A stretch of 64,000 nucleotides of DNA from Candidatus Spongiisociaceae bacterium. Lineage in GTDB: Bacteria; Actinomycetota; Acidimicrobiia; Spongiisociales; Spongiisociaceae. The position numbers were made by a program, and so were the translations under genes. Below, one piece after another: positions 1 through 64,000 of the stretch (positions are counted from its first letter, which is position 1; every line of letters begins with the position of its first letter). Below the pieces are notes generated by a model that saw only the letters and a program-made list of their open reading frames with translations, had not been told where the DNA came from and made no database searches. Location of the stretch: contig CBDCOH010000002.1 of the NCBI GenBank assembly GCA_965219685.1, positions 416,001-480,000 of the forward strand, read 5' to 3'.

Positions 1-2010
1 CTTCTCGATGCGCATCGCGTTCATGGCCCGGCTCCCGAAGTCTACGATCCCGTGCGGCGCGCCGGCCTTGTGGATGGCCTCGTAAGCCTCCACCATGTGT
101 TCCAGGGGCATGTGCAGTTCCCAACCCAGCTCTCCCACATAGGAGACCCGCAGCGCGATGCAAGGCGCCCCCGCCACCTCGATCTCCTGGCCGGTCAGCC
201 AGGGGAAGGCCTGGTTGGAGAGGTCGGCGCCGGTTAGCCCGGACAGTACGTCCCGGGAGCGGGGCCCGGTGATCGCCAGGATGCCGGTCCGGTCCGTTAC
301 GTCGCTCACGGTCACATCCTCGCCCTCTTGGATGTGGAAGGTCAGCCAGTCGAAGTCATGTGCCTGTCCGACGACCGCCGAGTTCAGGTAGAAGCGGTCG
401 GAGGCGAGACGGGTGATGGTCATCTCCGTCTCGATACCTCCCAGAGTGGTGAGCATGTGAACCAGCCGGATGCCTCCGTCCCGCAGGGGGAGCCGGTTGG
501 CGGACAGCCGGTCCAGCAGGGAGGCGGCGTCGGCTCCCCGAACCTCGAACTTGGCGAACGCGGTCAGATCCGCGATGCCCACCCGCTCCCGTATGGCCCT
601 CACCTCGACTCCCACCTCGTCATGGGCCGAGGAGCGACGGAAGGAGTAGATCTCCGGGTCGGGGGAGAAGTACATAGCCCTTTCCCAGCCCCACACCTCC
701 TGCCAGCGAGCACCCTTGGCGTCCAGGATGTCGTATAGGGGCGTCTGCTTCATGGGGCGGCCCGCGTCCCGGTACTCATTGGGCATTCGTACCTGGTACA
801 TCTCGTGGAACTCGTCGATCGAGCGCTCATGGGTGTAGTGGCCCGGCGCGTAGGGTCCGAAGCGGCGGGGATCCATGTTGGCCACGTTGATCTCGGTCTG
901 GCCGTGGACCATCCACTGGGCCAGGTACTTACCGGCGCCGGGACCTTGAGTTATCCCGATCGACGCGCCCGCGCAGTACCAGTAGTTGCGAAGCCCCGGA
1001 GCCGGTCCCATCAGGTAACCCGCGTCGGGGGTGTGGGTGATCGGTCCCGAGACCACCTGCTTGATCCCGGCGCCGGCGAAGCAGGGAAGTCGCTGGGCGG
1101 CGAACTCCAGCCACGGCAGGAGGCGGTCCAACTCGACCGGGGTGAGGTGAAAGGTCAGGTCCCAGTCGATCCCTCCCACGCCGTATTCCTTGGCGTCCTC
1201 CCGTTCGTAGGGTCCGATGATGAGCCCATCGTGTTCCTGGCGGTAGTAGCAGGACGCCCGCGGATCGCGTACAACGGGGTGTTCGGTCTTCAGGGCCGCG
1301 ACCTCTTCGATCCGTTCCGTGACCAGGTACTGGTGGATCACCGATTCGATCGGCACATCGAGGCCCACCATCGCACCGAGCTGGGGGGTGTAGGATCCGG
1401 CCGCGTTGACGACGTGCTCCGCCACCACGCGGCCCTTCTCGGTGATTACCTCCCAGCGCCCGTCCGGGAGTTGGTTCATGTCGGTGACCCGGTTCTTGCG
1501 GCTGATCTCGGCGCCGAGATTGCGGGCTCCGATCGCCATCGTGTTGGTGGCCGCGGAGGGATCGGTCCATCCGTCGCCGGGAGTCCAGAGACCCAGCTTG
1601 ATGTCCGGCTCGACATCGAGGAGAGGAGCCACCTGGGTGATCTCCGAGGGGCCGAGGAGGTGGCACTCCAGGCCGATGTACTGCAGGATGCCCTTGACGT
1701 AGTAGAACCAGTCGACCTCGTTGTCGTAACGGGCCAGGCGCACCGCTCCGCACCCGTGCCAGCCCGAGTGCATGCCGGTTTCCTGTTCGATCACCTTGTA
1801 GAGGTCGGCGGTGTCCCGGTGCACCTTGGCCATGTTGAGGTCGCCGATAAAGTGGGGGATCAGTCCTGCGGCGTGCCATGTGGAGCCGGAGGTGAGCTCG
1901 TCCTTCTCGATCAGGATGGTGTCGGTCCAGCCTTCGTGGGCGAGAAAGTAGAGAAGGCCGACGCCCATGGCGCCCCCGCCAACTATGGCAACCCGAACCT
2001 CATCGCGCAT
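1..2010 (-). CDS. GcvT-family FAD-dependent oxidoreductase (dimethylglycine/sarcosine dehydrogenase-like), 3' end outside window
   Basis: Absent from the ORF track because its stop lies outside the window. Manual translation from ATG at 2010 gives MRDEVRVAIVGGGAMGVGLLYFLAHEGWTDTILIEKDELTSGSTWHAAG (FAD-binding GxG and STWHAAG motifs); GAGGA RBS upstream. Confidence 0.88.
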   Translation of the reverse strand, partial: MRDEVRVAIVGGGAMGVGLLYFLAHEGWTDTILIEKDELTSGSTWHAAGLIPHFIGDLNMAKVHRDTADLYKVIEQETGMHSGWHGCGAVRLARYDNEVDWFYYVKGILQYIGLECHLLGPSEITQVAPLLDVEPDIKLGLWTPGDGWTDPSAATNTMAIGARNLGAEISRKNRVTDMNQLPDGRWEVITEKGRVVAEHVVNAAGSYTPQLGAMVGLDVPIESVIHQYLVTERIEEVAALKTEHPVVRDPRASCYYRQEHDGLIIGPYEREDAKEYGVGGIDWDLTFHLTPVELDRLLPWLEFAAQRLPCFAGAGIKQVVSGPITHTPDAGYLMGPAPGLRNYWYCAGASIGITQGPGAGKYLAQWMVHGQTEINVANMDPRRFGPYAPGHYTHERSIDEFHEMYQVRMPNEYRDAGRPMKQTPLYDILDAKGARWQEVWGWERAMYFSPDPEIYSFRRSSAHDEVGVEVRAIRERVGIADLTAFAKFEVRGADAASLLDRLSANRLPLRDGGIRLVHMLTTLGGIETEMTITRLASDRFYLNSAVVGQAHDFDWLTFHIQEGEDVTVSDVTDRTGILAITGPRSRDVLSGLTGADLSNQAFPWLTGQEIEVAGAPCIALRVSYVGELGWELHMPLEHMVEAYEAIHKAGAPHGIVDFGSRAMNAMRIEK

Positions 2011-2199
2011 CGTCGTCCTCCGGCGACTTAGGGTGTGGGAGTCTCATCACCTTCTGCCGGCCTCAAGAATCCCCGGAAGTGGAGGATAGTGGCTTACAGG
2101 TAGCATCTCGCACCGAACACGGAGAAACTTCGACGCCTGGCAAAGTTGTCTCGAACGAGCCGGGCGCCGACTCCGGTGCCCGGCACCCGGTGCCCGGCA

Positions 2200-3111
2200 C
2201 TAGAGCCTCGTCAGCAGATACTGGGCGGCCATCAGATCCAGGTGGCCCCCGCCGGCGTTCTTGAACAAGGTGATGTCGTCGTGGCCGGTCCGGCCGGGTA
2301 CAGAACCGGTGGCGAGCTGGTAGTGATCGCCGACGATGTCCTCGGCTTCGATCACCCTGGACGCGATCGGGATGCCGATCTCGCCGGTGTCGATGGCCGT
2401 CTGGCGCGAATCCACGAACACGCGGGATCGGGTGACCGCGCAGTCGTCGGCCTCGCGCATGTGGGGGAGGTAGGAGCCGACCAGGTCGAGGTGAGTGCCG
2501 GGACGCAGCCAGGAGCCTTGGATGAGCGGCTCCACCGTCATGGTCGCACACGACACGATGTCGGCCGCCTCGACGGCAGCCCTGAGATCGGTGGTCGCTT
2601 TCGCGTCCAGATGGGCCATCTCGACTGCCAGGGCTTCCGCTCGGGCAGTCGTGCGGTTCCAGATGGTGACCTCCTCGATGGACGGACAGCCCACCATGTG
2701 TGCACGGATCAGATGCGGCGCCATGGCTCCCGCACCCACCATCAACAGACGTGTGGCTCCGGGCCGGGCGAGATACCGGGTCGCCAGGGCCGAGTCGCAG
2801 GCGGTCTTGAACCAGGTGAGAGCGTTGCCGACGATCACGGCGCGTTCTTGGCCGGTGACCGGGTCGAACGCGACATAGACGGTGTGGATGGAAGGGATCT
2901 CGGTGTTGGCGGGAAAGATCGTGGCCAGCTTGATGCCCAGACCGGCTCCGGCCGCGAATCCGGCTCTGGCGAGTAGACCGTTACCGCCGCCGTCATCGGT
3001 GTAGAGGTCGGCCAGCCGAGCCGGAGCTAGTCGGTGGCAGGCCTCGAAGAAGTCGATGAGTGGTTCGTAGTCCAGCAACTTGAGGGCATCCCGATGGGAA
3101 ACAACATGCAT
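2200..3111 (-). CDS. Ornithine cyclodeaminase/mu-crystallin family imine reductase
   Basis: Motifs GIKLATIFPAN, KTACDSALA, VGAGAMA, GTHLDLVGS, ITLFKNAGGGHLDL. Start trimmed to ATG at 3111 (MHVVSH). Confidence 0.85.
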   Translation of the reverse strand: MHVVSHRDALKLLDYEPLIDFFEACHRLAPARLADLYTDDGGGNGLLARAGFAAGAGLGIKLATIFPANTEIPSIHTVYVAFDPVTGQERAVIVGNALTWFKTACDSALATRYLARPGATRLLMVGAGAMAPHLIRAHMVGCPSIEEVTIWNRTTARAEALAVEMAHLDAKATTDLRAAVEAADIVSCATMTVEPLIQGSWLRPGTHLDLVGSYLPHMREADDCAVTRSRVFVDSRQTAIDTGEIGIPIASRVIEAEDIVGDHYQLATGSVPGRTGHDDITLFKNAGGGHLDLMAAQYLLTRL

Positions 3112-3201
3112 GATCGCCCACGGTAGCCCTCCTCGGCGTGAAGTCGGTGCAGGGGTACCCGGAAGTCTCTGCATACGGAGCCGTTCTGGTATAGGATTGA
3201 A

Positions 3202-3225
3202 AGTACATGATGTACGTCACGTACT
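3202..3225. promoter_or_regulatory. Putative toxin-antitoxin autoregulatory operator (three GTAC cores at 9-bp period)
   Basis: AGTACATGATGTACGTCACGTACT, containing the palindrome GTACA-TGA-TGTAC, about 50 bp upstream of the antitoxin start. Confidence 0.5.
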
Positions 3226-3274
3226 GAGATATCGCCCGTTGGTCGGCTGCCTTTCGGGCAGGGGAGATGTATGG

Positions 3275-3697
3275 ATGTCTGCTGCTGGAGCATTCCTCAC
3301 CTATACCGATGCGCGCAAAGGGCTAAGGCAGATCCTCGACCGAGCGGAAGCAGGGGTGCCCGTCGGGATTCGTAGTCGAGGGCGCAACGTCGTGGTTGTC
3401 GGTGGAGAAGCGCTTCGTGGGGTCCTACGCACTTCGCCACAGGTACCGCGCCCGCTTGTCGTTGCCGAGAACGGAGGATGGTCGGTCTTGCTCCCCGGAA
3501 CTCCTGTGGCAGCGGACAGCACCACGCTCGACGAGGCGATAGACGACTTCGTCATGGCCCTGCGCGAGTACGGGGAGGACTGGGAGGAACGTCTCCATGT
3601 GGCGCCTAACCACAAAGAGAACTGGGCGTTGGTGTGTTTTCTGAACCTGGTCACGGATGAAGAACTGCAGGACTGGGTGACCGGCCGCCCTAGATGA
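3275..3697 (+). CDS. Antitoxin: Phd/YefM-like N-terminus plus HicB-like C-terminus
   Basis: YTDARKGLRQILDRAEAG is a Phd-like N-terminal pattern; GWSVLLPGTPVAADSTTLDEAIDDFVMALREY is HicB-like. Overlaps the next gene by 4 nt. Confidence 0.7.
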   Translation: MSAAGAFLTYTDARKGLRQILDRAEAGVPVGIRSRGRNVVVVGGEALRGVLRTSPQVPRPLVVAENGGWSVLLPGTPVAADSTTLDEAIDDFVMALREYGEDWEERLHVAPNHKENWALVCFLNLVTDEELQDWVTGRPR

Positions 3698-4116
3698 GCT
3701 TCCCCGCGCCGACGCGCCGGGATCATCTCCGATTCTGCAAGATCGAAGGCTGGGAGGAGGTCAGGTCCGCTACCGGGAAACTATCTCGGCACCACGCAAC
3801 CTTCGAGCTTCGGATTCCCTCGGGTGACATCCTGCGCACCCGGATTTCGCGTTCGTCACGCAGGAAGACCTACGGGGCGAGCTTGTGGGCGCACAGTCTC
3901 CGGGATCAACTCCGCGTCTCCGAGGAGGAGTTCTGGCGGTGCGTACGAGACGGCGGCCAGCCCGACCGAGGATCAGATCCGGTGCCCCCATCGGCACTCC
4001 CGAGCGACCTGGTGTACCAGCTGAGGAACGAAGTGGGTCTGTCCTCCGGAGAAATCGCCGTCATGAGCTTGCAGGAAGCGGTCGAGCGGATGCAGCAGCA
4101 TTGGATGGGCGGGTGA
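3694..4116 (+). CDS. Putative toxin of an actinobacterial type II toxin-antitoxin pair (HicA-like fold)
   Basis: PTRRDHLRFCKIEGW...HHATFELRIPSGDILRTRIS...LRDQLRVSEEEFW; translationally coupled to the antitoxin. Confidence 0.65.
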   Translation: MSFPAPTRRDHLRFCKIEGWEEVRSATGKLSRHHATFELRIPSGDILRTRISRSSRRKTYGASLWAHSLRDQLRVSEEEFWRCVRDGGQPDRGSDPVPPSALPSDLVYQLRNEVGLSSGEIAVMSLQEAVERMQQHWMGG

Positions 4117-4155
4117 CCGGTCCATAGTCGGTCCGGCGTAAGGCAGCTGTTGACG

Positions 4156-6888
4156 CTATCCGGTGTTGCGCATGCCTGCGGCGATCCCGTTGATCGTCAG
4201 CAGCAGGCCGCGCTGGTACCTGTCCGGATCGCCTGAGCGGGAGCGGTGTAGCAACTCGACCTGCAGGAGGTTGAGCGGGTCGAGATAGGCGTCCCTCACC
4301 GCGAGAGTGCGGCGCAGGATAGGGCGGTCCGCCAGCAGGTCTGCCTGTGTGATCCGACCGAGAGCGGTGATCGTACGGCCGTACTCGGCGCTGATCATGT
4401 CGAACATGCCGCGGTGTTCTGCAGGTACCAGGTGATCCACGTACCGGCGGGCGATCGACAGGTCCGTCTTGGCCAACGTCATCTCCACATTGGAGACAAA
4501 GGTCCGGAAGAAGGGCCACTCCCGGTACATCCGGGCTAGTTCGCTGCCCTCTCCGGCTGCGAACGCCGCTTCCATTCCGCTGCCGACTCCGTACCAGCCC
4601 GGGATGATCTGGCGCGACTGCGTCCAACCGAACACCCACGGGATCGCCCGCAGGTTGCTCACGCCGATCGTCTGGCGGGTTCGCCGAGCGGGTCGCGAGC
4701 CGATGTTGAGGAGGCTCAATTCCTCCACCGGGGTTGAGGTGGTGAAGTACTCCACCATTCCGGGCCTTTCGATGAAACGCCGGTAGCTCTTGAACGCGGC
4801 GCTAGAGACGAGGTCCATGACCCGGTACCACCGTTGGACGTCCGCTACATCATGCTCGGGGGTACGGCGGGCGAGGGATGCCTCCACCAGCGCCGACAAG
4901 GCCAACTCGAGATTCTGGGAGGCCAGCGCCGGGAGTCCGTACTTGTCGGCGATCACCTCACCCTGCTCGGTGAGCTTCATGACGCCGTCCAGGGCTCCGT
5001 AGGGTTGACTCAGTATGGCGGCATGGGTGGGCCCGCCGCCCCGACCGATGGATCCGCCCCGTCCATGGAACACCTCTATCCGGATCCCGCTACGTTGCGA
5101 GAGGTCGCGGATGGCGACCAACGACTTGTGGATCTCCCATTGGGAGGTGGTGATTCCCCCGTCCTTGTTCGAGTCGGAGTACCCGACCATCACCTCCTGC
5201 GTGTTGTCCCGGAGTTCTAGGAGCCGGCGATAGGCGGGTACCTCGAACAACTCCTCGAGGATGGGACCGATCGATCTCAGGTCGTCGATGGTCTCGAACA
5301 GCGGGACGAACCCAAGCCGTGCCACATCCCGGGTCGGGTCGACCAGACCGACCTCGCGGGCCAGGACCACCGGCGCCAGGATGTCGTCGACGCCCCGGGT
5401 CATGGAGACGATGTAAGACTCGACGACCTGGTCCCCGTGCTGATCCAGGAGGCTGCGGAGCAGCCTGAACAACTCCAGGGTCTCGTCGACGGATCCGTTG
5501 GTCGGCGGGGCCAGCGGCCGGTACCCGGACAGCTCGCCGGCGAGGAACCGGGTCCGCTCGCCGCGGTCGAGCTCGCGGTACTCGGTGTCGAGGCAGGCCG
5601 TGAGCCTGCCGATGGTGCGGTGGTGGTGGTCAGCGTGCTGACGTATGTCGAGCGCGGCCAGGTGGAACCCGACCGTCGCGGCCATGCTCCGGATCCGGGC
5701 CAGCTTCCCCCGGGCGATCAGCAAGCCTCGGTTCGCGCGCAAGGAAGCATCGATCAGAGCCAGGTCGGCTAGCAGTGCAGGCGGGCCCGAGTAGGTGTGA
5801 GGACCCCCGACGAGTGTGTCCGCCAGTCGCGAGCAGATAATCATCAATGCCTGGCGGTAGGGCTCGAGGTCCCTCGTCTCCCTCAAGGAGTCGTGATGGG
5901 ACTCGCGGTAACGGTCAATGAAGCCTGCGAGTGCGCTCGACGCGGGGACAACACGGGTACTGATGCTCAACTCGGCAGCCAGGCCCTCCACCTCTGCCAT
6001 CAGTAGTCCCAGAGCCGCCCTCCGCTGCTGTTCCAGAACGGTCCGGGTCATCGACAGCGTGACGTTGGGATTCCCGTCCCGGTCGCCCCCCACCCACGAG
6101 CCGAACCGGATCGGGCTGTGGTCCCCGTCGAGTTCGCCACCGATCAGCCCCACCGCGGCAGCGATGTCATCCAGCAACCCCGGTACCGCCTCGCGGATCG
6201 TCTGTTCCAGGTAGTGGCGGACGAAGCGGGCCTCGTCGATCGGAGTCGGTCGTTGGTTACGGATCTCGTCTGTCTGCCAGATGGCTTCGATCAACTCGGC
6301 AACCCTCCGGTCGATCCTTGCCCGATCGGCCCGGGAGGCCCGGGGATTGCCCCGCGATGCCGTAGCCTGGGCGATTTCGGTCAGCTTCTCGAGGATGGTG
6401 CGTCGGGTTGCCTCGGTCGGATGGGCGGTGAACACCGGCTTGAGCATCACCCGGTTCAGCAGGGTGACCACCTCGCTCGGGGAAATGCCGGCTTCTACGA
6501 GACCGATCAGGCACTCCTCGATTCCCTGTTCCAGAGCGTGTCCCTCGACGTGCAGGTCCTCGACACGATGCACCTGCTCGATGATGTTGGCCAGATGGAA
6601 GTAGACGGTGAAGGCCCGAACCACCTGCACGGCGAATCCGATGTCCATGTTCTGGAGGAGGGAGGACAGTTCATGGGATACGTCCGCCTGTTCGTGCCGC
6701 AGGCGCCGCGAAAGGGCGCGGACCCGTTCCACGGAGTCAAGCAATTCCCGGCCGTGCTGGTGGACAAGGGTGGCGCCCAACTGACGCCCGAGCCGCCGGA
6801 TATCGGCCCGCAGGCCGGCGTCGATTACATCCAAGGGGTCGATGCGGGTGACGACATCCGTCATGGTCTCGGGGCCTTCCAGGTTCAT
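4156..6888 (-). CDS. ppc: Phosphoenolpyruvate carboxylase
   Basis: Signature motifs VFTAHPTE, VMVGYSDSNKDGG, FHGRGGSIGRGG, LRAIPWVFGWTQ and C-terminal MRNTG. Confidence 0.97.
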   Translation of the reverse strand: MNLEGPETMTDVVTRIDPLDVIDAGLRADIRRLGRQLGATLVHQHGRELLDSVERVRALSRRLRHEQADVSHELSSLLQNMDIGFAVQVVRAFTVYFHLANIIEQVHRVEDLHVEGHALEQGIEECLIGLVEAGISPSEVVTLLNRVMLKPVFTAHPTEATRRTILEKLTEIAQATASRGNPRASRADRARIDRRVAELIEAIWQTDEIRNQRPTPIDEARFVRHYLEQTIREAVPGLLDDIAAAVGLIGGELDGDHSPIRFGSWVGGDRDGNPNVTLSMTRTVLEQQRRAALGLLMAEVEGLAAELSISTRVVPASSALAGFIDRYRESHHDSLRETRDLEPYRQALMIICSRLADTLVGGPHTYSGPPALLADLALIDASLRANRGLLIARGKLARIRSMAATVGFHLAALDIRQHADHHHRTIGRLTACLDTEYRELDRGERTRFLAGELSGYRPLAPPTNGSVDETLELFRLLRSLLDQHGDQVVESYIVSMTRGVDDILAPVVLAREVGLVDPTRDVARLGFVPLFETIDDLRSIGPILEELFEVPAYRRLLELRDNTQEVMVGYSDSNKDGGITTSQWEIHKSLVAIRDLSQRSGIRIEVFHGRGGSIGRGGGPTHAAILSQPYGALDGVMKLTEQGEVIADKYGLPALASQNLELALSALVEASLARRTPEHDVADVQRWYRVMDLVSSAAFKSYRRFIERPGMVEYFTTSTPVEELSLLNIGSRPARRTRQTIGVSNLRAIPWVFGWTQSRQIIPGWYGVGSGMEAAFAAGEGSELARMYREWPFFRTFVSNVEMTLAKTDLSIARRYVDHLVPAEHRGMFDMISAEYGRTITALGRITQADLLADRPILRRTLAVRDAYLDPLNLLQVELLHRSRSGDPDRYQRGLLLTINGIAAGMRNTG

Positions 6889-7036
6889 CGGCTCGTGTCG
6901 TCCGGGAGCATAGGTCTAAGTGTTTCTCCACGTCCGGCCCATGATTCGGACCCGGGGTTGGTGTCCACTCAATATATTCCGGCCCATACGGGCATACGGT
7001 CAAACCGATGAGAGCGGCGATGGATCGGGAGGGTAA

Positions 7037-7420
7037 ATGCGGGCGTGCCGGACGCTGGGTGATCTTGTAGCGGAGATCGAGGACGGTGGGGGTCGGGGAT
7101 CCCAACGCCTTGCCTCACGAAAGCGACATACCGACCCCGAGGCGGAGGGCAGGGAGGCTCATACCCTTCGGCGACTCCGGCTGTCGCGCAAGGTCACCCA
7201 GACCGAACTCGCTCGGCGCCTCGGCCGCGCCCAGTCGGCGGTGTCGATCATGGAGAGCAGCGAGGACCATCTGATGTCCACGGTCCGCTCGGTCGTGGAG
7301 AGCCTCGGTGGGTCGGTCGAACTCGTTGCTGTGTTCGACGACGAGCGAATTCCGGTCGCGGTGCCGGTCCGCGCTCCTCGTCCGTCGGATCGACCTTCCC
7401 CAAAGCCGGAGGGCGCCTGA
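7037..7420 (+). CDS. XRE-family helix-turn-helix protein (HigA-like)
   Basis: LRRLRLSRKVTQTELARRLGRAQSAVSIME...STVRSVVESLGGSVELVAVF; GGAGG RBS upstream. Confidence 0.75.
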   Translation: MRACRTLGDLVAEIEDGGGRGSQRLASRKRHTDPEAEGREAHTLRRLRLSRKVTQTELARRLGRAQSAVSIMESSEDHLMSTVRSVVESLGGSVELVAVFDDERIPVAVPVRAPRPSDRPSPKPEGA

Positions 7421-7433
7421 GAGGCGCCCTCCG
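7407..7433 (-). terminator. Hairpin terminator downstream of proX1 (possibly bidirectional)
   Basis: CGGAGGGCGCCT-GAG-AGGCGCCCTCCG, a 12-bp perfect stem at the junction of convergent genes. Confidence 0.7.
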
Positions 7434-7458
7434 AGTAGGTATTGGTTGAGAGTCGGGG

Positions 7459-8877
7459 CTAGGCGGCGGCCTTCGCTTCCGCTAGCCAGGCGTCCACCTG
7501 ATCTTGGTTCGTGGCGATCCACTCCGCAACGAGGGTGGCGACATCCTCGCCGGCATCCTGCCTGACGATCTGGAGCGACACGTCTACGACGTTGAGCTTC
7601 ACGATCTCCAGGAGCTTGGCGGCGGCCGGGTGGTTGGCCAGCATGTCGTGGCGGGCCGAGGCGATCACATCGGCTGCCACCCAACCGATGTCGCAGACCC
7701 CGTCGTCTCCTGCGCTGGGGCAGGACTCGGGGCCGATCGCAGAAGTGGTGCCGGGCCTCTGGTCCCACTCCTCGCCGCCTTCACGGCCGAGCGGGTTCGA
7801 GTCGTCGATCGGGCTCTCGACCCCGATCCATACGACGTTGTCGCCCGGACGTAGAGCCGTGATGTAGGAGCTCGGGGTCCACGTGTACGCAACCATCGGC
7901 TCGCCGGCGTCTGCCTTGGCCGTGGCCTCAGCGAACATGGCGTCGTAACCGGCCAGCACCTGTTCGATGTTCTCCCAGCCCGAGAACGCTATCTGGCTCT
8001 GGATGATGTCGTCACAGGTCCAACTCTCCGGACATCCGTAGATGTCGGCTATGCCATTGCCCGGGTTTGGATCCTGGGCATCGTAGGCAGCTATGGCATC
8101 GGGATTGTTGTTCAGATCGTCGAGGGTGTTGATGCCGTACTCCTCCGCGAAGGACTTGGTCACCAGGTAACCCTGCAAGCCGCCGGCGAGCATCAACTCG
8201 CCTACCCGCCTGACATGCTCACCGACCAGCGAGCCATCCGGCATTTCGGCTGCGAGCCAGCTGTTGTGACCCGGATACCAACTGTTGACCCAGAAGTCGG
8301 CCTCGCCCTGGGCCATTGCCAGGTAGGCCAGGTTGGGGCCCAACTCGAGATCGGCCGGGTCGCTTACCTCGTAACCCAACTGCTGCATGAGCTGGCGCAT
8401 CAGTTCGGCCTGGAAGTAGCCGGTCGACCAGTTGGCGCGGGCCATCGTCAGGCTGACGCCCTCGCCGGGCAGCCTCATGGCCTCCTCTTCCATCATGGCC
8501 TGTTCCTCGGCGGCCCTCGCCGCGGCTTCCGCCTCCATGGCTTCGGCCTCGTCCAGCGCGGCTTGGGCCTCTGCCATCATGGCTTCGGCCTCGGCCTGTG
8601 CCTCTTCGGCCATGGCCCGTTCCTCGTCCGACATGGCCTCGGCCTCTTCGGCCATGGACGCCGCGTTCGCGGCGGCGGCTTCGGCGTCAGCCATCATGGC
8701 TTCGGCGTCGTCCATCATGGCTTGTGCCTCTGCCAGCGCGGCTTCGTCCACCACGACCTGTGTCACGGTGACCGGGGGTGCCGTCGTCGCAGGTGCGTCC
8801 GGAGTGTCATCTCCACAGGCAGCCGCCACGAGAGCGAGAACAGCCAAGACTGCGGTGACTCTGATACTGAGTTTCAT
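7459..8877 (-). CDS. proX: Glycine betaine/proline betaine ABC transporter substrate-binding lipoprotein (ProX-like) with Ala/Glu-rich stalk
   Basis: Lipobox VAAAC; ARANWSTGYFQ, DFWVNSWYP, YGCPESWTC, YTWTPS. Last gene of a proVWX-like operon. Confidence 0.85.
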   Translation of the reverse strand: MKLSIRVTAVLAVLALVAAACGDDTPDAPATTAPPVTVTQVVVDEAALAEAQAMMDDAEAMMADAEAAAANAASMAEEAEAMSDEERAMAEEAQAEAEAMMAEAQAALDEAEAMEAEAAARAAEEQAMMEEEAMRLPGEGVSLTMARANWSTGYFQAELMRQLMQQLGYEVSDPADLELGPNLAYLAMAQGEADFWVNSWYPGHNSWLAAEMPDGSLVGEHVRRVGELMLAGGLQGYLVTKSFAEEYGINTLDDLNNNPDAIAAYDAQDPNPGNGIADIYGCPESWTCDDIIQSQIAFSGWENIEQVLAGYDAMFAEATAKADAGEPMVAYTWTPSSYITALRPGDNVVWIGVESPIDDSNPLGREGGEEWDQRPGTTSAIGPESCPSAGDDGVCDIGWVAADVIASARHDMLANHPAAAKLLEIVKLNVVDVSLQIVRQDAGEDVATLVAEWIATNQDQVDAWLAEAKAAA

Positions 8878-8910
8878 TATGCTCCTTTCTTGTCTTGGTT
8901 ATGCATAGTG

Positions 8911-8942
8911 GGTTACGAGGGAGTGGACACTCCCTCGTAACC
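8911..8942. other. Perfect intergenic inverted repeat between proW1 and proX1
   Basis: GGTTACGAGGGAGTG-GA-CACTCCCTCGTAACC (15-bp arms). Confidence 0.75.
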
Positions 8943-8950
8943 GCAATGGC

Positions 8951-11097
8951 TTAAGTTGGGGCTCCGACTGTGGCCTCGGCCTCGGTATCGGCTTCCGCGT
9001 TCGTATCCAGAGGATCTCCGTAGACCTTGGCACGCCGGAACTCCTTGAGTACGGCCATTGTGGAAGCGACTATCAACAGTCCACCGACCATGGTGAGGAA
9101 GGCGCCGATACCGGTCAGGAACTGCATGTCACCGGAGCGGACATGCGTGAGAATCCATGCGAAGGCGATACACGTCACAGCGCTTCCCAACCCGGCTGTC
9201 ACGGTGCTCCATCGCCATCTCCATTGCTCATCGCCGCCGAATACACCCGCGGCGGGAAGGCCGGCCAACATGGCCAGCAGTCCGGCGATCAGTGCCCAGA
9301 GACCGAGTTGCGGGCCGCTACCAGCGACGCCGTTGGTGAACGATGCCTGCCTGGCTTGGGCCTCCAGGACGAGAAGATCGGCCGCGTATACGGCTTGATT
9401 CTCCGGATCCTCATCGGCCCTGCGCTTGAGATCCTCGATCTCCACGATCCGTGCTTCGGCTTCCGCCAAGGCTTCAGGTGTAAGGGCCCGATCGGGTCGG
9501 CTATCAGCACTCCAACCGGAGAATACGCCGAGAAGGAGCACGAGCATCGCGATCCCCAGGCCGATGATCCTCCCCCAGTTGATTCCCAACGGGAGCGGGT
9601 GGAGCGGCGAGTGTTTTGCGACCCTCATCCACAGAATCGCTCCGACCGAGGCGATAAGCCCTCCTGCGATCGCGAGGTACACACCGATTCCGTGGCCCGG
9701 ATCCACGGCGCCGGCCGCGATTCCAGCATCGGTTACCGACTGGGCGAGCAAATGAGCGGACGATACGACCAGTGTGGAGATCGCAGCAATGACCGCCCCG
9801 TCTGCGGCGAGCCACCGGGGAGTTCGGCCCGGTCGGGCGCCGAAGGCTGCCACCGCAAGCACTACGAACAGACCCAGCGCCAGCACAGTGATACCGAACC
9901 AGGATCCCCCGGATGCCGACAGCCCGGTGAAAACCTGTCCGGCAAGCTCGGCTTCGAGAGAAGCGTCTGTCCACCTTCCCCAGGCGCTGATCTTTCCGGC
10001 ATTAGATGTCCACGGGAGGAAGGCGCTCACGACCGTCACCAAGCCTCCGATGAGCGCCACCAGCATCGGGAGGCGCTCGCGGGTGGCGATCGGCGCGTAC
10101 TCATCTGCTTCCTGATACTCGACGATGGCGGTTGGCTCCGTATCGGGGATCAGCATCTCCGGATCCCGGCGGTGCTTCCAAGCCAGTTGGATGCGCTTGA
10201 AGAAGTTGGTGGACTCGGTGCCCTGACGCTGCGACATCCTGTCGAGCACGACTGCTACCAGGAAGAAAGCCAGGCCTCCCGCTGCGCCTTCGCCGACATC
10301 CTGGTTGTTTATGGCCCGTAGCAGCACGCGCCCGAGGCCGAACGAGCCCATGAGCGCGGCGATCCCGAGCATCGAGATGGCCAGGAGGAGGGTCTGGTTG
10401 ATACCGGTCATGATGGCGGGCCGGGCCAGCGGGATCTGAACGTCGAAGAGGACACGGGCCTCCGAGGCGCCGTAGGCGCGGGAAGCCTCGACCACATCCG
10501 GGGGGACCTGACGTATACCCAGGTTTGTGAGGCGGATCAATGGGGGGAGTGCGTACACCATTGTCACCATCGTCGCTGAGACCTCGCCCAATCCGAAGAA
10601 CCAGATGAAAGGCAACATGTAGACGAAGGAATGAACCACCTGCATAGCATCGAGAATCGGTCTGGTCACCTGCCAGATGCCGTCCACCCGGCCACAGGCG
10701 ATACCGACCGGGATCCCGATCACCACGCAAAGGATGACCGCCACGCCGATGAGACCGATCGTGGCAGCGGTTTCCTTCCAGTATCCGGTGTCCAGCAAAC
10801 CGCAGAGACTCAAGGACACCGCTACGAAGACAGCAACCTTCAGGTTGCGGGTTATCCACGCTACCAACGCCATCGCCAGCACGATCCAAACCCACGAGAT
10901 CTCGATAAGCAGGTCGCGGACAAGACTGCGGACCATGATCTCGAACGGCCAGGCGAAGATATCGAGCACCGTCGTGAGGTTGACCGCTATCCACCTGGCG
11001 GCCTGTTCCATCCAATCCCCGAAGGGGACCGTCCACTCGTCGAGGAGAGCGTTGTCCCAGATTGGTATCCGCTCCGAAGCCTGAGCGAGGACTGCGG

Positions 11098-11101
<4 letters not shown>
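8951..11101 (-). CDS. proW: Betaine ABC transporter permease (ProW-like) with long C-terminal membrane extension
   Basis: RPILDAMQ...PPLIRLTNLGIRQV..VVEASRAYG (EAA loop), IMTGINQT; 716 aa. Confidence 0.88.
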
Positions 11102-12321
<1,220 letters not shown>

Positions 12322-12418
12322 CGCCACTCCTCCCAGGGGCTGACTGTCCCGCGAGCCGTCTTGTAGCAACGGTGGATCACCGGGATACGCTCCAACCGCC
12401 GGACGACTCACATTCTCT

Positions 12419-12453
12419 GTCTCGCGATACGGTACTGTTCCGCATCGTAGCAC
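12419..12453. promoter_or_regulatory. Tandem 17-bp palindromic operator upstream of proV1
   Basis: GTCTCGCGATACGGTAC-T-GTTCCGCATCGTAGCAC; same motif at four other promoters in the window. Confidence 0.75.
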
Positions 12454-12552
12454 AAAGGCCTATGACATTCTCAGTTGCACAGGTTTTTTCGGTCAGCGAG
12501 TACTGGTGGGGGACTCACGGCTTTGAACATCGCAGAGGCCGTGTCGGGGAAG

Positions 12553-12583
12553 GAAGGAGGGCGCCTGAGCGGCGCCCTCCTTC
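12553..12583 (-). terminator. Hairpin terminator downstream of proX2
   Basis: GAAGGAGGGCGCC-TGAGC-GGCGCCCTCCTTC; shares its core with the hairpin at 7407-7433. Confidence 0.7.
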
Positions 12584-12610
12584 ACCGTTTGACTAGCCCT
12601 GGTGGGGGTC

Positions 12611-14986
12611 TCAGCCGGTCAAGCGCGCTGCGCGGAGCCACGAGTCCGCAAGTTCGCGGTTGTCGCCGATCCATTCGGCGGCGTGGCGCCTGATGTCGTC
12701 CTCGCTGTTCTCACCGGCCTGCATGCGCACGTTCTGGAGGGCGATGTCGACCGGGTTGATGGTGAACAACTCGAACAGTCTGGCCGCGGCCGGGTTAGCG
12801 GCGAGGAAGTCGTTGTTGGCGATCACCGCGATATCCGCCGCGTCCCAACCGAGCAGGCACGGGTCGGTGGTGCATCTGTCGCCAATCGACGTCGGGCCTT
12901 CGATCTGGGTGGGCGAGATCGAGGGGTCCTCGTGGATGGAGACCCACACGGCATTGTCGCCCGGGCGCAGATCGCTCACGTAGTGAGAGGGCGCCCAGGT
13001 ATAGACCAGGTAGGGCTCCCCGGCTGCGTCCCTGGCGATAGCGTCCGCGATCATCGCGTCGTATCCACCGATATCGAACTGCTCGATGTTGTCCCAGCCC
13101 CCGTTCTCGATCCAAGCGTTGATGTTGGCGTGACAACCCCAACCTTCCGGGCAGCCGTAGATCTGGAGTACGCCGTCGCCCGGCGACGGGTCAGCCGCCT
13201 CGTATGTGGCGAACTGATCAGGATCCGCCAGCAGGGCATCGAGAGTGGTCAACCCGTTCGCGTCGGCGAAGGCCTTGTTGGTGATAAGCCCTTGCACGCC
13301 CGCTCTGGCCATCTCCCGGCCTAAGCGGGTGACATGGTCACTAACCAGGGAGCCGTCGGGCATCGTCCCTGCCAGGAACTGGTCGTGGTTCGGGAGCCAC
13401 GAGTTGACCCAGAAGTCGAACTCACCGTTGGCCATCGCCACATACGCGTTGGAGGGCGCAAGTTCCAGATCGGCCGGATCAGTCACCTCGTAACCCAACT
13501 CTGCGAGCAGCGCCGCATAGATAGCAGCCTGCATGTAGCCGGTCGACCAGTTAGCCCGCGCCATCGTCACCGAAACCCCCGAACCAGGTGTCTCGTCAAC
13601 CGGCACGCGGGCGACCGCCAGCCACACATCGACGGTGGCGCGGTTGTCGGCGATCCATTCGGCGGCGTGGCGCCTGATGTCGTCCTCGCTGTTCTCACCG
13701 GCCTGCATGCGCACGTTCTGGAGGGCGATGTCGACCGGGTTGATGGTGAACAACTCGAACAGTCTGGCCGCGGCCGGGTTAGCGGCGAGGAAGTCGTTGT
13801 TGGCGATCACCGCGATATCCGCCGCGTCCCAACCGAGCAGGCACGGGTCGGTGGTGCATCTGTCGCCAATCGACGTCGGGCCTTCGATCTGGGTGGGCGA
13901 GATCGAGGGGTCCTCGTGGATGGAGACCCACACGGCATTGTCGCCCGGGCGCAGATCGCTCACGTAGTGAGAGGGCGCCCAGGTATAGACCAGGTAGGGC
14001 TCCCCGGCTGCGTCCCTGGCGATAGCGTCCGCGATCATCGCGTCGTATCCACCGATATCGAACTGCTCGATGTTGTCCCAGCCCCCGTTCTCGATCCAAG
14101 CGTTGATGTTGGCGTGACAACCCCAACCTTCCGGGCAGCCGTAGATCTGGAGTACGCCGTCGCCCGGCGACGGGTCAGCCGCCTCGTATGTGGCGAACTG
14201 ATCAGGATCCGCCAGCAGGGCATCGAGAGTGGTCAACCCGTTCGCGTCGGCGAAGGCCTTGTTGGTGATAAGCCCTTGCACGCCCGCTCTGGCCATCTCC
14301 CGGCCTAAGCGGGTGACATGGTCACTAACCAGGGAGCCGTCGGGCATCGTCCCTGCCAGGAACTGGTCGTGGTTCGGGAGCCACGAGTTGACCCAGAAGT
14401 CGAACTCACCGTTGGCCATCGCCACATACGCGTTGGAGGGCGCAAGTTCCAGATCGGCCGGATCAGTCACCTCGTAACCCAACTCTGCGAGCAGCGCCGC
14501 ATAGATAGCAGCCTGCATGTAGCCGGTCGACCAGTTAGCCCGCGCCATCGTCACCGAAACCCCCGCCCCGGGGCCCTTGCCGGCCTCTTCGAGCGCCATC
14601 TGGGCTTCTTGTGCGGCCCTCTCGGCGTCTTGTGCGGCCCTCTCGGCGTCTTGTGCGACCTGCTGGGCATCCTCGAGTTCCATCTGGGCTTCTTCTGCGG
14701 CCTTCTGGGCTTCTTCCAGCGCCATCTGGGCCTCTTCGCCGCCTTCAGCAGCAGCTGCTTCCGCATCTTCCAGTGCAGCTTTGGCCGCCTCTAACTCGGC
14801 TTCTGCTTCCGCCAGAGCCGCGTTAGCCGCCTCTTCAGCAGCCTGTGCCGCCTCCTGCGCGCTGGTGTCGATGACGGTGACGGGCGCCTGGGTCTCGGCC
14901 GGGGCTTCCGGTTCGTCATCCCCGCACGCCACGGCCAGCAGTGAGAACACCGCCAGTAATGCCAAGGCTCTTCTCGTCCTCTTCAT
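12611..14986 (-). CDS. proX: Betaine ABC transporter substrate-binding lipoprotein with two tandem identical ProX-like domains
   Basis: Lipobox LAVAC, Ala/Glu/Gln-rich stalk, then the domain beginning GVSVTMARANWSTGYMQ present twice. Confidence 0.85.
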   Translation of the reverse strand: MKRTRRALALLAVFSLLAVACGDDEPEAPAETQAPVTVIDTSAQEAAQAAEEAANAALAEAEAELEAAKAALEDAEAAAAEGGEEAQMALEEAQKAAEEAQMELEDAQQVAQDAERAAQDAERAAQEAQMALEEAGKGPGAGVSVTMARANWSTGYMQAAIYAALLAELGYEVTDPADLELAPSNAYVAMANGEFDFWVNSWLPNHDQFLAGTMPDGSLVSDHVTRLGREMARAGVQGLITNKAFADANGLTTLDALLADPDQFATYEAADPSPGDGVLQIYGCPEGWGCHANINAWIENGGWDNIEQFDIGGYDAMIADAIARDAAGEPYLVYTWAPSHYVSDLRPGDNAVWVSIHEDPSISPTQIEGPTSIGDRCTTDPCLLGWDAADIAVIANNDFLAANPAAARLFELFTINPVDIALQNVRMQAGENSEDDIRRHAAEWIADNRATVDVWLAVARVPVDETPGSGVSVTMARANWSTGYMQAAIYAALLAELGYEVTDPADLELAPSNAYVAMANGEFDFWVNSWLPNHDQFLAGTMPDGSLVSDHVTRLGREMARAGVQGLITNKAFADANGLTTLDALLADPDQFATYEAADPSPGDGVLQIYGCPEGWGCHANINAWIENGGWDNIEQFDIGGYDAMIADAIARDAAGEPYLVYTWAPSHYVSDLRPGDNAVWVSIHEDPSISPTQIEGPTSIGDRCTTDPCLLGWDAADIAVIANNDFLAANPAAARLFELFTINPVDIALQNVRMQAGENSEDDIRRHAAEWIGDNRELADSWLRAARLTG
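12667..14565. repeat. Direct repeat of about 915 bp (12667-13581 and 13651-14565; 984-bp period) inside proX2
   Basis: Identical ORF-track translations in several frames at offset 984; boundaries read by eye. Confidence 0.92.
14607..14657. repeat. 21-bp tandem repeat (about 2.4 copies) encoding AQDAERA heptads
   Basis: TCTTGTGCGGCCCTCTCGGCG twice plus a partial copy. Confidence 0.85.
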
Positions 14987-15045
14987 TTTCTGTCCTTCCT
15001 TCTCGCTTGCGTTCTACGACCAGGCTTGGTCTGTGCGTGTGCCGG

Positions 15046-17216
15046 TCAAGGCTGAGTCCTCGGCGCAACCAACCCGTCCACAGCGGCCTTCGGAGGGGTT
15101 CCCGGGTCCGGCTGACCAGGCTGATGGTCCGCTTGGTATACCTTTGCTCTCTGGAACTCCCTCAATACCGCTCGCATCGATGCGAAGAGGAAGAATCCGG
15201 CCAGCAGGCACAGGAACGCACCAGGGCCGCTGACGAAGTTGGGGTCCGAGACGCGCACCAGCGAAACGATCCACCCTGCCGACACGAGCATTACCCCTGC
15301 CCCCAGCGCGGAGACCGCGACGCTCCACCTCCAGCGCCGTCTGTCGTCCCTACCGAACAGTCCGGCCGCCGGGAGGGTGAGCAGGAACGCCACCCCGCCC
15401 ATCCCCAAGGTCAGATACCCGAGGCGGGAACCGGTCTCGCTGAAACCATCGGTGCGCACGATGTTCTTCCGCTGGGCTTCGGAAGCAAGCGCCGCGATCT
15501 GGGTGGCGTTCTCCGAAGCCTTGGACGGATCCTCACGCGCTTCCGTTTCGAGGCGGTCGATCTCGGCTTGCAACTCGGGAGTGATGACCGACGCTACTCG
15601 CGAGTCAACCGACCACGACGACAGTCCGGTCACCACCAGCATTCCCACAATCGCCACCGAGATGACCAAGCGGATGATGGACACGGTGGACGGCAGCGGG
15701 CGTAGAGGATTGTAGGGGGCGCTTCGCATCCATATAGCAGCACCGGCAACGGCGATGATCCCGCTACCCAGGGCTAGCCAAGCCCCGATCCCGTGGCTGT
15801 AGGACGTCGCCTCGGAAGGTGTATCGATCCAAAGGTAGGCGAACGCCGACGCCAGCAGGCCCACGGCCGAGATCAGGGCGCCGTCGGCCCCGAACCAGCG
15901 GGCCACCGTGCCCGGTCTGGTCAGTGTGGTCAGCGCGGAACCCAGTACTATCACGCTCGTTGCCAGCACGGCGATCCCGAAGAAACTACCCCCCTCGGCG
16001 GCCAACCCGTTGAAGCTCAGCCCGCCCAGGTCCAGGTCGGACGCCCGGCCGTACGCCGAGATATGGCCGGAGTCGCGTCCCCAAGGGAGGAAGACCGAGA
16101 TCACCGCCAGCACGGACGCGGCCAGGCCGATCCATGCGCCCACCCTCTCTGCGTTCCCCACCGGCGCCGGAGTTCCTTCAGAGACTTCGTCGGTGGCAAG
16201 GCTCTTCGCGGGTCCGTCCAGAAGCACTTCCGGGTCCCGCCGGTGCGCCCAGGCCATGCGAATACGGCCGAACAGGTTGGTACTCTCCCCGGCCTCGGTC
16301 TGGGTGATGCGATCCAGGACCACCGCGACGATGAACAGGGCGAGCCCGGCGGAGGTCGACAGCGGAGTGTCGATGTTCACCACCGCCCGGAACACCAGGA
16401 GGCCCAGCCCGCTAGCACCCATGATGGCGGCGATTCCGATCATCGATATCGACAGGAGGAGGGTCTGGTTCAGGCCGGTCATGATGGCGGCTCGGGCCAG
16501 CGGTAGCTGGACATCGATGAGCACCCGCAACTCCGAGGCGCCGTAGGCGCGCGACGCCTCGACGACGTCTGCGGGTACCTGCCGGATCCCGAGGTTGGTG
16601 AGGCGGATCAGCGGGGGAACGGCGAATACCATCGTCACCATGGTGGCCGGTTCGGGGCCGAGGCCGAAGAAGAAGATGAAGGGGATTATGTAGACGAAGG
16701 CGTGGACCACCTGCATGGCGTCCAGGACGGGGCGCACCACCTTCCATACGCCGTCGAAGCGGCCGCAAAGGACCCCGAGAGGGATCCCGAATACTGCGCA
16801 GATCACCACCGCAACCACGATCAGCCCTATGGTCGTGGTCGTCTCCGCCCAGAATTCGTTGCCCAGCAGCCCGCATACCGCCAGCAACACGGCAAGGCCG
16901 AAACCCACCCTGAAGTTGCGGGTCATCATCCCCACCACCAATACCAATCCGCATACGAGCACCCAGGACATGTCCGTGATCTCCCACCATGGGTGGTACT
17001 CGGGTCCGTCTACGAAGTTCCGGAACAGGAACGAGAACGGCCACTCGATGACGTCCAGGACGGATCCCATATTTCCGACGACCCAGTCCACGATCTCGTC
17101 CATCCAGGACCCGAACGGTATTTCCCAGGAGTCGAGAACGGTGTTGTCCCAGAACCGGGTGGTTTCCTCTGCGGAGCCACCTTGGGCGAGGATGGTTGTG
17201 GGTCGGGTGTGGGGGT

Positions 17217-17220
<4 letters not shown>
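15046..17220 (-). CDS. proW: Betaine ABC transporter permease (ProW-like) with long C-terminal membrane extension, paralog 2
   Basis: RPVLDAMQ, PPLIRLTNLGIRQV, VVEASRAYG; 724 aa; clearly diverged from proW1. Confidence 0.88.
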
Positions 17221-18440
<1,220 letters not shown>

Positions 18441-18700
18441 TCTCCTCCCCGACCGGCCTACCGCGCTGCGATACCGCGGCGACTGATAGCGTCAGCGAGT
18501 AGGGACACAGTGACGACCGCCTTGATCACGTCGGTCCCGAACATCGCCGTCATAGTGCCTGGTCATCGCTGCATTTCATGGTGCACCGCGATCATCGTTT
18601 TCCCGGGTCGACTCCTACCCGCGGACGCTCTCACCGCCGGCAGGTGGCTCGTGTTGACCTTAGTGCGCGGCTAACTGTTCCGCACTCGAAAGTGGGTTTT

Positions 18701-18735
18701 GTATCACGATGCGGAACGGTTCCGCATCGTAGGAC
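18701..18735. promoter_or_regulatory. Tandem 17-bp palindromic operator (proV2 side of divergent region)
   Basis: GTATCACGATGCGGAAC-G-GTTCCGCATCGTAGGAC; an extra GTTCCGCA half-site at 18677. Confidence 0.75.
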
Positions 18736-18900
18736 GCTGGCGGGCGGGAAGGTACCCACGGCGAGGTGGCAACCGGTGTCCGTTCGGAGACATCGACGCG
18801 CGCGGGGCGGACGCCGTTCGATTGTCTCACCGATCAGAAGCGTGAACACCCACCGATTGACCCCTAACCGCCGGGCAGCGTGGGAATGAGGACTCCGTTC

Positions 18901-18935
18901 GTACCACGATACGGTACCGTTCCGCATCGTAGTAC
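18901..18935. promoter_or_regulatory. Tandem 17-bp palindromic operator upstream of fhs
   Basis: GTACCACGATACGGTAC-C-GTTCCGCATCGTAGTAC. Confidence 0.75.
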
Positions 18936-18989
18936 CGAGCCGGTTAGCATGGTCCTCCGAAAGTACCTAGAAGCTCTCGCGGAGTTGCC

Positions 18990-20759
18990 ATGAGCGTCAC
19001 CGCCGGTTTTCCCTCCGACCTGGAGATCGCGCAAGCCGCCACCCCCAAACCCATCGCTGAGATCGCCGACGCGATCGGCATCCGCCCCGACGAGTTGATC
19101 CCTTACGGCTCCACCAAGGCCAAGGTCCACCTGGACATCCTCAAACGAGTGGGCCGTCGCCCTAGGGGCAAGTACGTGGATGTGACCGCTGTCACACCCA
19201 CCCCTCTCGGTGAGGGAAAGACCACCACGACCATTGGTCTGGTGCAGGGCTTGGGCCTCCTGGGGAAGCGGCCCATAGCCACCATCCGGCAACCCTCCAT
19301 GGGTCCCACGTTCGGGATCAAGGGCGGCGCGGCCGGAGGAGGCTACAGCCAGGTCATTCCGATGGACGAGTTCAACCTGCACCTCACCGGCGACATGCAC
19401 GCCATCAGCGTCGCGCACAACCTGGTGGCCGCAGCGCTCGACGCTCGCTGGTATCACGAGCGGAGACTCACCGACTCCCAGTTGGAGGCACTCGGCCTCG
19501 ACCGGCTGAACATGGACATCTACCAGACGCGCTGGCGCCGGGTGGTGGATGTCAACGATCGGGCCCTGCGCAACGTCGTCGTCGGGTTGGGCGGGCGATT
19601 CGACGGTCGGCCCCGAGAGACCGGCTACGACATCACCGTGGCCTCGGAGTTGATGGCGATACTGGCCCTCACGGACGGCGCCGACTATGCCTCGGCGCTG
19701 CGGAATCTGCGGAGCCGCTGCGCTCGGGCGGTCATCGGCAATGACGAGGACGGTCGGCCGATAACCCTGGAGGATCTCGAGGTCGCCGGGGCGGTTACGG
19801 TCCTCATGCGGGATGCACTGCACCCCACGCTGATGCAGACCCTCGAGGGCCAGGCAGCCTTCGTGCACGCCGGACCGTTCGCCAACATTGCGCACGGGAA
19901 CTCCTCGATCCTGGCCGACCGGGTCGCCCTGCAGTTGGGCGACTACGTGATCACCGAGTCCGGATTCGGGTCTGACATGGGAATGGAGAAGTTCTTCGAC
20001 ATCAAGTGCCGTGTCTCCGGACTCGTTCCCGACGCAGTGGTGATGGTGGCAACCATCCGGGCCTTGAAGACGCACGGTGGTGGGCCCAAAGTTGTGCCGG
20101 GCCGGCCCCTCGCCGAGGCGTATACCAGCGAGAATCTCCCGTTGCTCGAGGCGGGCCTCACGAACCTGGCCGCCCACATCGACGGCGCTCGCCGATTCGG
20201 TGTACGGGTCGTAGTGGTAGTCAATGCGTTTCCAACCGATACCGACAACGAGATCGAAACCGTGAAGAGGGCCGCGCTCGGCGCCGGGGCGGCCGCGGCG
20301 GTGACCTCCACGCACTGGGCGGATGGGGGTAGGGGAGCGACTGACCTTGCGCGGGCGGTCATCGATGCCTGCGAGGAGCCCACCGACTTCCGGTTTCTCT
20401 ACCCGCTCGAGGCGTCGATCAAGGGGAAGATCGAAGCTATTGCCACCGAGCTATACGGCGCCGACGGGGTGGACTACTCACCGCGGGCCGAGCGTGACAT
20501 AGCCGGATACGAAAAGGACGGCTACGGCAACCTGCCTGTATGCATGGCGAAGACACCTCTCTCACTCTCCCACGATCCCAACCTGAAAGGCCGGCCCACC
20601 GGGTTCCGCCTTCCCGTGCGCGAGGTTCGGGCATCGGTCGGCGCCGGATTCCTGGTTCCCATCCTCGGGGCGATCAACACCATGCCGGGACTCGGTACCA
20701 AGCCTGCCTACATGAACGTCGACATCGACGAGGACGGCAAGATTGTCGGCCTGTTCTGA
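18990..20759 (+). CDS. fhs: Formate--tetrahydrofolate ligase
   Basis: TPTPLGEGKTTT, GPTFGIKGGAAGGGYSQV, HAGPFANIAHGNSS, CMAKTPLSLS, TMPGL. Confidence 0.97.
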   Translation: MSVTAGFPSDLEIAQAATPKPIAEIADAIGIRPDELIPYGSTKAKVHLDILKRVGRRPRGKYVDVTAVTPTPLGEGKTTTTIGLVQGLGLLGKRPIATIRQPSMGPTFGIKGGAAGGGYSQVIPMDEFNLHLTGDMHAISVAHNLVAAALDARWYHERRLTDSQLEALGLDRLNMDIYQTRWRRVVDVNDRALRNVVVGLGGRFDGRPRETGYDITVASELMAILALTDGADYASALRNLRSRCARAVIGNDEDGRPITLEDLEVAGAVTVLMRDALHPTLMQTLEGQAAFVHAGPFANIAHGNSSILADRVALQLGDYVITESGFGSDMGMEKFFDIKCRVSGLVPDAVVMVATIRALKTHGGGPKVVPGRPLAEAYTSENLPLLEAGLTNLAAHIDGARRFGVRVVVVVNAFPTDTDNEIETVKRAALGAGAAAAVTSTHWADGGRGATDLARAVIDACEEPTDFRFLYPLEASIKGKIEAIATELYGADGVDYSPRAERDIAGYEKDGYGNLPVCMAKTPLSLSHDPNLKGRPTGFRLPVREVRASVGAGFLVPILGAINTMPGLGTKPAYMNVDIDEDGKIVGLF

Positions 20760-21159
20760 GCCATCGCCTCCTGGCGTCGAGGCTCCGACAGCTTCCGTCC
20801 GGTATCTGGTCGTCGACTGTCTCGACCTCGACCGATCGGCCCGGTTCTGGGGAGCCCTGCTCGGACTCCGGGCGGGACGGCGTCTCGGCAACTATCTGTT
20901 CATGGGATCGGTGCTCCCAAGGTGTGACCTGGTCCTGCAACTCGTGGACGGGGTGACCGCCGACAAGAGTCCCGTCCACTTCGACATCCAGGGGGCCGGT
21001 TCGGAGGACTATGAGAAGATCGTTGCCCAAGCGGAACGGCTTGGTGGCAGAATCGTGGAGACGGTGACCGAGGACGAGTACACCTTGACCGTGATGGCCG
21101 ATCCCGACGGCAACGAGTTCTGCGTCAACCGGGTGCCATCCGGGCAGCCCGTCGGATGA
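20743..21159 (+). CDS. VOC/glyoxalase family protein
   Basis: LVVDCLDLDRSARFWGALLG...VHFDI...VMADPDGNEFCV; start codon uncertain. Confidence 0.8.
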   Translation: MSACSEPSPPGVEAPTASVRYLVVDCLDLDRSARFWGALLGLRAGRRLGNYLFMGSVLPRCDLVLQLVDGVTADKSPVHFDIQGAGSEDYEKIVAQAERLGGRIVETVTEDEYTLTVMADPDGNEFCVNRVPSGQPVG

Positions 21160-21208
21160 GGACACCGAGTACCGACGCTCATGGAGAGCGAGGAAAGGAG
21201 GTGATCGA

Positions 21209-23092
21209 ATGCCGAAGGTGAAGCTCCCTCGCCTTACCACCCCGTACGTCAGGCGTAACGGCGAGTTGGCGCCGGCCGACTGGGACGAAGCGCTGACCGT
21301 CGCTGCGTCCCGGCTTGCGGCGCACGCCGGACGTTCCTACGGGATGTTCTCGTGTTCCAAGGCGACCAACGAGATGAACTTCCTCGCCCAGAAGTTCTCG
21401 CGGGTGGTGATGGGATCCAACAACATCGACTCCTGTAACCGCACCTGACACGCTCCCTCCGTCGCCGGTCTGGCGGCAGTCTTGGGAGTGGGAGGCGGGA
21501 CATCCTCCTACGAGGAGATCGAGACCACCGACGTGATCCTCCTGTGGGGATCCAACGCACGCGAGGCGCACCCGATCTTCTTCCACCACCTCATGAAGGG
21601 GGTACGCAACGGCGCCACCCTGTACACGGTCGATCCCCGCCGGACCACATCTGCCATGTGGGCGGATGTCTGGCTGGGCATCGACGTGGGATCCGACATA
21701 GCGCTTGCCAACACCCTCGGGCGGGAGATCATCGTATCCGGACTGCACAACCGGGCGTTCATCGACCATGCCACCTTCGGTTTCGACGATTATGCGGCAG
21801 CGGTCGAACCGTGGACCCTGGAGCGGGGCGCCGAGGTAACCGGCGTTCCGGCCGCGGTTCTCCGCCGCATGGCTCACGACTACGCAACCGCCGAGCAGGC
21901 GCAGATATGTTGGGCGCTGGGAATCACCGAGCACCACAACGCGACCGACAACGTCCTGGCGCTCATCAACCTGGCGCTGCTCACGGGTCACGTGGGCCGT
22001 TACGGTTCAGGCCTGGTGCCGATAAGAGGCCAGAACAACGTCCAGGGCGGCGGTGACATGGGCGCATTGCCCAACAAGCTGCCGGGCTTCCAGGATGTCG
22101 CCGACCCGGTCGCCAGAGGCAAGTTCGAGGCGCTCTGGGGCCGGTCCGTACCTGAACGGCCCGGCAAGCACATCTCGTTGATGCTCGAGGCCATGGAGAA
22201 CAGGGAGATCACCGCGTTGTACGTGATCGGCGAGAACCCGGCCCAGTCCGAGGCCCGGTCCGACCATGTGCGGGGGATCCTGTCGGGGCTCGAGTTCATG
22301 CTCGTCCAGGACATCTTCATGACGAGGACCGCCGAGTTGGCCGACGTGGTGCTCCCCGCCGCGGCCGGATGGGCGGAATCGGAGGGCACCGTGACCTCGT
22401 CCGAGAGGCGCGTCCAGCGGGTTCGTAAAGCGCTCAACCCCCCTGGATCCGCCCGGGACGATCTCGACATCATCTCGGCCCTCGCAGACCGGATGGGCCA
22501 CGGCTGGGGATTCCCGACCGCCGAGGAGTTGTGGGACGAGTTGAGAAGTCTCTCACCGTTGCACGCAGGCATGTCGTACCGGCGTTTGGAGGAGTCGGGC
22601 GGTCTTCAGTGGCCCTGTCCGGACGAGGATCATCCGGGGACGCTTTTCCTCCATGGTGGCCTCTGGGAGGACCCCATGCCCCGCGATCAGGTCCCGTTCA
22701 TACCCACCCCGTGGGTCCCACCGGTTGACGAGTTGACAGACGACTATCCGATCCGGCTCACGACGGGTCGCCGTCTCGACTCCTACAACACCGGGGTCCA
22801 ATCCGGCGGGTACGGCTCTCCCCTTCGCGCAAAGGTGGCCGTCGAGGTGGCCCCGGAAGACGGCGCGACCCTCGGGTTGTCGGAGGGTCAGTGGGTCAGC
22901 GTCACCTCACGGCGCGGATCGATTGACGTACCCGTGTACTTCCACCGCTCACTCCGGCCCGGCTTGGCCTTCATGGCCGTGCACGATCCCGACGAAGCCG
23001 ATGTGAACCTACTCACTGTCGATGTCTGGGATCCGAAGTCGGGTACGGCGGAGTTCAAGGCAACCGCGGTCCGCATCGAACCCGTGGTCTAG
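21209..23092 (+). CDS. fdhA: Formate dehydrogenase catalytic (Mo/W-bisPGD) subunit with selenocysteine (UGA at 21446-21448)
   Basis: ORFs 21209-21448 and 21482-23092 are in the same frame. Read-through gives NNIDSCNRT-U-HAPSVAGL, matching the FDH active-site Sec/Cys-His motif; RGQNNVQG is also present. Confidence 0.9.
21449..21480 (+). other. Putative bacterial SECIS element
   Basis: After the UGA: CACGCUCCCUCC-GUCGCC-GGUCU-GGCGGC. The stem starts 12 nt downstream and has a GGUCU apex like the E. coli fdhF SECIS. Confidence 0.7.
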
Positions 23093-23297
23093 CTGGTGGT
23101 TGGTGGTCAGGGTTAGTGGGTCGTGTTACGTTCCCCGGTAGCGGTGCTCCGGTTCCCGAGTCACGTCCATGGTGGCTTTCACGTCCGGATGGACTCGGAG
23201 CCCGTGCCAAGCGCCCATGGGTAGCCCTGTTGTTTACCGATAGCAAGAGCATGATTGCCGGTCCGATCCGTCGGAACGACTCGTGTAGGAGGACCCC

Positions 23298-25094
23298 ATC
23301 GACCTTCGTCTGATGTCCGCGGCGCCTTCCCCCGCCGAAAGGGAGGCGGTGGATGGCCTGCTCGGACCTCCCAGTTCGTCGTGGGAGGGCGGCGCGGTCC
23401 GCGCCGGGGATCTCCGCGTTGCCTTCGGCGGCTACCGCCGGTCGGTCGAGAACCGCCACATGCTGCTACCGGCGTTACACGCCGTACAGGACCAGGTCGG
23501 GTGGATAAGCAAGGGCGCCCTCAACTACGTGTGCGAGCGCCTGGGCGTTCCCCCCGCCGAGGCGTACGGAGTGGCGGGCTTCTACGCCCTGCTGGCCCTC
23601 GAGGAGCGTCCTCCCAGGGTGGCCCATGTTTGCGATGACGTAGCCTGCGGCCCGGTCGGTGGCATGGCCATGCTCGACGCACTGGGGGACCGCCCGGACG
23701 TTCATGCGAGCCCCTGCCTGGGACAGTGTGATCGGGCGCCGGCGGTGTTCGTGCAACGGGCCGCAGAGGGGGATACCGTCCTCGTCGGGGCGACACCCGA
23801 CCAGGTCATGGAGGCTTTGGGAGGTGTTGCTCCGCGCCGGCCGGAGCTTGCGGTACCGCAGTCGGGGGATCCTTCCCTTCGCTTGCTCCGCCGGGTCGGT
23901 GTGGTCGACCCGACCTCCCTGGACGAATACCGAGCCACCGGCGGGTACCAAGCTCTGTGCAAGGCCCTGGAGCTTGGCACCGATGGCGTCATTGCCGAGA
24001 TAAGGAAGGCCAACCTGCGGGGCCGGGGGGGTGCCGCCTTCCCGATGGGCATCAAGTGGGACGGGGTGGCCCGCTCCCCCGTGACTCCCCGCTACCTGAT
24101 CTGCAACGCGGACGAGTCCGAGCCGGGAACCTTCAAGGATCGGGTGCTGATGGAAGGTGATCCTTTCGCACTGATCGAGTCGATGACTATTGCTGGCTTG
24201 ACCATCGGTGCAGAGCTCGGCTACCTGTACATCCGTGCCGAATACCCATTGGCCATGGCCCGTCTCGAAGGGGCGGTCGCCGCGGCGCGTGCTGCGGGAC
24301 TGCTGGGTGAGGACGTGGCCGGCTCGGGCCGGTCGTTCGACATCGAGATCCGCCGCGGCGGTGGCGCGTACATCTGCGGCGAGGAAACCGCCCTCATGAA
24401 CTCGATCGAGGGCAAGCGGGGGGAGCCTCGCAACAAGCCGCCCTTCCCCACCCAGGTTGGCCTCTTCGGGCGCCCGACGGTGATCAACAACGTGGAGACG
24501 CTGGTCAACGTGCTCGACATCGTGCTCGAAGGGGGCGATGCCTTCGCACGGATCGGGACCGGGGAGTCGACCGGACCGAAGCTGTTCTGCCTGGCGGGAG
24601 CCGTGGCGCGGCCCGGCGTCTACGAGGTGGACTTCGGAGAGACGCTGGGCCGTCTGATCGATCTGGCCGGAGGGATCACCGGGACCGGAGCGCTCGGGGC
24701 GGTGATGCTGGGAGGGGCGGCCGGGGTCTTCGTGGGGGAGGAGCACTTCGACATGCCGCTTACCTTCGAGGACTCCCGGGCCCGCAACGCCACCCTCGGT
24801 TCCGGCGTCATCCTTGTCTTCGACGACGCCACCGACTTCCGCTCGGTCGCCCGACGGATCGCCCGGTTCTTCCGGGACGAGTCGTGCGGCCAGTGCGTGC
24901 CGTGCCGGGTCGGCACCGTTCGCCAGGAGGAGTTACTGGCCCGGCACCTGGCAGGTGGGCCGTTCGAGGAGCAACTGTTCGATGACGTAGCCCGGGTGAT
25001 GATGGACGCTTCCATATGCGGGCTCGGGCATACCGCGTCCACCGCCATCCGGTCGGCGGTCGACTTGGGCCTGCTCGGGGGGAACTGTGGCTGA
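23298..25094 (+). CDS. NuoE-NuoF-like fused diaphorase subunit of NAD-dependent formate dehydrogenase
   Basis: LPALHAVQD...CDDVAC...CLGQCD (NuoE-like); LRGRGGAAFP, NADESEPGTFKDR, GAYICGEETAL, ESCGQCVPCRVG (NuoF). Start is ATG 23313 or possibly ATC 23298. Confidence 0.9.
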   Translation: MDLRLMSAAPSPAEREAVDGLLGPPSSSWEGGAVRAGDLRVAFGGYRRSVENRHMLLPALHAVQDQVGWISKGALNYVCERLGVPPAEAYGVAGFYALLALEERPPRVAHVCDDVACGPVGGMAMLDALGDRPDVHASPCLGQCDRAPAVFVQRAAEGDTVLVGATPDQVMEALGGVAPRRPELAVPQSGDPSLRLLRRVGVVDPTSLDEYRATGGYQALCKALELGTDGVIAEIRKANLRGRGGAAFPMGIKWDGVARSPVTPRYLICNADESEPGTFKDRVLMEGDPFALIESMTIAGLTIGAELGYLYIRAEYPLAMARLEGAVAAARAAGLLGEDVAGSGRSFDIEIRRGGGAYICGEETALMNSIEGKRGEPRNKPPFPTQVGLFGRPTVINNVETLVNVLDIVLEGGDAFARIGTGESTGPKLFCLAGAVARPGVYEVDFGETLGRLIDLAGGITGTGALGAVMLGGAAGVFVGEEHFDMPLTFEDSRARNATLGSGVILVFDDATDFRSVARRIARFFRDESCGQCVPCRVGTVRQEELLARHLAGGPFEEQLFDDVARVMMDASICGLGHTASTAIRSAVDLGLLGGNCG

Positions 25095-26067
25095 GATCAC
25101 GCTTACCATCGACGGATCGCCGGTCTCGGTGAGCGCTGGATCCACCATCCTCGATGCCTGCCGCGCCATGGGCAGCGACCAGCCCACCCTGTGCTACCTC
25201 GACAACCTCACGCCGGTCAACGTATGCCGCGTGTGCGTGGTGGAGGTGGAGGGGAGCCGTATCCTCGTCCCGTCCTGCAGCCGGGTGGCCGAGCAGGGAA
25301 TGGTCGTGTCCACGAACACCGAGCGGGTGCGCCATTCCCGGAGAATGGTCTACGAGTTCCTCGCCTCCTCGGTAGACCTCGGTCTGGTGGACGATCCGAC
25401 CGTCAGGTGGATGGCCGAATACGGGTGCGATCCGGATCGCTACGGGTCTCCGGCGGAGCCGGTGGAGGATCGCGACCAACGGGTGGCCGGTCATCATCAC
25501 GTCGGCGACGGGACCGAAGCCGAGACCGTTCACCAGCCGGTCAAGGTGGACAACGAACTGTACGTGCGGGACTACTCCCGGTGCATCCTCTGTTACAAGT
25601 GCGTCGAGGCCTGTGGTGAGGACGCCCAGAACACCTTCGCAATAGCGGTGGCGGGCCGCGGCTTCGATGCCCGGATCTCAACCGAGTACGACACCGGGCT
25701 GACCGAGTCGGCCTGCGTATTCTGTGGCAACTGCATCGGTGTCTGCCCCACCGGCGCATTGATGTTCCGAAGCGAATTCGAACTGCGCCGAGCCGGTCTC
25801 TGGAAGGAGGACCGCCAAGCCGTCACCCGCACGGTCTGCTCGTACTGCGGGGTCGGGTGCAACCTGGAGTTGCACGTCCAGGACAACCGGATCGTGAAGG
25901 TGACCTCGCCGATCGACCACTCGGTGACATCCGGGCACCTGTGCATCAAGGGCCGTTTCGGCTACGAGTACGTCCAGGAACTGGGTGACCTCTCCCTCAC
26001 TCCCATCGACGACGTCCTGAGGAGGGCGCGGGTCGCCGACTCGGGAGAGTCGGGACGCGAGAGCTGA
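25087..26067 (+). CDS. Iron-sulfur subunit of formate dehydrogenase (2Fe-2S, 2x4Fe-4S, C-terminal molybdopterin-type 4Fe-4S motif)
   Basis: PTLCY...VCRVCVV...PSC; CILCYKCVEAC; CVFCGNCIGVCP; TVCSYCGVGC...LCIKGRFGY. Confidence 0.9.
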   Translation: MAEITLTIDGSPVSVSAGSTILDACRAMGSDQPTLCYLDNLTPVNVCRVCVVEVEGSRILVPSCSRVAEQGMVVSTNTERVRHSRRMVYEFLASSVDLGLVDDPTVRWMAEYGCDPDRYGSPAEPVEDRDQRVAGHHHVGDGTEAETVHQPVKVDNELYVRDYSRCILCYKCVEACGEDAQNTFAIAVAGRGFDARISTEYDTGLTESACVFCGNCIGVCPTGALMFRSEFELRRAGLWKEDRQAVTRTVCSYCGVGCNLELHVQDNRIVKVTSPIDHSVTSGHLCIKGRFGYEYVQELGDLSLTPIDDVLRRARVADSGESGRES

Positions 26068-26166
26068 TGAGAGTGCTCCGTCCACCAAGCCCCGGCTCAG
26101 GCATCTCTGCCGCTGCCCGCAGCCAGTGCGGGTCTTGATACTCACCCACCCGATTCCATCCCACTG

Positions 26167-27452
26167 ATGCTCCGTTCGGGGCAATCCCCCTCCGGGTCGG
26201 CGGCCGATCAGTCCATCCCGTCTGCAGCCGCCGCGGCGTTGTTCGGAATTGTCATCTGGTCACGCACGGTATGGGCAACAGCCTCGTCCCAGCCCTCCTA
26301 CCGCGGATCTCGGAGTCCTTCCAGGCGGGATACGGAGTTCTCGGGCTGACCGTCGCCACGGGTCTCCTCTCCTACGGGGCGGGGGCGGTGCTCGGGATCA
26401 GGGTCGTAGACCGAGTCCCTTCACGGGGTTTGCTCGTGCTGTGCCTGCTGGTGTGCGGCGCCGGGCTGCTGGCCGTCTCGGTGTCCGGATCACCGGGGAT
26501 GATGGCTCTGTGCGCGGTGGTCATCGGCTTGTCCTCGCCCATCAGTTGGTCGGTTTCCGTCTACCTGATCAGCCGGGTGGTCCGATCAGCCGCACACGGC
26601 AGGGTCCTGGCGGTCGCCGCGGCCGGCGCCGGGGTGGGCAACGGTGTGAACGGTGTCTTCGTTCATCTGCTGACCGCGCCGGAACAGTGGAGGTGGGCCT
26701 TCGTGATCGCGGGAGGCTTGGCGGTCGGCGCCGCTCTCGCGACCCGGCTGGTCCTCAGGCGTCCCATCGAGCCGCCTTCGAGGGGGGTCGATGCCGGCCG
26801 GGAGCGTGGGATCTGGCGCCGGATCTGGTCGGCGCCCGCCGGTCGGCTCGTGCTCGGGATGAGCATGGTGGCCGGCATCGGGACGTTCACGTTCGGCGGC
26901 TACATCTCCGAGATTGCACTCGACGAGCTGTCGGTGAGTTCGGTGGCGGCTGCCGTCCCGTGGTGGCTGGCCTCGACTGTAGGAGTGTCGGCAGCCTTTC
27001 TGGCCGGTCTGAAGAGCGACCGGGGCTCGCCGGTCGGCGTCATGTCGGTCACGTCCCTTACCTACGCGTCCGCACTGACGGTACTGGCGCTCACGTGGTC
27101 CTACCCGGCTCTCCTGATAGCGACCTTCGGGTTCGCCGTGTTCAACTTCCCGATCTGGGGGCTGTTCGGGCTGGTCGCCCACCGGGGTCTCCCACCGGAC
27201 CTGGCGGTCCGGTCAGTGTCGGGAGGTCTCGCCCTAGGCGCCTGTTCGGCGATGTGCGGTGTAACCGCGGCCGGATGGTGGATCGACCGGACCGGTAGCT
27301 TTCGCGGGCCTGCGATCCTCCTAGCAGTGATGATCGCGACTGTCGCGCTTGGGCTGGGTTCCAAGTACCGAACCGAATCGACGTCCCACCCGCGAGGTCC
27401 TGCGAGAAACGGCGACAAACCTGTTCACATTATCGATGGCGATACCCGTTAA
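26167..27452 (+). pseudogene. MFS transporter (YbfB/YjiJ-like), apparent 1-bp frameshift near 26256
   Basis: Hydrophobic MFS-like ORF 26271-27452. The start of its first TM helix (AAAAALFGIVI) is in the frame of ORF 26167 and continues (LVTHGMGNSLVP) in the other frame. Confidence 0.55.
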
Positions 27453-27481
27453 CAGCTATTGACTATCGACTAAGTACTAGT

Positions 27482-27943
27482 TTAATCGCGCTGCTTCTCG
27501 AGGGTTACAACCAGTCTCCGCACGGTTTCCCGCAGGGTATCGTGCTCTTTGGAGTCCAGATGTCTTGTGATCCTCTCGTCTGCCTCGATGGCCGCGTTCA
27601 GGAGCTTCTCCCTGAGAACGCGTGCCTCATCCGTTAGGCTCAGCCGCACGACTCGACGGTCCTTGTCGCTGCGCTGCCTTTGCAGCAGCCCCTTGGAGTG
27701 CAGTTTGTCCACGTGGCGGCTTATGACGGAGGCGTCGTAGTGGGTGAGTTTTGCGATGGCCCTGGCAGTGTTTGCTTCTCCCCGGGCGCACGTATCGAGG
27801 ATGATGAACTGCGCCTCGCTGATCCCGAACGGTTGGAGCGACTGCTTCAGACTTCTGAGAATCGCCGCTTCCAGGAGGATGATCCAATACGAGACCACCC
27901 TCGGGCGACGCATCACTCCCTGTTCCGGTTTCTGTTCCGGCAT
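27482..27943 (-). CDS. MarR family transcriptional regulator
   Basis: GISEAQFIILD...IAKLTHYDASVISRHVDKLHSKGLLQRQRSDKDRRVVRLSLT. Confidence 0.9.
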   Translation of the reverse strand: MPEQKPEQGVMRRPRVVSYWIILLEAAILRSLKQSLQPFGISEAQFIILDTCARGEANTARAIAKLTHYDASVISRHVDKLHSKGLLQRQRSDKDRRVVRLSLTDEARVLREKLLNAAIEADERITRHLDSKEHDTLRETVRRLVVTLEKQRD

Positions 27944-27987
27944 CTCCGCTCAACGTTCTTCGGGCGGCAATCTTGGGTCAGAGATAC

Positions 27988-27999
27988 ATGCAAATGCAT
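27988..27999. promoter_or_regulatory. Candidate MarR autoregulatory palindrome
   Basis: ATGCA-AA-TGCAT in an AT-rich stretch 45 bp upstream of marR. Confidence 0.4.
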
Positions 28000-28213
28000 T
28001 TTCTATCTTAGACTTAGAATAGTTGGTCGGAGGGTCCCGATCAACCACTGGTGGGGTGCGGCGCTTACCGTACCGCCAATCCTGTTGACGCGCAGATATC
28101 TGTTATCTGCTGAAAGGACGCTGGGTACGAGGGAACGTGTGCCCATCTGTGGAGGACCTCCAGGCCGCTTACCTGCGCCGTCGGTCCGTAGTGCGCCGGA
28201 TGACCAACCGACC

Positions 28214-29317
28214 CTACTCGTACACCGCCACTGGATCCGCGAGAAACTCCGGGTCGGGCTCGGCGCCTAGGCCGGGTGTCGCGGGAGCGCTGGTCGTGCC
28301 GCCGTGGTTGCGGGCTCCTCCGATGATCGGGTCCACGGTGATCATCTCGTGGCAGAACCAGGTTCCCCGCCGGTACCGAGCCGGCGTGGATTGGGCGAGG
28401 TGGACCGCGCCCGTGTCGGCCAGGGCGGTGCCGCCGGTGTCCTCGATGTTCAGTATCAGACCTGTTTGAACGCAGAAGTCGCGTATCCGCCTGGCCTTGG
28501 TCAAGCCGCCCACCCGGTTCGGCTTAAGGCCGATCCCCTCGCAGGCGCGATCCCGGTGCGCCCGCAACAGGTCGCCGTAGGTGTGGGTGATCTCGTCGAG
28601 GATGATGGGTTGGCGGGTGGCGCGCCGGACCTGTAGGGACTCCTCGTAGGTATCGCAGGGCTCCTCGAAGTAGGCGTCGACCGCCTCCGTCGCACGCATC
28701 ACCCGGATCGCCCGGTCGGGTGTCCAGGCACGGTTGGCATCGATGGTCAGGAAACATCCTGGCGGCATCCGGTCCGCCAGGTACTCGATACGCTCGATGT
28801 CCGACGCGACGTCCGATCCGACCTTGGCCGAATGGATCGTGTAGCCCATGGCGTGGTACCGCTCGATGGTTCGCAACATCTCCGGAGGGTCGTCGCTGGG
28901 GACGGAGGACTGGATGGTCACCCCGCCGGGTCTTCGGCCCCCGAGCAGATCGCAGACAGGCAGTCCGGTGGCCTTCCCGAGGATGTCCCAGCAGGCAATG
29001 TCGACCGCCGACTTCACGTAGGGATGTCCCGGCAGAGCGATGTCCATCGCTGAGCTGACCACCTCGGTGCGGCGCGGATCCTGCCCGAGCAGGACAGGCG
29101 CCAGTTCCTCGATGCCGGCGCGTATCCCCCTGGCAAAGGCGGGCAGGTATGTCGATCCCCACGGGCATCCTTCACCCCATCCGGTGACTCCCTCGTCCGT
29201 GTCGAGCCGGACGAGAGTCGAGTCGAGTTCTTCGAAACGGAGCCGGCCGCTCTGCAGTTCGTAGGGCCGTTGCAGGGGTAGCGTCTGCTCGAAGACAGAG
29301 ATCCGGACGATCCTCAC
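28214..29317 (-). CDS. Mandelate racemase/muconate lactonizing enzyme family (hydroxyproline-betaine epimerase or cis-3-hydroxyproline dehydratase-like)
   Basis: True start is the GTG at 29317 overlapping the upstream stop. GWGEGCPWGSTYLPA, SAKVG, IDANRAW, FEEPC, ILDE, GLKPNRVGG. Confidence 0.85.
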   Translation of the reverse strand: MRIVRISVFEQTLPLQRPYELQSGRLRFEELDSTLVRLDTDEGVTGWGEGCPWGSTYLPAFARGIRAGIEELAPVLLGQDPRRTEVVSSAMDIALPGHPYVKSAVDIACWDILGKATGLPVCDLLGGRRPGGVTIQSSVPSDDPPEMLRTIERYHAMGYTIHSAKVGSDVASDIERIEYLADRMPPGCFLTIDANRAWTPDRAIRVMRATEAVDAYFEEPCDTYEESLQVRRATRQPIILDEITHTYGDLLRAHRDRACEGIGLKPNRVGGLTKARRIRDFCVQTGLILNIEDTGGTALADTGAVHLAQSTPARYRRGTWFCHEMITVDPIIGGARNHGGTTSAPATPGLGAEPDPEFLADPVAVYE

Positions 29318-30492
29318 GGTATTCCCCGGCTTGCCGGGGTTCCGTCCTGTCCGTCTCCTGCCGCATCCATCCGTGGCCCGTTCGCCGAGCCGGCTTGATC
29401 CGGGGGCTTGACCTCGATCACGATGGCGCCCACGTGTTGCTTGCGGAGGAAGGTGGCTTGCGCCGATCGGAGCCGGTCCAGCGGGTACGTGCGGGCTACC
29501 ACGGGACGGACCTCGCCTCGCTCGATGTAGCCGACCAGGTTGGCGAAGACCCTGGGTGGCAGCACTGTGCAACCGTGCATCGTGATGTCCCTGAGGTAGA
29601 GGGTGCGGAGGTCCAGGTCGACCATCGGGCCACCGATCGCGCCCGCCACCGTGTAATGGCCGCCCCGACGGATGGTGTCGAACAGGGCCGGGAACTGAGG
29701 ACCTCCCACCACGTCGGCGAGGATGTCGATCCCACCCCGGCTGCGCTCGAGTATCTCGCTCGCCAGAGATGGGGATCCTCTGTCGAGCACATGATCCGCG
29801 CCCGTCAACGCCAAGACATCCGCTGCCTTGGAGGGCGATGAGACCCCGATGGTCGTCGCCCCACGCCGGCGGGCCAACTGGATCAGGGCGCTTCCCACCC
29901 CGCCCGAGGCACCGGTGACCAGCACACAATCCCCTTCCTTCGCTCCGGCTCGTTCCAGCATGTGCTCGGCGGTTGAGTACGAGCACGGGAATCCGGCCAA
30001 CTCGACATCGGTCAAGCTGCTACGTACCGGGTGGGCGTTGGCAGCGGGCACGGTCACGTAAGCGGCGTAGCCCCCGTCGCGCTCTGAACCGAGATATCCC
30101 GCTCCGGCCAGGTCGCCGTGCGGATCGCGCATCCACGCATCGATCATCACTCGCTCACCGAGCCGCCCACGATCCACCGATGCTCCCACCTCCACAATCC
30201 GCCCGACCGGATCCGCGCCCTGGATGCGCGGGAACGCGACGGCTCCGGTCCACGAGCCGTCCGTGTCCGTGGTTGCCGTCTCCTGCCCGGTGGTGTTCAC
30301 CGACTTCGAATACCACCCGGTCCTGGTGTTGATGTCCGTGTTGTTCATCCCGCACGCACCCACCTCCACCAGCACTTCGTCCGGCTCCGGGTTCGGGATC
30401 GGAGCGTCGGTGACGTACTCCAGTTGGTCCAGACCCCCATGGCCTCTCAGAACGACCGCCCTCATCCGACCGGCGTGTCGTCTGAAGGTCAT
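29314..30492 (-). CDS. MDR-superfamily alcohol dehydrogenase/quinone reductase
   Basis: ACGMNNTDINTRTGWY, PRIQGAD, VLVTGASGGVG. Confidence 0.85.
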   Translation of the reverse strand: MTFRRHAGRMRAVVLRGHGGLDQLEYVTDAPIPNPEPDEVLVEVGACGMNNTDINTRTGWYSKSVNTTGQETATTDTDGSWTGAVAFPRIQGADPVGRIVEVGASVDRGRLGERVMIDAWMRDPHGDLAGAGYLGSERDGGYAAYVTVPAANAHPVRSSLTDVELAGFPCSYSTAEHMLERAGAKEGDCVLVTGASGGVGSALIQLARRRGATTIGVSSPSKAADVLALTGADHVLDRGSPSLASEILERSRGGIDILADVVGGPQFPALFDTIRRGGHYTVAGAIGGPMVDLDLRTLYLRDITMHGCTVLPPRVFANLVGYIERGEVRPVVARTYPLDRLRSAQATFLRKQHVGAIVIEVKPPDQAGSANGPRMDAAGDGQDGTPASRGIP

Positions 30493-31826
30493 CCGCCCTC
30501 CCCCTCACCCGGCCCGGACGCCCTGCCCCGGTTTCCGCTCAGCCGGCGGTAGGCGCGGTCGAGAGCCCGGGCGGTGGTCTCGAAGTGATCGTCCGAATGG
30601 GCCAGGCTCACGAAGCGCCTCAGCCCGGGGATGACGTTGATCCGGTTGGCGATCAACGCCCTGTCGAGTTCGAGGTTGGCGGGCTGGTCGGATTCCAGGA
30701 GATCGGCGTAGCGCTCCGGAGGTCGATCGATGTGGAGGATCTGCCACAGGGAACCGGCCGTCGCCACGAGGGCATTGCGACCATTGGCGGCTAGTACGCG
30801 AGCCAGCCGGCTGGCCAGACGCTGCGTCCGGTCGGCCAGATCTTCGTAGAAGCCCGGTCGGCGGAGTTGTTCCAGGGTGGCCAGCCCGGCGGCCGCGGCC
30901 AGTGGGTTGCCGTGGAAGGTCCCCGAGGTGTACACGAAACGAGGGGTTCCCTTCAAACGGGGGCTGGTCCGGTCGATCAGATCGGCCCGGCCGGCAACGC
31001 ATGACAGCGAGCCTCCTCCCCCGATGATCTTGCCGAAGGCGGCGAGATCCGGAGTAACGCCGAAGTAGCCCTGGGCGCCCTGGAAGGACATCCGGAAGCC
31101 GGTCACCACCTCGTCGAATATCAGCAGCAATCCGTGCCGGTCACAGAAGCTGCGGAGACCTTCGAGGAATCCGGGTAGCGGCCGGATGATCCGTTGCACA
31201 GGCTCGGCGATGATCCCTGCTACCCGGTCCACCACCGGTGTCACCAGCCGTTCCAGGGCCTCCAGGTCGTTGTAGGGGACGACCAGCACGGTGTCCCGCA
31301 CGGCTCCGGGGGTGCCGGCGGTGAAGGGGCGGCCGGCCGGATAGTCGGCTGTGGTCGGGGCGGCGACCGCGATCCCCGCGTAGTCATGGTTGCCGTGGAA
31401 GCCCCCCTCGAACTTCACGATCAGGTCGCGGCCGGTGACCGCTCGTGCCAGACGCAGCGAGTACGCGGTGGCCTCCGAACCCGTGGTGGCGAAGACTATG
31501 CGCTCTGCGCACGGGATTGCGTCGACCAGTTGAGATGCCAGTTCGATGGCCACGTCGGTGAGGGTCCCGTACTGGTGCATGGTGCGTCCTGCCTGCCTGA
31601 CGACGGCCTCCACCACCGCCGGATGCTGGTGCCCCAGGATGAGTGCCCCCGCACCGGTGACGTAGTCCAGGTAGCGGTTGCCGTCGGTGTCGGTTATGTA
31701 GGCGCCCGAAGCGGAGGCTACGGTGAAACGGGGGCCTGCCACATTGGCGTTGGCGCCCAGTGCTCCGCCGGGAAGGAACGACTCCGCTCGAGCGGGGTCG
31801 GTCGCAGATGGGAGCCGCGCGCTCAT
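30489..31826 (-). CDS. Class III PLP aminotransferase (glutamate-1-semialdehyde aminomutase-like)
   Basis: FEGGFHG, LIFDEVVTGFR, AFGKIIGGG, SGTFHGNP; ATG at 31826 overlaps the upstream stop. Confidence 0.88.
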   Translation of the reverse strand: MSARLPSATDPARAESFLPGGALGANANVAGPRFTVASASGAYITDTDGNRYLDYVTGAGALILGHQHPAVVEAVVRQAGRTMHQYGTLTDVAIELASQLVDAIPCAERIVFATTGSEATAYSLRLARAVTGRDLIVKFEGGFHGNHDYAGIAVAAPTTADYPAGRPFTAGTPGAVRDTVLVVPYNDLEALERLVTPVVDRVAGIIAEPVQRIIRPLPGFLEGLRSFCDRHGLLLIFDEVVTGFRMSFQGAQGYFGVTPDLAAFGKIIGGGGSLSCVAGRADLIDRTSPRLKGTPRFVYTSGTFHGNPLAAAAGLATLEQLRRPGFYEDLADRTQRLASRLARVLAANGRNALVATAGSLWQILHIDRPPERYADLLESDQPANLELDRALIANRINVIPGLRRFVSLAHSDDHFETTARALDRAYRRLSGNRGRASGPGEGEGG

Positions 31827-34279
31827 CTGCGCGGCCTCACCGAGTCCGGGTCCCATACGGGACCGTCGAGGACCTTCGCCGGGGCGGGCTTGCCCAGGAC
31901 CATCACCTCGAGGCAGGTTCCCGGAAGGTCCAGTCCGGGATCCACGTACGCCCAGGCCAGGCTGCGGCCTGTCGCGTGTCCGTAACCGGTCGTGGTCACG
32001 ACCCCTACTCGCCTGCCGTCCATGAAGACCCCTTCCCCGCCCAGTGGATCCACATCCGCAACATCCACGTCCAGTAAAGCTAGCTTCCATCGGGGCCTGC
32101 ACCTATTGGCAACGAGGGCCTCGTAGCCGATGTAGCTCTTCTTGGCCGGATCGACGAACCTCGCCAAACCGGCCTCGTAGGCGCTCACCTCCTGGGTCAT
32201 GTCGCCGGAGACCCGGTACGCCTTCTCCATCCGCATGGAGTTGAGTGCGAGCGATCCGAATCCTCCCAAACCGTGCGCTGCACCCGACTCGACGACAGCA
32301 TCGAAAACGGAGGGCAGGTCCTCCATCGCCATGTGGAGTTCCCATCCGAGTTCTCCGGTGAAGGACAGACGCAGGGCGAGCACCCGAGCGGCGGCGATGT
32401 CGACCGGCCGCGCCGACAGCCGACCTCCGCCGGTGTTCGACAGGTCGGCGTCGGTGAGTGGTTGGAGCACTTCTCGGCTCCTGGGTCCCGCCACCGCCAG
32501 TACCCCCAGATCGGACGAGCGATTGGCGATCCTCACCCGTTCCGGGCCGTCCGGGCCGATCTCCCGGCCTTCCCGGCCGTCGAGAACGTGGGACCGCATC
32601 CAATCGAGAAACCGCAGTTCCCCGACCGCGGCTCCCACCAGGTAGAAGCGATCCTCGGCAAGGCGGGTGGCGGTGAACTCGGCCTCCACCATTCCCTGCT
32701 CGGTGAGCATGTAGACCAAGCCGATCCGACCCGGTCGAGGTAGGCGGCCCGGCGTGAGACGGTCGAGGAATGAGGCGGCATCGGCGCCTGCCACCTCGAA
32801 CTTGGAGAAGGCGGTCAGGTCGGCCACACCGACCCGTTGCCGCACCGCTCTGACCTCTCGTGCCACGGTGGCGAACCAGCGAGCCCTGCGGAACGAGTGG
32901 TGATGTCGGGCGGCTTGGCCGTCGGCGGCGAACCAGCGCGGTCGCTCCCACCCGAAGACCTCCTCGAACACCGCACCGCGCCGGGCCATCCGGTGATGGA
33001 GGGCCGAGGTCTTGTGCGGGCGCCCGGCCGGACGGTCCAGGTCCGGAAACGGGACCTCGTGCCGAAGCAGGTAGTCCTCGTGGGCTTTGACCCGGTTGTA
33101 GTCGGGTGTTGCGAACTCGCCGAACCGCGAGGGATCGAAGGCGCGCAGGTTGAGGGTGGGGGCGCCCCGCACCATCCAGATGGCGAGCTGGCGCGTGGCG
33201 CCCGGACCCCACGAGATGCCGACTTGGCTTCCGGTGCAGTACCAGTAGTTGGAGAGGCCGGGCGCCGGGCCGAGCAGCATGTTGCCGTCGGGGGGATGGG
33301 TGATCGCCCCGTGGACCTCCTTCACGATGCCGGCGTCAGCCAGCACCGGCACCCGCTCGAAGGCGGCCTCCAGCCACGGCGCCACCCGGTCGTACTCGGG
33401 GGCGAACAGGTGATGGTCTGCATCCCACGGAGTGCCGTCCTCCCACACCGAGCGCGGATGCGCTTTCTCGTAGATGCCGATGAGACCCGCCCGCCTCTCC
33501 ATCCGGATATATCCCGACACGTGGGTGTCCTCGCGCAGGACGGGGAGTTCCCCGTCCAGATCGGCGAAGGCCGGGACCTCCTCCGTCACGAAGTACTGGT
33601 GGGTCATGGGGATGACCGGCAGGTCCACGGAGGGTACGGCCCACGCAGCCACCTGGCGGGCATACGTGCCGGCGGCGTTGACCACCTGGTCGCAGACGTA
33701 CGTTCCCGCCCCGGTTTCCACCCTCCAGCGACCGTCCGGCAAGGCCACCGTACCGGTGACCCTCGTGTTACGCCTGATGGCGGCGCCTCTCCGTCGGGCG
33801 CCCTCCGCGAAGGCGAACACGGCCCCGGCCGGATCCACATGACCGTCGTCCGGTGTGTGGAGGGCGCCGAGCACGCCATCGAGGTTGCAGAAGGGGTGGA
33901 GTTCCGCGATCCGTCGAGGACCGACCAGCTCCATACGGTTTCCCACCCCGCGGCCCACCGACAGCGTGTAGCGCAACCAGTCCATCTCGTCCTCGCGGAC
34001 GGCTAGGCGCAGCGAACCGGGTTGGTGCCAGCTCACCGACCGGCCGGTCTCCGCTTCCAACTCTGCGTACTTGCGGGTCCCGTATCCGGTCATCCACGCC
34101 AGGCCGTAACTCGACGTCGAATGGGTTATCTGGCCGGCGGCGTGCCAGGTGGATCCGGAGGCCAGCTCGCCCTTCTCCAGCAGGAGGCAGTCCTGCCAAC
34201 CCTCGACGGCCAGGTGGTACAGGAGCGACACGCCCATGATTCCCCCACCGATGATGATTACGCGGACGTCAGAGGTCAT
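31823..34279 (-). CDS. GcvT-family FAD-dependent oxidoreductase (dimethylglycine dehydrogenase-like)
   Basis: IIGGGIMG, SGSTWHAAGQ, FGWERPRWF, SFTGELGWELH, SMRMEKAY; start trimmed to ATG 34279. Confidence 0.9.
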   Translation of the reverse strand: MTSDVRVIIIGGGIMGVSLLYHLAVEGWQDCLLLEKGELASGSTWHAAGQITHSTSSYGLAWMTGYGTRKYAELEAETGRSVSWHQPGSLRLAVREDEMDWLRYTLSVGRGVGNRMELVGPRRIAELHPFCNLDGVLGALHTPDDGHVDPAGAVFAFAEGARRRGAAIRRNTRVTGTVALPDGRWRVETGAGTYVCDQVVNAAGTYARQVAAWAVPSVDLPVIPMTHQYFVTEEVPAFADLDGELPVLREDTHVSGYIRMERRAGLIGIYEKAHPRSVWEDGTPWDADHHLFAPEYDRVAPWLEAAFERVPVLADAGIVKEVHGAITHPPDGNMLLGPAPGLSNYWYCTGSQVGISWGPGATRQLAIWMVRGAPTLNLRAFDPSRFGEFATPDYNRVKAHEDYLLRHEVPFPDLDRPAGRPHKTSALHHRMARRGAVFEEVFGWERPRWFAADGQAARHHHSFRRARWFATVAREVRAVRQRVGVADLTAFSKFEVAGADAASFLDRLTPGRLPRPGRIGLVYMLTEQGMVEAEFTATRLAEDRFYLVGAAVGELRFLDWMRSHVLDGREGREIGPDGPERVRIANRSSDLGVLAVAGPRSREVLQPLTDADLSNTGGGRLSARPVDIAAARVLALRLSFTGELGWELHMAMEDLPSVFDAVVESGAAHGLGGFGSLALNSMRMEKAYRVSGDMTQEVSAYEAGLARFVDPAKKSYIGYEALVANRCRPRWKLALLDVDVADVDPLGGEGVFMDGRRVGVVTTTGYGHATGRSLAWAYVDPGLDLPGTCLEVMVLGKPAPAKVLDGPVWDPDSVRPRR

Positions 34280-34296
34280 GCTGCGGTCGCCTGTCT

Positions 34297-34340
34297 GGTA
34301 CACTTGTATGAGAACACACCATGGATCGTACAACTGTACC
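34297..34340. promoter_or_regulatory. Pair of GTACA-N2-TGTA(C/T) palindromes, candidate RpiR-family operator
   Basis: GGTACACTTGTATG (34297-34310) and CGTACAACTGTACC (34327-34340), 30 bp apart, at the divergent junction. Confidence 0.55.
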
Positions 34341-35229
34341 AAATCGGGACTCCGGGTTCGACGTCCTCCTGGAACACATGGGTTCGGCGATCAGCGAGAT
34401 GGCTCCGCAGGTCCGTAAGGCGACCGCCTTCGTGCTCGACCATCCTGACGAGGTCGGATTCGCCACCGTGCGCGAACTGGCCGAACTGGCGGACGTGCAC
34501 CCCAACACCCTGGTCCGCATGGCCCGGCTGGTGGGTTTCGAGGGCTTCGACGACTTCCGCGAGAAGTTCCGCACCGAGTTGCGGGCCCGCAGCTCGTTCC
34601 ACGACCGGGCCTTGTCGCTGCAGTCGATGTCAGGCGAGAGGCTCCCTGCCCTGTACGGGGATATAGCAGCGGTCACGCTCCGGAACGTGGAACGGATGTT
34701 CAGCACCACCCCCGCCGCGGAGATGGAGGCGATCGCCGCTCGTATCGTCTGTTCCAGGCGCACCTACGTCATCGGAGTCGGCGCCAACTACGCCCTCGCT
34801 CACAACTTCGCCTACCTGGCGGGGATGGCTGTGGACAACGTGGTGGCGGTACCCGGTGACGGGAACGTGCCGATGGACGGTATCGTGAAAGCGGGACCCG
34901 ACGACGTCGTGGTGACCATGACCTTCGCCCCCTACCGGGCGGAAGTCGTGGAGGCGACCGACGCCGCCCGCCGGCAGGGCGCCCTGGTGGTGGCGATCAC
35001 CGACAGTCACGGTTCTCCCATCGCGCCGGGCGCCGACCACCTGATCCTCGCCCCGAGCGCCACCCCGCAGTTCTTCCCGTCCACCCTGGCGGCTGCCGCC
35101 GCGCTCGAGACCCTGGTGTCGTTCGTAGTGGCCGACGCTCCACCGGAGGTGGTGGCGGCCATCGACCTCATGCACCAACGCAGATACGATCTCGGTGTGT
35201 ACTGGAAACCGGACCGTGGAAACCGCTGA
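34321..35229 (+). CDS. MurR/RpiR family transcriptional regulator (HTH plus SIS domain)
   Basis: FVLDHPDEVGFATVRELAELADVHPNTLVRMARLVGFEGF; VAITDSHGSP. Confidence 0.9.
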   Translation: MDRTTVPNRDSGFDVLLEHMGSAISEMAPQVRKATAFVLDHPDEVGFATVRELAELADVHPNTLVRMARLVGFEGFDDFREKFRTELRARSSFHDRALSLQSMSGERLPALYGDIAAVTLRNVERMFSTTPAAEMEAIAARIVCSRRTYVIGVGANYALAHNFAYLAGMAVDNVVAVPGDGNVPMDGIVKAGPDDVVVTMTFAPYRAEVVEATDAARRQGALVVAITDSHGSPIAPGADHLILAPSATPQFFPSTLAAAAALETLVSFVVADAPPEVVAAIDLMHQRRYDLGVYWKPDRGNR

Positions 35230-36325
35230 CTGTTCCGCCTACACGCGACCCCAGCGGGTCATGGATCCGTCCGTCTACCTGGACGCGGCACTGTTCGACC
35301 GCGAGCAGCGCAGCGTCCTGTCGTCCACCTGGCAGTACGCCTGCCATACGTCGGAACTCGACAGGCCGGGAAGCTACGTCACCTTCGAGATCGCCGGGGA
35401 GTCGCTCTTCACGCTGAGGGACCGCGATGGGACGATCCGCACCTTCTACAACGTCTGCATGCACCGTGGCCACCGCTTGCTCGAAGGCCGCGGCGCCCGC
35501 CCGAAGCTGGTCTGCCCGTACCACTCCTGGACCTACCGCCTGGACGGGCGCCTCGACCACGCGCCGTACGCGGAGGGCCGGCCCGGATTCGATCCCGATG
35601 GGATATGCCTTACCGAGGTCCTGATGGAGGATCTGTGGGGCTTCCTCTTCGTGAACCTGGACTGCGACGCGCCTCCCATGAGCGTGACCTATCCCGGTGT
35701 CCAGGAGGCGCTCCATGAGTTCCTCCCCTCCATCGAACGGATGCGGCCCCTCGAACGCCGCTGTTTCACGGCCGAGTCGAACTGGAAGGTGGCGATCGAG
35801 AACTACAACGAGTGCTACCACTGCCGGACCGCGCATCCCTCCTTCTCCAGGGGAGTGGTGCTCCCGGACACCTACACGATCCGGCCTGTCGGCCAATCCC
35901 TCCAGCACCGGGCCGAGAGCTCTCCCGAGCAGTACTACGAGATAGACCGCGAAGCCTCCCCCCACGCCGCCGACTACCGGTCCTTCTACCTGTGGCCGCT
36001 CTTCTCGTTCCAGATCTACCCCGGGCCGGTACTCAACACCTTCTGCTGGCGGCCCGAGTCGGTGGACCGGACGCCCTTCTTCCGCGAGTGGTTCAACCTC
36101 GGCGGGGAGGACTCACCCACAGTTCGCCGGGTAGCCGACGAAGACGCCCGCACCACGGTGGCGGAGGACCTGGCCCTGATGCGTTCGGTGCAGGGTGGCC
36201 TGTCCAGCCGGGGCTACCGCCCGGGACCCTTGGTCATCGACCCCGACATGGGACTCAACAGCGAACACACCGTGGCCGCGATCAAAGCCTGGTACCAGGA
36301 CGCGATGGGCCCGACCCCGGAGTAG
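35216..36325 (+). CDS. Rieske non-heme iron oxygenase alpha subunit (choline monooxygenase/CntA/stachydrine demethylase-like)
   Basis: Rieske motif CMHRGH...CPYHSW; mononuclear iron motif NWKVAIENYNECYHCRTAH; start uncertain. Confidence 0.88.
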   Translation: METADCSAYTRPQRVMDPSVYLDAALFDREQRSVLSSTWQYACHTSELDRPGSYVTFEIAGESLFTLRDRDGTIRTFYNVCMHRGHRLLEGRGARPKLVCPYHSWTYRLDGRLDHAPYAEGRPGFDPDGICLTEVLMEDLWGFLFVNLDCDAPPMSVTYPGVQEALHEFLPSIERMRPLERRCFTAESNWKVAIENYNECYHCRTAHPSFSRGVVLPDTYTIRPVGQSLQHRAESSPEQYYEIDREASPHAADYRSFYLWPLFSFQIYPGPVLNTFCWRPESVDRTPFFREWFNLGGEDSPTVRRVADEDARTTVAEDLALMRSVQGGLSSRGYRPGPLVIDPDMGLNSEHTVAAIKAWYQDAMGPTPE

Positions 36326-36347
36326 TTGTTAGATATTATCTAATATA

Positions 36348-36403
36348 AACTAGCAACTAGCAACTAGCAACTAGCAACTAGCAACTAGCAACTAGCAACT
36401 AGC
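36348..36403. repeat. Heptanucleotide tandem repeat (AACTAGC) x8
   Basis: Read directly; the last unit supplies the etfA stop codon. Confidence 0.95.
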
Positions 36404-37388
36404 CACCCTCTCTGGCCAGGCCGCGGCGGCGGGTTATCTCGGCTGAGATGGCGGGCACCACATCGTGGAGGTCGGCGATGACCGCCCAGTCGGCCTTCGT
36501 CACCATCGGGGCGTCGCGGTCGATGTTGATGGCGAGGATGTTCTTGGCGTTCATCATCCCGACCCAGTGCTGGATGGCGCCGGAGATCCCGCAGGCGATG
36601 TAGAGATCGGGCGCAACCACCGTTCCGGTCTGGCCCACCTGGAACTTGTGGTTCTTCCAACCGTTGTTGGTCACGACCCGCGAGCAGCCCACTGCACCCC
36701 CGAGGAGGTCGGCCAGTTCCTCGACTATGGCGAAGCCCTCGACGCTTCCCACCCCGCGGCCCCCGCTGACCACCACGGGCGCGGTGGCCAGGGTTATGCC
36801 CTCCGACACCGTCACCCGGTCCTTGACCATGGTTACCGCAGCCGAATCGTCCAGTTCCGGGACGAATTCCGCCACGCGTCCGGCACCCGGGGCACCGGCC
36901 GCCTCGGTGCTGTGCGGGGCGAGCGTCACCAGCTTGGTGGGCGCCGCGAGCCTGGCCCGTTCGTGGAGGCTTCCGCCCCATCGCACCCGGGTCATCAGCC
37001 AATCGTCACCTTCGGACTCGATCTCGAGGCAGTTGGCGACCATCGCCAGGTCCAACCGCGCTCCCACATGGGCCATGACCTCGTTGCCCCGGTCGGTCCC
37101 GGTGGCCATGATGGCTGCGGCGCCCACCGAGGTGGCCAGTTGCGCCAGGCTGTCGGCCCATGCGTCGGGTCCGTAGTCGGTGAGCAGTCCGTGGCGGACG
37201 AGATGGATCACCTCGGCGCCGTATGCGCCGACCTCCGCGGCCGGTTGGTCCGCCTTCGCGCCGATGACCGCAGTGTGGAGTTGCGCCCCCATCGTTTCGG
37301 CTAGCCGGCGTGCGCCCGTGAGGCCGCCCAGGGTGGTTTCCTCGGTTACGCCTCGATCATGCTCGACCAGGTACAGGAAGACGCTCAT
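36399..37388 (-). CDS. etfA: Electron transfer flavoprotein alpha subunit
   Basis: VVSGGRGVG, QVGQTG, YIACGISGAIQH, AINIDRDAP. Confidence 0.95.
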   Translation of the reverse strand: MSVFLYLVEHDRGVTEETTLGGLTGARRLAETMGAQLHTAVIGAKADQPAAEVGAYGAEVIHLVRHGLLTDYGPDAWADSLAQLATSVGAAAIMATGTDRGNEVMAHVGARLDLAMVANCLEIESEGDDWLMTRVRWGGSLHERARLAAPTKLVTLAPHSTEAAGAPGAGRVAEFVPELDDSAAVTMVKDRVTVSEGITLATAPVVVSGGRGVGSVEGFAIVEELADLLGGAVGCSRVVTNNGWKNHKFQVGQTGTVVAPDLYIACGISGAIQHWVGMMNAKNILAINIDRDAPMVTKADWAVIADLHDVVPAISAEITRRRGLAREGG

Positions 37389-38152
37389 ACCAGACCCAAC
37401 TCCTCCAGGATGTCGACGATGGCCGGCGCCGCCTCCGCGCCCTCACCAAGGATGTCGACCGTCGTCCCGACCGCCGGGGGGGTTGCCAGCACCACCTTTG
37501 ACTGCCCGCTGGCGCCGGGGGTCGGCTCGATCCTCGACACCGGGGCCCGTCGAGCGGCCATCCGCCCTCTCAGCGTCGGGTACCGAGGCAGGTTGATGCC
37601 CTCCTTGACCCCCACCACGGCCGGCAGGGGGAGTTGGTAGACCTCCGAGCCGGAAGGTGTCTCCCGTCGAGCGGTGATCCGGTCGCCCTCGGTGTCGATC
37701 CCCTTGATGCCGGTGACCATCGGCCGGCCCAGCGCCCGGGCCGCACGGATCCCTACCTGGTAGCCACCCGAGTCGGCCGACTCGTTGCCGAACAGGATCA
37801 GGTCGAACGGTTCCCCCTGGCCGGACTCGGACTCGCGAATGGCGGCTACGAGGGCTTCTGAAGTCGAGACCGGGTCCCAGTCGGGGATGCCGGTCGGTAG
37901 CAACACCGCCGAGTCGGCGCCTACCGCGATGGCCGAGCGAAGCTGTTCCTCGGCTTCGGGAGGACCCAGGGTCATTACGGTCACAGACCCGCCCAGCCGC
38001 TCGACGATCTGCACTGCCTCCTCGACCGCGCACTCCTCGTGCGGGCTCACCGTGAATCCCAGCAACGTGGCGTCGATGTCCTGGCCGTCGGTGGTGAGGA
38101 CGATCTTGGCCCCCGGCGCCGGGACCCGCTTGACGCACACCAGGATCCGCAT
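37385..38152 (-). CDS. etfB: Electron transfer flavoprotein beta subunit
   Basis: MRILVCVKRVP, AVEEAV, INLPRYPTL. Confidence 0.95.
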   Translation of the reverse strand: MRILVCVKRVPAPGAKIVLTTDGQDIDATLLGFTVSPHEECAVEEAVQIVERLGGSVTVMTLGPPEAEEQLRSAIAVGADSAVLLPTGIPDWDPVSTSEALVAAIRESESGQGEPFDLILFGNESADSGGYQVGIRAARALGRPMVTGIKGIDTEGDRITARRETPSGSEVYQLPLPAVVGVKEGINLPRYPTLRGRMAARRAPVSRIEPTPGASGQSKVVLATPPAVGTTVDILGEGAEAAPAIVDILEELGLV

Positions 38153-38172
38153 CTTCTAGCCCGTGGCGCCCA

Positions 38173-40683
38173 TCAGCGCTTCATCCGGCTGTCGTCCGGG
38201 TCGAACAGGGGTCGCGATCCGACCCGGGCAACCGTGGCTGGGAACAACTCGTTCTGGTACATGACCCGTAGTTCCATCCCCTCCTCCGCCATGTGCGGTG
38301 GGAGGTACCCGAGCAGTATGTAGGTATCGAGAGATGGCGCGGCGCCGGCCGAGGTGACCCTGGAGACCCGGCCCTTGGCGTCCACGATCCGCTCTCCGTT
38401 CACGGTGAGGATCGGCTCGTTGCCGCCCATCGGGAACCGGGCTATACCCGAGGTGGACACGTGGCTCTCCATCGTCAGGGTGCAGCAGACCGCCGCGGGA
38501 CCCTTCTCCCGGGCGGCCAGATAGGCTTCCTTGCCGATGAAGTCGGCGGATTTGACCCTGGGCCGGGCCAGTCCGGCCTCGACCGGGTCGTACTCCGATT
38601 CCAGTTCGGCGCCCATGAGCCGGTAGCCCTTCTCCAACCGGGCGGTGGTTCCGTAGACGCCCGCTCCGACCGGGACGACCCCGAACTCCTGGCCTGCCGT
38701 CCAGAGGGCCTTCCACAGCATGGGGGCGTGTTCCATGCCCGTGTAAATCTCCCAACCGAGGTCGCCCACGTAGGAGATCCGGAACATGGTCACGGGTATC
38801 GAGTCGATGGTGGCGTGCTTGAAGGTTCCGTAGGGGAATCCTTCGTGGGAGATGTCGTCGGAGGTGATCTTTCGTACCAGGCTTCGAGCGGAGGGACCCC
38901 ATACCCCGATGGTGGACAAGGAGGAGGTTACGTCGGTGAACACCACGGATCCGTCCTCGGGGAGCCACTTGCGGAACCAGTACGCGTCCCGGCCACCGTC
39001 GAAGCCCCCGGTGACGACGCGGAAGTGGTCCGCGCCCATGCGCAGGACCGTCAGGTCGGAGCGGAAGCCGCCCTCCTCGGTCAGGAGGGGGGTGTAGACG
39101 CCTCTCCCCGGTCGGTAGTCGAGTTGGTTCACCGTCATGTGCTGCATGTAATCGAGGGCGCCGGGTCCCTGGACGTCGAAGATGGCGAACGCGCTCAGGT
39201 CGATCACTCCCACCCGGTCCCGGAGGGCCAGGTGCTCGGCGTTCTGGATCGGTGACCACCAACGGGAGTCCCACTCGTGGGGACGGTCGGGAATCCGGTC
39301 CCCGTACTCCTCGAGGAGGGGAGCGTTCGACTCGTACCAATGGGGCCGTTCCCAGCCGCCCGCCTCGAAGTACACGGCCCCGAGTGCCGACGTGGTGCTG
39401 TGCAGGGTGCTGACTCGGCTCTCCCGCCGGCTGTCCCATTGCTCCCGCGGGTGGACGATGCCGTAGGTCTTGTTGAAGTGCTCCGCGCAGCGGGAGAGGA
39501 TGTGGCTCTCCGTCTTCATGTAGGGGTAGAACCGGGCGATGTCGGAGGCGTGAGGGTCGATCTCCGGATATCCCTGGGTCATCCACTCGGCCAGCGCGCG
39601 CCCCGTTCCCGGTCCTTCCTTGATCCATATCGCCGCGCACGACCACAGGTTCTTGACCTCCGGGGTCTCACCGACCAGGGGCATCGCGTCGGGGGTGAGC
39701 GAGAGCAGCCCGTTGATCCCGTACTTGATCTCGGCGTCTCCGAGGAACGGCATCAGCTCCAAGGCCTCTTCGAGCTGGGGATCGAAGTCGTCCATGGTCA
39801 GGGGAAGTTCGGTCGGCGACAGGCGGGCCGCCTCGATCGAAGGGATGGTGTCCGGGTGGTGGAAGATCGGCCGGTGGGCATATGAACCGACCTCCATGGA
39901 GCCGCCCGTCTGGCGCTCGTAGCAGAAGGTGTCCATATCGCGGACTATCGGATAGCCGATCTCGCTGTTGGTGGCCGACAGGATCTCGAGCGGTCCCACG
40001 TCGATCATCTGGTGGACGGCGGGGGTCAGAGGGATGGACGCACCCGCCATCCGTGCCAGGCGAGGCGACCAGACGCCACAGGCGATCACGACGTACTCGC
40101 AGGCGATCCTTCCCTTGTCGGTGACGACCGCATCGATACGTCCCCGCTTCGTCTCGATGTCCAGCACCTCGGTCAGCGGGTGGACCGACAGGGCGCCCTT
40201 CTCCTGCGCGTACTCGCGCATGAGGGTACCGGCCCGTAGCGAGTCGACCACCGAAACGCTGGGGGAGTACCAGCCACCCACTATCACCGACTCGTCCAGG
40301 AAGGGGACCAGCTCCCTCGCTTCGGCCGGACTCACCAGCCAACTCTCGATGCCCCAAGCCTTGGCCGAGGTCATACGGCGGTTGAGTTCGTGGAGCCGCT
40401 CCGCGGTCCGCGCTACCTCGATCCCTCCCGAGGTGACGCTGACCTCCATCTCCTCGTACTGCTCCTGGCTGTCGAGAGTGAGGTGGGCCATCTCCTTGTT
40501 GTGGTCCACCGGAAAGATGAAGTTGGAGGCGTGGCCGGTCGATCCACCCGGGTTGGGGAGAGGTCCCTTGTCCAACTGGACGATGTCTCGCCACCCGAGC
40601 GCAGCGAGGTGTTTGACTACTGAATTACCGACGATGCCTGCGCCGATCACTACGACCCGGGCGCTGCTTGGCAGGTCGCTCAT
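38173..40683 (-). CDS. Dimethylglycine dehydrogenase/oxidase-like GcvT-family flavoprotein
   Basis: VIGAGIVG, GGSTGHASN, GWERPHWY, ISYVGDLGWEIY, RLEKGYR; directly upstream of etfBA. Confidence 0.9.
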   Translation of the reverse strand: MSDLPSSARVVVIGAGIVGNSVVKHLAALGWRDIVQLDKGPLPNPGGSTGHASNFIFPVDHNKEMAHLTLDSQEQYEEMEVSVTSGGIEVARTAERLHELNRRMTSAKAWGIESWLVSPAEARELVPFLDESVIVGGWYSPSVSVVDSLRAGTLMREYAQEKGALSVHPLTEVLDIETKRGRIDAVVTDKGRIACEYVVIACGVWSPRLARMAGASIPLTPAVHQMIDVGPLEILSATNSEIGYPIVRDMDTFCYERQTGGSMEVGSYAHRPIFHHPDTIPSIEAARLSPTELPLTMDDFDPQLEEALELMPFLGDAEIKYGINGLLSLTPDAMPLVGETPEVKNLWSCAAIWIKEGPGTGRALAEWMTQGYPEIDPHASDIARFYPYMKTESHILSRCAEHFNKTYGIVHPREQWDSRRESRVSTLHSTTSALGAVYFEAGGWERPHWYESNAPLLEEYGDRIPDRPHEWDSRWWSPIQNAEHLALRDRVGVIDLSAFAIFDVQGPGALDYMQHMTVNQLDYRPGRGVYTPLLTEEGGFRSDLTVLRMGADHFRVVTGGFDGGRDAYWFRKWLPEDGSVVFTDVTSSLSTIGVWGPSARSLVRKITSDDISHEGFPYGTFKHATIDSIPVTMFRISYVGDLGWEIYTGMEHAPMLWKALWTAGQEFGVVPVGAGVYGTTARLEKGYRLMGAELESEYDPVEAGLARPRVKSADFIGKEAYLAAREKGPAAVCCTLTMESHVSTSGIARFPMGGNEPILTVNGERIVDAKGRVSRVTSAGAAPSLDTYILLGYLPPHMAEEGMELRVMYQNELFPATVARVGSRPLFDPDDSRMKR

Positions 40684-40706
40684 CCCCGGCTCCTCTTCCT
40701 ACCCAT

Positions 40707-40741
40707 GTTCCGCATCGCGGAACCTTCTTGCGATACGGAAC
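40707..40741. promoter_or_regulatory. Tandem 17-bp palindromic operator upstream of the dehydrogenase-etfBA operon
   Basis: Perfect GTTCCGC-ATC-GCGGAAC, then C, then TTCTTGCGATACGGAAC; adjacent minus-strand TATGCT -10 candidate at 40742-40747. Confidence 0.8.
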
Positions 40742-40862
40742 AGCATACCTAGGGATCGGGGGGATTTCACCGCCTGACGGGAGGTTTGGTGCCGGGCGCG
40801 CGACCATCGGAAGGTGTAGGACACAAATCCGTTATTGTGTAGCCTGCCGCGGGCCGTTGAGG

Positions 40863-40903
40863 TATGCTGTTCCACGATGTAGGACTGTTCCGCATCATGA
40901 GAC
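40863..40903 (+). promoter_or_regulatory. -10 candidate (TATGCT) plus tandem 17-bp operator upstream of the corrinoid operon
   Basis: TATGCT-GTTCCACGATGTAGGAC-T-GTTCCGCATCATGAGAC. Confidence 0.75.
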
Positions 40904-40951
40904 ACAAACATAAGGCTTCCCGCTGGCGGGGGAAGGGTTCTATCTGCTCTC

Positions 40952-41659
40952 ATGGACATGTTCGACGACGAACTCGACCTCCGAACGCTCCCCGACGATG
41001 AACTCGTCGAGCAGATGCACGACGATCTGTATGACGGCCTGGCCGAGGAAATCGACGATGGCACGCGCATCCTGCTGGAGAGGGGGTGGAGCGCCTCCGA
41101 AGTGCTGAACGACGCCCTGGTGGAGGGCATGCGGATCGTCGGTATAGACTTCCGCGACGGCATCCTCTTCGTTCCCGAGGTTCTCCTGGCGGCCAACGCG
41201 ATGAAGGCGGGCATGGCTGTCCTCCGTCCTCTCCTGGCGGAGACAGGCGCCGAGACGGTAGGGAAGGTGGTCATCGGGACCGTCAAGGGGGACATTCACG
41301 ACATCGGCAAGAACCTCGTGGCGATGATGATGGAGGGGGCCGGATTCGAAGTCCATGATCTGGGGATCAACACGGATGTGGACGAGTTCCTGGAAGCCAT
41401 CGAGTTGTACCAACCGGACATTCTCGGGATGTCCGCCCTGCTCACGACCACGATGCCCTACATGAAGGTGGTGGTCGACACGCTGATTGCCAAGGGGTTG
41501 CGGGATCGGTACATCGTGATGGTGGGTGGCGCGCCCCTCAACGAGGAGTTCGGGCGGGCGGTAGGTGCTGACGCCTACTGCCGGGACGCCGCGGTTGCTG
41601 CCGAGACCGCCAAGGACCTGGTCATGAAACAGCGCATCCTCATGAGCGAGCATGTCTGA
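40952..41659 (+). CDS. Stand-alone cobalamin-binding (corrinoid) protein, MtgC/split-MetH type
   Basis: Cap domain LVEGMRIVG...FVPEVLLAANAM; B12 motif GTVKGDIHDIGKNLV...GMSALLTTTM...VGGAP. Confidence 0.93.
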   Translation: MDMFDDELDLRTLPDDELVEQMHDDLYDGLAEEIDDGTRILLERGWSASEVLNDALVEGMRIVGIDFRDGILFVPEVLLAANAMKAGMAVLRPLLAETGAETVGKVVIGTVKGDIHDIGKNLVAMMMEGAGFEVHDLGINTDVDEFLEAIELYQPDILGMSALLTTTMPYMKVVVDTLIAKGLRDRYIVMVGGAPLNEEFGRAVGADAYCRDAAVAAETAKDLVMKQRILMSEHV

Positions 41660-42269
41660 GCAGAGGGATGGGATGCCTCCCCTGCTCGTCCTGGCGTGTG
41701 GGGCGCTGGCGTCGGAGATCCGGCACATTATCCGGATCAACGGCTTGAGCCACATCACCCTGATGTGCCTACCCGCCCGTTTTCACAACACACCGGACCG
41801 TATCGTTCCCGAACTCGAGACCCGGCTCGAACGTTTGGCGCACATGTACGAGAGGATCCTCATCGGGTACGCCGACTGCGGTACCGGGGGCCGGCTCGAC
41901 TCGCTGGTCGACCGCTGGGAGAACGTCGAGCGCCTTCCGGGAGCCCACTGCTACGAGTTCTTCGCGACCTCGCCGAGGTTCATGGAACTCCACGAGGCGG
42001 AACTGGGGACCTTCTACCTGACCGACTTTCTTGCCCGGCACTTCGACCGCCTGGTCTGGGATACGCTCGGGCTGTCCCGCCACCCCCAGTTGCGCGACAT
42101 GTACTTCGGTAACTACCGCAAGCTCGTCTACCTATCGCAGTTCGACGATCCGGAACTCTACAAGATGGCCGAGGAGGCAGCCGACCGCCTGGGCCTCGAG
42201 TTCCATCATCATCCGGTCGGTCTGGGAGATCTTGGTATGAGCTTGGAGAGATTCGCGGCGGCGGGTTGA
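41652..42269 (+). CDS. DUF1638-like protein (associated with corrinoid reactivation)
   Basis: LACGAL, CLPARFHNTP, GYADCGTGG, HCYEFF, GTFYLTDFL, MYFGNY; operon context. Confidence 0.8.
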   Translation: MSEQRDGMPPLLVLACGALASEIRHIIRINGLSHITLMCLPARFHNTPDRIVPELETRLERLAHMYERILIGYADCGTGGRLDSLVDRWENVERLPGAHCYEFFATSPRFMELHEAELGTFYLTDFLARHFDRLVWDTLGLSRHPQLRDMYFGNYRKLVYLSQFDDPELYKMAEEAADRLGLEFHHHPVGLGDLGMSLERFAAAG

Positions 42270-42314
42270 TCCGTTCATGCCTGGCGAACGGCGATCGACG
42301 GATCCTCGCGGCTC

Positions 42315-42701
42315 ATGACCGGACGACGAACCAGCGCGCGCAACCAGAGAGCGCGCTCGGAGTTGATCACGATCCTTTGGCGCGACATACCTGCGCAGGT
42401 CACAGCGCGATCGGGAAGGAACAAGATGGCGGTCGAGCTACCGGGACGTTTCCAGACCGCCATAGACCGAGCGGCGATGGTGGCGGGTTGCCACACCTAT
42501 AGCGAGTACATCGAGGAATGGCGCCGGACCGCCACTCCTTGCAGCCAGGACGTGGAGGCAGAGGCGAAGGCGGCAGCCGCCCGGATCGAGCACGAATTTC
42601 CCAACGAGAGATTGTTCCGCATTGCCGCGAACGGGGGATTCGACGAATCCGCGGGGTCCCGGGAACCGCTGCCGGACCGGAGCAAGGACGGGGGGCCATG
42701 A
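42315..42701 (+). CDS. Small 'virulence factor'-family protein typical of corrinoid methyltransferase clusters
   Basis: ILWRDIPAQV...RFQTAIDRAAM...YIEEWRR. Confidence 0.7.
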   Translation: MTGRRTSARNQRARSELITILWRDIPAQVTARSGRNKMAVELPGRFQTAIDRAAMVAGCHTYSEYIEEWRRTATPCSQDVEAEAKAAAARIEHEFPNERLFRIAANGGFDESAGSREPLPDRSKDGGP

Positions 42702-43606
42702 CGAGCACGGTCGTCAGTTCGGCAACCAGGGAAGTGGTCATCGGTCCGGATCGCCCCTTCGTGGTCATCGGGGAACGGATCAACCCGACCGGCCGTAAGC
42801 TGCTGGCGGCCGAGATGCGGGAGGGCGACTACCACCGTGTAGAGGCGGACGCCCGAGCCCAGGTGGCGGCCGGCGCCCACATGCTGGATGTGAACGCCGG
42901 TATACCGCTGGCCGACGAGCCGGCCATCCTGGCCGAGGCTATCCGACTGGTCCAGTCCCTCGTGGATGTTCCCCTGGCCATCGATTCGTCGATCGTCGAG
43001 GCGTTGGAAGCAGGTCTGGCCGTGTACGAGGGAAAGGCTCTGGTCAATTCGGTCACGGGCGAGGAGGAACGTCTGGAGCGAGTCCTTCCGCTGGTGGCCA
43101 GGTACGGGGCGGCGGTGGTGGCTATCTCCAACGATGAATCCGGCATTTCCGAGGACCCCGACGTGAGGTTCGAAGTCGCTGCCAAGATCGTGCGGCGGGC
43201 GGCCGACCACGGGATACCGGCAAGCGACGTGGTGGTCGATCCCCTGGTGATGCCGGTGGGAGCGATGCGGTTTGCGGGGGCTCAGGTCTTCCACATCCTG
43301 CGCCGGTTGCGCGAGGAACTCGGGGTCAACTCCACCTGCGGCGCCTCGAACATAAGTTTCGGTCTGCCGAACCGCCACGGGATCAACAGCGCCTTCCTTG
43401 CCATGGCGATCTCGAACGGCCTCACCTCGGCCATAACGAACCCGCTCGAGAGGGAGATCGTAACCGCGATCAAGGCTGCCGACGTGCTGACCGGCAATGA
43501 CCGAGACTGTGTCGCCTGGATCAGAACATTCCGTGAAACGGGAGCGGCGGCCGGCGGCCGGGGTCGCCGCCGCGGCGGCAGGCGACGGGCTGTCAGAGCC
43601 AGGTAG
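42698..43606 (+). CDS. Pterin-binding methyl-THF:corrinoid methyltransferase
   Basis: IGERINPTGRK, LDVNAG, LAIDSS, LVNSVTGE, DPLVMP, GASNISFGLP; ATG 42698 overlaps the upstream stop. Confidence 0.9.
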   Translation: MTSTVVSSATREVVIGPDRPFVVIGERINPTGRKLLAAEMREGDYHRVEADARAQVAAGAHMLDVNAGIPLADEPAILAEAIRLVQSLVDVPLAIDSSIVEALEAGLAVYEGKALVNSVTGEEERLERVLPLVARYGAAVVAISNDESGISEDPDVRFEVAAKIVRRAADHGIPASDVVVDPLVMPVGAMRFAGAQVFHILRRLREELGVNSTCGASNISFGLPNRHGINSAFLAMAISNGLTSAITNPLEREIVTAIKAADVLTGNDRDCVAWIRTFRETGAAAGGRGRRRGGRRRAVRAR

Positions 43607-43616
43607 GAGTCGATCC

Positions 43617-45650
43617 ATGGCCGCCCGCCCGGTTCAGGTCATCTTCACCCCCTCCGGAAGGAGGGGAACGGTCGACGCGGGGACAACCGTCCTCGAGGCT
43701 GCCCGCCACCTGGGTGTCGACATCGACTCGGTGTGCGGCGGGAGAGGCTTGTGCGGTCGCTGCCAGGTGACGCTCGGCTCGTCGGTGAGCATCCCCGGCA
43801 CCGAGGATCGCCTGTCGGCGCCGGATGCCGTCGAACTGCGTTTCAGGAACCGGCGCCGTCCCCTGCGCGAAGGTCATCGGCTCTCGTGCGCCGCCCGCCT
43901 GCGGGCCGACGCCGTAGTCGATGTCCCGCCATATAGCCAGGTGCGGAAGCAAGTGGTCCGGAAACGCGCCGAAGTGGTGGACATCCCGGTGGACCCCGTC
44001 GTGCGCCTGCACTACCTCGAGGTCGAGCCTCCCGACATGCACCGCCAAGCCTCGGATCTGGCCCGGGTGCTGCGGGCGCTGGAAGAGCAGTGGGACATCA
44101 TCGGGGTGGAGGTCGACCACCACGTTCTGGTAGTACTGCAGGACGCGCTGCGGGCCGGTGAGTGGACGATCACCCTCGCCGTGCACGATGGGGCCACAGT
44201 CACCGGAGTCTGGCCCGGTTTCCATGACGGGCCGGTGGGTGTGGCGATCGATGTGGGTTCGACGACGGTGGCGGGACATCTCTGCGACCTTTCGACCGGC
44301 TCGATCCTTGCATCAGCCGGGATGATGAATCCCCAGATCCGTTTCGGCGAGGACCTCATGAGCCGTGTCTCCTACGTGATGATGAACGACGGGGGCGAAC
44401 AGGAGTTGACGGGCGCCATCCGGGGCGCCCTGGACCAGTTGGTCGGCGAACTGGTGGAGGCGGCCGGGCTGCAACGGAGCGCGGTCCTTGAGGTGGCACT
44501 GGTCGGCAACCCCATCATGCATCACCTGGTTCTCGGAATCGATCCCCGGAGGCTGGGTGTGGCGCCCTTTGCCCTGGCCACCGACGGCCCGGTCAGGACG
44601 CCGGTCTCCACGATCGGAGTCCAGGCTCATCCGGGTGCCCGACTGTACGTCCTGCCCTGCGTGGCGGGTCACGTCGGCGCCGACGCGGCCGGCGCGGTGC
44701 TGTCGGAGGGTCCTCACCGCGGGCAGGACATCCAGTTGCTGGTCGACGTGGGCACCAACGCCGAGATCGTCCTGGGAAGCGCCGGACGTCTGCTCGCCGC
44801 CTCGAGTCCCACCGGTCCTGCCTTCGAGGGCGCTGAGATCAGTTCCGGTCAGCGAGCAACCCCGGGCGCGATCGAGAGGGTCCGGATCGATCGGACCAGC
44901 CTGGAGCCGCGTTTCAAAGTGATCGGTGCCACGATGTGGTCGGACGAGGAAGGCTTCGAGGAGGCCACGGCCAGCACCGGTGTCATCGGCATATGCGGCT
45001 CCGGGATCATCGAAGCGGTGGCGGAACTCGCCCTCGCCGGCGTGGTGTCATCGGACGGACTCATCGTCGATCCCGGGCGCACGGACCGGGTCACGTCGGA
45101 AGGCCGGTCTGCCACGTACCTGCTCCATGACGGGTCGTCCTCGGGCGGGACCCGCATCGCGATAACCCAGAACGACGTCAGGTCCATCCAGCTTGCCAAG
45201 GCCGCCCTCTACGCGGGTGTCCGGTTGCTCATGGACCACCTGGGAGTGGACCGGGTGGATGAGATCCGGCTGGCGGGTGCGTTCGGCAGCCACATCGATC
45301 CGGTCTACGCCATGGTCCTGGGCATGATTCCCGACTGCGACCTGGACCGTGTCTCGGCCGCAGGCAATGCCGCCGGTACCGGCGCCACGATGGCCCTGCT
45401 CAGCGGCACCGCGCGGCGTGAGATAGAGGGCCTTGTACGGAAGGTGGAGAAGATCGAGACCGCGGTGGCGCCGGGCTTCCAGCAGCACTTCGTGGCGGCG
45501 ATGGCCATTCCCCATGCCACGGCGGCCTTCGAGCAACTGGCCCGGCGGGTGGATCTGTCGGGTATCGCGTCGGGCGAGCCGACCGGCCACGGCCGGCATC
45601 GCCGCAGGACCGGACGCAGGAACCGCAGACGACGGGTAGGAAGGATTTGA
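43617..45650 (+). CDS. RamA/RACE-type ATP-dependent corrinoid reductive activase (2Fe-2S plus ASKHA, DUF4445-like)
   Basis: CGGRGLCGRC...LSC; AIDVGSTTV, GEDLMSRV, VDVGTNAE, PTGPAFEG, LAGAFG, GNAAGTGA. Confidence 0.9.
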   Translation: MAARPVQVIFTPSGRRGTVDAGTTVLEAARHLGVDIDSVCGGRGLCGRCQVTLGSSVSIPGTEDRLSAPDAVELRFRNRRRPLREGHRLSCAARLRADAVVDVPPYSQVRKQVVRKRAEVVDIPVDPVVRLHYLEVEPPDMHRQASDLARVLRALEEQWDIIGVEVDHHVLVVLQDALRAGEWTITLAVHDGATVTGVWPGFHDGPVGVAIDVGSTTVAGHLCDLSTGSILASAGMMNPQIRFGEDLMSRVSYVMMNDGGEQELTGAIRGALDQLVGELVEAAGLQRSAVLEVALVGNPIMHHLVLGIDPRRLGVAPFALATDGPVRTPVSTIGVQAHPGARLYVLPCVAGHVGADAAGAVLSEGPHRGQDIQLLVDVGTNAEIVLGSAGRLLAASSPTGPAFEGAEISSGQRATPGAIERVRIDRTSLEPRFKVIGATMWSDEEGFEEATASTGVIGICGSGIIEAVAELALAGVVSSDGLIVDPGRTDRVTSEGRSATYLLHDGSSSGGTRIAITQNDVRSIQLAKAALYAGVRLLMDHLGVDRVDEIRLAGAFGSHIDPVYAMVLGMIPDCDLDRVSAAGNAAGTGATMALLSGTARREIEGLVRKVEKIETAVAPGFQQHFVAAMAIPHATAAFEQLARRVDLSGIASGEPTGHGRHRRRTGRRNRRRRVGRI

Positions 45651-47191
45651 ATATGAGAACGCGGCGAAGACGGAGAACCGGGGGACGGGCAGCACGCCAG
45701 GCTATGCGGACAGCCCGGGTCATCGATCAGCAACCGTTCCTCACCCGCGCCCTCGGCCGCACCGAGGTGCTCTCCCAAGAGGGCATCGAGCTAATCGAGC
45801 ACAACGCCGACACGCTCCTCGAGGAGGTTGGCATCGAGATAATGAACTTCCCCGAGGCTCTCTCGATCTACGCGGACGCGGGCGCCGACGTCAGCGGTAC
45901 GCGGGTCCGGTTCCCTCGGGGAATGTGCCGGGAGATCATCACCCGCTCCGCGCCCGCCTCTTTCGTCCAGCACGCCCGGAACCCGGCCCGGTCGGTCACG
46001 ATCGGGGATCCGCACATAGTGTTCGCACCGGCTTACGGCTCCCCGTTCGTGCGCGATACCGACGCCGGTCGCCGCTACGCCACCATCGAGGACTTCAGGA
46101 ACTTCGCGAAGCTCGCCTACATGAGCCCGGCACTGCATCATGGTGGTGGAACCCTCTGCGAGCCGGTCGACCTACCGGTCAACAAGCGCCACTTCGACAT
46201 GCTCTACAGCCATGTCGTTTACCACGACAAGCCGTTCATGTCGTCGGTGACCAAGCCCGAAAGGGCCCAGGACTCGGTCGACGTCGTCAAGATCGTGTTC
46301 GGGGAGGACTTCGTGCGCGACAACACCGTGCTGATGGGCCTGTGCAATGCCAACTCCCCCCTTACATGGGACTACGCGATGCTGGGATCCGCCAAGGTCC
46401 TCGCGGAGAACAACCAGTGTTCCCTGATCACCCCGTTCATCATCGTCGGCGCCATGTCGCCGGTGACAGTGGCCGCGGCGGTGACCCAGACGCTTGCGGA
46501 AGCGCTGGCCGGCATAGCCTTCACCCAGATGGTCCGTCCGGGGGCGCCCGTCATCTTCGGCTCATTCGCCGCGTCGATGTCGATGCAGAGCGGGGCTCCC
46601 ACCTTCGGCACTCCGGAGCCGGCCCTCGTGCTCTACGCGGTTGGCCAACTTGCCTCGCGTCTCGGGATTCCGTTCCGATCGGGTGGCAACCTGACCGCCT
46701 CGAAGATCCCGGATGCCCAGGCTGCATACGAGAGCGCCACCACCTTCCTTCCCGCCCTCTCGGCAGGCGTGAACTTCGTTCTCCATACAGCCGGGTGGCT
46801 CGAGGGTGGCCTGACGATGGGGTACGAGAAGTTCGTGCTCGACGCCGACCAGGCCTCCATGATGGCGCGCCTCGTTGGGGGAGTGGACCTGACCGAGAAC
46901 GGCCAGGCCATGGAGCCGCTCCTGACCAACGGTCCCGGCCAGCATCACCTTGGCACTGCTCATACGATGGCCAATTTCGAAGAGGCCTTCTGGGTGTCGA
47001 GCCAGGCCGATATCGACAGTTTCGAACAGTGGGAGTTGAACGGGTCGTTGGACTCGGTGAGCAGGGCCAACGCGGAGTGGAAGCGCCTACTCTCGGAGTA
47101 CGAGCGGCCGCCCCTGGACGACGCGGTGCACGCCGAGTTGAGCGAGTGGATCGCAATGCGCAAGGCCTCCTTCCCGGACTCGGACGTTTGA
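45647..47191 (+). CDS. Trimethylamine methyltransferase family (MttB), non-pyrrolysine, MtgB-like
   Basis: FAPAYGSPFV, GGTLCEPVD, NANSPL, GAMSPVT, GAPTFGTPE, HTAGWLEGGL; no in-frame amber codon. Confidence 0.9.
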   Translation: MNMRTRRRRRTGGRAARQAMRTARVIDQQPFLTRALGRTEVLSQEGIELIEHNADTLLEEVGIEIMNFPEALSIYADAGADVSGTRVRFPRGMCREIITRSAPASFVQHARNPARSVTIGDPHIVFAPAYGSPFVRDTDAGRRYATIEDFRNFAKLAYMSPALHHGGGTLCEPVDLPVNKRHFDMLYSHVVYHDKPFMSSVTKPERAQDSVDVVKIVFGEDFVRDNTVLMGLCNANSPLTWDYAMLGSAKVLAENNQCSLITPFIIVGAMSPVTVAAAVTQTLAEALAGIAFTQMVRPGAPVIFGSFAASMSMQSGAPTFGTPEPALVLYAVGQLASRLGIPFRSGGNLTASKIPDAQAAYESATTFLPALSAGVNFVLHTAGWLEGGLTMGYEKFVLDADQASMMARLVGGVDLTENGQAMEPLLTNGPGQHHLGTAHTMANFEEAFWVSSQADIDSFEQWELNGSLDSVSRANAEWKRLLSEYERPPLDDAVHAELSEWIAMRKASFPDSDV

Positions 47192-47192
47192 G

Positions 47193-48056
47193 ATGACCGG
47201 TCCATCCAACTCTCGCTCCGGTCTTGACCCCGCCGCTAGGGCGGCGGTCAGACGGATCCTCGAACACCCTAAGTTCGAGGTCCTTCCCCTCAAGAACGTG
47301 CTCGACCAGGTGGGGTGGCTGCCGGAAGGCGCCACGGTGTCCATCACAGCCTCGCCCACCAAGACGCTCGAGGACACGATGAGCGTGGCCGCAGAACTCC
47401 GTCTGCGGGGCTTCGACGTGATACCTCACCTCTCGGCCCGCATGACCCACGACAAGACGCATCTAGCCGGGTTGTTGGGGCGAATGGAGCAGTTGGAGAT
47501 CTCGAGTGTCTTCCTGGTCGGCGGCGATGCGCCGCAGCGCGGGATCTTCCCTGACGCCTACTCCCTGCTGATGGCCATGGACGATCTCGGCCATCACCTC
47601 ACCGACATAGGGGTGACTTCCTACCCCGAGGGACATGCCGTGATCCCCGACCCGAAGCTGCGCCAGGCTCTTCACGACAAGCAGCCCCATGCGGCATACA
47701 TGACGACCCAGATGTGTTTCGACCCCGCAGCGATCGGCGCCTTCATATCCGGTTGCCGGGCCGACGGCATCGCTCTCCCTGTCCAGATCGGGATTCCCGG
47801 GGTGGCAGAACGGTTGAAGCTGATCCAGATCTCGACCCGGATCGGGGTAGGTCAGTCCGTGCGGTTCCTCTCCAAGCACCGGGGGCTGGTGAGCCGGTTC
47901 ATCAAACCCGGCGGGTACGCACCCGAGGACCTTCTCGAAGGCCTGGCGCCGGTGGTCGTAGATCCCGCCGCAGCCATCGTCGGAGTCCACATCTATACGT
48001 TCAACCAGTGCGAGACCACCGAGCGCTGGCGCCAGGAGTACCTGGCGAGCTTGTAG
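47193..48056 (+). CDS. metF: Methylenetetrahydrofolate reductase family protein
   Basis: IPHLSAR, LVGGD, SYPEGH, TTQMCFD, HIYTFNQ. Confidence 0.85.
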   Translation: MTGPSNSRSGLDPAARAAVRRILEHPKFEVLPLKNVLDQVGWLPEGATVSITASPTKTLEDTMSVAAELRLRGFDVIPHLSARMTHDKTHLAGLLGRMEQLEISSVFLVGGDAPQRGIFPDAYSLLMAMDDLGHHLTDIGVTSYPEGHAVIPDPKLRQALHDKQPHAAYMTTQMCFDPAAIGAFISGCRADGIALPVQIGIPGVAERLKLIQISTRIGVGQSVRFLSKHRGLVSRFIKPGGYAPEDLLEGLAPVVVDPAAAIVGVHIYTFNQCETTERWRQEYLASL

Positions 48057-48100
48057 TTCTCCGTCGAGCCAATGGCGCGGTGCGGTCCGGGAGCCCCGAA

Positions 48101-49879
48101 GTGAAGCCCTCGCCAACGCCGGATCCCATGGTTTCCGGGGGCGTCTCGGCTCGGTTCGATGACCTGGTTGACCGGCACCTATCGCTCAACCTGCACGATC
48201 CGTACCGGGTGTTGGCGACCAACCGCACCGAGGAGGTCCGCGATGTGATCGAGAGGGCGGAGGCGGAGTCGCTGGCCGGGGCGTGGGTGGCCGGTTTCGT
48301 GGCCTACGAGGCGGCGCCCGCCTTCGATGATGCGTTGGTTGTACGGGCGCCTCGGCCCGACCTCCCCCTTGCCTGGTTCGCAGCCTTCCGTTCCTCGGGC
48401 ACCGAGCCGGCTCGACGCGGAGGGGGGTACCGGATGGCTCCTTGGCGTCCGGAGATTTCCGCCGGCGAGTACGAGGCGGACGTGACCGCCATCCAGGAGT
48501 CGATCACCATCGGCGACACCTATCAGGCCAACTACACGTTGCGGCTACGGGGGAGCGTGGAGGGGGATCTGGGATCCGTATATGCCGACCTGCTCCAAGC
48601 GCAAAGGGGCGGTCATCACGCATTGATAAGAACCGGTCGCCACACGGTGGTGTCGGCTTCGCCGGAGCTGTTCTTCAGATGGGACGGTCGAAGGCTGGAG
48701 AGCAGGCCGATGAAGGGGACGATGGCGCGCGGCCGGTGGGAACAGGAGGATCGTCGCCACCGGGAACGTCTGCTTGCCTCGGGCAAGGACCGGGCGGAGA
48801 ACGTCATGATCGTCGACCTTCTGCGTAACGACCTGGGCAGGGTTGCCCGGTTCGGTACGGTGCAGGTCGAGAGGCTGTTCGAGATCGAGCGCTTCGAGAC
48901 GGTCTGGCAGATGACCTCGACGGTCGCCGCCGACACCCTGCCCGGCATAAGCCTGTTCGACATCTTCGCGGCCATGTTCCCGTGCGGCTCGGTGACCGGG
49001 GCGCCGAAGGCCAGGACCATGGAGATAGTCCGGTCGCTGGAGATCTCCCCGCGCGGGGTCTACTGCGGTGCGATCGGGTTGCTGGCGCCACCCGGGTCGG
49101 GGCGGCCCAGGGCCGAGTTCTCAGTGGCGATCCGCACTGTGGTGGTGGACGAGCGGGACGGTTCGGCCGAGTACGGCGTCGGCGGGGGTGTGGTACACGA
49201 GTCGACCGCCGCGGACGAGTACCGGGAGGCGATGGTGAAGGCAAGGGTGCTGGAGCGGCGGAGAGCACCCGTGACCCTGCTCGAGACCATGCGCTGGGAT
49301 CCAGGAGAAGGGATCTGGTTGCTCGAACGGCATCTGGACCGCCTCCGATCCTCGGCCCGATACTTCGGGATCACCCTTCCCGAGGTGGAGATCGCCGGGT
49401 TGCTGGAGAGGGTGGAAGGTGAGGCTCCGCTCCGGGTCCGCCTGCTGGTCCCCGAGCAGGGCCGACCGTGCGCCGAGATGGCGCCGCTGGTCCCAGGTTC
49501 CCCGATCGTGGGTCTCGCGATCGACAGCGTAGCGGTGGACCGATCCGACATCCTCCGGTACCACAAGACCACCTGCCGGGATCGCTACGAGGAGGCGTCT
49601 GCCAGGCACCCCGCGGCCGATGACGTGGTGCTGGTCAACGAACTCGGTCAACTGGTCGAGACGACGATCGCCAATCTCGCGGTACGGGTCGGGGATGAGT
49701 GGCTGACCCCACCCATCGAGGCCGGATGCCTTCCGGGAACCTACCGGCAGGAACTCGTCGATGCCGGTGTCCTCCGCGAGCGCCGCCTCGCGGTGGGCGA
49801 TCTGCTCTCATCCGACGAGATAGCCGTGATCAACTCGGTCCAGGGGTGGCGGCCTGCCAAGCTGCTCGATATCAAATAA
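48101..49879 (+). CDS. pabB: Fused aminodeoxychorismate synthase component I / 4-amino-4-deoxychorismate lyase
   Basis: GDTYQAN, SASPELFF, RPMKGT, AENVMIVDLLRNDL, FPCGSVTGAPK; then LLETMRW...HKTT...ETTIAN...GCLPG. Start GTG 48101 or ATG 48128. Confidence 0.9.
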   Translation: MKPSPTPDPMVSGGVSARFDDLVDRHLSLNLHDPYRVLATNRTEEVRDVIERAEAESLAGAWVAGFVAYEAAPAFDDALVVRAPRPDLPLAWFAAFRSSGTEPARRGGGYRMAPWRPEISAGEYEADVTAIQESITIGDTYQANYTLRLRGSVEGDLGSVYADLLQAQRGGHHALIRTGRHTVVSASPELFFRWDGRRLESRPMKGTMARGRWEQEDRRHRERLLASGKDRAENVMIVDLLRNDLGRVARFGTVQVERLFEIERFETVWQMTSTVAADTLPGISLFDIFAAMFPCGSVTGAPKARTMEIVRSLEISPRGVYCGAIGLLAPPGSGRPRAEFSVAIRTVVVDERDGSAEYGVGGGVVHESTAADEYREAMVKARVLERRRAPVTLLETMRWDPGEGIWLLERHLDRLRSSARYFGITLPEVEIAGLLERVEGEAPLRVRLLVPEQGRPCAEMAPLVPGSPIVGLAIDSVAVDRSDILRYHKTTCRDRYEEASARHPAADDVVLVNELGQLVETTIANLAVRVGDEWLTPPIEAGCLPGTYRQELVDAGVLRERRLAVGDLLSSDEIAVINSVQGWRPAKLLDIK

Positions 49880-49983
49880 TGTCTGGTGGGAGAAAAATTC
49901 TATAGAACAATAGATGTGTTAGGGGTATTAAGGGAAGCTCCAGTGGTATGGTGAGGCCTGACCGACGAAAGGAACCACCCCCC

Positions 49984-50289
49984 ATGAACTCCAGCGACCC
50001 GGTCACCGAACGCCATCTGGATACCAAGCTCGCCGAGTTCCGAGATTCGGTGGAGAGCCGTATCGATACGAAGATCGCGGAGTTGGGGTCCTCCTTGGAG
50101 GCCCGGTTCGATACGAAGATCGCGGAGTTGCGAGCATCCATCGAGACGCGGCTCAATGACCAGACCAGGTGGGTGATCGGCTGGATGACGGTGCTGGTGC
50201 TCGGTGCTACCCGGTCTGGTGATCAGCCTGGGCTAGTCTCCCGGATCGGTGAGGTGGGGGCGGTCAGCGCACAAGGGCCGCTACGGTGA
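49984..50289 (+). CDS. Small coiled-coil protein with C-terminal hydrophobic segment (DUF1640-like)
   Basis: VTERHLDTKLAE...DTKIAEL x2...QTRWVIGWMTVLVLG. Confidence 0.5.
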   Translation: MNSSDPVTERHLDTKLAEFRDSVESRIDTKIAELGSSLEARFDTKIAELRASIETRLNDQTRWVIGWMTVLVLGATRSGDQPGLVSRIGEVGAVSAQGPLR

Positions 50290-50950
50290 GCGTCAGCACC
50301 GCCACCGCGATCAGCAGTGTTCCTAGGCAGCCGCCGGAACGCGTCCTGCGCGCTTTCGCTGGACTCTTCCCGACGGCAGCCGCGCCTCCGGAAGCATCGG
50401 GCGCGTGCTCGCGAAGGACTGCGGCGGTCCGGTCCTCGAGTTCCCTTCTCTCCGCGACCGCCTGCCGGGTCTGATCCTGGAGTTGGGAGAGCTCCGAACG
50501 TTGTTCCTTTGTGAGCCAGCGGGCTTCCACCTTGTCCAACTCGCTTACGGCCTTGGCGGTATCGAGCAGCAGCAACGCTTGGGCGGCCGCCTTCATGTGC
50601 CGTTCGGCCGCCGCCCGGAACCGCGTCTGGCGGCGTACAGCGCCCTCGAGGTGAAGCGTGGCGCCGCGGCGAAGTTCGGCCGACAGGAGAGCGAGCAGGG
50701 TCTCGGTTGTAGGGTCGTCGGCCAGTGCGAGCAGGCCTTCGTAGTGATCGGCGCGGGCCAGGAACTGGATCCGGGCCGCCAGCTTCTCGGCGCGGTCAGT
50801 CGCCTCGGCGCGGCTGGTCCGGACCCGGTCGACCATTTCCTGCTTCACTGGCGGGTCCGCCCGGTTGGCGATGCTCAGTGCCCCATCGAAGTCGAGACCG
50901 TCGAGAGCCGCTTCGAATCCCGCGACCCGACCCGTGTCCTCTGCTGACAT
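50264..50950 (-). CDS. Hypothetical helical protein with C-terminal membrane anchor
   Basis: Ala/Leu/Glu-rich ORF ending GGCLGTLLIAVAVLTLTVAALVR; start trimmed to ATG 50950. Confidence 0.6.
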   Translation of the reverse strand: MSAEDTGRVAGFEAALDGLDFDGALSIANRADPPVKQEMVDRVRTSRAEATDRAEKLAARIQFLARADHYEGLLALADDPTTETLLALLSAELRRGATLHLEGAVRRQTRFRAAAERHMKAAAQALLLLDTAKAVSELDKVEARWLTKEQRSELSQLQDQTRQAVAERRELEDRTAAVLREHAPDASGGAAAVGKSPAKARRTRSGGCLGTLLIAVAVLTLTVAALVR

Positions 50951-51028
50951 GGGCCAGGAGGGTACTTCGATCCCCGGGCTGTCGTGTAGTCTCGACGGCA
51001 TCCCATCCGGCACCACCAAGGAGAGATC

Positions 51029-51526
51029 ATGGCGCTGACCGTCGGTTCTGCAGACTTCAACGATGGCGACTACCTGGGCGCCGACCACATCCTCGCCGAG
51101 GAGTACGGGTTCGGCTGCGCTGGCGGCAACCGGTCACCCCACCTTTCATGGTCCGGCGCTCCGGAGGGCACCGCTAGTTTTGCGGTTTCCTGCTACGACC
51201 CCGACGCTCCGACCGGTTCGGGCTTCTGGCACTGGGTGGTGGTGAACATTCCCGCAGACGTGAACGAACTTCCAACCGGCGCCGGAGGCGGATCCGGGAT
51301 GCCCGCCGGAGCCTTCCAGACCCGGACCGACTTCGGCCAGCCGGGTTACGGGGGCCCGTGCCCGCCCGAGGGAGACCATCCCCACCGGTACGTGTTCACG
51401 GTTCATGCGGTGGGAGTGGATGCTCTGCCGGTGAACGCCGACACCATGCCTGCGGTCGTCGGGTTCATGCTCCACTTCAACACCCTCGAGAAGGCAACCC
51501 TGATGGGGCTCTACAAGCGCGGCTAG
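51029..51526 (+). CDS. YbhB/YbcL (PEBP) family protein
   Basis: GNRSPHLSW, YDPDAPTGSGFWHW, YGGPCPP, HRYVFTV. Confidence 0.93.
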   Translation: MALTVGSADFNDGDYLGADHILAEEYGFGCAGGNRSPHLSWSGAPEGTASFAVSCYDPDAPTGSGFWHWVVVNIPADVNELPTGAGGGSGMPAGAFQTRTDFGQPGYGGPCPPEGDHPHRYVFTVHAVGVDALPVNADTMPAVVGFMLHFNTLEKATLMGLYKRG

Positions 51527-51620
51527 GCGAACTCTATTCCGCAGCTCTTCTCGGGTGCGTGAGCGGTACGGGCGGGCGCCGGGTAGACGGCCGTCGGACG
51601 GCCGGTCAGGGTAGCCGACC

Positions 51621-52511
51621 ATGATCCGGGATGCGCTCTGGCTGTTCGCCGAGCTACTGGTGCTGTTCGTAGGTGTGTCGTTCGGACTCACGCTGGTGCG
51701 CCGCCGACTCGGTGATGCGCGTCTGCGGTCCCTGATGGGTGACTCGCCGGTCAAGGCGGCATTACGAGGAATAGGGATCGGCTTCATCACGCCCTTCTGC
51801 ACCTACTCGGCCATACCGGTACTGGTGTCTCTGCGCCAGGCAGGCGTGCCACCGGCCGGGTACGTGGCGTTCATCGTGGCCGCGCCGGTACTGGACCCGA
51901 TCCTGTTCGGTGCTCTGGCCATCATCGTGGGGCTGCCCGCGGCCGTCATCTACCTGGGTGTGACCTTCGCAGCAGCCCTGCTGCTAGCCCTTCTGGCTGA
52001 GAAGGTCGATCTCGACCGCTTTATGAGGCCTCTCGCAACCGGCGGAGGTGGCCGGCTCTCGGGTGCATCATCCGTGGAGCAGGCGCCGTGGGAGGGGTTG
52101 CGCCTCGAATGGAGACCCGCCATGAGAGCGTCGAGAGCACTGCTCCGTACCATGCTGCCCCTGCTGGTGGTGGGTGTCGCGATCGGCTTGGCGATTACCG
52201 CCTTCCTGCCGCCGGAGACCGTGGCCCGGGTACCCGGGTTGTCGTCCCAGGCGGCCATACCGGTGGCGGCCGCGGCGGGGACCTTCTTCTACATCAACAC
52301 TGAACTCTTCGTCCCCATCGCCGATGCCCTCGGATCTGCCGGCATAGGGGTCGGGGCCATCGTCGCGCTGACGATCGCCGGCGCCGGGGCCAACGTGCCG
52401 GAGTTCGTGATGCTGGCGCGGCTAACCACGCGGCGCGTCCTCGCTGCCTTCGGCACCTATGTGTTCGCGGTTGCCATCGCGGGCGGGGTACTGGTCCAGT
52501 TGCTTGTCTAA
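51621..52511 (+). CDS. Permease, ArsP/DUF318-like
   Basis: GFITPFCTYSAIP, AFIVAAPVLDP, GAGANVPE; multiple TM segments. Confidence 0.8.
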   Translation: MIRDALWLFAELLVLFVGVSFGLTLVRRRLGDARLRSLMGDSPVKAALRGIGIGFITPFCTYSAIPVLVSLRQAGVPPAGYVAFIVAAPVLDPILFGALAIIVGLPAAVIYLGVTFAAALLLALLAEKVDLDRFMRPLATGGGGRLSGASSVEQAPWEGLRLEWRPAMRASRALLRTMLPLLVVGVAIGLAITAFLPPETVARVPGLSSQAAIPVAAAAGTFFYINTELFVPIADALGSAGIGVGAIVALTIAGAGANVPEFVMLARLTTRRVLAAFGTYVFAVAIAGGVLVQLLV

Positions 52512-52612
52512 CTGCTCCGCAGACCCTGTCGGCTTGGCGGGGTGAGTCCATCTACGAGAGCGTGAATAGGTTCCTTGTGGTTCTGGCTGTTGGGATGGGT
52601 TCGCGGTGTTTA

Positions 52613-52650
52613 TGTCACAGGCGGGTTGTACAATGAGAACATATGTTCGA
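52613..52650 (+). promoter_or_regulatory. DNA-damage promoter candidate: TGTCAC-N10-TACAAT plus LexA box GAACATATGTTC
   Basis: GAAC-N4-GTTC at 52637-52648 overlaps the HNH start codon; TGTCAC at 52613-52618 and TACAAT at 52629-52634. Confidence 0.65.
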
Positions 52651-54001
52651 TTACCTACTCGACTATCCCGACCGGGAAACCGCCCGGCCCTCCACTGCCA
52701 ACAGTGGAGGGCCGGACGCTGATCTGTTCGCGAGCCCCTACCAGCGGGAACGGCAGCGGGTCTACGACCGGGCCCGGCACATGGCAGCCGATGGTGGCTA
52801 CACCCACGCCGTTGTGGAGGACGCCAAGGCCGAAGCCGCCCTGGTGCGTGAACAGGCCAAGGTCAGCCGGGCCCGGGGTGGGCAGATCGCATGGGTGCGG
52901 CACATGCTGCGGCGGGGCGCGGCGGCCCGGTTGGGGTACCGCAACCCCACTGAGATGGTCGCGTCCCGCCTCGACGTACGCCGCTCTGTTGCCCGGGAGT
53001 TGGTGTACCTGGCGGGGCGGTTGGCGGATCATCGGATCGAGGCGATCCGCGCAGGTGCTGTCTCCTACGAACGTGCACTAGCCGAGGAACACCTGGCCGA
53101 GGCGGGCGCCTCGATGGAGGTGATCGAAGCCAGCCGGGACCTGGACCTCGAAGCCGTCAAACGGGTATTGCAGTCCCATCGCAGGATGAGCCGCCACGAC
53201 GAGCGGGCAGTGTTCGAAGGCCAGTTTCTGATGTTGCAGCCGTCGTTGGACGGCAGCCACATGCAGGTGAACGGACGGCTCGGCGCCCTCGAAGCAGACA
53301 TATGCCGCCAAGGCTTGGACCGAAGAGGCGAAAAACTGGTACCCGCAGGCGAAACCCGTCCCGACGCCGGACAGAGACGAGCCTTGGCGCTCACCACCCT
53401 ATGCCAAGACGAACTAGACCGCACCCCCCAACCGCCCACAACGACCACCGAACGCTTCCGGGCGGCCCGCCGCAGACGCGAACCCGCGCTCATGATCGTC
53501 GCGAACCAGCCCCTCTCCGAGACGTCCGGCTACGAACAAGGGGTCGCCATCCTTGCCGGAGCCAGGGTAGGACCCGACAGCGTAGACCTCATCCAATGCG
53601 TCGGCACCACCGAGATCATCACCGTCTCAGGACAGAACATCCTCCACCACGGAACCACCACCTCGATGCGCCCATCCCTGCGCCGAGCCGTCCTCGCCCG
53701 CGACGACGGATGCACCATCGACGGATGCACCTCCACCTACCGCCTCGAAGCACACCACATCACCCCCAGATCCCAAGGCGGCACCAACACAGCCGAAAAC
53801 CTCACCACCCTCTGCTGGTGGCACCACCACATCGCCGTACACCGCCGAGGCATGCGCATAGACCCCCAAACACCACCCCGACGCCGACGGCTCACCCCAC
53901 CAAGGACACGAACCTGCGACCACCAGCCACCCGAACCCGACCCCCACACCCACGCAACCCTCCACCTCCCACGCACACCCACCAACCGCGCCCCACCCTG
54001 A
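52643..54001 (+). CDS. HNH endonuclease, DUF222/13E12-repeat-like
   Basis: LRRAVLARDDGCTIDGC...EAHHI...GG.N..ENLTTLCWWHH. Confidence 0.85.
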   Translation: MFDYLLDYPDRETARPSTANSGGPDADLFASPYQRERQRVYDRARHMAADGGYTHAVVEDAKAEAALVREQAKVSRARGGQIAWVRHMLRRGAAARLGYRNPTEMVASRLDVRRSVARELVYLAGRLADHRIEAIRAGAVSYERALAEEHLAEAGASMEVIEASRDLDLEAVKRVLQSHRRMSRHDERAVFEGQFLMLQPSLDGSHMQVNGRLGALEADICRQGLDRRGEKLVPAGETRPDAGQRRALALTTLCQDELDRTPQPPTTTTERFRAARRRREPALMIVANQPLSETSGYEQGVAILAGARVGPDSVDLIQCVGTTEIITVSGQNILHHGTTTSMRPSLRRAVLARDDGCTIDGCTSTYRLEAHHITPRSQGGTNTAENLTTLCWWHHHIAVHRRGMRIDPQTPPRRRRLTPPRTRTCDHQPPEPDPHTHATLHLPRTPTNRAPP

Positions 54002-54110
54002 CCCGGGCCTGCCCCCAGCCACTCCGCCCATCGCAACTCGGCAACCAGCTTGAGCCCCCGACCGGCTAGCTCCCGGTATGCTCGTTCTGAATCTAGGAGA
54101 GGGTGAGCCC

Positions 54111-54629
54111 ATGGAGTCAGGTCCATCTGAACCCGGCGGCGCCCCGGTCGCGATGACGGGCTGGGTGACGCTGGGGAACGGAGAGGTGCGCGAGTTGGCC
54201 AACCTGGGGAGCCGGTTGGGGGCGAGAATCCTCGACTGGATCCTCGTCGGGGTGGCCATCGCGATCCTGGCCGTGATCGGCATCGTCGGGGCCCTTGCGT
54301 CCGGGGACGAGGCAACCTTCATCACGGTGGTGTTCGGCATAGCTTTCTCGGTTCTGATGATCACGCTCCTCTACGAGATGACCATGATCGCTCTCCGGGG
54401 CCAGACCGTCGGCAAGATGATGGTCGGTGTCAAGGTGGTCCGCGCCGCGGACGGTGGCCTACCCGGCTGGGGCAAGTCGATCGGGCGCTGGCTCATCCTG
54501 GTAGCTCCGGGCCTGATCCCCGTCGGTGGCCTCCTGCTGACCCTCCTGGTGTACCTCTCGCCGACCTTCGACGACCGTCGCCAGGGCTGGCACGACAAAG
54601 CCGTCGCCACAGTGGTGGTCAAGGCGTAA
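54111..54629 (+). CDS. RDD family membrane protein
   Basis: LANLGSRLGARILD, GQTVGKMMVGVKVV, RQGWHDKAVATVVV; start 54078 or 54111. Confidence 0.88.
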   Translation: MESGPSEPGGAPVAMTGWVTLGNGEVRELANLGSRLGARILDWILVGVAIAILAVIGIVGALASGDEATFITVVFGIAFSVLMITLLYEMTMIALRGQTVGKMMVGVKVVRAADGGLPGWGKSIGRWLILVAPGLIPVGGLLLTLLVYLSPTFDDRRQGWHDKAVATVVVKA

Positions 54630-54676
54630 GTGGGCAGTGGTCATGTCTCTCAGCGTGGAGGCAGGTCCGCTAGCCG

Positions 54677-56140
54677 CTATTCGCCTCGACGCCACAGATC
54701 CAAGGCTTGGAGGAGGTACTTGTCGAGCCAGGCCTCGAACCGCGCCTCCACGGCTTCGAGGGATTCCAGGTAATTGATCTGGAAGAGTTCCCTGCTCACC
54801 GTGTGCTGGTCCTCGATCATCGAGTGAGCCTCGTCTGTCTCGGTCTTCCGGTAGAAGCAGAGCGAGACGCCCACTAGACCCCGGTACTCCGGACCGATCC
54901 CATGGAACGAGAGGACGATTTCCGAACGTCCGGCCTCCGTCTCAAGTACCAGCCTGCGCCAAGCGCTGAACTCCCGGATGTTTGCGAAATAACCCATATC
55001 CCTGGCCGTCTTGATGATCTGGGCGCTGTGCCACCGCCGCCGGGAACTCGTTTCGTTCGGGGCACTGAAGTCATCGAACACCTTACGCTCGGACGGGCCG
55101 CGGATCGCATCGCTTAGCTGTCCCGATATCCTTGCAAATGTGGTCCCCGCCCGGTTCCAAAGGGCATCGGCGTGATCCTTGGCCCGTATCATGTTTCTGG
55201 CTAGGTCCTCGTCCCGTTTGCGGAAGTGCTCGCCGATAGCCGCCACCATCTGATCGAGGTGTTCGCTCGCCCGGAGCACTTCGCGTGCGACTCCGAGCGC
55301 ATCAACGAATGCCTTGCGTTGGGCGGAGGCGAACACCTCTATGAGCGGTCCGAGGTATCCCCGGTCGGCCGCTTCGAGGGAATCGATGTAGTCGGGCCGC
55401 TGGTCGCGATGGATGACCAGGGGAAACCAATCCTCCCTCATGAAGACAAGTGACGCGAGCGCCCGCGCCACCCGCCCGTTGCCGTCCTGGAAGGGATGGA
55501 TCTGCGCGAAACGGTGGTGGAGCCAGGCCGAGAACACCTCGGGCGCGATCCGTTCTTCCATGTAGCGGTCGTGGAACTCGATGAGACGTTCCATCTCGAC
55601 CGTGACCTGTTCCGGGGGACAGTATTCATGAACGGCACCGGCCCTCGTCGGATTGTTGGGCCACTTCTTGTACGCACCGTGTAGGAGAGGAACCTCCACT
55701 CTCTGGCCGAACATGTCGATTCCCGTTGCTGTCTTCTGGCTACGCGTGATCAGGGCATGGAGGTGCTTGATGAACGATTCAGAGAGCGGACGTTCGGTCT
55801 TGACGAAGTCGAACAACCAATCAACCGCCTCCTTCTGGTCGTGGATGTGGGCTGCAACTTCTGCGGGTGGGCGGTCTGTGGCATCGTGTGGGATGAGCGA
55901 CTCGTCGATTCCCCGCTCGATCAATAGCTGCGTGACGCCGCCGTCTAGGGTGTACAGGCGTTCCAGGATTCCGGTCTCGATCGCCCATTCACGGGCCAGC
56001 CGCTCGTTGAACTGCTTGAGGCTCTCCGTATCCGCCAGTGACTCGCGTTGTTCGAACCAGACACTCACCAGCGGAGGAAGTTCCTTGACGGCCAAGTCCT
56101 GCCGGTCCGCTCCCAGGCCGGTGATCGGTTCCCATGCCAT
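54677..56140 (-). CDS. Fic family protein
   Basis: Intact Fic motif HPFQDGNGRVAR. Confidence 0.9.
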   Translation of the reverse strand: MAWEPITGLGADRQDLAVKELPPLVSVWFEQRESLADTESLKQFNERLAREWAIETGILERLYTLDGGVTQLLIERGIDESLIPHDATDRPPAEVAAHIHDQKEAVDWLFDFVKTERPLSESFIKHLHALITRSQKTATGIDMFGQRVEVPLLHGAYKKWPNNPTRAGAVHEYCPPEQVTVEMERLIEFHDRYMEERIAPEVFSAWLHHRFAQIHPFQDGNGRVARALASLVFMREDWFPLVIHRDQRPDYIDSLEAADRGYLGPLIEVFASAQRKAFVDALGVAREVLRASEHLDQMVAAIGEHFRKRDEDLARNMIRAKDHADALWNRAGTTFARISGQLSDAIRGPSERKVFDDFSAPNETSSRRRWHSAQIIKTARDMGYFANIREFSAWRRLVLETEAGRSEIVLSFHGIGPEYRGLVGVSLCFYRKTETDEAHSMIEDQHTVSRELFQINYLESLEAVEARFEAWLDKYLLQALDLWRRGE

Positions 56141-56231
56141 CCCGCATCGCCTCTCTGGATTGGATCAAGTGATCCGGAACGCAGCGGATGTTAGCGAGAC
56201 GGTGCGATTCCGATGTCACCGTTAGGCGGTG

Positions 56232-59636
<3,405 letters not shown>

Positions 59637-59718
59637 GATGTCCTCCCCGGCGCCGCATGCCGCGGTCTCCCCCGACGCCTCGTTTTCCCGGTCCCCTACC
59701 GGTTCAGTAGGACCAAAC

Positions 59719-59747
59719 AGCGTAATGACATCCTTGTAGTTTGTCAA
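59719..59747 (-). promoter_or_regulatory. Housekeeping sigma promoter for nrdJ
   Basis: Minus strand TTGACA-N17-TACGCT. Confidence 0.7.
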
Positions 59748-59961
59748 GGTCTGATTCCCGTCTGCCGTTGTTCAGCGCTTCACCTGCGGCAACCGCTCGA
59801 GGCTCTGCGGGCCGCATGGGCGCGCCGAAGGAGCGGAGCCTTCGTCCAAGGGAAGAGGGACGGACCGTCCCGGGAAGTGCCGGGAAGCTTAGTCGCCCAC
59901 CGCGGCCGGAATAGCCTCCATTTGCCGTGGTCACTCCCGCGTTGGCCTCTTGGGCCTCCGC

Positions 59962-60729
59962 CTATCTCGGGTACAGGGTCTCGGTGTGGCCGTCAACCGC
60001 GATGACCTGGCCGCTGATCCGGGCGCCCCGTTCCGATGCCAGGAACACGACCAGGTCGGCCACCTGCTCCGGGGTGACGAAGGTGCCCATCGACGTGCCG
60101 CTCTCGTACATGGAGCGGATCTCCTCCTCGGATCGGTTCTCGGCCTTCGCATGGGCGGCCACCACACGATCCATGCGATCGCCGCTGATCGGTCCAGGGG
60201 CGATCGCGTTCACGCGGATGTTGCACGGGCCCAGTTCCATCGCCAGGGTCTTGGTGAGGCCGACCACGGCGAACTTCGCAGCCACGTAGGGAGCCCGGTG
60301 GGGCATGCCCATGATCCCTGCGGTAGAGGCAATGTTGATGATCACGCCGCGGCGGCGGGCCTTCATGGCCGGCACCACGTACCGCGTGCAGTGGAACTGG
60401 CCGTCGAGGCCCACGGCCAAGCAGCGCCGCCACTCGCCGGGGGCTATCCGCTCGATTGGTTTGGTCGGTCCGGCGATGCCCGCGTTGTTGACCAGGATGT
60501 CGATGCCTGAACGTGCGATCGGCTTCAGCCAGGCGCCGACCGCGCCGGGATCCGCCACGTCGACCCTGGCGCCCTCCAGTCCGTCCGGGAGATGTTCGAG
60601 AGCGGCTTCGTCCACGTCGCAGACCATGACGGTGGCGCCCTCGCCGGCCAGGGTCATGGCGATCACCAGGCCGAGTCCACCTGCGCCGGCGGTGACCGCG
60701 GCGCGCTGCCCGTCGAGTCGCGTGTTCAT
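59962..60729 (-). CDS. SDR family oxidoreductase
   Basis: TAGAGGLG, LVNNAG, YVAAK, VNAIAPG. Confidence 0.92.
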   Translation of the reverse strand: MNTRLDGQRAAVTAGAGGLGLVIAMTLAGEGATVMVCDVDEAALEHLPDGLEGARVDVADPGAVGAWLKPIARSGIDILVNNAGIAGPTKPIERIAPGEWRRCLAVGLDGQFHCTRYVVPAMKARRRGVIINIASTAGIMGMPHRAPYVAAKFAVVGLTKTLAMELGPCNIRVNAIAPGPISGDRMDRVVAAHAKAENRSEEEIRSMYESGTSMGTFVTPEQVADLVVFLASERGARISGQVIAVDGHTETLYPR

Positions 60730-60831
60730 GTCCCCACGAGGCTATCCCGCTCTTCGTTCGGTTGTCGCCAAGGGAGCCGGAGACCGGCCGCGGGCACCAT
60801 CCATTCCCATGGCGTCGGGTAGTATCGACTC

Positions 60832-62076
60832 ATGGATCTCTACGCCCGGGTCAACATTCTCGAGGGTCGCGCGGTCCGTCTGGGTCGAGGAAGTCTCGAC
60901 GATGTCACGTCCCTCGACGCCGATCCCGTGAACCGGGCCAGGGGCTGGGTGGACAAGGGCGTCGACTACCTGCTGGTGGTCGACCTGGACGCAGCCGCCT
61001 ACCGCTCGTACCGCAACCGTCCCCTCATCGACCGGATGCTCGACGCCATGGACGTGCCCGTCGTCGTGGCCGGTGGGATCCGTTCAGAACGGGAGGCGGC
61101 CCGGTTGATCGAACGGGGCGCGTGGAAGGTGACGATGGGCACCGCGGCCATCGAGATGCCGACCATGGTCTGGGACCTGTGCCGCGACTATCCGGGCAGG
61201 ATGATGGTCTCCATAGACGTGCTCGAGAACGAGGAGTTGGTCACCCGCGGATGGACGTCCAACTCAGGCCGGTTCCTCGAGGAGGTGATGCTGGAGATGG
61301 CATCCTGCGGTGTGAGCGGCTTCTTCGTGGCCGATGCCAGGCGGGATGTCCTGACCGAGCCGCCCAACGTCGAGATCCTGCGGACGGCCCTCGAGTACGT
61401 GGACGAGCCGGTCATCGCCTCCGGTGGTGTGCGACATCTGGACGACCTCAGGGCACTCACCTCGATCGACGTCGGCGGCCGGGCGCTGGCCGGTGTCGTA
61501 GTCGGTCGCGAGGTGACCGAAGGGCGGTTCACGATCGGTCAGGCGAAGTCGGTGCTGAGCGGACCGCCGAGGGCGCCGTCGGCGGTGCGGCAGATGAGAG
61601 TGGTCCTGCCGTGCAGCGACATCGATCGGAGCATCGACTTCTACCAGGGAACTCTCGGCTTGCCGCGCCTTGACATGTTCGAGCGTGACGAGCTCAAGGA
61701 GACGAGCGTCGATCTGGGGGATGATGCCGCCGGTGACCTGAGGTTGGGAGATGGCCGGTTGACGCTCGGCATGTCGCGGTACCGGCGCCTCACGGACCGC
61801 GGGGTGCTGTTGGAGGTGGGGGACGGCCGCATGCTCGAACTCGTCTCGGCCGCTGATGATCCCGCCGGCTTGCCCACGGGGGACCGGTGCCGGCTCATCT
61901 TCGTGGTCGATGACATCGAGGTGTGGCGCGATCGCGTCGGGAGGCTCGGAGAGGTCCCCGTGCACGCCGCCGACGCTATGGCCGGAAGTATCGACATCAA
62001 GGGTCCGGACGGGGTCACCGTTACGATCTCGGAGGCGCGCGGTCTCCAGACTTCCCACGCCGGGCGGGTCTCGTAG
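60832..62076 (+). CDS. HisA/HisF-like TIM barrel fused to a C-terminal VOC domain
   Basis: VVDLDAA, VAGGIRS, SIDV, IASGGV; then RVVLPCSDIDRSIDFYQGTLGL...GPDG. Confidence 0.75.
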   Translation: MDLYARVNILEGRAVRLGRGSLDDVTSLDADPVNRARGWVDKGVDYLLVVDLDAAAYRSYRNRPLIDRMLDAMDVPVVVAGGIRSEREAARLIERGAWKVTMGTAAIEMPTMVWDLCRDYPGRMMVSIDVLENEELVTRGWTSNSGRFLEEVMLEMASCGVSGFFVADARRDVLTEPPNVEILRTALEYVDEPVIASGGVRHLDDLRALTSIDVGGRALAGVVVGREVTEGRFTIGQAKSVLSGPPRAPSAVRQMRVVLPCSDIDRSIDFYQGTLGLPRLDMFERDELKETSVDLGDDAAGDLRLGDGRLTLGMSRYRRLTDRGVLLEVGDGRMLELVSAADDPAGLPTGDRCRLIFVVDDIEVWRDRVGRLGEVPVHAADAMAGSIDIKGPDGVTVTISEARGLQTSHAGRVS

Positions 62077-62087
62077 AGGAGGGTTTC

Positions 62088-62870
62088 ATGCCTGGGACGG
62101 TGTCTGTGGCGAAGAGTCTGGGTCGATCGTGGCTGCTGGTCCTCGCGCTGGTCGGCATCCTGGTGCTGTCCGCCTGCGAGTTCCGGATCCGCGCCGATCT
62201 GGTGATCGAGGAGGACGAGAGCGGGACCCTCTCGGTCGAACTGGCGATGGACGAGGAACTGGCCGCCCTGGCCGGCAGCTTCGGAGGTGAATTGGTCGTG
62301 GGCGAGGAGATCGTTCCGGCCGGGTGGACCGCGCAGGTGGTGACCGACGAGGGCTACGAAGGTATCCGCGCCTCTACGGACTTCGGATCGCTGGGCGAAC
62401 TGGAGCAGCGCCTGGGTGAACTCGCCGAAGGGACCGGCACCGCCGACACGCCTCTCCTGGCCTTCCTCGCCGATATCTCCCCCACGCGTGAGGAGGACAC
62501 GTTCCGCTTCCACCTCCTGATCCCGGAGGAGGTCGAAGCCATGATCGGGGAGGAAATCCAGCAGAGCCCGATACCCCTCGACCTTGCAGTTCTCGATGAG
62601 GTGTTCGACATCCGTCTCAGCCTGGTCCTGCCCGGCGACCTCCTATCCAGCAACGCGGACGTGGTGACCGGCGAGACCCTCGTGTGGGATATCTCGCTGG
62701 CCGACAGCGGGCGCGTGCTGGAGGCCGAGTCACAACTCCCCGGGCCGGACCGCACCAGATTGGTCGTGTTGGGAGTTGTCGTGGTTGTGCTGCTGGTCAT
62801 CGTCTACTTCGTGGCCAGGTTGCGCGGGCGGCGCGCTGATCCGGATCCCGATCGGGCGGCCGGTGGCTAG
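62088..62870 (+). CDS. LppM/DUF3153-like lipoprotein with C-terminal TM helix
   Basis: Lipobox VLSAC, ADLVIEEDESG, LPG...SNAD, C-terminal hydrophobic run followed by basic residues. Confidence 0.7.
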   Translation: MPGTVSVAKSLGRSWLLVLALVGILVLSACEFRIRADLVIEEDESGTLSVELAMDEELAALAGSFGGELVVGEEIVPAGWTAQVVTDEGYEGIRASTDFGSLGELEQRLGELAEGTGTADTPLLAFLADISPTREEDTFRFHLLIPEEVEAMIGEEIQQSPIPLDLAVLDEVFDIRLSLVLPGDLLSSNADVVTGETLVWDISLADSGRVLEAESQLPGPDRTRLVVLGVVVVVLLVIVYFVARLRGRRADPDPDRAAGG

Positions 62871-62981
62871 TTGGTAGTTGAGGTCTACGTTTGTTGACGC
62901 CCGGCAGCTGACAAACGGCACCCGTGTCCCCGGCTTGTGAGATACTGAACCGTCCCTGAAGTGCTCCGGTAGGGAGGCCGT

Positions 62982-64000
62982 GTGAGATTCATCAACGATG
63001 TGACGCCCGGGCACGAGCAGACCTTCTCCGAAGTCTTCCTGGCCCCTTCATTCTCGGATGTCGCTTCGCGGTTGGACGTGGACTTCCGGACCCCGGACCG
63101 TGTGGGTACCAGCATTCCCATCGTCGTGGCCAACATGACCGCGGTCGCGGGACGCCGCATGGCCGAGACCGTGGCGCGGAGGGGCGGGGTGGCGGTTCTT
63201 CCCCAGGACGTGGAGATCGAGGCCATCGCCGACATGGTCGCTTCTGTCAAGAGCGCGCACCGGGTGGTCGACACCGCGCTCACCCTGACCCCGCAGGACA
63301 ATGTCAACACCGCTCGGGCCCTGATCTACAAGCGTTCCCACCGAGCCGTAATCGTGGTGGATGGCCGAAATCGCCCGGTCGGGATCTTCACCGAGATGGA
63401 CAAGGAGGGTGCAGACCCCTTCACCCCGCTGGCCGAGGTGATGTCGGAGGACCCGATCGTACTTCCGGTCAGCCTGGATCCGGAGGCGATGTTCAACGAG
63501 CTCGCGAACCGGCGGGTGCACCTTGCCCCGGTGGTTGACGGGTCTGGGGAACTGGTCGGCGTGATGACCGAGCAGGGCGCGATCCGGGCGACGCTCTATG
63601 AGCCCGCCACCGACGACAACGGTCGGTTGCTGGTGGCGGCCGCGGTGGGGATCAGCGGTGATGCCGGGACAAGGGCAGCCGAGATCGCAGGGGTCGGAGT
63701 GGACGTGCTGGTGGTCGATACCGCACACGGCCACCAGGGCCGGATGATGGAAGCGCTCAAGGAGGTGCGCGCCGCGGTTGACGACCGGCCGATAGTGGCA
63801 GGCAACGTGGTGACGGCCGCCGGGGTGAACGACCTCCTGGATGTCGGTGCTGACATCGTGAAGGTCGGTGTGGGTCCCGGGGCCATGTGCACCACCCGCA
63901 TGATGACCGGTGTCGGCCGTCCCCAGTTCTCGGCGGTTGTCGAGTGCGCGGCGGCCGCCCGCGCCCGGGGAGCCCACATCTGGGCCGACGGCGGTTTGCG
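62982..64000 (+). CDS. guaB1: GuaB1-family IMP dehydrogenase-related protein (GMP reductase-like), 3' end outside window
   Basis: Absent from the ORF track. GTG 62982 gives MRFIND...IPIVVANMTAVAGRRMAETVARRGG...DTAHGH...KVGVGPGAMCTTR. Confidence 0.9.
   Translation, partial: MRFINDVTPGHEQTFSEVFLAPSFSDVASRLDVDFRTPDRVGTSIPIVVANMTAVAGRRMAETVARRGGVAVLPQDVEIEAIADMVASVKSAHRVVDTALTLTPQDNVNTARALIYKRSHRAVIVVDGRNRPVGIFTEMDKEGADPFTPLAEVMSEDPIVLPVSLDPEAMFNELANRRVHLAPVVDGSGELVGVMTEQGAIRATLYEPATDDNGRLLVAAAVGISGDAGTRAAEIAGVGVDVLVVDTAHGHQGRMMEALKEVRAAVDDRPIVAGNVVTAAGVNDLLDVGADIVKVGVGPGAMCTTRMMTGVGRPQFSAVVECAAAARARGAHIWADGGL

Follow-up and report, generated by a model that had tools for sequence, protein, structure and literature searches.

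The window, i.e. the whole stretch of 64,000 nt analysed here, carries two betaine-type ABC operons, an fhs gene followed by genes of a selenocysteine (Sec) formate dehydrogenase (FDH), and a corrinoid-methyltransferase operon next to a divergently transcribed dimethylglycine (DMG) oxidase homologue with EtfAB (Table 1). Genes were called by Pfam and NCBIfam profile scans, and every gene listed in the original prediction was recovered. A small PF13769 gene within the corrinoid operon was missing from that list.

Table 1. Genes and predicted operator sites of the locus (window positions).
Feature	Position	Strand	Basis or remark
OpuAC-type betaine-binding protein, ABC operon 1	7459..8877	-	PF04069, 104.7 bits
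ABC permease, operon 1	8951..11101	-	PF00528
ABC ATPase with CBS domains, operon 1	11098..12321	-	start revised to GTG aligning with start of operon 2 copy
Operator S1	12419..12453	.	98 nt upstream of operon 1 ATPase start
Tandem double OpuAC binding protein, ABC operon 2	12611..14986	-	PF04069, 2 stretches, 205.3 bits
ABC permease, operon 2	15046..17220	-	Pfam scan
ABC ATPase with CBS domains, operon 2	17217..18440	-	Pfam scan
Operator S2	18701..18735	.	perfect 23-bp core palindrome, 261 nt upstream of operon 2 ATPase
Operator S3	18901..18935	.	55 nt upstream of fhs
Formate-tetrahydrofolate ligase (Fhs)	18990..20759	+	PF01268, 822.6 bits
Glyoxalase-like protein, between fhs and FDH gene	20743..21159	+	PF18029
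FdhF/FdhH-type FDH catalytic subunit, Sec	21209..23092	+	TIGR01591, 608.5 bits, profile positions 52-672
NuoE-NuoF fusion, NAD(H)/FMN module of FDH	23313..25094	+	Pfam/NCBIfam
NuoG-like Fe-S protein, Molybdop_Fe4S4 domain at its end	25087..26067	+	TIGR01591 positions 1-51 at aa 249-299
MFS transporter, after FDH genes	26271..27452	+	Pfam
EtfA	36399..37388	-	Pfam
EtfB	37385..38152	-	Pfam
Dimethylglycine oxidase/dehydrogenase homologue	38173..40683	-	DAO + FAO_M + GCV_T folate domain
Operator S5, variant	40707..40745	.	24 nt upstream of DMG dehydrogenase gene
Operator S4	40869..40903	.	weaker full site, 49 nt upstream of corrinoid gene
MtgC-type corrinoid protein	40952..41659	+	PF02607 + PF02310
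DUF1638 protein, corrinoid reactivation accessory	41652..42269	+	Pfam
Small PF13769 ('Virulence_fact') protein	42315..42701	+	PF13769, 67.9 bits
MtgD-type methyl-THF:corrinoid methyltransferase	42698..43606	+	NF005719, 361 bits (cut-off 259)
RACo/RamA-type ASKHA reductive activase, 2Fe-2S domain	43497..45650	+	Pfam; start uncertain
Non-pyrrolysine MttB-superfamily methyltransferase, MtgB-like	45647..47191	+	PF06253, 709.5 bits
Divergent MTHFR homologue	47193..48056	+	weak match, 39.8 bits
PabB-PabC fusion, aminodeoxychorismate synthase + lyase	48053..49879	+	TIGR00553, 339.9 bits (cut-off 328.4)

The core operon is 52-77% identical to the mtgB/mtgC/mtgD/ramA/DUF1638 cluster of Sinorhizobium meliloti, whose reference record holds mtgB, a cobalamin-binding protein, DUF1638, a methyl-THF:cobalamin methyltransferase, an ASKHA protein, and bmt. 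MtgC, MtgD, MtgB, RamA, and DUF1638 are 76.5%, 63.4%, 59.6%, 54.8%, and 52.4% identical, respectively, and the PF13769 protein is 44% identical to the product of a gene of that cluster. MttB is coded by an uninterrupted ORF of 514 aa and thus has no Pyl codon, in agreement with its earlier assignment as non-Pyl. PDB 4yyc was recognized as its best solved match (659 bits), with 378 bits against D. hafniense MtgB (2qne/9yce) and 107 bits against Pyl-MttB; S. meliloti MtgB, compared by eye, reads the same as 4yyc over the aligned residues. The MtgD ORF is open from 42518, and the ATG at 42698 is its likely start. Synteny with relatives, proposed earlier as a check, is kept: the order from the corrinoid gene to MttB is the same in all 13 Acidimicrobiia loci spanning it, and the PF13769 gene is present in 13 out of 13. 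In other Actinomycetota families, corrinoid, RACo, MttB, and PF13769 genes were found in 12 out of 12 loci, and in locus L108 fhs lies within the same cluster as the mtg genes. By homology, the core operon is a predicted member of the aerobic MtgBCD(E) glycine-betaine:THF methyltransferase system known from Ruegeria and Sinorhizobium (PMC12478193).

The MTHFR homologue, the only one found in a genome search, comes after MttB in 15 out of 15 Acidimicrobiia loci. Among solved structures it is closest to S6MTHFR 7xg9, which oxidises CH3-THF (110.9 bits; PMC11868366), and Thermus MTHFR scored 28.7 bits. When six of the residues highlighted for type-4 (CH3-THF-oxidising) MTHFR (PMC11868366) were mapped by hand, two (P49 and F269) were retained and the others changed (L48 to S, R78 to M, C219 to I, and P268 to T), so the direction and electron acceptor of the enzyme are not fixed by sequence. 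The PabB-PabC fusion follows in 14 out of the 15 loci; its ORF is open from 47714, and the start at 48053 is approximate.

The FDH catalytic gene has a single in-frame TGA at 21446-21448 (U80, motif SCNRT-U-HAPSV), kept in four out of four relatives. The subunit is without the N-terminal Fe4S4 domain, and the NuoG-like protein is predicted to be this end of an FdsA-type subunit, detached as a separate protein. Of four relatives examined, the glyoxalase-like gene is kept in two (L093, L096), and the MFS gene follows the FDH genes in both loci reaching that far (L094, L095); loci L093 and L096 stop inside NuoEF and are silent on it. Genome searches suggested by the original prediction revealed the complete selenocysteine machinery (selA, selB, selD, and tRNA-Sec), as well as one FolD, all outside the window. 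No PurU was found above its cut-off in the genome, which leaves Fhs as the sole step found from formyl-THF to formate. The DMG oxidase homologue has Arthrobacter DMG oxidase 1pj5 as its best solved relative (524.4 bits).

A common operator upstream of five units had been claimed, and this held. The element is 35 bp long and two-fold symmetric, with two 17-bp dyads (GTTCCRC-N3-GYGGAAC) 1 nt apart. The window has three near-perfect sites, with none expected by chance, one weaker full site, and one variant site; they precede the two betaine ABC operons, fhs-FDH, the operon of the corrinoid methyltransferase, and DMG dehydrogenase-EtfAB. When 3 mismatches were allowed, the window gave 3 sites, or 6 matches counted over both strands, where 100 shuffles gave an expectation of 0.00. 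A genome-wide search for the 23-mer with no more than 2 mismatches returned window 12425, 18707, and 18907 and no others, all three intergenic; one further match at 3 mismatches (C2:2820067) is inside a MIP-channel ORF, and of four matches at 4 mismatches one (window 40875) is upstream of the corrinoid gene and the other three are elsewhere. At up to 4 mismatches, the genome scan placed no operator at FolD, MtgE, or sel genes. S5 consists of one perfect 17-bp dyad (GTTCCGC-ATC-GCGGAAC) and a half-site and is a conserved block in intergenic alignment A1, and in the 14-sequence intergenic alignment all 20 invariant columns fall within window 40858-40899 (S4). A site at up to 5 mismatches is present upstream of the corrinoid gene in 11 out of 13 relatives, and S1 has the same position in L093 and L096. 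Among five relatives scanned for the pattern, the gap between the ABC ATPase gene and fhs holds the motif in all four whose sites outside the mtg operon were fetched (G001, G002, G004, G005), a second ABC ATPase gene is also preceded by it in G001, G002, and G005, and in G003 the corrinoid gene alone had a match upstream; a control scan with the reversed pattern gave 0 matches. No sigma-70-like promoter was found by consensus scan. The element is the predicted common operator of the five transcription units.

There is no regulator gene within the regulon itself, and the operator would most likely be bound by a regulator of the IclR family with its gene outside the window. Three IclR genes of this genome have a dyad of the same type immediately upstream, and 8 out of 12 Actinomycetota mtg loci contain an IclR gene. 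Best matches of these eight split over three different paralogues here (four to C2:2523xxx, three to C2:3843xxx, and one to C2:405xxx). The best single candidate is the IclR gene at C2:2522884-2523624, the orthologue of which in relative G002 has an operator match directly upstream.

There is a good probability that the locus codes for an Acidimicrobiia version of cobalamin-dependent MtgBCD glycine-betaine demethylation with THF-linked C1 oxidation, with one operator over all. In the flow proposed from homology, betaine would be taken up by the two OpuA-type ABC systems, MtgB would methylate Co(I) of MtgC and leave dimethylglycine, and MtgD would pass the methyl group to THF, while RamA/RACo and DUF1638, perhaps with the PF13769 protein, would keep the corrinoid reduced. 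The sole MTHFR homologue would convert CH3-THF to CH2-THF, and the carbon would reach CO2 via FolD, Fhs, and a cytoplasmic Sec-FDH with its NuoEF/NuoG-like module (21209-26067). A second methyl group would come off as CH2-THF by the DMG oxidase/dehydrogenase homologue with EtfAB. This reversed route is that of the original prediction and is consistent with homology and context. As for the energy yield claimed with it, Fhs, Sec-FDH, and the NuoEF module are present and would give ATP, but NADH only probably.

It is very improbable that the palindrome is a dispersed repeat or a recombination scar tied to the duplicated ABC genes and no operator. Local gene conversion is active, as the DNA of the two ATPase genes is 100% identical over 1224 nt, and two out of five sites precede the duplicated genes; however, the identity ends right at the start codon and the sites are thus not part of the converted tract, the genes downstream of S3, S4, and S5 are unrelated ones, and the sites hold their position in relatives as the only conserved blocks amid divergent spacers. 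Orthologous spacers without sites, as a repeat or scar would predict, were looked for, and sites are present in the relatives' spacers. More weight, yet still little, is given to another quaternary amine (proline betaine, carnitine, gamma-butyrobetaine, choline, or similar) as the substrate of MttB with the pathway otherwise unchanged. By hand mapping, MttB retains three out of the four residues with which D. hafniense MtgB binds glycine betaine (PMC13080624): Y97, R312, and H348 correspond to Y130, R344, and H380. The fourth, F356, one of two aromatic betaine-binding residues, aligns to G388, with W384 nearby. In the MttB superfamily, this aromatic pair varies with the substrate (MtcB, MtpB, MthB, MtyB; PMC13080624). 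Other quaternary amines are plausible substrates because the window and its flank hold carnitine-type and proline-betaine-like genes, together with two further MttB paralogues. Besides a Rieske oxygenase and a pyrroline-2-carboxylate reductase-like protein, the window encodes a cis-3-hydroxy-L-proline-dehydratase-like enolase (355 bits, under its cut-off of 500), and on the left flank there are carnitine-type genes for BKACE and 3-hydroxyacyl-CoA dehydrogenase/thioesterase. Against this, the operator-sharing divergent neighbour, a DMG oxidase homologue with EtfAB, fits a dimethylglycine product, MttB is 59.6% identical to the S. meliloti MtgB-cluster protein, the Y, R, and H of its binding site are retained, and the paralogues (26% and 37% identical to MttB) are available for other substrates. 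The betaine specificity of the original prediction is an inference.

The operon could also serve mainly in housekeeping, as a module of split methionine synthase and folate genes (MtgC, MtgD, MTHFR, and PabBC, with MtgE elsewhere), for which betaine is a side methyl supply and not part of an energy pathway. As claimed originally, the window is without a homocysteine methyltransferase. One is elsewhere: a search for bmt and metH found a Bmt/MtgE-type protein at C2:4167536-4168657 (NF005718, 364.8 bits, cut-off 338) but no classical MetH, as the single PF02574 match in the genome has 373 aa and PF02965 was found neither here nor in any of 12 family relatives. Full-length MetE was not found in the genome, only a weak core-MetE-like protein of 407 aa. 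Mutants of R. pomeroyi in mtgC and mtgD are methionine auxotrophs, and a dual role of MtgC/MtgD, including methionine synthesis, is published (PMC12478193); with Bmt/MtgE and neither MetH nor full-length MetE, this role is expected here too, and MtgC and MtgD probably also run in reverse as a split methionine synthase. The earlier view that methyl groups pass to THF and are oxidised fits homology and context, but that they are only oxidised is weakened. The sole MTHFR within the mtg operon and the co-located folate-synthesis gene PabBC also suit a housekeeping module. Even so, such a module as the main function is improbable, more so than another MttB substrate, as one operator covers two betaine importers, DMG dehydrogenase-EtfAB, and fhs-FDH, a catabolic, energy-yielding set, while MtgE is without it, in agreement with the MtgE reported as constitutive in the published aerobic system (PMC12478193).

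The preferred reading, glycine-betaine demethylation with C1 oxidation, has a close published counterpart. B12-dependent demethylation of glycine betaine with methyl groups going to CO2 was first described in 2025 in marine proteobacteria (PMC12478193), and Actinomycetota were already credited with 5% of ocean mtgC reads (PMC12478193). The arrangement had been put forward as one not known from a described regulon in this phylum; it is not undescribed, as the same component set and THF-linked C1-oxidation logic are published for aerobic Proteobacteria (PMC12478193). Compared with that system, new for the MtgBCD pathway are the phylum (Actinomycetota, Acidimicrobiia) and the habitat (sponge), the predicted 35-bp operator and regulon, probably under an IclR-family regulator, the conserved small PF13769 gene within the mtg operon, the divergent sole MTHFR, and the split, permuted Sec-FDH.

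The genome holding the window is 4.42 Mb long and has a GC content of 65%. ORFs were chosen by GC3 and then scanned against Pfam and NCBIfam, and all genes named in the original prediction were found in the window. The plus-strand operon also contains a small PF13769 gene, which was missing from that list. Rfam at gathering thresholds gave 0 matches over the entire window, and so no sign of a cobalamin, THF, SAM, or glycine riboswitch. Coordinates with the prefix C2 refer to the contig on which the window lies.

Operator sites and gene units of the predicted regulon (window positions)
Feature	Position	Strand	Remarks
Operator S1			Near-perfect site; 98 nt upstream of the ABC1 ATPase start (start corrected)
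Operator S2			Near-perfect site; 261 nt upstream of the ABC2 ATPase
Operator S3			Near-perfect site; 55 nt upstream of fhs
Operator S4			Weaker full site; 49 nt upstream of the corrinoid gene
Operator S5			Variant, one perfect dyad and a half-site; 24 nt upstream of the DMG dehydrogenase gene
OpuA-type ABC operon	7459-12321	minus	Pfam/NCBIfam
OpuA-type ABC operon	12611-18440	minus	Pfam/NCBIfam
fhs	18990-20759		Pfam/NCBIfam
FDH catalytic gene	21209-23092		One in-frame TGA (U80, motif SCNRT-U-HAPSV); then NuoE/F fusion, then NuoG-like Fe-S protein
DMG oxidase/dehydrogenase homologue and EtfBA	36399-40683	minus	Closest solved structure Arthrobacter DMG oxidase 1pj5, 524 bits
Corrinoid protein (MtgC)	40952-41659	plus	Operon from here to PabB-PabC
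DUF1638 protein	41652-42269	plus
PF13769 protein	42315-42701	plus
Pterin methyltransferase (MtgD)	42698-43606	plus
RACo activase (RamA)	43497-45650	plus
Non-Pyl MttB (MtgB)	45647-47191	plus
MTHFR homologue	47193-48056	plus
PabB-PabC		plus

A repeat search revealed a 38-nt repeat family with four copies in the window. Three window sites matched the 23-mer core of the operator with at most 3 mismatches, against 0.00 expected from 100 shuffles. In the whole genome, the matches with at most 2 mismatches are only those at window 12425, 18707, and 18907, and window 40875 is one among four matches with 4 mismatches. The lone match with 3 mismatches, C2:2820067 near tRNA-Sec, lies within a MIP-channel ORF with no adjoining sel genes and was regarded as chance. 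Read over 35 bp, the site consists of two 17-bp dyads, GTTCCRC-N3-GYGGAAC, spaced by 1 nt. The common operator proposed ahead of five units was confirmed, four of the sites being full and one a variant. Genome scans with a single dyad (15-bp and 17-bp, 2 mismatches) gave 160 and 182 matches, respectively, and are too noisy for defining further members of the regulon; they served only to draw attention to dyads at IclR genes. A consensus scan found 0 promoter-like sites in both divergent spacers, which is uninformative for an actinobacterium of 65% GC.

The regulon itself was found to contain no regulator gene. Three IclR genes of this genome have such dyads directly upstream, at C2:404938, C2:3844187/3844371, and C2:2523644. 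Among 12 loci from other families of Actinomycetota, the corr-RACo-MttB operon is present in all 12 and an IclR gene in eight; the best match of these eight proteins is C2:2522884-2523624 for four, C2:3842xxx for three, and C2:405xxx for one. An orthologue of C2:2522884-2523624 in the relative G002 is 68% identical, with an operator match just upstream. The regulator is predicted to belong, quite probably, to the IclR family, and the product of C2:2522884-2523624 can be put forward tentatively as the best single candidate. In the available text of PMC12478193, which describes the proteobacterial system, no regulator is named, and the word "regulator" occurs once, in the reference list. The five operator sites and the short list of IclR candidates now define a testable regulon.

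With the MttB protein as query, 80 loci of relatives were kept. The MttB of 15 loci is 77-98% identical, and their titles refer to Acidimicrobiia, "Candidatus Spongiisociaceae/Spongiisocius", or simply "bacterium"; the remaining 65 loci, labelled Alphaproteobacteria or Pseudomonadota, have MttB of 56-63% identity. The order from corr to MttB is kept in all 13 Acidimicrobiia loci spanning the region, with DMG dehydrogenase-Etf upstream in 12 of them, and MttB is followed by the MTHFR homologue in 15/15 Acidimicrobiia loci and accompanied by PabBC in 14/15. The gene order fhs-(glyoxalase)-FDH-NuoEF is found in 4/4 relatives and continues with NuoG-like and MFS genes in both loci reaching that far. 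An operator match (at most 5 mismatches) precedes corr in 11/13 Acidimicrobiia loci, and a diverged copy is visible in the two exceptions, L019 and L020, when the spacers upstream of corr are aligned. In this alignment of 14 sequences, all 20 invariant columns lie at window 40858-40899, in or beside S4, and S5 forms a second conserved block. The operator pattern was found at one to four distinct sites in each of five relatives' genomes (reversed control, 0). Sites away from the mtg genes were fetched in four of these genomes; the gap between ABC ATPase and fhs carries a site in all four, and the second ABC ATPase gene is preceded by one in three (G001, G002, and G005). One match in G001, C1:318744, has neighbours without informative Pfam matches. 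Because operator sites and gene order recur in relatives, the predicted regulon is conserved within the family. In an even sample of the phylum, MttB matched at E<=1e-60 in 45 of 401 genomes, this one included, so the gene set is not rare in Actinomycetota; orthologues of at least 59% identity occur in 37 of the 400 other sampled genomes. In the literature examined, no description of the system in Actinomycetota was found, and the supplementary genome lists of PMC12478193 may already include members of this phylum.

The MttB is an uninterrupted ORF of 514 aa, matches PF06253 with 709.5 bits, and is 59.6% identical to MtgB of the S. meliloti cluster; by eye, this MtgB is indistinguishable from PDB 4yyc across the aligned residues. 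Its placement among known types relies on PDB bit scores standing in for a tree with MtpB, MtcB, and MtyB: 4yyc is the best with 659 bits, against 378 for D. hafniense MtgB (2qne/9yce) and 107 for the Pyl-dependent MttB (7xcl). A Pyl-dependent trimethylamine methyltransferase was rejected, as there is no in-frame stop, the TIGR02369 score is 248.8 bits against a cut-off of 525, and 7xcl is matched with those 107 bits only. The residues binding glycine betaine in D. hafniense MtgB are Y97, R312, H348, and F356 (PMC13080624). In a HMMER alignment mapped by hand, they correspond to Y130, R344, H380, and G388, so that three of four are kept, with W384 near; the S. meliloti protein has the same GWLEGGL segment as the window MttB. 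The adjoining DMG oxidase homologue favours glycine betaine as the putative substrate. Oxidative demethylation by the GbcAB monooxygenase was also considered: two of about nine Rieske matches were tested and scored 145.4 and 122.2 bits with NF058607/NF058606 (cut-off 670), and the reductase reached 116.2 bits against a cut-off of 500. On these scores, neither of the two Rieske proteins was assigned to GbcAB.

A second MttB-family gene, C2:414083-415474, just left of the window, is 26% identical to the window MttB, scores 323 bits with TIGR02369, and adjoins a third DMGDH-like gene (window 1-2010). Farther left is a carnitine-type group of BKACE, 3-hydroxyacyl-CoA dehydrogenase/thioesterase, and IclR genes, the last with its own double dyad at C2:404938. 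Window 28214-36325 and 2200-3174 encode an enolase-superfamily protein closest to cis-3-hydroxy-L-proline dehydratase, Zn-ADH, a class-III aminotransferase, a DMGDH-like protein, RpiR, a Rieske oxygenase distantly similar to GbcA (145 bits, cut-off 670), and a pyrroline-2-carboxylate reductase-like protein. This set suggests catabolism of proline-betaine or hydroxyproline-betaine, and no operator site was found in it. Two more corrinoid methyltransferase sets, with methyltransferases of the URO-D family (PF01208) at their core, are at C2:4280380-4285432 and C2:1008025-1009895; one of them includes a corrinoid protein, RACo, and a pterin methyltransferase of its own.

For the further route of the methyl groups, the original prediction had placed FolD elsewhere in the genome, and one FolD was found, next to purH. 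No PurU scored above its cut-off in the genome. The selenium-dependent FDH had called for sel genes, of which selA, selB, and a Sec-containing selD were found, and tRNA-Sec too. The catalytic subunit is of FdhF/FdhH type and its TGA is kept in 4/4 relatives; a hairpin is predicted after the TGA, with an energy no better than that of shuffles (z -0.30). By its U80 motif, the conserved TGA, and the sel genes in the genome, the FDH is identified as a predicted selenocysteine enzyme of FdhF/FdhH type. The large subunit, of FdsA type, is encoded in two pieces in permuted order: the gene for the catalytic piece (TIGR01591 positions 52-672) leads, and that for the NuoG-like Fe-S piece at 25087-26067, ending in Molybdop_Fe4S4 (TIGR01591 positions 1-51), stands last, behind the NuoEF fusion. 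The detached catalytic part stands ahead of NuoEF in 4/4 relatives, and the trailing NuoG-like gene is present in both loci long enough.

The window MTHFR is the sole homologue found in the genome. Its closest solved relative is S6MTHFR (7xg9), with 110.9 bits versus 28.7 for the Thermus MTHFR. S6MTHFR is the founding member of "type 4" MTHFRs, which oxidise CH3-THF downstream of demethylases, with the motifs L48-P49, R78, and P268 and the CH3-THF contacts C219 and F269 (PMC11868366). Of the six mapped residues, the window protein keeps two (P49 and F269), with S, M, I, and T in place of L48, R78, C219, and P268, respectively; because so few are kept, it was not placed in type 4, and the candidate MTHFR may run in either direction. 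Assignment to the mycobacterial flavin-independent type was rejected as well, since the PDB codes given for that type are 7WMW and 7WMZ (PMC10586308), whereas 7xg9 is S6MTHFR. Attention is drawn to the conserved small PF13769 protein and to this divergent sole MTHFR in THF-linked methyl oxidation.

The original prediction stated that the methyl groups are probably oxidised, and this oxidation-only reading has to be tempered. A single PF02574 match, the 373-aa ORF C2:4167536-4168657 adjoining another OpuAC system, passes the NCBIfam Bmt model NF005718 (364.8 bits, cut-off 338) and shares 47% identity with S. meliloti Bmt. MetH was not found: a search for its activation domain PF02965 gave nothing in this genome or in 12/12 family relatives, and gave matches in 2/8 genomes from other families of the order. 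As for MetE, there is only a weak protein of 407 aa. This protein (C2:570055-571278), possibly a methionine synthase of core-MetE type, has the C-terminal catalytic domain of MetE only (68 bits), and its gene adjoins one for DUF7714. Because Bmt/MtgE is present, MetH was not found, and MetE is only weak, the dual role published for MtgC and MtgD, including methionine synthesis, would be the expected state here. CbiC was not found in the genome (completeness 96.7%), and this one marker suggests that corrin has to be acquired.

Some features of the nucleotide sequence may be added. A GC-rich hairpin, CTTCCCGCTGGCGGGGGAAG, is located at window 40916-40935, past S4 and ahead of the corrinoid start codon; the closest relatives (L011, L012, and L014) retain this hairpin, which has no Rfam match. 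Between the Rieske gene and etfA (36330-36398), about eight copies of the 7-nt unit CTAGCAA follow an AT-rich palindrome. The two ABC ATPase genes (11098-12321 and 17217-18440) are 100% identical across exactly their 1224-nt ORFs, and the identity ends at the start codon. Within the double OpuAC gene, a stretch of 915 nt is perfectly repeated (12667-13581 vs +984). In relatives, the ATPase pair is 98.6% identical (L096) and the OpuAC repeat 97.6% (L096) and 97.9% (L093). Such a pattern points to concerted evolution through gene conversion.

A broader reading, speculative and rather unlikely as a whole, is that of a sponge-symbiont lineage with its whole methyl economy tied to host-derived betaines. 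Methionine synthesis and C1 energy gain would then run through one corrinoid protein, as there is no MetH/MetE, a single unusual MTHFR, no CbiC, and PabBC in the operon; one IclR-type regulon would include the selenium-dependent FDH, and the corrinoid or MTHFR module would have in PF13769 a third accessory that has gone unrecognised.

The most similar system is the aerobic one of Ruegeria pomeroyi, in which MtgB (PF06253), MtgC, MtgD, RamA, DUF1638, and MetF2 lead to THF-linked C1 oxidation, and methionine synthesis, with MtgE, likewise cannot proceed without MtgC and MtgD (PMC12478193, PNAS 2025). The same source mentions a co-located cluster from S. meliloti and assigns 5% of ocean mtgC reads to Actinomycetota. 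A cluster of exactly this kind was found in an S. meliloti record recovered by tblastn against plasmid-collection records, and identities to it are 76.5% for MtgC, 63.4% for MtgD, 54.8% for RamA, 52.4% for DUF1638, and 43.8% for PF13769. MtgD also scores 361 bits with NF005719 (cut-off 259), the activase has RACo domains, and DUF1638 matches PF07796. Because of these identities, that of MtgB, and the 4yyc match, the window system is assigned, on sequence grounds, to the described aerobic MtgBCD(E) kind. An MTHFR adjoining the core genes, MtgE elsewhere, the lack of MetH, and neighbouring genes of DMG/sarcosine and THF C1 oxidation are further likenesses. The predicted betaine methyl-oxidation pathway was largely right, but the arrangement had already been described, in another phylum (PMC12478193). 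The window system differs in its host, an acidimicrobiial actinobacterium with a sponge habitat label, in having all core genes in one operon, PabBC included, in its divergent single-domain MTHFR without BLAST match (E<=0.001) to that of the S. meliloti cluster, and in a defined operator with a regulon taking in the importers and fhs-Sec-FDH.

MtgABC of Desulfitobacterium hafniense, which transfers methyl groups anaerobically from glycine betaine to THF (PMC13080624), shares the non-Pyl MttB-family TIM-barrel and conserved Y97, R312, and H348; in contrast, F356 is not conserved in the window MttB, the window host is of aerobic type (ETF, Rieske oxygenases), and its corrinoid protein is below the NCBIfam MtgC cut-offs (206 vs 370 and 164.5 vs 310). 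Oxidation of demethylase-made CH3-THF by a dedicated MTHFR is known from ligM-metF-ligH of Sphingobium lignivorans SYK-6, an operon that includes the formate-THF ligase gene ligH, and from CmuAB with MTHFR of Methylorubrum CM4 (PMC11868366). The methyl donor and the first enzyme differ, the window having a corrinoid-dependent MttB and SYK-6 the THF-dependent LigM. The three-part split MetH of Phaeobacter inhibens (ref. 34 in PMC12478193) keeps its corrinoid, pterin, and homocysteine modules apart and comes with a RamA-like activase and DUF1638, whereas the corrinoid and pterin modules of the window are in an operon with the MttB methyltransferase, and their operator is common to the genes for betaine uptake, DMG dehydrogenase, and fhs-FDH. 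What the window adds to the described systems is an operator with its regulon, a gene for PF13769, a divergent MTHFR, and a Sec-FDH in split form. The finding extends the aerobic B12-dependent route of glycine-betaine demethylation, described only recently, to Actinomycetota, and to sponge-associated Acidimicrobiia, a setting from which non-Pyl mttB transcripts had been recorded but left unexplained (PMC9999580).
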